A DNA stretch of 64,000 nt from Octopus sinensis (Eukaryota). The number at the start of each line of letters is the position of its first letter. The stretch's first letter is position 1. Of the stretch, positions 1 through 64,000 are shown piece by piece. The notes beneath the pieces were generated by a model. It made no database searches and was not told where the DNA came from. It saw only the letters and a list, made by a program, of their open reading frames with translations. The stretch spans positions 42,718,001-42,782,000 of the forward strand of contig NC_043013.1 of the NCBI RefSeq assembly GCF_006345805.1, given 5' to 3'. The translations under genes and the position numbers were made by a program.

Positions 1-94
1 GAATACACCACTTACATCCGAGAACCAGGTCTCTCTCTACTGGACATCTTACTCAACTTCCCATCTGTTATGCCACCATTTGAACGAATTTTAG
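1..94 (+). CDS. MTRR: MTRR exon (partial), EYTTYIREPGLSLLDILLNFPSVMPPFERIL
   Basis: Open frame from base 1, donor GTAACT at 95; resembles the MTRR LLDLLLAFPS segment. Confidence 0.88.
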   Translation, partial: NTPLTSENQVSLYWTSYSTSHLLCHHLNEF

Positions 95-363
95 GTAACT
101 TCATTGCATTATTATTTAACTATGTTTTACATGCACTTTCTCTCACTGTCTATATTTATATTTATATATATACACTTTATTTAAAAGCAGCAGGAATATA
201 GCAAAAGCTGTTACTCAGAGTTTCACGTTCCTGTTTGGAACGTGAAACTCTGAGTAACAGCTTTTGTTATATTTCTGCTGCTTTTAAATAAAGCATATTA
301 CTCTGCCTCTGGTATTTGAGTACTCTTTTTTTCACCTTGTTTCACATTTATGTGCTTACTCTA

Positions 364-403
<40 letters not shown>

Positions 404-3400
404 CCTTAAAATCCTTAAAAATGTTTTAGCCCGAAGACGGAGATGTACTTGCATAGCAAGTGATCTGATCTGAGATCGTGTGCTGGAACAAAAACAATTG
501 CAGCGTGGAAGGTGTTTATAAGCCATTTAAGAAACACACAAAAACTGTTAGATTCACTTCAACATTTAAATTTAATTTGTCAAAATATTTTCATCGCTTT
601 GAAACTGTGACCTGTTCACTGACAAAATTCCGTGCTGTGATATTGACAAATCATAAAGATGGCGAAATGCTAATATCTATTTCTCCTGTAATGGGGCCTG
701 ATGCGAATTATCTCGCTTGTCTGTCACTTCCAGGTATTTTAACACCAGGCAAATTGATGAGAATATATTCTCTTACGCCTACAATTCGCAGCCTGCCCAC
801 ATACTGATAAAACACATATCTTGTGTATGTGTGCTCAATATTGTTTATATCCCTCAGGCAGCTTCTCATTCATATTTGAATATATACATACATATATATA
901 TATATATAGTTATAGATCTTCCTCTCTTTGTCTCCCTCTCTCATTCTCTTATTTCAATATCTATATCATTGTATCTGTCAAAGACATCCATAAGTGCTCA
1001 TGTAAATACATATATATACACACACTTGCTAACACCACACACACACACTCTCTCTCTTTCCCCCCTCTCTCTCACTTTCTCTATCTCTCCTTCCCTCCCT
1101 CTTTATATATCTATCTACCATTCATAGACCCACATATGTACCTACACATTTGCTAATATCACCCACACATACACACACACACTTGTAAAGAATACGTTAA
1201 CTATAAATTTTAACTCATTCTGTTACTAAAATATTTTGGTATTGTTTTTCTCATGACTGCATTGAAAACATAAACATAAAATCTAGTCTAAATAGATATT
1301 CTCTGTCCTAATATATATCCTCCTTCTTTCTTCACTATTGTAGAACTTCTTCCCAGATTGCAGCCAAGGCCTTATTCTGTTGCAAGGTGTGTATGTGTGA
1401 GAGAGAAAGCCACAGTCATGCTGTGTCTCTTCCTCACTTCCCCTTCACTGTTTACTCACATGTCCCTTAACTTTTCAGCATTCAAATCAGTCATATAAGA
1501 CCCAAATATTCAACTTGTTTTATTTTCAAACTAACCGGATCAGCCCTCTCACACTTACCTTACAATTTCGTTCTAAAAATAGACGATCACATAATCGAAA
1601 TATCAAAACTATGAGATCGTGCATGATTGATTCAAAACTATGCAAATAAATAAGCATTACAATTGACAGAGTAATCTGAATGTAAAGAGTTAAACTAATG
1701 GAAGGTTGGGTGGGGGTTACACATTGTTGCTCAGCTTTCCAGAAATAGCTCTCCTTGTTTCTTTTTATTTCAATTAAAAACACACTATTTCTTTCCATCA
1801 ACATCATTGACATCCGTCTTCCATGCCGGCGTGGGTTGGATGGTTCAGCAGAGGATGGTGCCAAGGTTCCAGTGTCAGCTTTGGCATGGTTTCTACAGTC
1901 AGATGCCCTTCTTAATGTCAACCACTTTACAAGAAAGTACTGGGTGCTTTTTACATGGCACCAGCACCAGTGAGGTCACCAACACCTCACTGGTACCAGT
2001 ATCTATAAGTGATAGAATGATATAGATACTGAAATGTAAGAGAATAAGCAAGGGAGATAAAGAGAAGAGAAAGAGAGTAAGATCTATCTATCTATTATAT
2101 ATATATTGTTGTCTGTTCCTTCTCGAGCCACGCCTGGCTCATAGGGCCGGTTTCCCAGTTTCCTTGGCATATAGGTTCCCCACCTGGACGGGATGCCGGT
2201 CCATTGCAGGTGAACTGCAAGATGAAGGGGGAAAGAGTCAGCAGAAGTTCGCTATTGCCTTCTGCCGAAGCCGCGTGGAGCTTAGGTGTTTTGCTCATAA
2301 ACACACACATTGCCCGGTCCAAGATTCGAACCCACGATCCCTCAACTCTAACCACTAGGTCATGTGCCTCCACATTATATATATATATATATATATATAT
2401 AGTATTTATTAATAGGAGCTGGATTTTGTATTAGGCCTTTATTGTGTACAACATATGTGTGTATGTATGTATTTAGATAAACAGACAGAAAGAGAAAGTG
2501 TATGTAAAACATAGTTAACGATAAAATGAGATGAAGTTATCTAAATTTCATTCAAATCGTGGAATAACAGATGGGAAGTTAAGCAAGATGTCCAGGGGAG
2601 AGAGAGACTTGGTTCTCAGATGTAAATGGTGTATTCACTCATTTCTTCCTTGCTGCACAGTTTTTGCAAAACAAGATCCTTCACCTGAGTAGGGAGGTTG
2701 ACATTGAATGAGGTGGCTTTATGCCAGGTGATGTGTATGCTAGAGGGATAGGAACATATGGCTTGCTGTAGGGGAAGTGCATGGTTGCCCTTGTTGGTAA
2801 AAAGAGATGGTGGTAAAGATGCACCAGGGTATACCCTCACATCACATGACGGTGAATACAAGGGAAGTGGTGACAAATACATTGTCATCCCTCTCCTGCT
2901 CCTTTATTTGTTCTTTCTCCCATTTTCTTCTTTGATGCCGCCTGACTGGCGTCTGTGTTGGTGACACGTAAAAAGCACCATCCGATCGTGGCCGTTTGCC
3001 AGCCTCCTCTGGCCCCAGTGCTGGTGGCATGTCAAAAGCACCCACTACACTCACAGAGTGGTTGGCATTAGGAAGGGCATCCAGCCATAAAAACTCTGCC
3101 AGATCAGACTGGAGCCTGGTGCAGCCTCCTGGCTTCCCAGACCCCGGTCGAACCATCCAACCCATGCTAGCATGGAAAACGGACGTTAAACGATGATGAT
3201 GATGATCTCTTGCCTGTTTCTCTCAATATTTCTCCTGACACTCTTCCCCTCCTCTCTCTTCCTTCCACTCTGCTTCTTCCCTCTCTTCCTCCTACTCCAC
3301 CATGTCTCCCTTCCATCTCATTTCTGTTTCTCTTGATTCACAGTTCCCAGGAAACCGATAAGAACAAACTACACGTAGTCTTCAATGTCGTTCAGATTCC

Positions 3401-4186
3401 CGCTGGGCGGGGTCGACGCTACCACCGCCAGGGTATCTGCACTGGCTGGCTTGAGCAGCTTACTCTCAGTCTACAGTCTGACTCAAAGACAGATCAGAAA
3501 GATCTACCAGCCTCTCTAGGTTCTCTGTCTTTAGCTGAGAAACCAATTGTAAGTATAAACTTTATTGATCTCCCTTAATATACCATTGACAATGCCTCTC
3601 CCTCCAACACGTACATCATCATTTTAACGACTGCTTATGCAGCTTATATCTGTTGGTAAAAATGTACAATGTGAAAATACCACAAAGTTGTAGGAACTCT
3701 GGGGAGAAAAGATTACCTTTTATCCTCTCAGGGTTGATAAAATTAGTACCATTTGTGCCTCTGATAGAAAGAATTGTTGCTGTTGCTGTTGTTGTTGGTG
3801 TTGGCAGCAGTGGCGGTGTTAAAGGCAGCAAGCTGGCAGAATTATTATGAGTTCAAATTCCACCGAGGTCGACTTTGCCTTTAATCCTTTCAGGATCAAT
3901 TAAATAAGTACTAGTTACACACTGGAGTCGATGTAATCTACTTAATCCCTTCCCCTCAAGTTTCAGGCCTTGTGCCTACAGCAGACAGTGGAAAGGTTTA
4001 TTATTATTAAGGCAGCAAGCTGGCAGAATCGTTAGCACACCAGGCAAAATGTCTAGCAGCATTTCATCCATTTTACATTCTGAGTTCAAATTCTGCCAAG
4101 GTCAACTTTGCCTTTCATCCTTTCAGGATTGACAAAATAAATACCAGTTTGAACACTGACTATTCCCCTCTCCCAAAATTTGAGAC

Positions 4187-4223
<37 letters not shown>

Positions 4224-5522
4224 TATTATTTATTATTATTATTATTATATTATTATTATTATAGATATCTTTCTTCACAAGAACCAATCAACGCTTTCAT
4301 TTACCATCGGATTCCAAAACTCCACTAATTATGATTGGTCCAGGGACTGGCGTTGCTCCATTCATAGGCTTTTTGCAGCACCGTCACCATATATCAAAGA
4401 CTCAGCCTCTTAGTGAAGCCTGGTTGTTCTATGGCTGTCGGCATCAGAAAAAGGACTTCCTTTATCAGTAAGTTTCTTGTGTATTTCCTTTACTTTTACA
4501 TTCTGTGGTTCGGCAAAAGAGACCAATAGAATTAGTACCAGACTTAAAAATAGGTACTGGGGTTGAATTGTCCAACTAAACTTTTCAAGGTGGTGTCTCA
4601 ACATGGCCACAGTCCACTAGTTGAAACAAGTAAAAGATAAATGACATCTCATTTTGTTCACTTTTGTTTATTCTTTTCACCTTTACTGATTGATTTTACA
4701 GGGATGAAATTGAGAAGTTTCTTGAGCAGGGATGCCTCTCCAAATTCTTTGTGTGTTTCTCTCGCGATGAACAACCTGAAGAATCACCAAGATATATTCA
4801 AGATAACCTCCAACGTAACAGCAAGGAGCTTGTTGACATGTTAGACAAGGATGCCATCGTTTATGTGTGTGGTGATGCAAAGAACATGGCTAAGGATGTT
4901 TGTGCAGCCTTCACATCCATTTTGGCTTCTGAGAAAGGTAAGTGTCATAGGGGACATTAGAGAAATTCTACTTTTTGAAAGAGTGACTTTGGTCATTATC
5001 ATACGAAATTATTAAATTGAAGCATCGGATCTTTACCTTTTGACCTACAGATTTAAAAAATAATTTTTTGTAACTAAACACTTTCAAACTTCAGACACTG
5101 GTAGAATGTGTCATATAAAACATCTTTTACACTTAGCATTTTTGAGAAAAACTTACATTTACGAAGTAATTTTATTCAGCTGAATACATGTCATTGATTG
5201 GTTGAAATTACCAAAATAGGACTACTTTAATGTGAAATTACTTTGTAAAAATGGTTATTATGGATAAATTTTATTTTCATGAAATCAGTAAAGTGTTCTA
5301 AATTTTTTTCACATTTTCTTTGATATTTACAACAAACTACTCTATATTCAAATTTACCTTATCACAATGTTAGAGTACAGCCTCTTTTAATGTCCACAGT
5401 ATGCTAACAGTTGTTCATAATTTGTTTTGGGTTTATTTTTAGGTGTATCACTTGAAGAGGCTAACAAAATTCTGATGAAACTTCGACTAGATAAACGATA
5501 TCTAGAAGACATCTGGACATAA
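1..5522 (+). CDS. MTRR: Methionine synthase reductase, 3' part (6 exons, 5'-truncated by window edge)
   Basis: Exons 1-94, 1344-1386, 3344-3548, 4265-4467, 4702-4937 and 5443-5522 join via GT-AG introns with matching phases (861 nt, 286 aa + TAA). Diflavin-reductase FAD/NADPH motifs: LPRLQPRPYS, GICTGWL, MIGPGTGVAPFIGFLQHR, WLFYGCR, VYVCGDAKNMAKDV. The C-terminus KRYLEDIWT matches the recalled MTRR end (KRYLQDIWS). Confidence 0.93.
175..293. repeat. 57-bp-arm inverted repeat (foldback) in MTRR intron; Penelope-type terminal-repeat relic
   Basis: Arms 175-231 and 237-293, loop TGTTT; 55 Watson-Crick pairs plus 2 G-U pairs. The adjacent 276-361 closely resembles 51937-52021, just upstream of the Penelope ORF. 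Confidence 0.85.
1344..1386 (+). CDS. MTRR: MTRR exon, ELLPRLQPRPYSVAS
   Basis: Acceptor tattgtag, donor GT at 1387; RxYS FAD-binding motif. Confidence 0.9.
1525..1695 (-). mobile_element. Partial piggyBac-like MITE
   Basis: Shares ctctcacacttacctt...gagtaatctgaatg...ttaa with the intact copy at 26305-26524. Confidence 0.6.
1795..1980 (-). mobile_element. SINE family S1 ((GAT)n tail)
   Basis: Reverse complement of aaaaagcaccc...ggaagggcatc...aacccatgc...gatgatg. Confidence 0.7.
2110..2372 (-). mobile_element. SINE family S4 (tRNA-derived head)
   Basis: Same family as 9872-10163, 27373-27600 and 40355-40560; head ggaggc.c.atg..ctagtggttag...gttcgaatc. Confidence 0.7.
2950..3208 (+). mobile_element. 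SINE family S1
   Basis: aaaagcacccactacactcac...cccatgctagcatggaaaacggacgttaaac(gat)n; other copies at 16465, 18161, 27703, 31490, 33120, 33255 and 42330. Confidence 0.8.
3344..3548 (+). CDS. MTRR: MTRR exon (LHVVFNVV...GICTGWL)
   Basis: Acceptor ttcacag, donor GTAAGT at 3549; contained in ORF 3210..3578. Confidence 0.9.
3825..4175 (+). mobile_element. Two tandem SINE S3 copies
   Basis: ggcagcaagctggcagaa...gagttcaaattc...ctttgcctttcatcctttc.ggg..gataaa.taagtacc; the central domain resembles the recalled MetaSINE/Sauria core. Confidence 0.75.
4265..4467 (+). CDS. MTRR: MTRR exon (MIGPGTGVAPF...WLFYGCR)
   Basis: Acceptor atag at 4261-4264, donor GTAAGT at 4468; NADPH-binding motif. Confidence 0.92.
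4702..4937 (+). CDS. MTRR: MTRR exon (FSRD...YVCGDAKNMAKDV)
   Basis: Acceptor ttttacag, donor GTAAGT at 4938. Confidence 0.93.
5443..5522 (+). CDS. MTRR: MTRR terminal coding exon (…KRYLEDIWT*)
   Basis: Acceptor tttttag; stop TAA at 5520-5522. Confidence 0.93.
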
Positions 5523-5695
5523 ACATCGTCTGGAGTAGACCAACATATGGACTTGAATTTCATTTGGCAAACATCTCAAAATACACTTTATCTTGTGAGC
5601 ATTTGGATGTGGACTTCATCCGATGGGCATCCAAATACAGATTACAGCTAGCAGATACCTGAATATTAATTTACACCTGACAATCATCTAGTCAG

Positions 5696-5701
5696 AATAA
5701 A
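5696..5701 (+). terminator. Candidate MTRR polyadenylation signal AATAAA
   Basis: First AATAAA after the stop, 174 nt downstream; usage unverified. Confidence 0.45.
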
Positions 5702-6284
5702 ACTGGTGTACATCCTAGACATATACGTATATAGTGCACCTGAGCACTCTATACAATAAGTTCGTTATATTATATAGTTCATCTGGATGTCAACATAATC
5801 TAGTGACTGTCTCAAAAATAATAAATCTTTTTCATCCTGTGATTACAGCAAAAGAAAAAAAACATTTAATTCCTTTTCAATTAATTAATATCAAACTCCT
5901 ATTTTCAAAAATCAAATTGAAAACCAGATTGTATCAGATGATATCGAATGGTGTCTGGTGAACTGATGTGATATTTATAGTAAATACTGGTGGGAACCTC
6001 TACCAAGTCACACAACAGAAATATAGGAAGGTAAATTTCTTTAAATTGCATTTGTTATCCTTTTTAGGACACACTACACACAACAAGACAGTATATACTG
6101 TAAAGTAAGTGATCTCAAACACAAAACAAAATCCTTAAAAACTTGATTTTTGTTGTTGAGGACAGATTACCATTGCTATTGATGTGTGCCTGAGGCATGG
6201 TCATTGCCAAATGAAAATTATCCTCTTCCACCTCCTCCCCGCTCCTTCCAAGGTCCCCTTTTTTGCTTTCATCCTTCTAGGGGT

Positions 6285-7290
6285 TGATAAAATAAAGTAC
6301 TGGAGTTGATGGTATCAACTTATTGCCTTCAAACAAAATTGCTGGCCTTGTGCCTAAATTATAAAGCATTATTATTATTATTCTTTTTCTTCTCTTCCTC
6401 CTCCTCCTCCTCCTTTATGTTCTGAGTTCAAATTCTGCCAAGGTTAACTTTGCCTTTCATCCTTTTGGGGTTGATAAATTAAGTCCCAGTTAGGCACTGG
6501 AGTGAATGTAATTGACTGGTCCCTTCTCCCAAAATTTCAGGCTTTGTGTCTATAGTAGAAAGGATTATTATTGTTGTTGTTATTATGAAGGCAGCGAGCT
6601 GACAGAATCATTAGGATACGGGGTGAAATGCTTAGCGGTATTTCATCCATCTTCATGTTCTGAGTTCAAATTCTGCTGAGGTCAGCTTTGCCTTTTATCC
6701 TTTCAGGGTTGATAAATTAATTGCCAGCGAAACACTGGGGTCAATGTAATTGACTTCTCCCCGACCCACAAATTTCAGGCCTTCTGCCTTTAGTAGAAAG
6801 GATTATTATTATTATTATTATGGCATCATGCCGACAGAATCATTGGAAAAAAATACTTTGCTGTATTTCTTCCAACTCTTTATGTTCTGAGTTCAAATCC
6901 TCCTGAGGTCAACTTTGCCTTTCATCCTTTTGGGGGTCAATAAAATAAGGATCAATTGACCGGCTGAGCACTGGGATTGATGTAATTAACTATCCCCCTC
7001 CCTTAAAATTTTAGGCTTTGTGCCTATAGTAGAAAGGATTATTGTTATTATAATTATTATTATTATTATTAATAGGGCAGTAGATTGGCAGAATCGACAG
7101 AGCGTCGGACAAAAGGTATTCAGCTCTGGGTCTTTATGTTTTGAGTTCAGATTCCACTGAGGTCAACTTTACCTTTTATCCTTTCATGGTTAATAAAATC
7201 AAGTACTAGTCAAGTACTGGGGGTAGATGGTATCAATTACCATTCCTCCTCTATCAAAATTGATGGCCTTGTGCCTAAATTAAAACAATA
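6285..7290 (+). mobile_element. Head-to-tail array of about 5 SINE S3 copies separated by (ATT)n tails
   Basis: Repeated ttctgagttcaaattc...ctttgcctttcatcc...ggccttgtgcct...gaaaggattattatt units starting near 6285, 6415, 6590, 6820 and 7075. Confidence 0.8.
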
Positions 7291-8042
7291 ATTATTATTA
7301 TTATTTACTTTATTATTATTATTATTATTATTTACTTTTTTATTACTATTGTTGTTATTGTTATCATTATTGTTGTTAATATTATTGAAGTGCCTTTTTT
7401 TCTTCATGTTGAACTTACGTAGAATTGTCTATATATGGAGTGATCTTGCCAACTATACTTATTATCATGCACGTAATTTGTGTTTGTGTGTGTATGTATA
7501 TGCACATGTGTGTTCATGTATGCTGAATATATATATATTTCAAAATAATGTACACACACACACTTCAAAGTTTCATATTCACAAATTATGTGCACAATCT
7601 CCACAGACTGTTTGTGTTTGTTTTTATATTTCAAATCTCAATATGATAACAATTTTTAATTTTAATTTTTTTTTTTCACTTTTATAATAAACAAACCTTA
7701 GATAATCGATCTAGATTGTTTACCACAACATTGCTACACAAACTTAACATTTCTCTTCACTCCTCAATAGTTTAAAACTCAACAGAGAGAAAATACAACT
7801 GAAATTTTGTGTGATTCTGGTTGTTCTTCTAATATATGAATATAATAGTGAAGTTTGTGAGTTTGAATAAGAACAAGAGAGAATGAAAGTGTTTCTTTCA
7901 CAGTCAAAGAATTAGATACAAAACATCTATATGCCTTTCTTCTCAAACACGTGCACACAAACTTCACTGTAGAATTTTGATCAATACAAACCACCACCAG
8001 TTTTCTCATAACTACTTTATGTTTAATAATAAACTTTATGTT

Positions 8043-8198
8043 TCATCTGTCTGCACGTTCTGAGTTCAAATTCTGCCGAGGTCGACTTTGCCTCCTTTTG
8101 GAGTCAGTAAAATAAGTACCAGTTAAACACTGGGGTTGATGTAATCGACTCATCTACCTCCCCCAAAATTGCTACCCTTCCAGCAAAGTTTAAAACCA

Positions 8199-8232
<34 letters not shown>

Positions 8233-8295
8233 TATATATATAGATATACAGGATGGTACAAAAGTTTGGACCCATAGGCAATTTATTATATAACA
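8043..8295 (+). repeat. SINE S3 + (TA)n + Tc1-like TIR block, duplicated at 12793-13045
   Basis: Near-identical sequence across the SINE/microsatellite/TIR junctions at both sites. Confidence 0.75.
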
Positions 8296-9354
8296 GTAAT
8301 GATTTATCATGAATTTCTGTGGTTGGAAAGTTTCTCTCCAAAGCACAGGTTTAGATGTATGTGTATGTAGATTTGTGTTGTGTGTGTGTGGGGGGGGGTG
8401 TTCAAGTTTGTTTAACTAATGAACACACACCCCCATATAAACAGATATACATCTATTGCTTCAAGAGCAAGAAGGAAAGTACTCAAGACATGTTGTAGAG
8501 TATAGCGATATGTGGAAGTAGTTTTGTCCAGTAACAGCAAAACATAGATAAGAGAAAATGATAAGTAGCACAAAAAAAACTCATAAGCATGTTGTGTGCT
8601 TGTGTGCATAAAACCCCAAATTCATCATCGTCAACCTCAAATTTATTTATTGTCAGCTTTGATTATGTTGTTGTCATCATCACCTTCAATTTCATCATCA
8701 TCAACTTAAATGCTGTCACTGTAGGATGGAGCAAATTTTTTCTTAATGGATAGACATTGACATCAGGGATTACTTATCACAGAATCGTAAAAGAATGTAA
8801 GCATTAAAAAATTTAGTAAAGGATTACAAGTTTTGATCACTAACAATTACTACACCTTACATTGCTAGGCATGGCTGTGTGGTAAGATGCTTGCTTCCCA
8901 AACACATGGTTCCAGGTTCAGTACAGAACACCCTTAATATAAAATGTGATGTTTTTTTTTTATTTTAAAAATAGCTGTATAATATAAACATGTCAATTTG
9001 ATTCAAATATGTGACAGAAAAGTTTGGTCATTGCTTCCCCAGCTAGAAAGATCACCGCACGCCCCTGCTGTTGAGTAATGTTACTTCAGAGTTCCTTCGT
9101 AGGAATCCTATTTTCGGCTGCTTGTATTCGCAATCATTACTCTTTCGGTCATTACCCAACATTTATAGCATGATAATCAACCAGAAGGTAGCACGTTTGG
9201 CTTTTTTTCCGACCTCTTCTCTTCTGAGGATTGAATGCTGAAGCTGGCACATAACTGTACCAGCGCCTGCAATTCTAGTGTGTTCCAAAAAAAAAAATAC
9301 CGCACAAGCATCTTCAGTAATCAAAGTCAGTTCAATGTCAATCAATAAACATAT

Positions 9355-9712
9355 TTGAGTGGTAAAAAGCTTGCTTCCCAACCACAAGGTTTTGGGTTCA
9401 ATCCCACTGCATGACACTAGAGCTAGTGTCTTCTGCTATTGCTATTGCTCCAGGGTTGACCAAAGCCTTGTGAGTGGGTTCAGTTGGTGGAAATTGAAAA
9501 AAGTTATGCATATATACATGTGTATGTGTCTTTGTGTTCCCCTCCCCCCCCTCCTCTGCTTGACAACCAATGTTGATTTGTTTAGGTCCCTGCAAGAATA
9601 ACTATCAGACTTTAAGAAAATACTGGGGGTCAGTTTGTTCAGCTGAACCCTTCAAGGTGGTACCCCAGCTTGGCCACAGTCTAATGACTTAAACAAGTAA
9701 AGGGTAAAAGAG
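9355..9712 (+). mobile_element. SINE family S2 (degraded)
   Basis: gtggtaaaaagcttgcttcccaacc...ttgacaacc.atg...gaaacaagtaaa. Confidence 0.65.
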
Positions 9713-9871
9713 AAATCAACACAGAACTGGTTTTGATTACCAAAGATGACCCAGCTGGATTGAAGAGAGTTAAGAAATGGGAACAGTGAACAAAAGTTTA
9801 AACTGATGTTATTTATTTTTCTCTTTGTCATGTTGTGTGTGTGTATGTGTATATAGTATAGTATTTTTTTT

Positions 9872-10163
9872 ATGCGCCCTTTTCAAGCCTAGCCAGGCTC
9901 ATGGGCCCGGTTTCCCAGTTTCTGTGGCATATGTGTTTCCCCCTAGCTAGATGGGACGCCAGTCCATCTCAGCATTACTCAAGAAACAAGAAGAGAGAGT
10001 GAGAGAAAGTTGGGGTGAAAGAGTACAACAGGGGTCACCACTACCCCCTGCTGGAGCCTTGTGCAGCTTTAAGTGTTTGTGCTCAATAAGCACACACAAC
10101 GCCCGGTCTGGGAATCGAAATCGTGAGTCTGCTGCCCTAACCACTGGGCCATTGTGCCTCCAT
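9872..10163 (-). mobile_element. SINE family S4
   Basis: Reverse complement reads ggaggcacaatggcccagtggttagggcagc...; near full length. Confidence 0.75.
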
Positions 10164-11129
10164 AGTATAGTATAGTATAACAAAACAAGACAGTGGAAAT
10201 TTTTTGATTTTATTTATTTTCCATTACACATGTTTCATTTCCTAGTAGGAATTACAAATATTTACATGTCTATATAACATGTAAATCTTTGTAATTCCTA
10301 TTGGCAAATGAAACAGATGAAATGGAAACAAAATAATACCAAAATAATTTACATGCTCCAGTTTGTTTATACAATAACCCTGCAAATAATATTTCCATAA
10401 TTCTTGATTTTTATATGTATTTTGACTTACGTACATCAGCAACCATGGATACTTATTGATTGTAATAACAGAATAAACAGCTGTGCTTCAAGAAGAAACA
10501 GCTGGGATTTACACTAACTACCTGTATTACACAATATAGTGTGTAGTTTTATGTACAGCTAATGTATACATATTTTCAACAATGCAAGGTGAAACAATTT
10601 TTATTTCACAAAACTTTTAATCCTTTACAAAACTTTTAACAGCAACAAGTAACCACTGATGTCAATGACTGTTCATAAAAAAAATTTACTCCATCCTACA
10701 CTAATGATATTTAAGCCTCTCAGATCTGGACCCCTCTGTCTAACTTTACCCCTCCACCTGGGCACCTGAGCGAAAAAAAATGACAAGTTGCATATACAGG
10801 TCATGAGTAACGATTTCAGGGAAATTAATGAACAGAATCAGCTGCATCTTCTTTTTTCTGCATATGTTGTTCATGACTGCCTTACCAGGAATTTGGCAGA
10901 GCTAACGTTTAATTTATTCCTGCTGGATTGGAAACACACGGCGTAATGGTTAAGTTGATGATGATGAAATTAATGTTAATGATGATAAATTCAAAATAGA
11001 CAACACAACATAATCGAGGCTAACAATAAACAAGTTTTAGGTTTTAATGCTGACAGACTGGAGGTTGAGATTGATAACGAAGAACTTGAGGTGGGTAGCC
11101 CTGTAATTTGGAGAGTTTTGAAATGAAAA

Positions 11130-11293
11130 GAGTGGCTGTGTGGTAAGTAGCTTGCTTACCAACTACATGGTTCCAGGTTCAGTCCCACTGCATGGCACCT
11201 TGGGCAAGTGTCTTTTAATATAGCCTCGGGCCAACCAAAGCCTTGTGAGTGGAGTTGGCAGATGGAAACTGAAAGAAGCCCGTCGTATGTATG

Positions 11294-11341
<48 letters not shown>

Positions 11342-11548
11342 ATACATATGTATGTGTGTGTCTGTGTTTGCCCCCCCCCCCACCACCACCACCACTCCCA
11401 TCAACATCGCTTGACAACTGATGTTGGTGTGTTTACGATAGAATAAGTACTAGGCTTCCAAGGAATAAGTCCTGGGGGTCGATTTGCTCGACTAAAGGCG
11501 GTACTCCAGCATGGCCACAGTCAAATGACTGAAACAAGTAAAAGAGAG
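11130..11548 (+). mobile_element. SINE family S2 (tRNA-derived, about 420 bp, internal (TA)n/(GT)n)
   Basis: gagtggctgtgtggtaagtagcttgc...ggcaccttgggcaagtgtc...ctccagcatggccacagtcaaatgactgaaacaagtaaaaga; about 10 copies in the window. Confidence 0.85.
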
Positions 11549-11941
11549 TTTAGGAAAAATTACATAAGGAAATGTTGAAATTATAAATTGTTGAAGCTAG
11601 TATTGATGATTTTTTTTAAAAACATATTTTGTGTAAATGGCTACACATGTAGTCACAGACATACATACACACACATTGCAATCACTTTTTAAACTTGACC
11701 TAATATTTGTTGATGACAGTAGCAATGACGATAACAATGATTGTGTTGATTGAATACTTGTTAATTTATGTAGTTTTTCTTTTCAATTTATGTTTGTGTG
11801 TGTTTGTGTTTCTGTGTGTCAGGTTATGCAACAATGTTTTGTAATTGGTTTACACTTGCTCAATAATGAGGTAAAACTCACTGATAAGCCTGCATTGTTT
11901 AAATTAACTTGTACACATACACAGAAACAAATGTGTGTGTG

Positions 11942-11983
<42 letters not shown>

Positions 11984-11990
11984 ATAAATA

Positions 11991-12176
11991 AAAATACAAA
12001 ATGGGACAAGAACGCAAAACATCCATATAGACGATACAAAAACACGGACGGGTCATTCGAAGCCTTTAATCTTCGATCAAGAACTGGATCATCCTTGCAA
12101 TTTCAGCTGATTAATCTTGAGATTGCTCCAATCTGGCCAGCCCCAAGTTTTGCATTCTTGTCCCATTTTGTATTTT
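11991..12176. mobile_element. Small element with 30-bp terminal inverted repeats
   Basis: aaaatacaaaatgggacaagaacgcaaaac at 11991-12020 pairs with gttttgcattcttgtcccattttgtatttt at 12147-12176. Confidence 0.65.
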
Positions 12177-12186
12177 TTTACATATA

Positions 12187-12313
12187 CAGTGTGTCCACAA
12201 AGTCTGGGTACATGGAGATTAACACATACTTTAAGAAATTACTATTTCTTATATTTAATTGCTTATGTTATGATTTTATTTATTCCATGTACCCAGACTT
12301 TGTGGACACCCTG
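12187..12313. mobile_element. Tc1/mariner-type MITE (127 bp, TA flanks)
   Basis: TIRs cag.gtgtccacaaagtctgggtacatgga / tccatgtacccagactttgtggacaccctg, flanked by TA. Confidence 0.8.
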
Positions 12314-12944
12314 TATATATAGTGGCGTACATACACTTTGTTCTCTTATATATATACATATACAACTTCATATGTGTATGTATACATATACATACTCCCA
12401 TGAATTACTATTTGTATAATGATAATAAGATTGTCAAGTCATTAACCTAAGGATGTAGATACATTCCTACCTGGCTCTCACTACTTAATTTCAATGGCAG
12501 TACCTACACATACACACATGAGTGAGTGAACAAATGGCAGAAAATAGCACCCAATGCATTTTACATTCAGTAAGAGTTATATATATATTTTTTAATGACA
12601 GTTTAACTTGGTTCCATATGACTTGAAGTTTTGTGGGCTTGTAAAATAAACCCATCTTATTAAGATATCTAAATATCTAATGAGATTGATTCATCTTATA
12701 AGCCCACAAAAGCATGTCATATGAAGGTGAGGAAAATTGGCAGCAACCCAGCAGAATCATTATCACGGTGGGCAAAATGCTTGGCAGCATTTCGTCTGTC
12801 TGCACGTTCTGAGTTCAAATTCTGCCGAGGTCGACTTTGCCTCCTTTTGGAGTCAGTAAAATAAGTACCAGTTAAACACTGGGGTTGATGTAATCGACTC
12901 CTCCACCTCCCCCAAAATTGCTACCCTTCCAGCAAAGTTTGAAA

Positions 12945-12995
<51 letters not shown>

Positions 12996-13001
12996 GATAT
13001 A

Positions 13002-13222
13002 CAGGATGGTACAAAAGTGTGGACCCGTAGGCAATTTATTATATAGCAATCTATGGTTTACAAGTTCTACTCTTTCTGAAATTGTTAGCTTTTCTGCCAA
13101 GGCTACCAATCTGAAAGACAGAAAAATAAAATTAGATATGATGATTATATGATCAAAATCATGTTAAAGATAAGAAATACTTTTTTGTAAGTTCTCTATG
13201 GCTCCAGACTTTTGCACCACCC

Positions 13223-13224
<2 letters not shown>
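13002..13224. mobile_element. Tc1-like MITE
   Basis: Left caggatggtacaaaagtgtggacccgtag; right ctatggctccagacttttgcaccaccctg. Confidence 0.6.
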
Positions 13225-13229
<5 letters not shown>

Positions 13230-13254
<25 letters not shown>

Positions 13255-13471
13255 CATATATTGAAATTTTTTCTGATTTTTCAGATTTTTTATATGCTAG
13301 GCTACTGGTTTTTAAATTGATATTAATTAAATTAATATTCAATTTATCTCCCTCATTATATATATATGTATATATGTATGTGTATATATACATATATATA
13401 TATATGTGTATATATATATTTGTATGTATGTGTATATATGTATATGTATAATATATATATATATATATTTG

Positions 13472-13504
<33 letters not shown>

Positions 13505-13545
13505 TGTATGTGTATATATATATATATATATATTATTTCTTTATA
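13230..13545. repeat. (TA)n/(TG)n compound microsatellite
   Basis: Direct inspection. Confidence 0.85.
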
Positions 13546-14006
13546 TTATATATGTATAGGCACACATACACCTGCACTTATCTACTTACCTATTATATTT
13601 ATATTTACACCTATACCATGGAAATAAACGAGTGGATATCTTTTTTACATGCTTTTACATTTTTTCATTTTGTTGCTTATATTTAAAGCAAATATTTTTT
13701 CAAAAATTACAAAACAAAATGGTTTTATATTTTTTTCTTTTTTATTTACAAAAATCATGTGTGATAACACTTTTATTTTGTTTGTATTTTTCTGTTGTTT
13801 CTTTTTTTCTAATAAATAAATCCTCAGAAATCTATATTTTTTTTTGTCCAGTAATTAAAACTTTCATAAGGGTATAGTTGTTGTCGTTGTTGTTCTTGTT
13901 GTTTAATACTAAGTTGATCTCAGTCCAGCAGACCTGTGATCAAAGATCTTTCAACCAGAACCATCTTGTTCTTTTTTCTTTTTTTATTTCTACAGACATA
14001 GACGTA

Positions 14007-14410
14007 GGAGTGGCTGTGTGGTAAGTAGCTTGCTTACCATCCACATGGGTCTGGGTTCAGTCCCACTGCGTGGCACTTTGGGTAAGTGTGTTCTACTATA
14101 GCCTCGGGCCAACCAAAGCCTTGTGAGTGGATTTGGTTGAAAGAAGCCCGTCGTATATATATGTACGTATGTATGTGTGTGTGTGTGTGTGTGTGTATGT
14201 TTCTGTGTTTGTCCCCCCCCCCCAACATTGCTTGGCAACCGATGCTGGTGTGTTTACGTCCCCGTAACTTAGCGGTTCAGCAAAAGAGACTGATAGAATA
14301 AGTACTAGGCTTAGAAAAAAATAAGTCCTGGGGTCGATTTGCTCAACTAAAGGCGGTGCTCCAGCACGGCCACAGTCAAATGACTGAAACAAGTAAAATG
14401 GTAAAAGAGT
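14007..14410 (+). mobile_element. SINE family S2
   Basis: Full-length match to 11130-11548. Confidence 0.85.
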
Positions 14411-14600
14411 AAATCTTCATTCAGCATGCTGCCAAGATATTTGAAGGAAGATGTGTTTTCCCAAGTATCACCATTGACTGCTATTTTAGGATTCACACAA
14501 AGCTTTCCTGGGTTTGTTATAAGCGTAACTATTTTTATCAATATTATTGTTAGGCCTGACAGGTTATTTGTTAATGAAATTTTATCCATTAAAGTTTAAA
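14405..14600 (-). pseudogene. Non-LTR retrotransposon RT remnant
   Basis: Minus-strand translation contains SFKYLGSMLNED (the FKYLGS motif of the LINE RT thumb region). Confidence 0.5.
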
Positions 14601-15074
14601 GACCTTTCTCATTATGTGCAACAATATCACAAGTGTACAAAAGGTCTCTTATCTGAAATACAAAAGCAGTCTTGTTCACCACACAAGATTACAAGAAACA
14701 AAGCATTCTAATAATAGATTATCACCACCAGTAAAAAAAAAAAAAAAAAAAACATATGCCTACAAACAATATTAATTGTCATGATTCTGTATTGTAGTTA
14801 ATTGGAAAGAGACTTGTAGTTGTGGTACAAGCTATAAATCATCAGTTAGGTTTAAAAAAATGAAAATTGTTACTGTTTTACAACTCGGTTCATTCGCAAA
14901 CAATAAACATACTCATTATTGTATCAGCTTTCATCATATATATATGTATATATATATATGATGCAAAATAAAGCATGTTACTCAAAGGCACAAACCACCA
15001 CTGGGGATCAAACACATGACCTTGCAATCATGAGCAATACACCTTAACATCTAAGCCATACCTCTTCACAATTT

Positions 15075-15077
<3 letters not shown>

Positions 15078-15105
<28 letters not shown>

Positions 15106-15333
15106 TTCTGTTTATATATGTATATAGATATATGTATGTATATTGGTATATATATATATATATATTATGTATATATATATATATATATGTATATTATGTA
15201 TATATATATATATATATGTATATTATGTATTATATGTGTATATATATATATATGTATATTATGTATATATATGTGTATATATATATATTTGTATATTATG
15301 TATATAATGTGTATATATATATATGTATATATA

Positions 15334-15368
<35 letters not shown>

Positions 15369-15550
15369 TATGTATATATATGTGTATATATATATGTATT
15401 ATATGTGTATATGTATATATATGTGTATATGTATATATGTGTATATATATATATATTATATATATATATATGTGTGTATATATATATATATGTGTATATG
15501 TATATATATATATGTGTGTATGCATATATATATATATATGTGTGTGTATG

Positions 15551-15603
<53 letters not shown>

Positions 15604-15648
15604 ATATATATATGTGTATATATGTGTGTGTATATATATATATATACA
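15078..15648. repeat. About 570-bp compound (TA)/(TG) microsatellite
   Basis: Direct inspection; source of the spurious YI/CV-rich ORFs. Confidence 0.95.
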
Positions 15649-16199
15649 CGAGCAAAACGCCCACCGTCCAATGGACGGTGCTGAGTTGTCAAACATTTAA
15701 ACCAAATTTTCTCAAAACAACTTGTCTGACTGTCCCATAGGCCTCCCCTTTGACAAACACTGATTTAACCTAAATTTGAGACACCAGCAAAAGAAGAAAT
15801 AAAGATAGGCTTTTTTGCTATTCCAAAGAGAAATGATTATATTCACACAAATATGCAACCGAAGAGTTTAAAGTACCAGTAATGATAAGGCTGTTGACTG
15901 GGAGAACACAAACATGGTTTAAACAGTAAGCTTGGCAGGAAAGAAACGTGCCTTTAGCAGTACAAAAACAACAAAAAATGGAAGGTGCAGTTATGTACAG
16001 GTTGAAAGAAGAAAAGCAGGACAAAAACGATACATGCAAATGGGTTAGCTGGAGGTAAATCTAGATGGAAAAGCATGATGAATTTATGAGAACGTACCTG
16101 GGACAATAATAAGTTTATCCGATAAAACATGTAGGAAATCAACTTGGGGCGATTTTTGATGAAAAGCAACAACCTAGGGAACTAAGTAACTAATTTTAA

Positions 16200-16405
16200 G
16201 CTAATGTACTTGCCCATACAAATGCACGTTCCCACGGCTTTATTGATCGCATTTTCACCTGGAATCAATTTTTGTAATTTTTTCAAGACTTATACATGCC
16301 CTGATACCGTCAGTATCTACATATCAAATTTGAGCACAATTGGATGGAGGATGCCTGAGATCCTACAAGACACACACACAGACAGAACGGATTTTATATA
16401 ATAGA
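16200..16405 (+). mobile_element. Helentron/DINE-1-like non-autonomous element (copy at 17891-18100)
   Basis: 3' end ...cacacacagacagaacggattttatataatagat resembles DINE-1/HINE termini. Confidence 0.4.
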
Positions 16406-16758
16406 TGAATGTGTCATGTATATATATATATATATATATATACGAAGTAAAATATATATATATATGTGCCGGTGGCACGTAAAAAGCACCATCCGATCGT
16501 AGCCGTATGCCAGCCTCGTCTGGCACGTAAAAAGCACCCACTACACTTACGGAGTGGTTGGCGTTAGGAAGGGTATCCAGCCGTAGAAACATTGCCAGAT
16601 CAGACTGGGCCTGGTGCAGCCATCTGGCTTCCCAGACCCCAGTTGAACCGTCCATGGAAAGCGGGCGCTAAACGATGATGATGATGATATATTAGGGTTA
16701 GAATTATTAATCGACACATTATTATCTTATAACAGCAATGCCTAGAAAAATCTTGGAT

Positions 16759-17260
16759 TACATAGAAAAATGCAAGCATGAAGAGTCATATTCTTAAGAT
16801 TATAAACCTGGAAAAGTACAGGACAAGTTTTACACCTTTAAAAGTATAGGACAAGCTATTACTTCTAGTAAAGAATGAGAAACTTTTTACTTAAAATATT
16901 GGATCTAAAATTAAAATTTGAATATCAAAACTTATTTTATTATAGTTTACAAATAACACTATACATATTTAAGTAGAATTTGGCTAATTTACTACCTTAA
17001 ATACAGAAGTGACTAATTAGACAAACTTACAAATTAGCTGAACAGTTTTGTACAATAAATTTAAAAGATGAGAACTGTAAAGAGTGATAAATTAGAAGAA
17101 CTGGCATTCTTTGCTGCAATATTTTAAGTAAAAAGTTTCTTATTCTTTACTAGAAGTAATAGCTTGTCATACACTTTTCCTGGTGTAATAACTTGTCCTT
17201 TGCTTCTCCAGGTTTATAATCTCAAGAATATTACTTTTCATGCTCGCATTTTTCCATGTA
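16759..17260. mobile_element. Foldback MITE with about 140-bp TIRs (copy at about 18457-18962)
   Basis: 16759-16901 is the reverse complement of 17116-17260; TA at both ends. Confidence 0.75.
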
Positions 17261-17261
17261 G

Positions 17262-17294
<33 letters not shown>

Positions 17295-18964
17295 ATATAT
17301 ATATGTGTATATATGTGTGTGTATATATATATATATACACGAGCAAAACGCCCACCGTCCAATGGACGGTGCTGAGTTGTCAAACATTTAAACCAAATTT
17401 TCTCAAAACAACTTGTCTGACTGTCCCATAGGCCTCCCCTTTGACAAACACTGATTTAACCTAAATTTGAGACACCAGCAAAAGAAGAAATAAAGATAGG
17501 CTTTTTTGCTATTCCAAAGAGAAATGATTATATTCACACAAATATGCAACCGAAGAGTTTAAAGTACCAGTAATGATAAGGCTGTTGACTGGGAGAACAC
17601 AAACATGGTTTAAACAGTAAGCTTGGCAGGAAAGAAACGTGCCTTTAGCAGTACAAAAACAACAAAAAATGGAAGGTGCAGTTATGTACAGGTTGAAAGA
17701 AGAAAAGCAGGACAAAAACGATACATGCAAATGGGTTAGCTGGAGGTAAATCTAGATGGAAAAGCATGATGAATTTATGAGAACGTACCTGGGACAATAA
17801 TAAGTTTATCCGATAAAACATGTAGGAAATCAACTTGGGGCGATTTTTGATGAAAAGCAACAACCTAGGGAACTAAGTAACTAATTTTAAGCTAATGTAC
17901 TTGCCCATACAAATGCACGTTCCCACGGCTTTATTGATCGCATTTTCACCTGGAATCAATTTTTGTAATTTTTTCAAGACTTATACATGCCCTGATACCG
18001 TCAGTATCTACATATCAAATTTGAGCACAATGGATGGAGGATGCCTGAGATCCTACAAGACACACACACAGACAGACAGAACGGATTTTATATAATAGAT
18101 GAATGTGTCATGTATATAATATATATATATATATATACGAAGTAAAATATATATATATATGTGCCGGTGGCACGTAAAAAGCACCATCCGATCGTAGCCG
18201 TATGCCAGCCTCGTCTGGCACGTAAAAAGCACCCACTACACTTACGGAGTGGTTGGCGTTAGGAAGGGTATCCAGCCGTAGAAACATTGCCAGATCAGAC
18301 TGGCCTGGTGCAGCCATCTGGCTTCCCAGACCCCAGTTGAACCGTCCATGGAAAGCGGGCGCTAAACGATGATGATGATGATATATTAGGGTTAGAATTA
18401 TTAATCAACACATTATTAATTATCTTATAACAGCAATGCCTGGAAAAATCTTGGATTACATAGAAAAATGCAAGCATGAAGAGTCATATTCTTAAGATTA
18501 TAAACCTGGAAAAGTACAGGACAAGTTATTACACCTTTAAAAGTATAGGACAAGCTATTACTTCTAGTAAAGAATGAGAAACTTTTTACTTAAAATATTG
18601 GATCTAAAATTAAAATTTGAATATCAAAACTTATTTTATTATAGTTTACAAATAACACTATACATATTTAAGTAGAATTTGGCTAATTTACTACCTTAAA
18701 TACAGAAGTGACTAATTAGACAAACTTACAAATTAGCTGAACAGTTTTGTACAATAAATTTAAAAGATAAGAACTGTAAAGAGTGATAAATTAGAAGAAC
18801 TGGCATTCTTTGCTGCAATATTTTAAGTAAAAAGTTCCTTATTCTCTAGTTTACGAGAAGTAATAGCTTGTCCTATACTTTTCCAGGTGTAATAACTTGT
18901 CCTTGCTTCTCCAGGTTTATAATCTCAAGAATATTACTTTTCATGCTCGCATTTTTCATGTAGT

Positions 18965-18997
<33 letters not shown>

Positions 18998-19313
18998 TCT
19001 GTTGTGTTTGGGGAGAGTTATTCTCTTTTAGTGCCTTATTATTTAAGTCTTGACTATTGAAAAGGTTGCAAAACGCAACGAAAATTTTAGAAAATAAATA
19101 TAAGAAATAAGTGGAAATTTTACCGGTGAGTGTGTTAAATAATAATGCACTACAAGAGAATGACTATCCCCAGACACAACAGAATATGCACACGAACTCA
19201 TATAAAGAATTTTGCAAACCAAATCCAAAAACGAAATATAAATATATATATCACACACACGTACGTGTGAATATATGTATGTATTCTAAATCAGGGGAGA
19301 TCACGCTTGACAA

Positions 19314-19365
19314 CCAATTTCTAGGGCGTGTTTGGATTGGATGTAATTAGTGATAGAGATATAAA
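19314..19365 (+). promoter_or_regulatory. Candidate core promoter of the PNGase F-like gene
   Basis: CCAAT at 19314-19318, ATTGG at 19336-19340 and TATAAA at 19360-19365, 77 nt before the ATG; motif-based only. Confidence 0.35.
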
Positions 19366-19441
19366 TTGTTACGAGAACAGTGGTGTGTTTACTATTGTCA
19401 AAGCGCAAGTTTGAAGTTCAGTTTTATCAAAGCCTCGTACA

Positions 19442-19953
19442 ATGGCTACTCATATGAATCTGACTTTCTTAACACTTACTGTATATCTTTTGTTTGGTCT
19501 CTCTGTCGGTGAATACCAACTCCGATATCAAAACATTCCCGGAAGGGACATACAGAAATTATCAACTTCCCATGGGGGCCAGTTACGAAGTTTTCAAAAC
19601 AATGTGGCCCTGAGGAATCTGAAGGCCCGGCAACATCACGGAAATCCCAAACGACCTACTGACGGCTTCGGCAGGTTTACTTACACACCGAACGACAAGG
19701 CCCCTCCTTTTGTTTTGAATAGCTTGGAAGGAACTTTGAAATATCCGAGTGCTTTATTCGCCAACAGTTCTCTCATATTTGTAGTCTTCGATAACCAGTC
19801 CAGTTATGTCGACTGTATGTGGCACTCGAATGAAGCCTTACTTCCACTCGTCCAGAGCAAACTCGAAGATATCCACTACGTGTTTCTACCTTCGGGAAAC
19901 GAAGATCCTTTATTGACGGCTAAATGGTTATACAAACGTCTAGAATCATTGGG
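19442..19953 (+). CDS. PNGase F-like gene exon 1 (signal peptide + N-terminal domain)
   Basis: ORF 19442..19957; donor GTAATA at 19954, phase 2. Confidence 0.85.
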
Positions 19954-22900
19954 GTAATATCTCCCTCACTCAATTTTTATCTGTCTTTCATTCTTTCTCT
20001 TTTGCTATCTGTCTCTTTTACTGGTTCAAATCAGCTGACAGAGGTACACCCGTATTTATTTATTTATTTATCTTTCCTTAATTCGTTACAGGCAACACTT
20101 TACGTTTTTATTTACAACAGTCTCTCGTTCTTGCTCGCCTCTATTTTCATTAATGATAATTTAATAATAGCTACATAACTTTGATACGAGGCGCAATTTC
20201 AAGAATATTATCAGTTTCCGGAGTTTGTTAAATGAATATTTTTGATAAGATAAAAGAATTTTAATATACAGGTATAATTTTTTTTTTTTAATGAAATGAT
20301 TTTGTTGGTATGGCCACTTGGAATGCGATAAGCCTTACAATAATAACTATGTGATCCTTGCTATTTCTAGCACGCTAAATAAGGTTTTTAACGAACTTTC
20401 ATTTATATATAATATGCGACTGAAAGAGAAAATTTAGCAGCAAAAGCACAAGGGCAAAGAGAAAGACGGGCAACTGAATCTGATTAAACCAGGGTAAAGC
20501 GACTGAAACGGATGTCTGAATATGCACAGAGATGTAGACCCGATTCTGTTTCCGCTGCTCATGACCGACTGGTTAGGGTATCTCGAGAGGAGAATATTCA
20601 AAATAACGGTGTCAGATCACAAATTGTTGATGCAACACTAAAGAGATCTTTTCTTTGGGATCATAAAAATAGGGGTGGGAGCGCTGAGGATATTATGTGG
20701 CCATGAGAGGGGGGGGCCAAAAAGTTTGAGAACCTCTGTATTAGATCATTTTAAATTTGGGTATATTTGAAAAAGTAAGGAAACGTCATTCCCATGTGTT
20801 CTCACACCACTAGACTTTTGTGTGTGTGTTTCCCTTCATCCATCTATGCACACCTATGTAAGTTCTACCAATTATCTCTATATATATAAACGGCAAAATG
20901 TCTATCTGCATGCGTCTCCTTTATACAAATCCACAATTTTTCAGTTAGAGGGCTTGCACTTTCTATGGTCATTCAAAACCGTCCAAGGGTGGTCGTGCAC
21001 ATCTTTACATTTCCCCAGTCACCCCGCAAAGCCATTAAAAAAATCAATTGAAGTGACTCTTTGATGTTTTGAGTTTTTCAATATCCAACTCCCTCACTCA
21101 GACAAACCCACCAGGTTGATCAGGCCCCCCAACGTGCATGCTAGCAGCAAGTGTATGAACCAGTTCTCTCACCCCAAAACTCCCTGGTGAATTTCTCTGC
21201 AAGCTTCACTTGCAGGTTGATTGGCCCTCATTGCTACCTCTGTAAAACTCAGTTGCTAGAGGAATTGACAAAGTGGGCATCTTCCAAAGTCTCTACAGTC
21301 CACCCCCAAAGACTCATGTTTTATTCTTCAAAACAGCAACGTGAGAATATTCCTCACAGACCAGCAAAGGAGTCTGGTGATAAGGTGACAAATCTGATTT
21401 GTTAAATTAAAAACTGTCTGTGTATTTATAAGACACAGGTGACTCAAAATGGCTGGTTACTTCTTAGTATAAGTTTTTGATACCAAAAGAATTGCAGACA
21501 AAAACTGTTAATTTATCAAAGGTTGATTAACAGAAATGATCTGACTACAAAGCAGCCTGTGTCATAAAAGAGCAATCTGATTGGCTACAAATATCCAAGC
21601 AAAAGAACGAATCATGTCACATTCCTTAGTGTTAAATGCTACATATAATGCATACATACACGATGTATATATCTATGTATCAATCAATCAATCAGTTTCA
21701 GTTCTCTGTGATCAACTAAACCCTTAAAATCAGTGCAACATCCACTGACTGAAACCAGTCAATAGAATAAAGCATAGTCAGATTATTCTAGTACAGTCAG
21801 TCTATACCTGTATTTCTCTCTCTCTCTCATTTTTCTTCTTACTCTTCCTCTTCGTTTTTGCCTTCATTGTCATTATATACAATGTGTTTTCCATTCTCCA
21901 GTGAAAGATTTTCTTCAAGGCTAACATACATTCATAAATCAATTAGGGTTAAATTAGATTTTATTATGTATAAAGTTACAGTGTGTTTTGTGTGATAGCG
22001 GTCTTGTAATAATAAGCACATGTGCGTATATTCATGTATGTGTGTATAAGAACATTTTCACTTATGTATATATATAACAATGTGCCTGTATGCAAGCATG
22101 ATGGCAAGCCGTCTTTTGCTGATAGCAGTTCTTCACAAGTGGGAAACTCAAGAGGCTAATGTGTTATGGTGCATGCTATTGTTAACAGGTTGTAACAATA
22201 GGAGCCATGTGGCTGTGATTGTTGTGTTGTAGCAAGGTGACAATAGTGGCTGTCACTGCCTAATGGTTGGACAGCAGTTTTCTAACATGGTGTCTTCCTT
22301 TTTTGAATGCCAGACTTTATCTGACTAAATGACATTTTTTTTTGTCTATTTTTATAATACAAAGCTGAGTTATGCAAAAGAAGAATTTGACTGGTCAGTT
22401 TAAACAAAATAAACATGACAGCACCCCTGCGACTCCATAGAGAGCTGAGGGCCCTGGACAAATCATATCTACATTAATATTGAGATTAAAACCTCCTATT
22501 TAAACAGACATACAAGTATAATAGTCAAGTGTACATTATCTGTGTGGCATAATTTAAATCTCTTTGTTCACTGATCTTCAATCTTTAACTTTTTATCTCT
22601 TCTATCTTTTACATGTTTCAGTCATTAGACTTGCGGTCATGCTGGGGCACCACCTTGAAGAATTTTAGTTCAACTAATCAACCCCAGTACTATTTTTGTT
22701 TTAAGCCTGGTACTTATTTTATCAGTCTCTTTTGCCAAACCACTAGGTTTTGGGGTGGGACACACACACACATGTATGGCAGGCTTCTTTCAGTTTCTGT
22801 CAACCAAATCCACTCAAGGCTTTGGTCAACCCGAGGCTATAGTAGGAAACACTTCCCCAAGCTGACACACTGTAGGACTGAACCCAAAACCTTGTGGTTG

Positions 22901-25900
22901 GGAAGCAAACTTCTTACCACACAGCCATGCATGACCTAAACAATTAGTTTTTATATGCATATTTTTTTAATAACTTTTTTTAATTGAGAATTTTTTTTAA
23001 TTATCAAATTTTTTTTTAAATTTTCACTACTTGTTTACTCTATCCCTACCCTTATTTTAATTTTTACTATTTTACCAGGACCAAGTCAAGTTCCAATTGG
23101 AAATTCAATCATAAAAATTTTCACTTTGCTATCCAGTCTGTGTCAAATTTGACCAATTGGATTCCTGACTGCTTGAATGAATGGGCATGTTCTGACCATG
23201 GTTGTGGGTATGACCAAGTGATCATTAATTTTGAAGGTAATATTCATGTTGCTATTGTTATTTTTATGGTATTCCTTTATTAATATCCTTCCTTTTTGCA
23301 GACTATTTTTTAGTGTGCTTTGTGATTTTTAGCATAACACCATAGGGAGCCAAGGCTCAAGTCAAAGCATATGTAGATAAATATTGGTTTCAAATTTTGG
23401 CACAAAGCCAGCAAATTCGGTGAGGGTAGGCGCTAGCTGATTACATCAACTCCAGTTCTCAACTGATATTCATTTTATCAACCCCAAAAGGATGAAAGGC
23501 AAAATCAACCTTGGCAGAATTTGAACTCAGAACATAAAGACATATGAAATGTCATGAAGCATTTTGCTTGGTTTGCTAATGGTTCTGCCAGCTCACCGCT
23601 TTCATATCTACATAATTGTTGAGATTAACACCTATTTAAATAGACATACAAATATGATAGACATACAAGTATAATAGTCAAGTGTACATTATCTATGAAG
23701 TTGTTTTGTCTCAGATGAGACTCTTTATCCTCTCTACTCTACGTTGTCCCTTATCTTCCATTCACCTCTAGAGAGGTTGTTTAATCCCTGATAAGACTTA
23801 AGAGTCCCCTCTACCCCATTTAGTCTCGGCACATTTATTCACTGGCACCAGAGAAGTTGTCTCAACTCTGGCAAGGCTAAAGAGATTCTTCTCTTCTTTG
23901 TGTAGTCTTTCTATGTTCTTTTCTTTTCCCCACCACTGCATTGGGAAGTGAGCCAGATACAGACCTAAAAACGGTGTGTGACCCTTGAAAAAAATAACTG
24001 AACTACGTACTACTGTCCATTCAGATGTTGTCAATCTCCAATTGTATGCAAACCAAAAAATGCTTAAAAGTATGTTAAATGCTTTTGAGACAGACACAGA
24101 ATACTCTTCTAGTGATGCAAACCCTGGAACTATTTTAAACTCAGCAAGTCTGGTACCTTATCCAGCCAATCTGAATCATATCAATACCACTCCAGACAAT
24201 GTTATGGTCACCAAATGATTCTTACATTCTGGCACTCTTTCTTTCCAAAACTAAACATTTCTTGGCCACTTTTAGATATCTGTCTTCCATTAATTGTTTT
24301 CCAATTTCAAGAATAGTTCCCATGATACCATTGTTTTAATTGTCTTGGATATCATTAACCCTTTAGCATTCAGATTATTCTGTCAAATGTAGTGCTTATT
24401 TATTCACATTGTTTTGAAATAATCATGCATTAACTTGTAGTCATCAAATTTCAATGATGTGATTGTTTATTTTTAGAACAACATTGTGAGGTAGGTGTGA
24501 CAGGCTGGATCTGACCAGTTGGAACATAAAACAAGTAGACTATTATGGCCGGTTTAAATGGTAAAGAATTAAGCTTTAAAAAAATCTGGACATTGTATTT
24601 CCTTAATTAACAACTCATTGGTTACAAGCCAAACAAAACATAAAATCTGTCTACTACCACTCCATAAATTATTTTATAAATGCTTGAATGAATTTTCTTC
24701 CTACAGGAAATCATTTGCCAGTCACTTTGAAACGCTTGGATGCACGCTATGACTGGTTACCTTCACCAAAGAACTTCATCAACAAGACTGTTGAATTAGA
24801 CATAATATGGAATGGCTGCAAACGTATCCCCCACCTTTCACCGCCAGACAAAGTTGCTTTGGTCTACAATAATGGCTGCAGCATTTTTCAACAGGTATTA
24901 CATTAAATAAACATTAGATAAACTTGGAACAATTTCAAACACATAAGATCATACAGACCCTCTTTATAACACAAAAACATATATCTTTCTTTATTAATGC
25001 TGTAATTGTAATTTGATCCTTCAGTACTGGAGTAATGAAATATATTCGATGAGATTCCAGTGAATTATTTACATTATTTACATTCGACGGATATTTGTCC
25101 TCATCTTGTTTATTGCTAACACAACACGGACATATGGTGTAGTGGTTAAGAGCACGGGCTACTAACCCCAAGATTCCAAGTTCGATTCCAAGCAGTGACC
25201 TGAACAATAACAATAATAATAATAATAATAATAATAACATCGAAAACTACCTTAGGAATGAGAACTCAGGTTCGAAATTTCCCCAAGATACCTGAAGAAG
25301 GCTGGAGAGTATATCAGCCAAAAATTGTGTTAACAAACAAGATGAGGACAAATATCTGTCAAATGTAAATAATGTACATCATTCCTCATCTTTTAAATAT
25401 AGAACTGTAGATTCCAGCGAAGAAGAAAAGAACTCGTATCTCATTTTACTTGGATAAGAATTATATTATAAAATCAGCAAACAAAAAAGACCCAAGCAAG
25501 AATGCACATATGGAAGAAAGACTCAGTTTTCAGGAAAGCCAACAGATTGAAAGCCACATTCATGTGCCAAAAATCTATTGGTCATCTTATTCTTAACTAT
25601 TAGAGCACATGCACGCGCGTGCACACACACAGAAATAACCTGGGGCTCTTTTGACATTATTGAAAGAGGCAACAGATATCAAAACTAAGTGAGAGAAAGG
25701 ATGCCAGGCATAATCAGAAAGGGCTATGGCTGGAGCAAACTACATTAAAGATGGAGATAACTGGGTAGGGGATAATGATCATGATAATGATGTTGTTCAT
25801 GATGATAAAGATTAGAAAAATTTCTTTCAAAATCTCACTATCTCTTTCCCTCTTTTTCCTTCTTTCTGTCTCTCTCTTCCCATTCTCGTAGATCACCAAT

Positions 25901-28900
25901 GTACAGGCTGCTGGTTACAAAGGAGCGGTTATCATGATGCGTCCAGGTGAACCACTTCAAGACATGAACTGTAATGGAGAGCAGTGCACAAAACCATTGA
26001 CCATCTTTGCAACAGCGGTACCATATAGTAAACCAGTATTACAGTGAGTTAAATTTCTCTCCAATCCTTATCCTTTTCTCATTTGCTACAGTGATAAAAT
26101 CAGACAACCCTCAATAAGATTTTTATTTATTTCTTATTGAGTGCAAAAGAGAAAAATTTAATCTTAAAGATAGCCATGTATCATATTATGCATATTGTGA
26201 ATATAATAGCTGTGTTTCTTGCAATTGTTAATGCCAATTCAGCCTTGATTGAGCACATCTCTGATCAAAGGTGTTCAATTCATGACAATCCCACCTTTGC
26301 TTAACCCTTTAGTGTTTAAACCGGCTATATCCGGCCCAAATATTCTAAATGTTTTACATTCAAACTGGCGATATCTATCCTCTCACACTTAACCTACAAC
26401 GTCATTCTAAAAATAAACAATCACATCACTGAAACCTCAAAGCTATAAGATAATGCATGATCAATTCAAAACAATTTGAGTGAAAAAGTATTATATTTAA
26501 CAGAGTAATCTGAATACTAAAGGGTTAAGATGTAATGTATCCAGATGTATTATTATCTTAGATGCATATGTCTCCTTTATTTTTCTAAGGTAATGCAATG
26601 TAATTTGAAGATTTTTCACAGATTAAATGTATAGGTATATCAGGTACACTAGGCTATAGCACTTTCTTTCCTATTGCATGGAGTTGAAACCTTGACAGTC
26701 CATAAAGTCCAAGTAGACGAGTTACATGCAAATATGATAAGACTATTGCAACAAATTATGAATATTATTCTCTTTGACAAGATCAGGAATGAAGAGATCC
26801 TATGATAGAAATTTTCATTAATAGAAATTTACATTGGTTGAAATAGAAATTTACGTTAATAGAAATTTACATTTAAAGGCGGTGAGCATATAAATAAATG
26901 ACATGTTATTGTAAATATATCTATATCTTTGACAGTTAAATAAAATACCTATCTGTCCTTCAATTTATGTCTCTCTTTCTCTCTCTTCTTCTCTCCCTCC
27001 CTTGCTCTCTCTTTCTCTCTCACTATTAGTCTATCTACACATCATTCACATTTTATTTATCATGTTGATTAATTTATATAAATATAAATATGGGGTAGCC
27101 ATGTATCTCTTCTTGAGCAAGATACCTGTCTCTGTCTGTCTATCATACTTTAACCCTTTAGGGTTCACATTATTCTGTCCAATGTAATGCTTATTTATTC
27201 ACATGGTTTGAATTAGTCTTGCATTACCTTGTAACTTTGAGGTTTTGATGAGGTAACTGTTTATCTTTAAAAGGATGTTGTGAGAGGCCAGATCTGGCTA
27301 GTTTGAATATAAAACAGGTAGAATATTTGGGCCAGATATGACCTGTTTAAATACTAAAGGCTTGACCCCTCATGGAGGTGTGTGGCTTAGTGGTTAGGGT
27401 GCTGGACTCGTGATTAGAATATTGTGGTTTCAATTTCTGGATCAGGCAACACGTTGTATTCTTGAGTAAAACCTTTCATTTCACATTGCTCCAATCCACT
27501 CAGCTGGCTAAAATGAGTAATCCTGTGATGGACCGGTATCCCATTCAGGTGGGGAATGTATATGCCACAAAACCAGGAAACTGGCCCTTATGAGTCAGCA
27601 TGTATCGAGAAAGTAATTTTACCGTTTCTTTTTATAAAGCCCCCCCTCCCTCCCTCAATACTACACCTCCTCAGTTGAGGGTGTCTTGTCTTGTGAGTTA
27701 CTTAGTGGACTCACTGGTACTAGTGCCATGTAAAAAGCACCCAGTTCCAGTACACTCAGTCAAGTGGTTAGCATTAGGAAGGGCAACCATCTGTAGAAAC
27801 AGTATCATAGCAGACATTGGAGCTTGGTGCAGTCCTCTGGCTTAGCATCTTTATCAAACTGGCCAACCCATGCCAGCATGGAAAGAAAAACATTAAATGG
27901 TGATGAAGATGATATAAAGATATTTGAGCAGAGGCAATGCAAGCAGTAACCTAAAGGAACATTACTAAAATCCTCACACAAAGATTTTAGTAATGTTCCT
28001 TTAGTTACTGCTTGCATTACCTCCGCTCAGATTAAGAAGTGGAATATAGCTCATTTGGAGCACTACAACTCCAGTCTGTATTATATCTTGAGTATTGTTA
28101 TTACTAGCTATCTCAAGATATAACTGTGTATTTTGATATAAAGATATAAATAATGTATAAATTAAGGGGAGGAAAATGTTTCTAAATAACTTTCATTTTC
28201 ATTTCATACTCTGTTCTGTTTTATACAGCAATGGTCCATTAACTATAAAATTCCAGAACACACCATCACAAATTTTCTATATGGCCATTGATCCATTGGG
28301 TAAACTGACAGAAGTCGGATGGATGCTGTATCCATCAGCAAACTTTTTGGTATGGCAAGCAGAATGGTGAGTGTGCATTTTGATATGGTTTATGTTTGTT
28401 TTATTACATTTTATTACATTTATTATATTTAATATTTCCCATCTAAATTTAATCTTAATTGAATATTTATGTAATTATTTAGATTTCATATTTTGTAATA
28501 ATTTTTAAAGATCTATGCCCATGTTTTTAAGTGTGTGACGCTTCAGCCGTTTGTGCATGTATGTGTGTGTGTGTATTAATGCAAATGCATGTGTATGTGA
28601 TTATGTGTCTGTAACAATGCTTGTGTCTGTTTGCCCTTCTGTGTATATTTGTGTCAATGTGTGTATGAGTAAAGGCGGCGAGCTGGCAGAAACATTAGCA
28701 CGCCGGGCGAAATACTTAGCAGTATTTTGTCTGCCGTTATGTTCTGAGTTCAAATTCCGCTGAGGTCGACTATGCCTTTTCTCCCTTCAGGGTTGATAAA
28801 TTAACTACCAGTTACACACTGGGGTCGATGTAATCAACTTAATCCCTTTGTCTGTCCTTGTTTGTCCCCTCTATGTTTAGCTTCTTGTGGGCAATAAACA

Positions 28901-31900
28901 AATAAGAGACATTAGCATGTTTAGCAGTATTTCATCTGTCTTTACATTCTGAGTTCAAATTCCGCTGAGGTCGACTTTGCCTTTCATCCTTTCGGGGTTG
29001 ATAAATTAAGTACCAGTTGTGTACTGGGGTTGATCTAATCGACTGGCCCCTCCTCCAAAATTTCAGGCCTTGTGCCTAGAGTAGAAAAGAATGTGTGTAT
29101 GAGTATGTCTGCCCATCCATCAGTGCAAGTGTGTGTGTGTGTGTGTTTGTCAAAGTGTGTGTGTATATCTGTATCTGTCCATTTGTATTTGTGTCAATGT
29201 ATGTAATGAGTATGTCTGTCACCTCACCCTCTGTATGAGTATTTGTTAATGTGTGTGTATGTGAATTATATCTGTCCATCCACCCTTTTGTGTTTGTGTG
29301 TGTGTGTTTGATTGTGTGTCTGTCCATCCGTGTGTGTTTGTGTCAATGTGTGTATGAGTAGGCCAGCCCATCCATCAGTGTGTGTGTATATGTGTCCCTG
29401 TTTGTGTGTGTATTATAATTTTACCATTATTTGTAAGAATGTCACTTCTCTAAATTCAATATTTCAGGATGAAATTTCAAAATAAACTCGAGAGAAGACT
29501 CTGGAACAAAGACCTTCTTGTGCCATTATTTGAGAATGCCACAATGCAAGGCAAAAGTGGAATTGTTGCCAATGTTACATTACCACCTTTGGAAAGTAGG
29601 TATTTCGCAAACTAGGTATTTCACAAACCTGTCTTTTCACTGATATGCCATTGTTTCTGTGGTCAAAGTTAACCCTTTTGGTGCCATATTTCTGTTAAAA
29701 TACAATAACTTTACTCTCTTTTACTTGTTTCAGTCATTTGACTGTGGCCATACTGGAGCACCGCCTTTAGTTGAGCAAATCGACCCCAGGACTTATTCTT
29801 TGTAAGCCTAGTACTTATTCTATCGGTCTCTTTTGCCGAACAGCTAAGTTACGGGGACGTAAACTCACCAGCATCAGTTGTCAAGCGATGTTGGGGGGAC
29901 AAACACAGACACACAAACATATACACACACATACATACATATATATATGTATATACACATATATACGACGGACTTCTTTCAGTTTCCGTCTACCAAATCC
30001 ACTCACAAGGCTTTGGTCAGCCCGAGGCTATAGTAGAAGACACTTGCCCAAGGTGCCACGCAGTGGGACTGAACCCAGAACCATATGGTTGGTAAGCAAG
30101 CTACTTACCACACACCCACTCCAGCGACTTTATTTCAAATAATTTTTAAAATAGTGAAAAATTTATTAAAATAATTTTGTCATTATTAAGCTGGTATTTA
30201 GAACATAATTTAACATGAAATTTTGATAGAAGGAAGGTTTTAATTTTGATCACTTTCAAACAAGAAGTTTATTTAATAAAATCAGGAGCATTTTGGGTGG
30301 GTCACTATTTTAGAAAGACTTTCAGCTATTGACAGTATTATATTTGTAAAATATGATTTACTCTTTTTTACTCTTTTACTTGTTTCAGTCATTTGACTGT
30401 GGCCATGTGGGAGCATCGCCTTTAGTCGAGCACATCAACCCCAGGACTTATTCTTTGTAACCCTAGTACTTATTCTATCGATCTCTTTTGCCGAACCGCT
30501 AAGTTACGGGGACATAAACATACCAGCATCGGCTGTCAAGCGATGTTTTGTGGACAAACACAGACACAAACATACGTGCGCGCATACACACACATGTATA
30601 TATACGATGGGCTTCTTTCAGTTTCCTTCTACCAAATCCATTCACAAGGCTTTGTTTGGCCCAAGACTATAGTAGAAGATATTTGCCCACGCAGTGGGAC
30701 TGAACCCGGAACCATGTAGTTCGTAAGCAAGCCACTTACCACACAGCCACTCCTACGCCTATAATATGGTTATATTTTACCTTCTTTTCAACTCTATCAA
30801 CACCCTGCCAAGGTCTATAAACATGTTCTACTACTGCATCCTAGTGAGCACAGCACAACAGTTTCACAAGAGCAAGAGGTACTTTTACAACACTGACTAT
30901 ATGTGTTCAGTTTAGCAATGAATAACTGTTGTGGTACTGAGGCTGGCCATAATAGGGAGAGTAAGTCGCCCTTTCCATCCATAGACTGGGATGGTACCTT
31001 GAATAAGTGCTAGCAACCTCTCCACCTCCTGTGTCAGGGAGATGGTGAAGATGTTGACAGCAGGCCCAGAGAAGCAGATAAGGTGAAGACATTGGCAGCA
31101 GAATGTCAAATAACTGACAAGGCAGAGGAGTCCTACATCAGCGGCTTGAACCATACTCACTGTACTCTCATGCATCACATGGTATCTGACATGGAGGCCC
31201 AGGGAGGCAGATATGGTGAAGACATTGGCAGCAGGACATTGAATAACTGACAGGGCAGAGAAGTCCTAGACCAGTGGCTTGAAGGTTATTGTGACCAAGC
31301 AAATGAGCTGTACTACCAAACATTGGTTTGGGCATCAACTAGCAAGTGGGCTGCAACTGCAAGGCAGCCTCATCATTGACCATTGCACTCACCATGCTCA
31401 TTGCACTCTTGTACACCACTTAGTATCTGGCATGGAGTCCCAGAGAGGCAGTCTAGCAGTGGAGACAATGCCAACTGCCTTATTCACCACCTGTAAAAAG
31501 CACCATCTGAACGTGGCCGATGCCAGCGCCACCTTGACTGGCTTTTGTGCCGGTGACACGTAAAAAGCACCAACCAATCGTGGCCACTGCCAGCCTCCCC
31601 TGACACCTGTGCCGGTGGCACATAGAAAGCACCCACTACACTCACGGAGTGGTTGGCATTAGGAAGGGCATCCAGCTGTAGAAACACTGCCAGATCAGAC
31701 TGGAGCCTGGTGCAGCCTCATGGCTTCCCAGACCCCGGTCGAACCGTCCAACCCATGCTAGCACAGAAAACAGACATTAAACGATGATGATGATGAAGGC
31801 TCTAAACAGAGCAGTCAACGTCGACCTACAGTGGACAGTCGATGATGATGACTGTTGCAGCACTGTGGTGGTATGATTAAAGTAATATAATGGAACAGAT

Positions 31901-32617
31901 GTGATAACTATGACAATTTAAAGAATCCTATGACCATAACTGTCTTTTGTCTGCTAAACCTTTTAGTATTCAGATTATTTTAACAAATGTAATTCTTGCT
32001 TATTCACATTGTTTTGAATTAATCATGCATTATCTCATAGGTCCAAGATTTCAATGACATGACTGTGTACTTTTAGAATAACATTATAGAGTAAGTATGA
32101 GAGGCTGGCTCTGGCTGGTTTGAGTACAAAATAAGTGAAATATTTGGGCTGGATATGGCCAGTTTAAATGTTTAAGGGTTAATCTCCATTTTCTTCCCCT
32201 ATGTCCTTTATCATTCCAGCGTTGAGAACCTACTCAACCTTTGAACTACAAGTGAACCTGTCTTGTCCTGGCACCAGAGATGAAGACTGCCCTGCATGGG
32301 ACCGCACTGTTGGGTTACATGTGTGCTGTAATCAGTCTTCCCCATTGTGCAACATGGAACTAGGACGATGGATCACACCATTCCGCAGGTATTTTATTTT
32401 TCTTATCTTTTACTTGTTTCAGTCATTTGACAGCCACCATACTGGGGTACCACCTTGAGGGAGATTAGTCAAATAAATCAATCCCAGGACATTTTTTTTA
32501 ACCCCGAGAGTTATTCTATTGGTTTCTATTTGGTGAACTGCTAAGTTACAGGGATGTTAACACACCAACAACTGCTGTCAAGAGGAGGTGGAGGACAAAC
32601 ACAAGCACGAAGGTACG

Positions 32618-32690
<73 letters not shown>

Positions 32691-33662
32691 ATGTATGTAT
32701 GTATACGATGGGCCATTTTCAGATTTTGTCTACCAAATCCACTCACAGGGTTTTGGTTGGCCCAAGGTTATAGTAGAAAACAATTGCCTAAGGTACAATA
32801 CAGTGGGACTGAACCAAGAACCATGTGATTGGGATGCAAGCTTCTTACCACACTGCCTTAGTTTTTTGGTTTTTTTCCTTTTCTTGATTCATTTTGTTGG
32901 ATATTCATGTTCACATGGGTTTGAAGGTTCTGAAAGTTCTGTCATTTGCACAAAGGAACTTAATTTTTACCTTGCATACTCTCACACACATGCTCAAACA
33001 GATAAAACATGCAAATGCACACACAGGTAAAAACTGACAATTGAAACATATTCATACATTTATAATATATGTATGAAGGTATAAACATACACAGAAATAT
33101 ATATTCATACACACATACAAATAAACTGCCTGGCCGACTCTTGTGAAACCATCCTGCCCATGCTAGCATGAAAGGTGGACATTAGAACGACGACGATGAT
33201 GATGATGATGATAGTGATGAAGGCAGCATCCCTGGTGAAGAGGACTGACCTGCAAGAGTCCTGTGCCAGTGCCATGTTAAAAGCACCCTGCACACACTGT
33301 AAGGTGGATGAAAGGGTATCTAGCCATAGAGACCAAGTCAAATCAGACTGGAACCTGGTGCAGCTCTCCAGCTTGCCAGCTCTGGTCAAATCATCCGACC
33401 CATGCCAACATGGAAAACGGACGTTAAAGGAGGAAGGAGAATACACAGCAAATAGACACAAAGGAAAAAAAGACATTGGAGGGGTAGAAGTGGGTGTGTG
33501 GTAAGTAGCTGGCTTACGAACCACATGGTTCCAGATTCAGTCCCACTGCGTGGCACTTTGGGCAAGTGTCTTCTACTATAGCCTTGGGCCAACCAAAGCC
33601 TTGTGAGTGGATTTGGTAGACGGAAACTGAAAGAAGCCTGTTGTATATATATGTATACATAT

Positions 33663-33696
<34 letters not shown>

Positions 33697-36600
33697 GTTT
33701 GTGTGTCTGTGATTGTCTACCCAACATTGCTTGACAACTGATGCTGGTGTGTTTACGTCCCTGTAACTTAGTGGTTCGGCAAAAGAGACCGATAGAATAA
33801 GTTCTAGGCTTACAAAGAATAAGACCTGAGATCGATTTGCTCAACTAAAGGCGGTGCTCCAGCATGGCCACAGTCAAATGACTGAAACAAATAAAGGAAT
33901 ATTCTCAGACGAATTCATATTTCAACAAAATTATATTATATCAACAGTTATTTCCTCTGCTTATCGTTTATGCATATGTAACAAAGAAAAAACATTTTGA
34001 TTCACCTGTCCGCTGGTTTTGAGGATAATCAAATCAAAATAGTGAGTTTGAGCCACTCACCCAGTGAGTATTTCTGCCAAATTTGGTGAAAATCCCATTC
34101 AGCCATTTCCAGTAATTTTGCAAACACACAGACGGGTGACTACAACACCCTACTTTAACTTATGCACACAGGGTAATTAAACATATATTTATACACATAT
34201 ACATACACAAACATACATACATAGAAATATATGTCCAAATAAATGCACATTTATGTGTGCAAATATGTACACAAATATATACAAATGCATACACATATAA
34301 ATACAATCACAAATAAATACATTCATAGACATGTATAAATACATACACACACACACAAACACATTCACACTCTCTTCCCACAATAGTTATGTTCTTCATC
34401 TTCTATGCAAACTAAACTGCACCTCCTTTAAATTCTTTTGCCACCAATGTTAAATTAGTCCTGCTAATCGACCTACTTCTTATGAAGCATAATGAAAGAC
34501 TTGCCTAAGGTGCTACACAGTAGAACTAAGCCTAAACCACATGGTTGAAAAGAAATTTGCTAAACACAGAGACAGGTGTATACACATGAGGCTTGATCAA
34601 AAAGCATCAGGGTTGGCACTATAAAAAGAAAACCACAACACATATCAATTCGGCATTTAATTACCTTCAAAGCAGTCTCCTTCTGAAGCCACACACTTTA
34701 TCAAACATTGTTTCTATTGATAGAAGCATTCCTGGAACTCCTTTTTGGGGGATGGAGAGTAGCCACATCGTTGCATCCCTTTCAAGTGGGATTTGAGTTT
34801 TGGAAAGAGGAAAAAGTCATGAGGGGAAAGATTTGGGAAGTATGGTGGTTGTTGAACATGGGGAATGTTGTGCCAAAAACTGCGCTGAATGGACAGGTGC
34901 TTTGTCATGGTAGAACTGCTTCTCATTAGATGTGTAGTGTGATGGAAGAAAAGGACAACAGAAAAAGAAGCAAACGAGAGAAAGAAATACAAAAGGCCTT
35001 ACCTGTTGACCTCGGCGGAATCAGCGGTCACTCTCACGAATTAAACATGTCTTGCCTCTCTGCCATCTCAGCTCAAACTGCCCACACGTGCTTCCTGCCC
35101 ACGCATGACCCTTTCACTCTTCCGCTGGCCCTTGCAGTCTTCACTTCCCTTTTGCCTCATCTACCATCCTCTCCACCAACACCACATAGCTCATCACAGC
35201 CCATAACACTGCTAACACCACAAGATGCATGCAATTCTGATAGCGACACTGCTTCCAAGTACTGCTATAAACAACGGAAGTGAGCAAGAATGTTATTTAA
35301 TGTGCATGCATGACAGAGTTCAAGGCCAATCAGTGCCAGGCAGCTTCACTCTGTGTACTTTAATTCTCTTACCACAGCAGTGGTCCTGATACTTTTTGAT
35401 CAAACCTTTTATATGCATATTACATGTAGACACATTATATTCTTATTACATTCTTTTCTCCTCTCCACTTTTTAGGCGTATTGGAATTTGGGTAACAGAT
35501 GTGAGTCCCCTACTACCCTTGCTGACCTCTCGCCAATGCACCTTCCGCATGTTCACTGACCCCTGGGCATCACCATGGAAGCCATCAGCCTCTCTCAGGT
35601 TTTCAAACCCCCACATGAGCAGTAAGTCTGTTTTTTACTTTTCACTTCTAGTTTTCTAATGCTAAAGATGGTTTAACGTTAGCTGAGCTCTTTTAACAGA
35701 GTTAGCTTAAAGATTTTGCTATTGTTCTTTTGAGCATAGGTCAGTCCTGATCTAGCAAAATTATGACCAAAGGCATTCCTGTATTTTATCAGGTTCAGTC
35801 CCACTGTACAGCAGCTTGAGCAGGTGTCTTCTACTATAATTCTGGACTGACCAATGCTTTGCGAGTGAATTCGGTATATAGAAACTATGGAAATCCGAAC
35901 ATGCATGTGTGTGTGTCTTTGTGCTTGTATTTGTACTACACACACACACACCACTTGACAACTGGTGTTGGTTTGTTTATTTTAAGTTCTGAACTTAAAC
36001 CCTACTTCTATGCCAAGAAAAAAGACAAATGGAAGCCATAGGTGTAATACTTTGCTGATGTAAAAAATTTTGTTTTGTTAAAGTCCTTGAGTGAGGAAAA
36101 ACTGGTGAGTAATAATATGAACAAGTTTACGCAAAATCTAATTTTATGTAAACTGTATTGACAAGGAGAAAGAAGTGAGAGAGATATTCCAAACAATGAT
36201 GGTGGGGATTATTTACGACTGTTTCTACCACGTTTGTAATGTTGGAAGGGAGTCATAATTCAGGATCAAAGAAGCTGGTCTTTCATCAAGGATGTGAAGG
36301 TGGCTATTTCTTATCCCAATGTATTCCATGGTAACAGAACTCATCATCTAAAACTACTTCCATCAATAATTGAAAACCAGCAGAGTTGTCCTCTGTGTAG
36401 TTGCTCAATTTGCTAAGAATAGCAACCAAATATCCCTCAAATATCTTCTTAGTATCTTAAAACTGGCATACAGAATTAACTGGCACTTCAACAGTTACAG
36501 CAATGAGGGTTCCAGTTAATCCAATCAATGGAACAGCCTGCTTGTGAAAGTAACATACAAGAGGCTGAGAACTCCACAGACATGCATACCCTTAATGTAG

Positions 36601-39600
36601 TTCTCAAGGAGATTCAGTGTAACACAGACTGTGACAAGGCTGAGCCTTTCAGTTACAGGTACTACTCGTTTTTGCCAGGTTAATGGACTGGAACAATATG
36701 AAGCAAAGCGTCTTGCTCAATAACACCAATACACCACCAGGTATCAAACTCACACTCATGAGCTGTAATACCCTAATACCCTAACCTCTTAGCCATGTGT
36801 CTTGACTGACATACAGAATAATATGGTCTTGGATGTATTATGCTTAGTAAAAAGACAAGATAGTCATAACTCAAATGCTTTTAACGCCTTGACGCCGGTA
36901 TTACCCGAAGCATGCGAGACACTGCTCCGGTTTTTTGTCTAATGAAACCACACAAACACACAAGTGCCAATGAGCTCGCATCTATTTATGTTCACCGTTA
37001 CAATAACATAGCGTCGTACATTTACATCTACCGGTTTATGAAAACGAACTATGTGAAGCTATTTATCATAATATGATATGCACGAGTTATTCTGCTCAAG
37101 TTCAGAAAATAGCTTGCGTGTGGTACAACTCAAAACACAGTATTATGCATGTAAAGTATCCGCATGTCAGCATGTCATTGGTCTACTGCTAGTCTATTGA
37201 CTTGAACGTAACCTAAAATAGCTAAGATAATGCATGGGACGGTGAGCACATGCACCTCAAGAGATAAAGTACATGATAGCGAACGTAAACATACGTCAGC
37301 CGCTAAAAAGTCCATGATAGATGTAGGGCAGCTCTACATCGTATATTCACGATAACCGCGGGTAGGCAAGCAAAAGTGTGATCGCATATTTGCATCAACC
37401 GTTGTCAAGGGGTTAAGCATAGGTTTACCTGATCATGGCTCACTTGGGAGAAAATAACAATTGTAAGGTTAGTATTTGTGCGTAAGTTTAACTAATGTGA
37501 GTAACAACTCAATGTCAAATAGAGAATTGTAAGATTTTTGTTTGTTTCTGTACAGGTTCAAATTCTTCATATCCAGAAGAAGCTAAGCCACTTTTCCTAC
37601 CAGGTGCAGTATTTGACCACAATTACAACAATCACTTCAAACCATATTTCTTTGAAGTTGACCAAAAATATAGCAAGGTTGGTGCTTTATTTCATGTTTT
37701 ATAATGTCATAGCATTGAACGATATTCTAAACAGCTTAATCTAGTTAATATTTGAGAGTTGTACATGTCCAACAAGTCACTTGATATGAGATTATTTGCT
37801 GAAGCTAAAGTAATTACAAAGGGGAAGAACTGTTTTAGCCATTTGTTTCTGTTTAATTCGTCAACCATAATACAGAGTGTATTGTATACATTTTATCATG
37901 GCACCATCATGATTGAGGTTGCTTTGTCTCCTGCAAGTCTAATGAACACCCACTATTCTGAGAAGTGTTTACCAGATAAGCATATTTTATAGTATCTCTT
38001 AACTTTGTCATTTGCATATTTCTAATGACATACAACTGGCTTTTTAACTAACTTTTAGAATACTCTAATATTATTACATTGACTCTTTAGCTTTCAGATT
38101 ACTTTGTCGAATGTAATCCTTATTCATTCACATTGTTTTGAATTTGTCATACATTATTTCACTGCACTTTGATGATGTGATAATTTTTTTTTAGAATGAT
38201 ATCATCAGGTAGGTGTAAGAGACTTGATCTAGCTAGTTTGAACAAAAAATAGATAGAATATTTGGGCTAGATATGGCCAGTTTAAATAGAAAATGGTTAA
38301 TAATTTAGTGTTTAATATAGCTTGGGTGGTGAGCTGGCAGAATTGTTAGCACACTGGGCAAAATGCTTAGTGGTATTTTATCTGCCGTTACATTCTGATT
38401 TCAAATTCCACCGAGGCTGACTTTGCCTTTCATCTTTTCAGGGTCGATAAATTAAGTACCATTTATGCACAGGCGTTGATGTAATCGACTTAATCCCCTT
38501 GTTTGTCCCCTGTATGTTTAGCCCCCTGTGGGCAATAAAGAAATAAATATTGAAATTTGTTGTTAATTATTTAAGGCAGCGAGCTGGCAGAATCATTAGC
38601 ATGCCGGGTGAAATGCTTAGTGGTATTTTGTCTGTCTTTACATTCCAAGTTCAAATTCTGTTGAGGTCAACTTTGCCTTTCATTCTTTTGGAGCCGATGA
38701 ATTAAGTACCAGTTATATACTGGGATCGATCTAATCACCTGACCCCCTCCCCAAAAGTTTCGGGCCTTGTGCCTAGAGTAGAAAAGAATATAGCCAAGCT
38801 GGCAGAATCATTACTGTATCAAACTGCTTAGTAGCATTTCTTCTGGCTCTTTAGATTCTGAGTTCAAATTCCACTGCTTCTAGATTTGATCCGTGTGTGG
38901 CACTTTGAGGAAGTGTCTTCTACCCTAGCCTTGGATTCAACAATACCTTATGAATGAAAATTGGATAGAAAATGGTTTGTATGTGCATGAGTGTATGTGT
39001 TTGTGAATATCTAATTATTTTTACACCTGTTCTTCTCATATTCTTTTCTACTCTAGGCACAAGGCCCAAAATTTTTGGGAAGGACCAGTTGATTAGATCA
39101 ACCCCAGTATGCAACTGGTATTTAATTTATTGACCCCTAAAGGATGAAATGCAAAGTCAACCTCAGTGGAATTTGAACTCGGATCGTAATGACTGACAAA
39201 ATACCGCTAAGCATTTCGCCCCGCATGCTAATGTTTCTGCCAGCTTGTCACTTGCTCTTTTCATATTGGCATGGGTTACACAAGACAGCCCTTCCTTGGA
39301 CCAAATGTCTCTTTTTTTCAAGTAATGTACTTTATTCTACTGTTCTTTGCACATCAAACTCCCAATTTTGGGGACATAGACAAATATCACTGCTATCCAA
39401 GCAGTGTCAATGCAAAGACACAGACAAACACATATATGTATGAATAATGAAATTCTGCATCTAACAAATTTCATCCTTAGGGCATAGGCCAACCTGAAAG
39501 TGTTATAGAACTGAACCCAAAATATGTGGTTCCAAAGAAAACTCCTAAAGCACACAGTTATGCTTGTACATTTGTATAGATTAACATGGAGCAAACAAAT

Positions 39601-42043
39601 ACTAATTCTGTGGAACACAAAACCTTATGACATATCTAGTGTACATATAGGTGTATCTTCAGCGAACAATGAAGCGAGTACCAGATAGAATACAAGGGTC
39701 TATATGATTGAGTAAAGCCTAGAGAGGTAGTGTTCAAGTCTGGCAGCAGTTCAGTGACTAAACAGTAAAAGAATTCCTCTTGCAAAAATATCGCAGCTTT
39801 TTGCCAATGTGTAAGATTAATTAAGCAAGTCTTCTCTGTCCTTCCTCTTCAGATCATGATATATGCTGTGATAACAGGACACGGTAGTGATGAAAACGGA
39901 TGTGGAGAGTTCTGTGTGACATCCCACCACTTTAACATCAACGGAAAAGTATACAACATCACATTTGATAACGCAGGTAAGTAGTTCTTTAATTCTACCT
40001 TATCCTATTTTTGTTGAATAATAGCATCGTTGATTACAGGCTCTCAACAGACCAGTCAATGGCTTGTGACATTATACAATAGCTTGTATGAGAAAGGATG
40101 GCCTGTGTAATAATGAACTTTGTTCAAAAGCACCAATTTATTGCATGTGTCGACATCTTTTGCTGAAAGATACATGCAGACATATCACCATCATCATTTT
40201 CACATCTGTTTTTTCATAGTAGCATGAGTTAGATGAGACTTAAGGCAGTACTTTCAATGGCTGGATGCTGTCCCTGTCACCATCCCTTACTTGTTTCCAG
40301 GTACAGCATTTATTCCTCTTTGTCTTTTGCACAATAAACTATACAACAGCTGGAGTGGAGGCGCAATGGCCCAATGGTTAGGGCAGCAGACTTGCGGTTG
40401 TAAGAATACAGTTTCGATTTCCAGACCAGGCATTGTGAGTGTTTATTGAGCAAAAACACCTAAGCTCCACGAGGCTCTGGAGGGGTCGTGGTGGTGAAGA
40501 TCACTGTACTCTTTCACCACAACTTTTTCTCACTATTTCTTCCTACTTCTGCCACAAAGAATGGTTTAGATCTTCACTCATTAAAAGCCACTGTTTACAG
40601 AATGAGGATAACAACGTAGCTTTCGCACCCGTGCAACCGCCAGTCTATCATGGTGGGTGGATCTTCAAGTTGCACACATTCTTAGTAGCTCAGAGTAGGC
40701 TCGAATTAGAGATTATTCTTTGTGGCTAATGGCGCGAGTCCAGATTAGAAGAAGACAACAGCTGGACATGTTTTGATGATAGATGTACACCTAAACAGTG
40801 TCACACACATGCTCATCTCTAAGGGGTGCACTGGATGGCACTGCCCCCCCCCACCCCCACACACACACACACACTATTCAATGGTACAACTTCAGATTTA
40901 TAAAATACAGTTTACGAAAATCTTCTCACAATACAAATTAGTGCCCACCCAGAATATTCTGAAGCATCTCCCAAGCACCAAAGTCTGGCAATGGGCCTGG
41001 TCACACATTACAGCTAACTGGATATGGACCACTAAATACCATCTAGTTGCTCTGTATATTAGCCCATGGCACCCTCCATTTTTATGATATAAATAAATTT
41101 GTTTAGGTGCAGGAGTGGCTGTGTGGTAAGTAGCTTGCTTACCAACCACATGGTTCTGGGTTCAGTCCCACTGCATGGCATGTTGGGCAAGTGACTTCTA
41201 CTATAGCCTCAAGCCAACCAAAGCCTTGTGAGTGGATTTGGTAGACGGAAACTGAAAGAAGCCCATCATATATATGTCTATGTATATATTTGTGTGTCTG
41301 TGTTTGTCCCCACAACATTGCTTGACAACTGATGCTAGTGTGTTTACATCCCCGTAACTTGGCAGTTAGGCGAAAGAGATCAATAGAATAAGTACTAGGC
41401 TTACAAAGAATAAGTCCTCAACTAAAGGTGGTGCTCCAGCATGGCCGCAATCAAATGACTGAAACGAGTAAAAGAGAGAGTAAAGAGTTAAGAAACTTAA
41501 AACTGAATGTGACTTTACTCTCCTTAACTGTCAAATGTAATGTTTATTTATTCACTTTGTTTTAAATTAATCCTGCAGTATCTTTTAGCTGAGATTTCAA
41601 TTGTGTGATTGTATATTTCCCGAATGACATTGTAGGGTAGGTGTGAGAGACAGGATCTAGCTGGTTTGAACACAAAGTGGGTAGAGTATTTGGGCCAGAT
41701 ATGGTCAGTTTAAATACTGAATGGTTAACTCAAATTGACTTAGTGGTGTCATTTCTCACCTTCTTTCTGTTTCTCTTTTTCTCTCTCTCTCGCAGGAACT
41801 CCACTCGGTTGCGCAAACAAAGCACCAATAGGTGTTGTTCCAAATGAACATGGAACTTGGCTGTATGGACGTGATGGTTGGTGTGATGGTTTGCAGGTTG
41901 ATCCCTGGCTCATCGATATCACAAATGACACTAGCAAACAAAATGTTATCAAATATTTTGGTTGGTATCAGGGCAAAACTCCAAACCCACAAAGGAATCC
42001 TGGAATCATATCGCTCTATTCATATTTGATATTTTATAAATAA
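19442..42043 (+). CDS. Secreted PA-domain / PNGase F (peptide:N-glycanase F)-like protein, 11 exons, 694 aa
   Basis: Exons 19442-19953, 23079-23236, 24707-24894, 25892-26043, 28229-28366, 29468-29595, 32220-32388, 35476-35621, 37556-37677, 39853-39976 and 41796-42043; all introns GT-AG with matching phases; 2085 nt including TAA. Hydrophobic N-terminal signal. PA motif KVALVYNNGCSIFQQITNVQAAGYKGAVIM. PNGase F motifs CPAWDR, ELGRWITPF, TDVSPLLPLL, MFTDPW, ITGHG, GCGEFC and GTWLYGRDGWCDG. Confidence 0.9.
22595..22930 (-). mobile_element. SINE family S2 (degraded)
   Basis: Reverse-complement match to S2. Confidence 0.7.
23079..23236 (+). CDS. Exon 2 (NFHFAIQSVSNLTNWIP...CSDHGCG)
   Basis: Acceptor tttaccag; donor GTAATA; phase 2 to 1. 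Confidence 0.85.
23395..23600 (-). mobile_element. SINE family S3
   Basis: ggatgaaaggcaaaatcaaccttggcagaatttgaactcagaac. Confidence 0.7.
24359..24568. mobile_element. piggyBac-like MITE
   Basis: TTAA|CCCTTTAG ... AAAGAA|TTAA; family member of 26305-26524. Confidence 0.8.
24707..24894 (+). CDS. Exon 3 (KRLDARYDWLP; start of PA domain)
   Basis: Acceptor cctacag; donor GTATTA; phase 1 to 0. Confidence 0.88.
25068..25376 (+). mobile_element. tRNA-headed element with degenerate hammerhead-like 3' end and inverted terminal arms
   Basis: A box at 25135-25145, B box GTTCGATTCC at 25180-25189; CTGAAGA at 25292-25298 with a GGCTG/CAGCC stem; arms 25068-25125 and 25325-25376 are inverted. Confidence 0.65.
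25892..26043 (+). CDS. Exon 4 (PA domain)
   Basis: Strong pyrimidine tract plus cgtag; donor GTGAGT; phase 0 to 2. Confidence 0.88.
26305..26524. mobile_element. piggyBac-like MITE, intact (220 bp)
   Basis: TTAA TSDs at 26301-26304 and 26525-26528; termini CCCTTTAG / CTAAAGGG. Confidence 0.88.
27150..27365. mobile_element. piggyBac-like MITE
   Basis: ttaaccctttag...aatactaaagg. Confidence 0.75.
27373..27600 (+). mobile_element. SINE family S4 (diverged)
   Basis: tggaggtgtgtggcttagtggttaggg...aaactggcccttatgag. Confidence 0.6.
27703..27915 (+). mobile_element. SINE family S1
   Basis: aaaaagcaccc...cccatgccagcatggaa...gatga tail. Confidence 0.7.
28229..28366 (+). CDS. Exon 5 (GWMLYPSANFLVWQAEW)
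   Basis: Acceptor ttatacag; donor GTGAGT; phase 2 to 2. Confidence 0.88.
28673..29085 (+). mobile_element. Two tandem SINE S3 copies
   Basis: ggcggcgagctggcagaa... twice. Confidence 0.8.
29085..29410. repeat. Degenerate GT-rich minisatellite (ctgtccatcc / gtcaatgtgtgtatgagta units)
   Basis: Imperfect repeats of about 45-60 bp. Confidence 0.5.
29468..29595 (+). CDS. Exon 6 (LFENATMQGKSGIVANVTLP)
   Basis: Acceptor atttcag; donor GTAGGT; phase 2 to 1. Confidence 0.85.
29712..30760 (-). mobile_element. Two SINE S2 copies (29712-30125 and 30368-30760)
   Basis: Reverse-complement full-length matches. Confidence 0.85.
31490..31797 (+). mobile_element. SINE family S1
   Basis: Repeated aaaagcacc units plus S1 body and (GAT)n tail. 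Confidence 0.8.
31957..32182. mobile_element. piggyBac-like MITE
   Basis: Ends aagggttaa, 37 nt before the exon 7 acceptor. Confidence 0.7.
32220..32388 (+). CDS. Exon 7 (CPAWDR...ELGRWITPF)
   Basis: Acceptor cattccag; donor GTATTT; catalytic Asp motif. Confidence 0.9.
32405..32858 (-). mobile_element. SINE family S2
   Basis: Starts 16 nt after the exon 7 donor. Confidence 0.75.
33120..33898 (+). mobile_element. Cluster of two S1 fragments and one S2 (33497-33898)
   Basis: Family motifs as above. Confidence 0.75.
34565..34935 (-). pseudogene. mariner transposase C-terminal remnant
   Basis: Minus-strand QPPYFPNLSPHDFFLFPKLKSHLKG matches the mariner HPPYSPDLAPxDFxLFPKLK motif. Confidence 0.8.
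35476..35621 (+). CDS. Exon 8 (WVTDVSPLLPLL...MFTDPW)
   Basis: Acceptor tttttag; donor GTAAGT. Confidence 0.9.
36885..37412. mobile_element. CpG-rich piggyBac-like non-autonomous element (about 530 bp)
   Basis: TTAA at 36881-36884 and 37413-37416; termini c(g)ccttgac / gtcaagggg. Confidence 0.65.
37556..37677 (+). CDS. Exon 9 (PLFLPGAVFDHNYN)
   Basis: Acceptor tgtacag; donor GTTGGT; phase 1 to 0. Confidence 0.85.
38085..38302. mobile_element. piggyBac-like MITE (diverged)
   Basis: Same internal sequence as 26305-26524; ends ggttaa. Confidence 0.65.
38325..39245. mobile_element. SINE S3 cluster (three + strand copies, one - strand copy at 39050-39245)
   Basis: gagctggcagaat... repeated. 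Confidence 0.75.
39853..39976 (+). CDS. Exon 10 (ITGHGSDENGCGEFC)
   Basis: Acceptor ctcttcag; donor GTAAGT; catalytic Glu motif. Confidence 0.9.
40355..40560 (+). mobile_element. SINE family S4
   Basis: tggaggcgcaatggcccaatggttagggcagc...gtttcgatttcc. Confidence 0.75.
41110..41480 (+). mobile_element. SINE family S2
   Basis: Full-length match. Confidence 0.85.
41520..41730. mobile_element. piggyBac-like MITE (diverged)
   Basis: Family sequence ending ggttaa. Confidence 0.6.
41796..42043 (+). CDS. Exon 11, terminal (GTWLYGRDGWCDG...YSYLIFYK*)
   Basis: Acceptor ctcgcag; TAA at 42041-42043. Confidence 0.9.
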
Positions 42044-42056
42044 TATTTCAAATGAA

Positions 42057-42083
42057 AATAAAATTTTTTTTTTAATTAATAAA
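42057..42083 (+). terminator. Candidate polyA signals of the PNGase F-like gene
   Basis: AATAAA at 42057-42062 and 42078-42083. Confidence 0.5.
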
Positions 42084-43614
42084 TTATATTTTGCAAATAT
42101 TTCTTTTTCATAGATCTAAACCAAATTTATTACTGATTTCTGTTTAAGAGATCAACCTACACCATTTCTAAGATGAATAGCAGATGAATAGCAGATTTCC
42201 CAGGGTCGATTTGCTCGACTAAAGGCGGTGCTCCAGCATGGCCACAGTCACATGACTGAAACAAGTAAAAAAAATATATAATTCAATAAAGTAATAAGAA
42301 TGAAATGGTAAATAAAACAAACCTCTGCCTATTTCATCATCATCATTTAACATCCATGATCTATGCTGGTAAAGGCTAAATGATTTGACAGACTCCAGTG
42401 GGCTCAAGGACTGCATCATGCTCCAGCATCTGCCTTGGTGAGGTTTTTACAGTCACATGCCCTTCCCAATGCCAACCAGTAGGAAGGTGGTATGTAGGAA
42501 TGAGTGGGGAATAGGGAATGTTTGATAGTGCAGAGTAGCAGAACAGAAATGCTGATACAGTAAACAAGAGAAGAGAGTGGACATGCTGATGGGTGGATTG
42601 CAGGAGCGGATAGGGAAGACAGGCAGTTGAAGTGTATGAGGAGGGTGTAACAATAAATAAATAAGAATGAACAAACGTAAAGGAAAATATAAACTTTATG
42701 ACAACACAATAACATTTTCTCATTAAGTCAGTAGTTTTTTGGTTTTTAAATTTTATTTTTTCAGTCTTCAACAAAAATAAATAAATAAATATGGTTTGCA
42801 AATTTGAAGAGTATTAAATTTATTAGAATTTGTCCATTTACTCTGCAATTCACAGGAAACATAGAAAGAAGGCATTATTTGTTTGAAATAATCAGTTTAG
42901 AAGTTACATCATCTTTGGAAATTGTGGACACTACAGCTGATTCTGAATCCAATCTGGCATTAATGTTTATAATACTTGGCAGTAATCTTTTCATTGTTCC
43001 ATACTATTCACTTATTAAAAAAAAAATTTTTTAATAATGATAACCCATACTACTTTCAGAAACATTAAAATGTTGGCTAGCAAACAACCTGTCAAAGCCC
43101 TAAGTAGTGTTCAAAAACAAAGGTTTCAGATTTTGCAATTTTCCTAAATGAAATACCACAGAGTTCCATTCTCTTACCCAATTTTTTTTCTTTACCTGTC
43201 TACCAAAACCCAAATCTAAAAGACAGTTGTCATCACTACTCTCCTTTATTTGTCAGAAGCTTGGGTGCTTTACAGGTAGCAGGTCAAACTTCTGGAACAC
43301 TCTCCACCAAAGATGCCTTTGCTCCATAAATATTGCATGGAAGCAACACTGGACACTTCCAAGTATTGAAGCCAAGCTATTGCTCAGACTGTTCAGATGA
43401 GCAAGTCACATTGCATTTAATAATTGAAGTCAGATGGCATTAATTTTTGTGGCAGTGTGTTGTTTTTTTGGTTGAAATCTTGACGATTCCATTGAAGTGT
43501 GATATTTTGTTGTTAAAGGTCTCCCCTCGTGGGTGTACCACGTTTGTTCCTTGATTGAAATTGCTGTTTTCTCTAACAAGTTTTCTGTAGAATTGTGTTT
43601 GTTTCTTCCCATTT

Positions 43615-44560
43615 ATGGGAGAACCGGCAAAAAGAAGTGGAATGGAGACTGAACCAGTGAAGAGCCACAGTTGTGTGGCTGCAACAGGCAAAGGAACTGA
43701 AGCAGAAGATTTGGAGGTTCGAGAAATTAAAATCGAACAAAAAAAGCTGAACGAATGTGGCAAGCTAGTAGAAAAGGAAAGCCACAACCTTAAATTAATG
43801 CCCTTGCTCAAGTTAACAAATGGAGTGAAGAGAAGAACAGTGATTTATAAAACACTGAAGGTAGCGACAAAGAAAATCGAAGTAGCAACTATAGAAGAGA
43901 TAGAGAAGAGTCTGAAAGAGATTAAAAAGGCGACTATGTTCATAACCAGAGGAAGAAGATATGGCACAGTGGAGGTGCGATTCGCAAGCGAGGATGAAGA
44001 GATAAAGCATTCCACTGATGCCATAAAGACAGAAGAGTGGATGCTCCTATCGACATACTGTGGTAAGCAAGTTGTCAGAATAAGGGTGGGAAAAGTACCA
44101 CCAGAGCTGAATGAGACATGGATGGTTGCTGCAGTCTTGTAACAATATGAAAGAGGATGCTAAGATGCTGAGAGTGACAAGGGCAAAAAGAGTCAACTGG
44201 TGGGGTTACGGGATTGAGATGGCAGTTCAGACAACTGTAAGTGATATGAACAAAATGCCGGAAGAAATTATACTACCTGAAGATGTGAGATTAAGAGTGG
44301 TGGTGGAGGGTAGACCTCCCATAAGCTACTTGTGTGGCGAGAAAGGCCACATGAAGGCGGGGTGCCCCCAGAGAGAAGAGAAAGAGCAACAAATGAAACA
44401 GTTGGAGGAGCAGGAGAGAGTGAATGATGTGGTACAGGAGGAGGTGAAGGAGACAACAGGAATAGAGGAGGGATTTGAAGTGGTAAAAAAAAGAAAGAGG
44501 AAGGGCTCCTTGCTGGAGATGCAGAAAAAGAATAAAGAAATCACATTGCATGCATAGACA
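43615..44560 (+). mobile_element. Tx1/L1-like LINE ORF1 (frameshifted, no ORF2)
   Basis: ORFs 43615..44142 and 44111..44557; VEGRPPISYLCGEKGHMKAGC zinc knuckle; colinear with the intact ORF1 at 60673. Confidence 0.8.
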
Positions 44561-44899
44561 AATCCAGAATGGCATAACAATATGATAAAAAAAAGTTAAT
44601 TCTTTCTCTTTTCCTCCAAATATAAGTTTGGGCTACAAAAATGGCATCATCAATAATACCGTTACACTTACATTAGCTGAACAAGAACAAATGCGAGGCA
44701 TATAATAAATGGATCAACTTCATGAATTCGCACTTTATTATTAACAAAATAGAAGAAAAACTAAAGTACAGTTATATCTTGCTTAGCACAGGACCAAAAG
44801 GCCATGAACGAATGAAAAATGTAAAACATTACTAACAAACAAAAAGAATTGTCAGCAAATGTATTTAGAATTTTTGAAGCCCATTTAATCCAGAAGCCA

Positions 44900-45260
44900 A
44901 ACAATGATAGATATGAAGAGTCCAGAAAATATGGGACCAGCAGAACTAAAAGTAATCAACCTGTCACAGTGATACATGATGGAAAATGAAATAAAACTTC
45001 TGGAATATGCACTCAAATTCACACCAAATCCCAAACATGACATAATAGATTTTACTAAAAATACTGAGGAATTTTGTAGAAAGCTCAGTCTATGAGAATT
45101 CTTCCAAAACAAACAACACAGATTTCATCACTTCTGAAAAACAAAACAGGATTTAAACTTCCAATAAACAGGGGAATATATAATGTGTCTAAAAAGATCA
45201 ATAAATTCAAATATTCCAACAAACTATATAAAATCAAACATATATAAAGAACAAAAATCA
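44900..45260 (+). pseudogene. Penelope-like element N-terminal fragment
   Basis: VINLS...EIKLLEYALKFTPNP...EEFCRKLSL*EFF, the typical PLE pre-RT segment. Confidence 0.65.
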
Positions 45261-45304
45261 TTGGAATGTTTACAGAAAGAATCCTGTAATAATCCACTGT
45301 AATA

Positions 45305-47160
45305 ATGGACAAGACCCAGATGAACTGGGGTGATGATGCAACAAGTCTTGGAGAGAGTGCAAGTGGAGGATCCAGTGAGGGGTGGCTGGTATGATGCTGT
45401 GTCTTTTTATTCTATGTCACTTCATCAAACATCTCGACTTCCCCCTAATCCAGGAGATAGAACTAGTTTTGAAATACCTGAAGAATATTGTAAACTTGGT
45501 AATGACAAACAGTTTCTGAGATATGATTTGGGTATTGAGGATCAACAGCACATATTAGTATTTGCATAAGAAAGTGCTCTTCAGGATATAGCCTCATATC
45601 GTCATTGGGAATGTGATGGAATGTTCAAAATTATGCCAGAACAGTGGTTTCAACTGCTTAGCATTCATGTACAAGTTAAAGGTAGCAATTTTCCATGGGT
45701 CTTTATATTACTGCCAAACAAAACAAAGCAGACATACGAATTATTTTTTGAGCAATTGAAAATTATGCATATCCTCTTGATCTCATGGCAGATTTTGAAG
45801 TTGCCATTCATAAGGCATTTAATTCATTCTTCCCTAATTCAGCTATTGTGGCATGTTTGTTTCAGTTGAGTCAATCAGTATTTCAAAAAGTTACAGATTT
45901 AGGCCTCAAAGAAGAATGCAATAAAGACTCTGACTTCCATCTTAAAGTTTGATGTTTTTTCAGCATTAGCTTTCCTACCTATTGAAGATGTCGACGAGGC
46001 CTATAAAAAATTAATGGATGATGAAGAAATACCTGCTGAATTTATCGCTTACTTCAACTTGACTTACAGAGGCATTGTGAGAGGATGTGGTGTTATATGA
46101 AGGAGAGAACCACCTACATTCCCAATAGCTGTATGGAATGTTAATCAGACCTTCCCAAAACAAATAATGCTGTGGGGAGTTTTCATTCTGCAATAAAGCA
46201 TTTGGCGAGTGGAGCACATATGAATATTTGGAAATTAATCAAAACTCTGAAGGAAGAGGAAGGATTTATTCAAGTAAAATGATTCAAATTCTTCGAGGAG
46301 ATTCGTCAAATTCAAGAAAAATTGATTTTTTGAAGAGTGTGGCATATAATTTGCATCAATTTTAAGTGATCGTAATAAATCATTAGTTATATCTTATTAC
46401 CTTTTTAAAATGACTTTTTTTCAATATATTTTTCCACAGTATTTTACTTGAATCTTATCAATAAAATTCTCAATGATTATTTGATTTTGTTGTTCATCTT
46501 GTTTTCTAAAAAGTTTATTTAAAATTGGACAAAAAGTTGTTGTGTAAGAATTAGCACTTCCTTCTCTAAGCTTGGATTCGAAATCAAACCCAAGAATCAT
46601 TGGTCGACAAATACCAATGCATAAAAAGGCGCCAAATCAGAATTCCTTTGTTCTGACAAAAAGTGATGGATCGTCTCCCTTCGACCTCTGACCTGAGCAG
46701 GTCAGGCGAAGTTTAACAGAACGACCAGCGACCTACTTTAACGATAACTCTCTTGCGATATATCTATTTTTCTGGCTATTTGAGATTTTATAAATAGAAC
46801 GGAAAAATCGGTATCTGGGGAGAACCAGAGCTGACGCCTAAATTAACGCCACGCATTTCAGGAGACGACGAGAGAAAATGCATAAAGGTGACTGTCCTGC
46901 ATGATTTACTCACACACACACACACCATCAAACATATTCTTCCTTAATATGTATCATGTATTATGCATTTCTTTAATATGTATTCTTTGCAAGCATTATT
47001 TAATATGCATTTTTGTACAAGCAATGTGTAGCATTGCTTACAAATTGATGTAGTGAAAATAAATCTCTAATTTATTACAAAACAACTTATGTATTTATTA
47101 ATACATCCACGCATCCACTACAGTTGGACAAAAATGTCATCAGACAAAAAGACGTGGACA
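45305..47160 (+). mobile_element. MULE (Mutator-like) transposon, decayed; 3' end interrupted by a solo LTR
   Basis: ILVFA...WECDGMFK...QLLSIH...FPWVFILLPNKTKQTY (MULE DDE domain); ggacaaaa-repeat terminus on both sides of the LTR. Confidence 0.8.
46543..47122 (+). mobile_element. Solo LTR, family C (copy C1)
   Basis: TG...CA, 580 bp, 4-bp TSD GTTG (46539-46542 / 47123-47126); homologous to the 5' LTR at 55302-55837. Confidence 0.9.
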
Positions 47161-47684
47161 TAGCTGCTGACAAAATAGAAACATCAGCACAAAAACTCAC
47201 AGACAAACTTTACGATCCCAATCCCACTTCAGACGACGAAGAGGATGAAACCAACAATACCACAGAAAAAGGAGAAAAAAAAGTCAGAGGTGCAAGATAT
47301 AACTTTATCAAGAAAGTTATGAAGAAATACAGCAGTACTGACATGGCCAACATCATTAGGTTCTGTAAAACCACTACAAAAACGCAATACAGAACACAAT
47401 GGGGCAACATATACCGAAATACACCCAACCTCATGAACATAATACAAGCTGCACCTATTGAAAACAACATCGAAACAAAAGTAACAGCCATATGGGAACA
47501 GATAAGAGACAAAAAGAATATTTCTCACAAATGAACAATACCTACTATGATGTACAAACATCACTAGATATTTTTGAGGAATGGCTATCACACCATAACT
47601 TCGATGCTCAACAATTTGCGAGGCATACATTCGAAGTGTGCCATAAAATGAATCCCAAAATAAATGGCTTGCACATCATGGGGC

Positions 47685-49088
47685 TGTAGTGACGTCATAT
47701 TCCAGTGTGCGCACACGCAACGTCATTCTTCAGTGTGCGTGTGCAGAACGTCCTTCTTCAGTGCGCATGTGCGGGGTTGGAACCTTCTAGAACTTTTTGT
47801 TGTTATTTCCCTTTCATCTAGTAAAATTTTTAAAAACTACATGTCTGTGGCATCATTACCTATTTTCACGGGTGATGCCGCACTTTGGTTTGCACAACTA
47901 GAGGCATTTTTTGTGCACATAGTGTTTCTTCTGAGCAGCAGTTGCATGCCTCCTCAACTTGCAACTACTGCCAGAGATCTTATTACGAATCCTTCTCCAG
48001 ACGCCACTTATGCGTCTGTTAGATTAGAAGTGGGGAAACGGAATACTAGAAGCGAGGAAAGTCGCTTCAATGAATTGATGGCGGATGAGGAGTTGGGAGA
48101 TAGGACTCCGTCTGAATTTTTGAGACGCCTAAGAGAGTTGAGCGGTAAAGCTGCAGATGCTCCTCTTCTTTGGAAAATTTTTTTTTCAAGGTTGCCCGCC
48201 TATATACAAACTGTTTTGGCAACCGCTTTAGAGTCCCATATTCCAGTGTGCGTACACGCAACGTCATTCTTCAGTGTGCGTGTGCGGAACGTCCTTCTTC
48301 AGTGTGCGTGTGCGGGGTTGGAACCTTCTAGAACCTTCTAAAAAGGCATAGAGAAGTTCCCTCATGCGCATGCGCTAGAGACTGAAGGGGACAGTGACTA
48401 GGGCGTTTTCCTATATAGCGCTGTGACGACCTGCTCTGTTGCTGCTGAATTGTTGTAACAAGCTTACAAACGTTAAAATTCAGCCTTGCTATTTCGCACC
48501 TAGTGGATACCAAGATACCAGCGAACTTCTTTCGTAAATAAGAAAATAAAGAGTTGTAGTGATGCTACTGTGTAGGGTTCGGCGCGCATGCGCAGAATGG
48601 GACTACTTCCGGGTGGCCACCGGAAGTCTTCCCCATGCGCATGTGCGGGAAAACGTTCCCTCGAGCCAGCGAAGCTCAGATCTCCCTCTTCGGCTAGGAC
48701 AGCATTGCGATCGGATGCAAATTCACAGGCTCTGACAGCCACTCGTGCTACGACATAGCGCCAACCAACTTCAACAACTAACACGAAGCTGTATATCAGA
48801 GGCTGTCTTTCTCCCACCAGACAACGTACGACATCGCAATCAATAAACCAGAACTACTGCCTTTTCACCTTTTAACCTGACTTCGTCTGTATTGTTTTCT
48901 AAAATTTTATATGTGACTAGATCGGATATTGACACCCTTTCAGTGCTTCGATAACAGATCCTTCGTTACAGAGTTATATATATTTTTTAAGGTTGCGTTA
49001 CTTGTTCCTGACTGGTAGTCTCTGGAATCTAAAGAAAGGAAATTGTGTTGCACCCAAGTTGCACCCCACAGGTGTAAAGAAGCAACCA
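47685..49088 (+). mobile_element. Internally deleted Gypsy element (LTR family A + gag fragment)
   Basis: TG...CA with TSD GGGC (47681-47684 / 49089-49092); gag 47840-48236 (FTGDAALWFAQLEA...LGDRTPSEFLRRL); about 95-bp direct repeats at 47697-47790 and 48237-48333. Confidence 0.8.
48555..48970 (+). mobile_element. Solo LTR, family B, nested in LTR A
   Basis: TGTAGT...GTTACA, 416 bp, TSD GAGT (48551-48554 / 48971-48974); AATAAA near 48843. Confidence 0.85.
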
Positions 49089-49116
49089 GGGCCTTCCAAT
49101 TCTGGAAAATCATATA

Positions 49117-49834
49117 TGCAAAAACTAACACTTACTTTTTTCCAAGCTTAGATTCAAAACTAAATCTAATGTTTCTCACTTGTCTGATCCACCACTGACC
49201 AAAGAGGTGCAAAAGAAATTTCTTTGTTCAGTCACAAAATGATGGATTGTTTCCTTCAACCTTTGACCTCAGCCATGTCATTTAGGGTTCAAGTGGACAG
49301 GAGGTGACCTACATAGGTACAATTTCTCCTGTGGTATGTCTGTCCTAGCTGCCATGACCTTCATAAATACGGCAATCCGTCAAGGTACAGTCAGTCAGAA
49401 AGTCAGATTCTGAGACCGATAATTAGTGAGAGAAATAGTCAAGTCAGGGACGGGGAGAGAGAGAGAGACATGCCACGAGATACCCAGCCAGTAATTTCTC
49501 AAATATTCAACATGAACAACAGACGATGTTGCAGACCCTAAACAGACACCACTGAATGACTAACACATACACAGATATAAAACATGTCCGGATCTACCCA
49601 ATCATATTCACAGTATGTACCCGGTTAATTTCTTCACCAGCTCAAAGCAGTTGGTAATCATGTGAAGTGAAATATTTGTGTATACAAGTAAATGCAAGTG
49701 TCATTTAAATAAATTATTTAAACTACAACCCAATATTTTTCCATTGTTTTGCTTTGAAGTCGTCCACATGCCTATTTCATCTCCTATCTCAACATATTGT
49801 GCTACACCTTTTTCCACTACATTTGGTGACCCCG
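49117..49834 (+). mobile_element. LTR family C copy C2 (diverged) with PBS
   Basis: LTR 49117-49821; PBS TGGTGACCCCG at 49824-49834. Confidence 0.8.
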
Positions 49835-49891
49835 TCAAAGAATCACTGCCTTCACATCACCCATCAATGAATTAGAACTGGAAAACTCCTG

Positions 49892-50640
49892 TGTAAGAAT
49901 TAACACTTCCTTCTCCAAGCCTAGATTCGAAACCGAATCCAAGAATTCTTGGTCGTCCAAACCACGACGATCAACAGGTGCGAAAAAAGGTTTTCTTTGT
50001 CCTGTCAAAAATTGATTGATCATCTCCCTTTGACCTACGACCTCGTCATGTCAGGCGAAGTTCAACTGGACAGGCGCTGACCTATTTAGGTACAAACTCT
50101 GCTGCAGTATGTCTGTCTTTCTAGCTGCCACAAATATTATAGAACCGTGGTAAAACAAGAAAGGTGGGCAGACAAACGGGGTAGACAGACGAGATAGTCC
50201 ACCTACAGAAGGTTTTGGCAGAGACCGGGAGAAATGATTTGAAGTGCTACGATCGACTACTATTTCAAATGATCAACGCACACACACAAATACATTCATT
50301 CCTAATATGACTTCCACGAATGTACTCTGTATTTCTAGCAACTCGTAGCAGTTGCCTACATTTTGTATGTAGTGTACCTACATTTTGTATGTAGTGTATA
50401 ACGAATCAAACACTGTAAATAAATTATTTTCAATTATGGATCGGTTTACATATTTGTTTACATACACATTCCATTTGCATCTATGTTCATTGATACACAT
50501 ATAACCACTACATTTGGTGACCCCGTCAACGAATTGCGGCCTTCCCTTGAACCAGCTTCATCAACCGCGTCGAAGAATCACAGCTGGCACATCACCTGGC
50601 AACAAAAACAACTGAGAATTCCGGAAAACACAATGGCCCT
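49892..50640 (+). mobile_element. LTR family C copy C3 with PBS and gag leader
   Basis: LTR 49892-50512; PBS 50515-50525; 50526-50640 matches the leader at 55851-55962. Confidence 0.85.
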
Positions 50641-51740
50641 TTAACTTTAGGTACTCTTTACCTTTAGGTACCAGTCCATCTAGCCATACACAGGCTGTCC
50701 ACCCCTTAACATGATAGACTAGCCAATCATCCTAACATCAGCTATAACAGCAGTTTAATTTATCTTAGCATCTTCAGTGAGGAGAAAATTGTAACCGGAA
50801 TCTATGAGGCCATGCTTCATGTTTTCTTCTAACATTCATCAGAAGTACTTTGTAGCTAAGTATTAATTTGACAGATTTATTCATGTTATACCAGTTGCTG
50901 TATTTCCTTTTAGTGAGAGAACAAACATCGCAGTCAATTTTATCTTGTCTTCATATTTCTTGATGTTTATTACCTTGACTCTTATTAACCCAAAAGATAT
51001 TATATTACCCCCATATACCACAATGGTATATCATAATATACGGGGGTCCACATAGTCACCAAATGCTAGTTTGGACAAGCACCATACTGGGCTAAGACTT
51101 CCACAGAGCGATGCAAATCCCAAGTCCTACTCTGACCTCCCCATGGTACCACCTGAATCTAAACTAGCAGGAGAGGATGATTGCAGGTGTCTGGCGCAGT
51201 ATAACCAGACTGCTCCGAGCAGATAGGGCTTGTTATCCATGATCAGCAGCCTGTCTAAGAGAAGGACAAGCACCTCTCTGTCATCATCCCAGCTTGCTAA
51301 GCCACAGCAGATGAACCCTGGGTGTAAAGGGTAAGGCCAGTTCTGCACAGATTGCACTTCACTTTAAAACTCCACCATGCAAGCCAAAGGACCTGTCCAC
51401 ATCCACAACTCCCCAAGCCCTGTAATGATGGGGGGGGGCAGTAGGTTGAAGATGTCACTGGAAACCACAGCTCCCAATCTGCATGCAGGCAATTTGGGAC
51501 ATTGGTCACCTGGTGTTGACCAGAAGATGACAACATCACTTGGCAGATTCCTGAATGACCAAACAGCTTTATCTAGGGGGAGCACTGCTCATCCACAAAG
51601 ATCTGCACCAATCAGCTAAGGAATTGGCCCAGTAGATGGGATGCTCACGTGATGTCACCTGTCACTTTTATTCAATGAGGTAAGGTCCAAAAACCTCAAT
51701 GCATGAGTGATTAGCTCTAAAAGAAAAGGAAACCGCACCT

Positions 51741-54180
51741 TTCAACGTGATATGGAGCATTCTAGACAGAGCGGTACCATACAGACATGGAGCACACAAG
51801 AAAAATTTTAAGTGTAATCTTTGCCTGTTAGAGAAACTTTATATTTTATTCAAAGACTATAATTCTTTGAATTAAAGAAGTGAGCTGATGAACTCATGCA
51901 GGCACGCAACCAAATTTAAAATGTCAAACATAAATATGCTGCTTTAAATAAAGCATATTACTCTACCACTGGTATTTGAGTACTCTTTTTTCCACCTTGT
52001 TTCACATTTATGTGTTTACTCCGGTCTAACCCGCTCCTTATAAAAGTTTGAGCGACTCTGCACAAGTAGGAAGAATAAACAGCTGAAAAAGATGGAACTT
52101 TACCCGCTGGATTTTTCTCAGAAAAATATACCTATCCCTGCATGGAAGCAATATCTCAAAGGTCTTATAGAGAAAATGGAAGAGTTTGTTCGAAGATTGA
52201 GATGGAAAGCCTTCTTCTTTGATACTAAAAGAAAACCGACGGAAACAAATATGGACTTAAATCTCCCAGAAATCCACCACCTATTCCGGAATTAGAAGCC
52301 TTCGAGAAAGACCTTTTCGAACTTATTAGGAAAATTAAATTCCGCAAATATAGCAACCAATTACAGAGAAATATGAAAGAAAAAATTAAGGAGATTAACA
52401 ACTCGAATAAGATCTTCGTTAATTCTGATAAGACAAGGAACTTATATGCACTTGATAAGGACGTTTATAAGCGTCTGATTTCAAATAGTGTCACAGATAC
52501 TTACAAAAAAGATAACGCAAATATATACAAAGAGGTGAATTTGGAAGCAAGAGGAATAGCTAACAATCTTAAGATTAGTGATAGGATTGAATATCTTTCC
52601 CCATGACCAGCTTTTATTACACTAAAAGACCATAAATCCAATTTTAATAGAAACCCCAAATGTAGATTGATAAATCCGGCTAAAACTGAGATAGCCATTA
52701 TTAGCAAATATATTTTGGACCGTATTTTAACTAAGTTAGATAGTGAATTAGACTTGAGAATTTGGAAAAATAGTAAGTCAGTCATAGAGTGGTTTAAAGG
52801 TATTAGCTATAAGAATAATTGCAGTTTTACACAATTCGATATTATTGACTTTTACCCGTCAATATCTAGGACATTACTCCTAAGGGCATTGGACTTCGCC
52901 AAGCAGTATGTCGGCATCGATAGCTCGGAAATTGATATTATCGTGCATGCAGGAAATCACTTCTTTTTTTCAAGGATTCCACCTGGATTAAGAAGAGTGA
53001 GGATTCTCTTTTCGATGTACCGATGGGGGCATATGACGGGTGAGAGTTATGTATGCTCATAGGAGCCTTTATTCTTCATAATCTAAAAATAGAATTCCCA
53101 TTTATAGATGCAGGTTTATATAGGGATGACGGCCTTATAGCCACCCATAATTTAAATGGCCATGAATCAGATAGACTTAGGAAGGACCTTATTGCTTTCT
53201 TCCAAAGGATGGGCTTACGGGTTACAATAGATACTAACCTGAAAAGTCTAGATTTTTTAGATGTAAATTTTAATGTAAGGTCAGATAGATTTAAACCTTA
53301 TCGTAAGCCCAATGACAAGCTATCGTATATTAGCAAAGATTCGAACCATCCGCCAGTTATCCTTCGGAACTTAGTCAGCAATGTAGGTAGAAGAATATCT
53401 TCAATTTCTTCGGATGAGGCAGCATTCCATAATGCTGCACCTTATTACGATAGCGCATTAAGGAATAGTGGATTCTCTGAGAAGATCCAGTACAACCAGC
53501 TTGATGCTGGTAATAATGCTGCGTGAAGAACTAGGATCAGGAAAGTTTTGTGGTTCAACCCGGCTTTTAATTTGGCCGTAAAGACTAATATAGGTAAGGA
53601 ATTTTTGAAATTAGTCTCTAGGCATTTTAAGCAGGACCATAAATTCTATAGAATATTTAATAGAAGAACCCTTAAGGTTAGCTATTCTTGTTGCAGAAAT
53701 TTCACCTCTTACATTAGCCAGCATAATAGGAATCTGATTGATATTAAGCATGGTGCCGAGCCCCTTAAGAAATGCAATTGTAAAAATGAATCCTCCAGTC
53801 CGTTGGAAGGAAAATGTTGAGTAAAAGGGGTCGTTTATAGAGCCAAGGTACAAATAGAAGTCTCATCGGAATGCAAGACCTATACAGGGGCTTCAGAAAA
53901 TGCATTTAGATACCCAGAAAATAGGAAGAGGACCAGCCTAGCAAAATATGTCTGGGAACTAAAAGAAAAGGAATCCCCACCTTTTAACGTTACATGGAGC
54001 ATTCTGGACAGAGCGGTACCATACAGACATGGAGCACACAAGAAAAATTTTAAGTGCAATCTTTGCCTGTTAGAGAAACTTTATATTTTATTCAAAGACA
54101 ATAATTCTTTGAATCAAAGAAGTGAGCTGATGAACTCATGCAGGCATGCAACTAAATTTAAAATGTCAAACATAAATATC
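51741..54180 (+). mobile_element. Penelope-like element (RT + GIY-YIG), decayed, with partial tandem terminal repeat
   Basis: ORF pieces 52092-54170: FITLKDHK, FDIIDFYPSI, GLYRDDGL, VVYRAKV...TYTGASENAF, RSELMNSCRH. Direct repeat 51741-51935 = 53985-54178. Stops and frameshifts present. Confidence 0.9.
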
Positions 54181-55196
54181 CCATATGGATAGAGTATATT
54201 TTATCTTTTTGTATTTTTGAATTTTGATTCTTGGACTAGTCTGTAAACGCACCGATGGATTTGTTTCGCGCTATGCAGATTTCATTCCGTATAGCAAAGT
54301 CTCGTGCATATATTTTGTTTATATTTCTACATATTCCTTAGGAAAAACCTTCGGCTTAGTTTATTTCATGTTATTATATTTTATAGGCTTACTTTGATAT
54401 TTAATTTATAGATGATCCGAAATAGGGTGTTATATTTTACATGTCTTTCGTATAATTTTTTATTATTACACTTACCATTTTTAAAAAATCAATGTTGTCA
54501 GAACCTAGGCATTTTGATGTAAATATGTGTATAGCCACGAATATGTATTTGTAAGCATACATCTTTGTATATGTGTAAGTGAGCGTATGTTTGTACTTAA
54601 GCACATACATACACGATTGTATGTGTATGTATCCACTTGAACTTGTGTGTTTGCGTACTTGTCTCTATATATATGTGGCAGTATATCTGCTTACACAGTT
54701 TGTATACATAATTTTTCTTCTTTCGTTTCCCCCCCCCTTTTTTTCTTCTTTTTTCCCTCTCTTCCCTTTTTTCTCTCTCTTCCTTTCTTTCGTGTTTTCT
54801 CTCTCTTACTTTTCATTACTTGTGGAGTCATGTAACTTTACGTCCCCCCCCTCCCTTACCCATGTCTTCAACTTTATATCCATGATTTTAGCTTATAGTC
54901 TTTATAGATACAGTGGTTTTGCGTGCAAACTAGATTGTGTATGCATATGTGAACATGCATTTGTTTGTATATTTTAGCTTTATATTTATACGTCTGTATA
55001 TGTACGTGGTCTGCAAGCATCTATCTGTGTATGTTGATGTATATATATGTATAGTTTAATATGAATATGTACTGCCGTGTAATATTTTAATGTATTTTGA
55101 CATTTTAATTTCAATTTCCATGTATTAATTATATTTCCTTTATTAATGACAATATGTGTTTTATTCAATGTAAGGTTTTTTTCCTCGAATTTTATA

Positions 55197-55245
<49 letters not shown>

Positions 55246-55301
55246 TTTTTTGAGCTCATTTCTGTTTATCGCTCGAAAATTGACCATTATTTGTAAAGGA
55301 C

Positions 55302-58085
55302 TGTAAGAGTTAGCACTTCCTTCTCTAAGCTTGGATTCGAAATCGAATCCAAGAATCATCGGTCGTCAAATACCAATGCATGTATAGGCGCGAAATTAAG
55401 AATCCCTTTGTTCTGTCAAAAAGTGATTGATCATCTCCCTTTGACCTACGACCTGAGCCATGTCAGGCGAAGTTCAACTGGACAAACGATGACCTACTTA
55501 AGTAGCAACTCTGTTGCAGTATAGCTATCTTTCTAGCTGTTTGAGATATAAATACAAAGGGGAAAAACAGAGAAACACACAATCGGAGCTGACACAGCAG
55601 CAGACACCCCACGTTTTGGAGACGACTAGAGAAATGCCTACAGGTTACTGTTCTGAATGATTCACGCACACACCCACACACACACAAACATATTCATCTT
55701 TAATATGTGTTCTGTACAAGCAATGCATAGCATTTGCTTACATTTTTATGCAGTGAACTTATAACCCATGTATATAAATCCCTTTGTAAGCATGAAACAG
55801 TTTATGTATTTATTTACGCACACACGCATCCACTACATTTGGTGACCCCGTAAAACGAATTGCGCCTTCCCCGGAACCAGCTTCATCAACCGCGTCGAAG
55901 AATTACAGTTTGCACATCACCCGGCAACGAAGCACCTGAGAATTCCGACGAACACAATGGACCTCCCGGAACAGAATCCAGCGGCCAATATCATACCTCC
56001 AATCGATATGGCATTCCAAGCGGCGATTTCTTTGAAAATTCCACCATTCTGGACCCACGACCCTGCATTATGGTTTTACCATATAGAGGCACAGTTTTCC
56101 TCTCACAGAATACTGAGCGATGCGTCTCGACTTTCGCATGTTATCGGTTCTCTGTCGCCAGAAATAACAAACGTTGTCCATGATCTTATCATGGCACCAC
56201 GTGGTTCTGTGTCGTACGACGTTTTTAAAACCACGCTGATAAACAGAACCTCCGAATCGCAACAGAAACGACTTCACCAGCTTCTGATATCGGAAGAATT
56301 GGGTAACAAAATGCCGTCCCAGCTTCTTCGTAGAATGAAGCAGCTTCTCGGAGATGAAAGCCTCCCAGAAAAAATTTTCAAGCAGCTTTTTCTCCAGCGT
56401 CTGCCCTCCAATACCCAGGTTGTTCTCGCTTCTACCAGAGAAAATACACCCATTGAAGAACTGGCGGAGCTAGCTGACAAAATAGCCGAAGTACCGCACA
56501 AATATCCAACGGCATCGACAGTGACGCCAGCCACTCCCAGCAGTTCTTCCGAGATTTCGGATTTGCGTGTATTAATGACGCAGCAAGCTGCTCAAATACA
56601 AATCCTCACAGCCCAAATACAGGCCCTAAAGCTTAGTCTCCAGCGTCGAAGCACCAGCCGATCGGACGAGATGGCAGACGGTCCCGAAGCCCCAGTGTTA
56701 CCTGCAACTCACATGACACGTGTTGGTACCACCGAACATTCAGAACATGGGCACAAAAATGTACGGTACCGTGCTCGTTTTCCTCACCCAGTTCGGGAAA
56801 CGGCACAGCCAGGAATTGAACGCGACGGAAGTTCCTGGCTCGCACCCACACAGTCGCCTGTTTTTCGTTTGCAATCGGGTAACAGGCACGCGTTTCCTGG
56901 TTGACACCGGTGCGGAAGTCAGCATCATCCCAGTCTCCAACACTTCTGGAAAAAGAAAAGAGACATCAGTCTGTCTTCAGGCAGTCAACCATTCACCCAT
57001 CCCAACCTACGGTCAACAGTCCCTAACATTGAACTTAGGACTACGCCGCACATTTCAGTGGGTATTCGTCGTCGCTAAACTGCCGACCCCTACATTAGGA
57101 GCCGATTTCCTGCATCATTTCGGTCTCCTGGTAGACATAAAGAACAGACGACTTGTTGACAGCACCACCAAGCTTACTGTGCGCGGTATAGCCGCTCGTA
57201 TGGCCACAGTCAGCCCAACTGTAATGCTTACAACAACGACTCGTCACAGTTCCATCCTGAATGAATATCCAGACGTTGCTCGACCAGTATTCCACAACCA
57301 GCCGATCAAACACGACGTTACCCACCACATCAAAACCAGCGGTCCACCTGTTGCTGCAAGGCCCAGAAGATTACCACCTGATCATCTCCAGGCTGTCAAG
57401 CGGGAATTCCAGCACATGCTCGACCTCGGAATCATCCACCCTTCCAGCAGCAACTGGTCCTCGCCGATACACTGCGTCCCAAAAAAAAATAATCGACAGA
57501 GGACGTCAGTTCGATTCCCACCTCTTCACCAAGCTGACTCGTCTCCTTGGGTGTAAACACACCCGTATTACGGCTTACATCCCTGCAGCAAATGGCATGG
57601 TCGAACGTTTTCACCGCCAACTCAAAGCATCTATAAAAGCAGCTTCAGACAGTTCTCACTGGCTGGAACATCTCCCTCTCATCATCCTTGGTATTCGATC
57701 CATGGTTAAGGATGAACTTGGACATACTCCAGCTGAACTCGTCTATGGCACAGCACTCACCTTACCTGGGCAGATGATCAAATCTGTTTCATCACAAGAC
57801 TTTCCTGACCCAGCAAAATATGTGCACCGATTGCACCCATCCATGCCGCATTTATCACCTGCAGGCCCCAGACAACAGAACGTCGTTTCACGTGTCCCAA
57901 AAGACATCAACACTTAGACTCATGTTTTCGTGAGGAATGATAAGATACCATCTCAACTTCAGCCACCATATTCCAGGCCTTACAAGGTTATCAAAAGAGA
58001 ACACAAGTATTTCGTTCTTGATATTGAAGGTAAATAAAATACGGTATCGATTGATCGTTTGAAGAAAGCCTTCATCGAGGAGGAC
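55302..58085 (+). mobile_element. Ty3/Gypsy element, 5' LTR + gag + protease + deleted pol, no 3' LTR
   Basis: LTR 55302-55837; gag ATG at 55957 (FWTHDPALWFYHIEAQF); protease FLVDTGAEVS; RT start PSSSNWSSPIHCVPKK fused near 57490 to integrase core (NGMVERFHRQLK); ends SIDRLKKAF. Confidence 0.92.
55840..55850 (+). promoter_or_regulatory. Primer-binding site, probably tRNA-Trp
   Basis: TGGTGACCCCG 2 nt after the LTR CA; complementary to the recalled 3' end of eukaryotic tRNA-Trp (...CGGGGUCACCA). Confidence 0.7.
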
Positions 58086-59640
58086 TTACATTCAGTTCCC
58101 TCCTTTCCTCGAACGGACTCATCCCGGATTAAGGTTAAAAATATCCCGCCGGAGATTGAGATTGTATGGATAATTGCCACCCTACTATATGGGAGAGAGG
58201 AGAAAATAAAAATAATATCTCCAGAGATGCCCCACGAAACTGGCAAGGGCAAACTCTGGAGATCTTGGCCCTGGCAACAACAATGGACCTGGAAAAATTA
58301 CCAGAAAAAATATGCATTGGCAAAGACACCATATTAGTTGTGCATGTAGAGGGGAGGAAACCCAGGTGCTTAAAATGCGGAAAAATGGAGCACCTGAGGT
58401 TGAAATGCCCCCAACAGAAAAAAATACAGGAACAAAAAGCACAGGAGAAGGAACAGGAAGAAAATGTAGAAGAGTTGGCGCCCTCAGCCACGGAGGCTGT
58501 TACACTGAGGGTAGCCACTGAACTAGAACCAATTGAAAAACCAGCTGAAGCCACACCGCCAGCAGAAGAAATGGACTTCAAGACAGTGTCGTGAAAAAGG
58601 TGAAAGAAAGCAGTTGAGTCGCCTACTAAAGAAGCAGTTCTGAAAAACAAAGAAAGGAAAAAAAAATAGCACCAATAATTCAATGATGGGGATAATTAAA
58701 CCCCACTTACAAAGTAAAATATACCTAATGAGTAACAGTAAAAATCCAAACAGTATTGCGAAGATCCCTAAAGAACTTTACAAGGACTTCAAGAACAGAT
58801 TTCCTAAAGAAATTATTGAGCTAAAAGACTTACCAAAAGTGTTCAACCCACCAGAAGAACCGCCCATGGAAGAAATAAAGGGGGAAATCCTACCCACACC
58901 AGTGCTGAGAATGATCCCTCTAGACTAAAATGTAAGTAGACTTCCTTCTTTTCCCGTTTTTGTCATGGCCACGCAACATATAGGTTTTCTAAATGTGCAT
59001 GGCCAGAGTTCGAAGTGGAAGCATGCCTGTTTCCTTGATGATCTCAGGTCACATAAAATTGATATTATGGTTGCTATAGAGAGCAAGTTGGACAAGCTGC
59101 AGGCCTTCTCAAACCTCCTGAAAGACTATGAGAAAATCCTATCTCTTAGTCAGACAGGGGGAGGGGTGGGGGTTGTGGTTTTGATCCAGAAAAGCCTCGC
59201 TCTGCAGACACGCAGTCTTTGTAGACCCAGAAGGTAATCCAGTCATCCTGGATCTGACTTTCAGTGGTAAGACCTGAAGGTTGATAGGTATTTACGCACC
59301 TTGCACAACAGGTAAACGGAATGAGTTCTATCAATGCCTGGAGGATTTTCTTGTGACATCAAGGACGATAGTAATGTTAGGAGACTTTATTTCTGTTCTG
59401 GTCGCACGCCTGGACAATGTTGGCTTGACCGATAGGAAAAGTAAGAGTTGAGTAATGGTACCACTGAAGACAACTTCCTGAAGCAGTTATTTTTCTCAAG
59501 GCTTGTTTGTTCCATTCTTGTGATTATGGTCAAAACCAACACAGTTGACCGGTTGGCTTCTGCAGACCACAAAATTTGAGAATTTTCGAATACTTCCTCT
59601 TCAGCAGATAAGATTGTGGCTGGCACAGGTATTTGTACTT
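58086..59640 (+). mobile_element. Decayed Tx1/L1-like LINE (ORF1 3' part + APE endonuclease)
   Basis: VEGRKPRCLKCGKMEHLRLKC; ORF2 start MATQHIGFLNVHG...IESK...GGGVGVVVLI; disrupted. Confidence 0.8.
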
Positions 59641-59869
59641 TTTTGACTAGTGTTGAGAGAGGTGGTAGTTTTGTTGTGATGGGAGGTTATATATATATAT
59701 ATTCATTTTTTAAGCATTGATTCGTAACCCTAAATCCCGTTTCTCTATTATTTGTTTCGCCATCTTGTATGCATGGCTTCCTGTCTGTCATGCATTTTAA
59801 ATTCCTCCTTTAATTTCAGTGTCATCCCATTGTTATTCCATCCCCAGAATTCACTACAATATTCTCCCT

Positions 59870-60375
59870 CTCTCCTATTTATATTATGTTTTAATCGAAC
59901 CCCGAAGTTTCTAGATGTTCAGTAATTTCTGTCGCAGAAAATTCCCTACGTATTAACTTAAAACCTGTTGTTCAAAGATACCCTAAATTCCATACGAAAT
60001 ATTTTCTCTCTCTCTTATTTATATTACATTCTTCTCGAACCCCGAAGTTTCTAGATGTTCAGTAATTTCTGTCGCAGAAAATTCCCTACGTATTAACTTA
60101 AAACCTGTTGTTCAAAGATACCCTAAATTCCCTACGAAATATTTTCTCTCTCTTATTTATATTACATTCTTCTCGAACCCCGAAGTTTCTAGATGTTCAG
60201 TAATTTCTGTCGCAGAAAATTCCCTACGTATTAACTTAAAACCTGTTGTTCAAAGATACCCTAAATTCCCTACGAAATATTTTCTCTCTCTCTTATTTAT
60301 ATTACATTCTTCTCGAACCCCGAAGTTTCTAGATGTTCAGTAATTTCTGTTGCAGAAAATTCCTTACGAATTAAA
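59870..60375. repeat. Tandem array of about 4 x 140-bp units
   Basis: cgaaccccgaagtttctag at 59896, 60036, 60174 and 60314 (periods 140, 138, 140). Confidence 0.92.
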
Positions 60376-60672
60376 CATGTTGTCCCTTAGCTCTCTCTCT
60401 CTCTCTTCCTTCCCCCCTCTCTCTTTCCTCATGCTTCCACCTGATAATCCCCCCCCAATCCCTAACTCTTTATAAAGCAGTGTTCGATTTATCTCGTCCC
60501 GTCTGCGTTGTGAGAAAATTGCTGCCTCCATTTAAGAGAGCTCGAATTTGTGATATTATTGTTTGTGTTAACTGTTTTGAAAAGTGCCCGTTGTAAAACG
60601 GTAATTTTCGCCCTACGGGACAGAAAATTTGTATTACCTGCATTTTTGTTACCTTGAAGGTAATTTTTTGAA

Positions 60673-62109
60673 ATGGAGTTAGACTTGACATCGAAGGAAG
60701 ATTTCCCCGTGATGGGAAAAAGTGAAAATAAGGATAATGAAGTACCCAAACAGTCATTCTCGGCCGCGGTGGGCGGCGCCATGATGGAGGTCGAATTTAA
60801 AATCGAACAGCTATATGAATACAGGAACCTAGTAAAAGTGGAAGGAGGCGAGATAAGGCTTGTACCGCCGCAAGCAAAAGTACAAGAAATCAAAGAAAGA
60901 ATTGTGATCTACAAAGTATACAGCTTTAAAGAAAAAAAGATTATGGATGTGAAAAATGAAATTGTCGAGAAGTGCCTGTCCCCGGTGTGGGACAAAATTC
61001 GTCATGTCGTGAGAGGTGCACGCAGTGCTACGGTCGAGGCGCACTTTGACACGGCAGAGGTGGCGAAAGAGGTGTCGTCGTTGACCCTAAAAAACGACGA
61101 CATCATGCTACTACCCTCGTATATGGGGAAGCGAACTGCAAAGCTAATGGTAGAAGACATACCCAGAGGGTACGACATCATGTGGGTAGCAGCGGCAGTC
61201 CTGCACAACATGGAACGCGAAATAACAATACTGCAAATGAGAAGGAAGGAGGTGGTACGGTGGAAGGGCCAGACCCTGGAGCTCCTCGTGCAGGCGGAGA
61301 ACAAAATCCTGGAAAACCTGCCCGACAGAATATTTAATGAGGACGGCACGTCCATGAGAGTTTCGGTGGAGGGACGTAGACCCAAATGCTTCAAGTGTGG
61401 AGAGAAGGGTCACGTCCGATCCAATTGCATTAAAAAGAAAAAAACAGAAGAAGCGCCTCCTCAAAGTGTCCCTATCACTGAAGGGGAGGAAACAAGCAAA
61501 AACAACAAAAAGACAAAGACAAGCACGGAAACAAAAGCGGACCATACAGAACTAATGGACTACACACAAGTCACTCATAAAAGAAAAAAAGAGAATACCC
61601 AGGACTCCCCTCCCCAAACAAGGAAAAAAACAGCAAACACAGCAGACACACACATCAAGCAAATCCCCCAACCCTACCCCCATGGCACTGTTTTCATTGG
61701 AAAACAGTTTGCCAAGCCCCTCCCCATAAAACAAGACATAAAAAAGTGCATACAGAAGAACGAAAGGATAATAGCTTTCGATGAGAAAAATGAGAAAGTT
61801 TATAATTGTTGCAAACTTTCGAGATTTATACTGTATAGTAGAACCTCAGATGGGAAAGCAACCGCTCGCTTCGCGAAGGTAGGGGAGAACGAGTGGAAGG
61901 AGGAGGTTCTTCAGGAACACCTGAGGAACCGTCTAATAAGAGATGTGACCAAGGAGGTAATGGAGGGCAAACTGACAATAACCCCGGCAACCACACCCAC
62001 CCAGAGCCCAGTGGCAACGCCGGTCAAGAGCCCTGCAGCAGCAACTACAAGGGAGGAAGAAGGGGAAGCAGGCAGATCCAAACTGTCATGCTCCCTTTCC
62101 CAACCGTGA
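60673..62109 (+). CDS. Tx1/L1-like LINE ORF1, intact (478 aa, zinc knuckle)
   Basis: VEGRRPKCFKCGEKGHVRSNC; immediately upstream of an APE/RT ORF2. Confidence 0.85.
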   Translation: MELDLTSKEDFPVMGKSENKDNEVPKQSFSAAVGGAMMEVEFKIEQLYEYRNLVKVEGGEIRLVPPQAKVQEIKERIVIYKVYSFKEKKIMDVKNEIVEKCLSPVWDKIRHVVRGARSATVEAHFDTAEVAKEVSSLTLKNDDIMLLPSYMGKRTAKLMVEDIPRGYDIMWVAAAVLHNMEREITILQMRRKEVVRWKGQTLELLVQAENKILENLPDRIFNEDGTSMRVSVEGRRPKCFKCGEKGHVRSNCIKKKKTEEAPPQSVPITEGEETSKNNKKTKTSTETKADHTELMDYTQVTHKRKKENTQDSPPQTRKKTANTADTHIKQIPQPYPHGTVFIGKQFAKPLPIKQDIKKCIQKNERIIAFDEKNEKVYNCCKLSRFILYSRTSDGKATARFAKVGENEWKEEVLQEHLRNRLIRDVTKEVMEGKLTITPATTPTQSPVATPVKSPAAATTREEEGEAGRSKLSCSLSQP

Positions 62110-62137
62110 GTACACTTATCCTTCTCTCTCACCCACA

Positions 62138-64000
62138 ATGGCTAAGCTGGGTTGTATAAATGTACGTGGAATGGGGTCGAAACGGTAACAAATTTGTTTC
62201 CTGAACGACCTCACGACACATGGTGTAGATATTGCTATTGCAACCGAGTCCAAGATGAGCGAGACCCAAGCGTTCTCGCCTCTTCTAAATGGTTTCGAGA
62301 AATTTATTTCTCCTAGCCGAGGAGGAGGCAGAGGCGTGGCAGTCTTCATCAGGAAGAGCTTGGACTTGCAGGTAAGTACTGTCTTTCTGGACCCAGAAGG
62401 CAGGCTGGTTGTCCTGGATGTGACTCACGTAAGTAAACAGTCCTTCAGGTTGGTAGCTGTCTACGCCCCGAACGAGGGTAGACAGACGGGTTTTTTTCGG
62501 AACCTGGAGCCCTTTTTAGCGACGTCGAAAACAGTAATCCTAGTAGGGGACTTTAACACTGTCCTTGAAGCGCACATCGACAATGTTGGCTCAACCAATA
62601 GGAAGGGGAACCCTAGCCTCAAGGGTCTACTAGAGAGCTTTGATCTAGTGGACCGTTACCGACTGGATGAGCCGAGCGTTCCACAGTGGACGTGGAGTAA
62701 CAACGACGGCTCACACAGATCGTATCTAGATAGGATATTTATTAAGAAAAGAGATAAGGATACGTTTAGTTGTCCACATTTCATATTGTACCTTACTCGG
62801 ATCACAAATTTGTGACGTGTGAGGTGCAATTAGACAAGTGTCATAGACAGGGACCCGGGTACTGGAAGCTGAACAAGGCTATTTTGAATTGTGAAGACTT
62901 CCGTACCCGGATTAAGGTGTTAGTTCAGAGGGCATTGTGTGGCACCATCATTAACAATAGATGGTGGCACGCCCTCAAAAGAGCCATTCGTTTAGAGTCC
63001 GTTAGATTTAGAAATCAGCTAAGGATAGATAGGGCTAGTCTAGAGGGCGATTTAGTTAAGAATCTAGACGAGGCAATGGAAGCTGGCTCTGCATCCGGAG
63101 TGATGGCGGCAAGGACGGTATTGTACCGTCACCTTAACTCCAAACACGAAGGTTGCAGAGTCAGAGCTAAGCTACGCGCTGGGAAACGAGAAGGTATTAA
63201 CGTGGCCGGATGGGCCCGTCGTGTGGAGAGTCAGAGAGGCAACAGAGCCTCAATCAAATCTTTGACTGACGAACAGGGACAAAAGATCTATGGACAGGAG
63301 GAGATGCAAAAGTTTCTTCACCAGCATTTCGCTCGCGTGTTCGGGGGTGGTGGTTCGCTGGATCGGGGGAGAGCCTTAAAGGACTTCCTAGCCGGCGGAC
63401 CGCGGCTCGCGGGGCGTGAGGTGGAGTGCTGTGAAGGAGCGATCACTCCCGCGGAGATAAGGGAGATACTGGCCGGATGCGCCGGGGAGAAGTCGCCGGG
63501 GTTGGATGGTCTGCCCTACGAGTTTTACCAAAGTATGCCGGACTTGTTCGGGGGAATACTGGCGGGCGTCTACACGAACTGGCAGCAGAACGGGAGAATT
63601 CCCAGTTCTGTAAGCCGGGGAGTGGTGACGCTAATCCAGAAAGACCCGAGCAAGGGGGATAATATTAGTAATTATAGGCCCATAACTCTACTTAATGTAG
63701 AGTTAAAGATTTTGGCCAAGGTGTTAGCAAAAAGGTTGACGGTTGTCGTGGAGAAACTTGTAGGGAGAGCACAGACATGTGCAATTCCAGGCAGGTCGAT
63801 CCAGGACAATCTTCACCTTATACGCTACACCTTAGATAGGGTGGGTAAATTAGCCGGCAAAGGCGGGGTAATGGTCCATTTAAACCAAAGTAAAGCCTTC
63901 GATAGGGTAGACCATGGGTACCTGGCGACGGTCCTCGAAGCGGCTGGGCTGGGCCCTGAATTTCGCGGGTGGATCTCCGCTATGTATAGCGGCATCAAGT
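62138..64000 (+). mobile_element. Tx1/L1-like LINE ORF2 (APE + RT), disrupted, runs off window
   Basis: MAKLGCINVRG, LVAVYAPN, LVGDFN, SYLDRIF, GPGYWKLN, KSPGLDGLPYEFY, NYRPITLLN, KAFDRVDH. In-frame TAA at codon 17 and a frameshift near 62790. Confidence 0.9.

Follow-up and report, generated by a model that had tools for sequence, protein, structure and literature searches.

Gene structure and transcription

The analysed window was a stretch of 64,000 nucleotides of Octopus sinensis DNA (assembly GCF_006345805.1, contig NC_043013.1, positions 42,718,001 to 42,782,000 of the forward strand), and all positions given here are counted from its first letter. Positions 19442–42043 of the plus strand contain a real, expressed animal gene of 11 exons, which is very probably the single-copy octopus ortholog of Ngly2, the animal "acid PNGase". 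The exon model was rebuilt by choosing the top-scoring GT/AG sites and requiring that the phases agree, and gave a coding sequence of 2085 nt for 694 aa, with no internal stop and closed by a single terminal TAA; a first-pass annotation of the raw sequence had likewise spliced 11 exons to a stop-free product of 694 aa. All ten introns are of the GT..AG type, 997–3125 nt in length and filled with host repeats. An in-frame TGA is found at 19412–19414, 27 nt upstream of the ATG, and an AATAAA sequence at 42057, downstream of the TAA stop.

RNA contigs of 1.9–2.2 kb from four runs belonging to three studies showed the joints 19953|23079 and 23236|24707 exact to the base. Reads cover junctions 1 and 2, and junctions 3–10 (8 of the 10) were placed by their splice signals, matching phases and the collinearity of the homology. 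One contig extended 1246 nt beyond exon 3, as compared with 1227 nt of predicted coding sequence, and the contig of run X15 began at 19294 and continued unbroken into exon 1, giving the minimum extent of a contiguous 5′UTR (19294..19441, + strand). Spliced transcripts of this Ngly2-type gene were seen in three independent studies and in sister species, and two of the three RNA variants were synonymous. A paralog search through the 2.72-Gb genome returned this sole locus, the other match being insignificant (E 2.65).

Exons and domain organization

The closest solved relative is chain A of PDB entry 9LWG (9lwg_A), Si:dkey-256h2.1 or zebrafish Ngly2, an acid, lysosomal, ovary-enriched PNGase (J Biol Chem 2025, PMC12753239), the same zebrafish protein that the first-pass annotation had named. 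Its chain is collinear with 10 of the 11 octopus exons (1, 3, 4, 5 and 7–11 by search, exon 2 by eye), and the PNGase exons are about 53–69% identical to it as counted from the HMMER midlines, with E down to 7e-32. The numbering of 9lwg_A equals that of the paper plus 25.

Exon 1 (19442..19953, +; aa 1–170) contains the start codon, a putative signal peptide (aa 1–23), an N-terminal linker and most of a thioredoxin-like domain. By eye and hydropathy, used as heuristics, the N-terminus MATHMNLTFLTLTVYLLFGLSVG shows the n/h/c organization typical of signal peptides, and no other stretch of the protein is strongly hydrophobic, in agreement with the signal peptide previously noted. No family was matched by exon 1 in the Pfam search; it aligned with 9lwg_A 52–160 (E 4.8e-7), and its donor 19953|GT was confirmed by RNA joints from four runs. 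Exon 2 (23079..23236, +; aa 171–223), with both junctions confirmed by RNA, completes the first thioredoxin-like segment and leads into the PA domain, and its stretch EWACSDHGCGYDQVIINF is similar to zebrafish SWGCGGHNCGLGQVVFSS (chain 200–217) in a by-eye comparison of the two. The first part of the PA domain is encoded by exon 3 (24707..24894, +; aa 224–286; acceptor confirmed by RNA; 9lwg_A 223–276, E 0.027) and the second part by exon 4 (25892..26043, +; aa 287–336; 9lwg_A 279–323, E 2.5e-4), which scored 14.2 bits with the Pfam PA family PF02225, below the cut-off. Exon 5 (28229..28366, +; aa 337–382; donor GTGAGT) encodes the return strand of the thioredoxin-like domain and the start of a linker helix (9lwg_A 335–377, E 7e-11).

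The PA domain is inserted in the thioredoxin-like domain, as in Ngly2: exons 3–4 align with 9lwg_A 223–323, inside the PA domain (residues 186–318 in the paper), and exons 1 and 5 align with 52–160 and 335–377, overlapping the thioredoxin-like segments of the paper. A listing of the cysteines showed no CXXC motif across all 694 aa.

The least supported exon is exon 6 (29468..29595, +; aa 383–425), assigned to the linker and the first strands of the PNGase domain. Alone it gave no match in PDB or Pfam searches; in its favour are phases that match on both sides, good splice sites, a length close to that of the zebrafish gap (chain 378–421), the length of the RNA contig, and the fact that BLASTP alignments with bacterial homologs, beginning at octopus residues 357–387, include it. 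Exon 7 (32220..32388, +; aa 426–481) encodes a part of the PNGase N-domain with the C441–C449 pair, W452-D453-R454 including the catalytic Asp, and ELGRWITPF (9lwg_A 422–474, E 7e-20, about 64% identity), and exon 8 (35476..35621, +; aa 482–530) continues this domain with FTDPW, containing D510 and W512 (9lwg_A 478–520, E 1.8e-12). The N-domain of the PNGase fold passes into the C-domain in exon 9 (37556..37677, +; aa 531–571), whose phases fit exons 8 and 10 and whose match to 9lwg_A 525–562 is weak (E 1.3) and correctly placed, beginning where the acceptor 37555 predicts. The C-domain is encoded by exon 10 (39853..39976, +; aa 572–612; donor GTAAGT, score 7/7), with ITGHG (H581) and GCGEFC (C588, catalytic E590, C592) and a match to 9lwg_A 563–597 (E 1.9e-13), and by exon 11 (41796..42043, +; aa 613–694), with C618, GTWLYGRDGWCDG (R638, W641, C642) and the TAA. 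Exon 11 aligned with 9lwg_A 600–687, up to the last residue of the chain (E 7e-32), and with PNGase F (1PNF/1PGS) 229–300 (E 0.004).

Matches to PF09112 in exons 7 and 8 (37 and 31 bits, cut-off 22.4 bits) and to PF09113 in exons 10 and 11 (40.5 and 57 bits, cut-off 25 bits) identified the PNGase F domain that Ngly2 possesses; with two exons above the cut-off for each family, they support the PNGase F-type assignment made earlier. The octopus protein follows zebrafish Ngly2 in the order of its parts, from the putative signal peptide through the CXXC-less thioredoxin-like domain and the PA domain to the PNGase F domain, and 12 N-X-S/T sequons are present.

Other splice sites were considered. 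Donors at 19879 and 19926 for exon 1 and acceptors at 24721 and 24847 for exon 3 were rejected, being contradicted by the RNA joints, and acceptors at 37576, 37603 and 37609 for exon 9 were disfavoured because the 9lwg_A homology already sets in at the residue expected from acceptor 37555. Extra exons within 32388–35476 and 39976–41796, considered since positions 72–138 of the Pfam profile were unmatched, were rejected because the D-to-W spacing is that of zebrafish and the flanking exons fit each other in phase and follow on from one another in 9lwg_A.

Active-site residues

The six motifs quoted in the first-pass annotation were all found in open frames of the plus strand: CPAWDR and ELGRWITPF in 32183–32455, FTDPW in 35390–35656, ITGHG and GCGEFC in 39769–39981, and GTWLYGRDGWCDG in 41744–42040. 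The equivalences to PNGase F given there (W-D-R, D for E118, W120, E206, R248 and W251) hold in alignments with both PNGase F and zebrafish Ngly2, and together with the Pfam matches they support a PNGase F-type N-glycanase, probably of the secretory pathway.

In zebrafish Ngly2 the replacements D421A and E555A abolish activity, W480A leaves about 4% of it, and Trp480 stacks on GlcNAc2 and beta-Man (PMC12753239). Zebrafish D421, W480, H546 and E555 correspond to octopus D453, W512, H581 and E590, with D–W, W–H and H–E spacings of 59, 69 and 9 residues in octopus versus 59, 66 and 9 in zebrafish. Both acids essential in Ngly2 are present (zebrafish/octopus AHWDHT/PAWDRT for D453 and NCGEFC/GCGEFC for E590), as is the equivalent of Trp480 (KTAPW/FTDPW for W512). 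The active-site histidine pair of Ngly2 is half conserved: His546 is kept as H581, and His422 is replaced by Arg454, the equivalent of Arg61 of PNGase F; in addition, Asp510 stands where the fish enzyme has Ala.

The "full catalytic set" previously claimed is thus that of Ngly2 and not the full chitobiose-binding set of PNGase F, of which W452, R454 and W512 are kept and Trp191 is replaced by His581 (ITGHG); Glu118 is replaced by Asp510. Cysteines occupy the positions of the three PNGase F disulfides (51–56, 204–208 and 231–252) at C441/C449, C588/C592 and C618/C642, and would be expected to be bonded likewise.

Proposed function

From these correspondences, the putative signal peptide would direct a 694-aa glycoprotein into the ER. 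In the mature protein, a thioredoxin-like domain lacking a redox CXXC, whose zebrafish counterpart serves for dimerization, is predicted to hold the PA domain as an insertion and to be joined through a linker helix to a PNGase F domain of two jelly rolls. Asp453 and Glu590 would serve as the catalytic acids, and the chitobiose-mannose core would be bound by Trp512, His581, Arg454, Arg638 and Trp641. The reaction would set free a glycan whose chitobiose end is intact and would convert the Asn to Asp. Enzymatic activity, an endolysosomal location, an acid optimum and dimer formation are predicted for the octopus protein, and a role in the processing of yolk or egg glycoproteins would be a pure extrapolation.

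Zebrafish Ngly2 has a pH optimum of 3.5, colocalizes with Lamp1, forms a homodimer and is expressed in the ovary (PMC12753239). The suggestion in the first-pass annotation of an extracellular or lysosomal enzyme agrees with this lysosomal location. In the literature, no activity, pH or localization data were found for any invertebrate member of Ngly2.

Alternative explanations

The octopus protein could belong to the same family and fill another niche, as a secreted, near-neutral PNGase of the digestive gland, salivary or venom secretion, egg jelly or immunity and not a lysosomal acid enzyme, because its active site is more PNGase F-like. Arg454, replacing the fish His422, is the Arg61 of PNGase F, Asp510 lies at the position of Glu118, where zebrafish has Ala, and the mature protein has a calculated pI of 8.4. 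The acid activity of the fish enzyme has been tentatively ascribed to His422 and His546, a proposal made for fish and not a demonstrated definition of the family (PMC12753239). However, His581 (the equivalent of His546) is kept, and the octopus protein has the entire thioredoxin-like/PA/PNGase architecture of its lysosomal zebrafish counterpart; that the histidines set the pH optimum is itself a hypothesis, and Arg may be ancestral and without bearing on pH, as the long bacterial relatives mix Arg or Tyr at the position equivalent to 454 with the GHG His. A near-neutral secreted niche is accordingly regarded as possible and rather unlikely.

Far less probable is a relative without catalytic activity that would bind N-glycans in the manner of a lectin or chaperone and leave them uncleaved. 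Such a protein might be suggested by the replacement of Trp191 of PNGase F and by the diverged N-terminal half (E 5e-7 to 0.03), but the change of Trp191 to His is common to the active zebrafish enzyme, and D421, E555 and W480, essential there, are all conserved together with the disulfides and R638/W641.

Bacterial contamination, a recent horizontal insert or a decaying pseudogene, to which the mainly bacterial distribution of the fold and the 29–36% identity of the nearest bacterial relatives (Myxococcota-type long forms) over the PNGase domain could point, has next to no probability and is refuted for practical purposes by the intron structure and spliced RNA, since the ten GT-AG introns carry host repeats (the introns had already been taken to exclude contamination), spliced transcripts come from three independent studies and from sister species, the frame is intact with two of three RNA variants synonymous, identity is about 60% to zebrafish versus at most 36% to bacteria, and orthologs are reported from sponges to fish (PMC12753239).

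The reading as an Ngly2 ortholog is hence preferred. Within it, the pH profile of the octopus enzyme may differ from that of the fish enzyme because Arg454 replaces His422 and Asp510 replaces Ala. There is some chance, though not a large one, that this hybrid active site, combining an Arg61-like Arg, an Asp near the Glu118 position and the fish-like His546, might shift the pH optimum or the core-glycan specificity. If invertebrate Ngly2s generally carry Arg, His422 and a strictly acid profile would be a fish specialization, and action outside lysosomes would be conceivable for the ancestral animal enzyme. With Arg for His422, the octopus enzyme would lend itself naturally to testing the proposed histidine-based explanation of the acid optimum and might also be of use as a deglycosylation reagent.

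Comparison with known systems

The reading of the raw sequence recovered the correct 11-exon model and the correct functional call. The finding in octopus is correct but already known: the family and its function were described in 2025, when cloning, activity assays, mutagenesis, a cryo-EM structure and a knockout were reported for zebrafish Ngly2 (PMC12753239). The functional novelty suggested earlier is therefore out of date. Supplementary Figure S3 of that report lists by accession the orthologs of Octopus bimaculoides, O. sinensis, O. vulgaris and Sepia pharaonis (PMC12753239). Apart from the interest of Arg454, this is an ordinary ortholog that had been catalogued before.

NGLY1/Png1, the cytosolic PNGase, catalyses the same peptide:N-glycanase reaction as the octopus family with a different fold, unrelated and transglutaminase-like, with a Cys-His-Asp triad, and acts in cytosolic ERAD at neutral pH (PMC12753239, introduction).

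Bacterial PNGase F of Elizabethkingia (PDB 1PNG/1PNF/1PGS) has in common with the octopus protein both Pfam domains, the catalytic Asp60 and Glu206, W59-D60-R61, W120, R248, W251 and the three disulfide positions. It differs in its length of 314 aa, without thioredoxin-like or PA domains, in Trp191 and Glu118 (His and Asp in octopus), in low overall similarity (E 0.004 to 0.7 per exon) and in working at pH 7.5–9. Three long PNGase F-like proteins of 574–620 aa (L006–L008, from Myxococcota, Sandaracinaceae and "Proteobacteria" MAGs) are 29–36% identical over octopus residues 357–694 and share the GHG His, the CxExC disulfide, GTWxYGRxGWC and an N-terminal extension of 250–350 aa, in which no Pfam PA or thioredoxin match was found and similarity was at most marginal (E 0.16). 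W512 is aligned in L007 only, D510 is conserved in none of the three, and the bacterial long forms have no introns. The GHG His common to both hints that this Myxococcota-type subclade, and not classical PNGase F, may be the bacterial sister group.

The classic "acid PNGase" activity is due to the Ngly2 family, as are the free N-glycans found in fish eggs, and free egg glycans are lost in Ngly2 knockout zebrafish (PMC12753239). As compared with zebrafish Ngly2 (662 aa), the octopus protein (694 aa) is weakly similar in its N-terminal half and differs in Arg454 for His422, Asp510 for Ala478 and an interval from W512 to H581 that is longer by three residues; the four-part architecture, the catalytic Asp and Glu, Trp480, His546 and the C-terminal end are alike in both.

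Gene Structure and Transcription

The host assembly is a 2.72-Gb animal genome, and the window is AT-rich and laden with repeats. For the gene at 19442-42043 (+), each GT and AG in the candidate open segments was scored, and only phase-compatible combinations were retained. The top-scoring chain consisted of 11 exons with a CDS of 2085 nt, ending at its sole TAA, and this phase-consistent best chain reproduced exactly the 694 aa given in the first-pass annotation, which had proposed a secreted PNGase F-type N-glycanase. The six peptide motifs quoted there were all found in open plus-strand frames at the expected positions. Each of the ten introns has GT..AG ends and a pyrimidine-rich acceptor, and their lengths range from 997 to 3125 nt; an in-frame TGA lies 27 nt 5' of the ATG and an AATAAA 14 nt downstream of the stop codon. 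A genome-wide search found no second locus of the N-glycanase gene in the 2.72 Gb.

Exon 1 was present in public RNA runs of six studies, which represent this organism along with two sister organisms. RNA contigs from four runs (three studies) were aligned to 19200-25199, and in each run one contig of 1.9-2.2 kb spanned exons 1, 2 and 3 and continued beyond 24894. These contigs omit 3125 nt (GT..AG) up to 23079 and then 1470 nt (GT..AG) up to 24707, and no RNA contig covered unique intron sequence in this region, which marks them as products of splicing. RNA thus fixes to the base the two 5'-most junctions, formerly the ambiguous ones, and shows a 5'UTR that is unbroken from 19294 or further upstream. 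Past exon 3 the model predicts 1227 nt of coding sequence and the longest contig continues for 1246 nt, which fits the eight downstream exons and a very short 3'UTR. The other eight joints are predicted at 24894|25892, 26043|28229, 28366|29468, 29595|32220, 32388|35476, 35621|37556, 37677|39853 and 39976|41796. Three variants were observed in the contigs, those at 19579 and 24735 being synonymous and the third, 24842 C>T in exon 3 (contigs of runs X1 and X2), replacing Pro269 of the PA domain by Leu; this P269L difference is probably allelic.

Within 19200-25199, intron repeats alone attracted unrelated RNA contigs, which were very deep at 22600-23000, 23200-23600, 24200-24600 and 25000-25200. 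The introns are filled by copies of one short interspersed repeat, found on the plus strand at 22589-22936, 29771-30139, 30426-30716 and 32502-32825 and, as the same type, on the minus strand at 33386-33844 and 41059-41318; GYSRRHLPKVPRSGTEPRT is common to the translations, and every copy carries a (TA/CA)n-like microsatellite. Elsewhere in the window, an imperfect TA/CA-rich simple repeat of about 650 bp (15082-15740) produces spurious long 'YIYIY/CVCV' ORFs on both strands. At 55957-57917 (+) lies what is left of an LTR-type retrotransposon, whose three frames overlap and encode a gag-like ORF matching DUF7041 (87 bits), an aspartyl protease of the retroviral kind and part of an integrase core; at 47664-48341 (+) another gag-like ORF matches DUF7041 less strongly (28 bits) and is probably a further decayed retroelement copy. 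A LINE-like element at 60673-62815 (+) comprises an ORF1 of 478 aa with a CCHC zinc knuckle and, after it, a second ORF that extends toward the window end and contains an APE-type endonuclease domain (Exo_endo_phos). Pieces resembling this ORF1 lie at 43615-44557 and 58166-58594.

Domain Organization and Active-Site Residues

In Pfam, N-glycanase_N (PF09112) on exons 7 and 8 and N-glycanase_C (PF09113) on exons 10 and 11 both scored above the curated cut-off. Exons 1, 3-5 and 7-11 were each searched singly against PDB chain sequences, and all nine matched, in strictly collinear order, the same chain, 9lwg_A 'Si:dkey-256h2.1' (687 residues), which is the zebrafish acid PNGase Ngly2. The thioredoxin-like domain is represented by exon 1 (chain residues 52-160) and exon 5 (335-377), the PA domain by exons 3 (223-276) and 4 (279-323), and the PNGase domain by exons 7 (422-474), 8 (478-520), 9 (525-562, a weak match), 10 (563-597) and 11 (600-687, E 7e-32, reaching the last chain residue). 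Exon 2 was placed at 200-217 by visual comparison with the zebrafish stretch. Exon 6 (linker helix and first strands) was the only searched exon to give no PDB match; it is backed by its phase, splice signals and length, and the alignments with homologs from bacteria extend across it.

Chain numbers in 9lwg_A exceed those of the published description by 25 (D446 = D421, E580 = E555), and the published numbers are used for the zebrafish residues below. In the alignments of the octopus exons to zebrafish Ngly2 and PNGase F, D453 corresponded to D421 and D60, E590 to E555 and E206, W512 to W480 and W120, H581 to H546 and W191, R454 to H422 and R61, and D510 to A478 and E118, respectively; R638 and W641 aligned with R248 and W251 of PNGase F, whose three disulfide positions all hold cysteines in the octopus protein. 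The residue table proposed from the sequence was therefore correct. As judged from these alignments, the octopus active site is that of Ngly2, with two positions nearer PNGase F than the fish enzyme. The published text pairs Ngly2 W420 with PNGase F W191, and His422 and His546 with W59 and R61 (PMC12753239), at odds with the sequence alignment, in which W420 = W59, H422 = R61 and H546 = W191; the authors may have matched these residues by their place in the structure and not by sequence.

Comparison with Bacterial and Animal Relatives

A scan with exon 7 of one genome per prokaryotic species gave eight loci. Three encode long proteins of 574-620 aa (L006:1948-3807, L007:2086-3807 and L008:954-2678) in Myxococcota-type MAGs (labelled Myxococcota, Sandaracinaceae and 'Proteobacteria'), with 29-36% identity to octopus residues 357-694; their N-terminal extensions (250-350 aa) matched no Pfam family. 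The other five are Bacteroidota proteins of 375-412 aa, which have GWG instead and lack the CxExC disulfide; the one compared (L009) shows only about 28% identity to octopus. The long bacterial proteins have the GHG histidine and the CxExC disulfide pair in common with animal Ngly2, which makes them a possible bacterial sister group to the animal enzymes. Arg454 is probably ancestral in the GHG subgroup, because the long bacterial GHG proteins bear Arg or Tyr at the equivalent position (nine sequences compared, without a tree).

The gene behind the long-known fish 'acid PNGase' was identified by Honda et al. (J Biol Chem 2025, PMC12753239), who reported the cryo-EM structure 9LWG of zebrafish Ngly2, a homodimer formed via the PA domain and a thioredoxin-like domain without CXXC. 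The enzyme is active at pH 3.5 and inactive above pH 6, has a broad glycan specificity that includes core alpha1,6-fucose, loses its activity in D421A and E555A, and retains about 4% in W480A. It colocalises with Lamp1, its expression is ovary-restricted, and free egg glycans are almost entirely lost in the knockout (PMC12753239). The octopus gene is very probably an Ngly2 ortholog whose product is an active PNGase that enters the secretory or endolysosomal pathway. We would infer, as a leaning rather than a conviction, that the enzyme is strictly acid and lysosomal like its zebrafish counterpart; the main rival, that its pH profile is shifted or that it acts as a secreted protein, appears unlikely. 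A catalytically dead protein is highly improbable with D453 and E590 in place, and is effectively excluded. An artefact or contaminant, to be set against spliced transcripts and ten GT..AG introns, is effectively excluded too, its probability being negligible.

Orthologs of Ngly2 occur from sponges to fish and in some bacteria, with none in tetrapods, and the legend to Fig. S3 of the same paper gives accessions for the proteins of Octopus bimaculoides, O. sinensis, O. vulgaris and Sepia pharaonis (PMC12753239); no further paper on the family was found in the literature searched. The first-pass finding is thus accurate, yet previously known: family, fold, catalytic residues, location and one physiological role are already published, and the cephalopod orthologs had been listed before. 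The remaining interest lies in the enzymology of invertebrate Ngly2, above all in Arg454 and Asp510.
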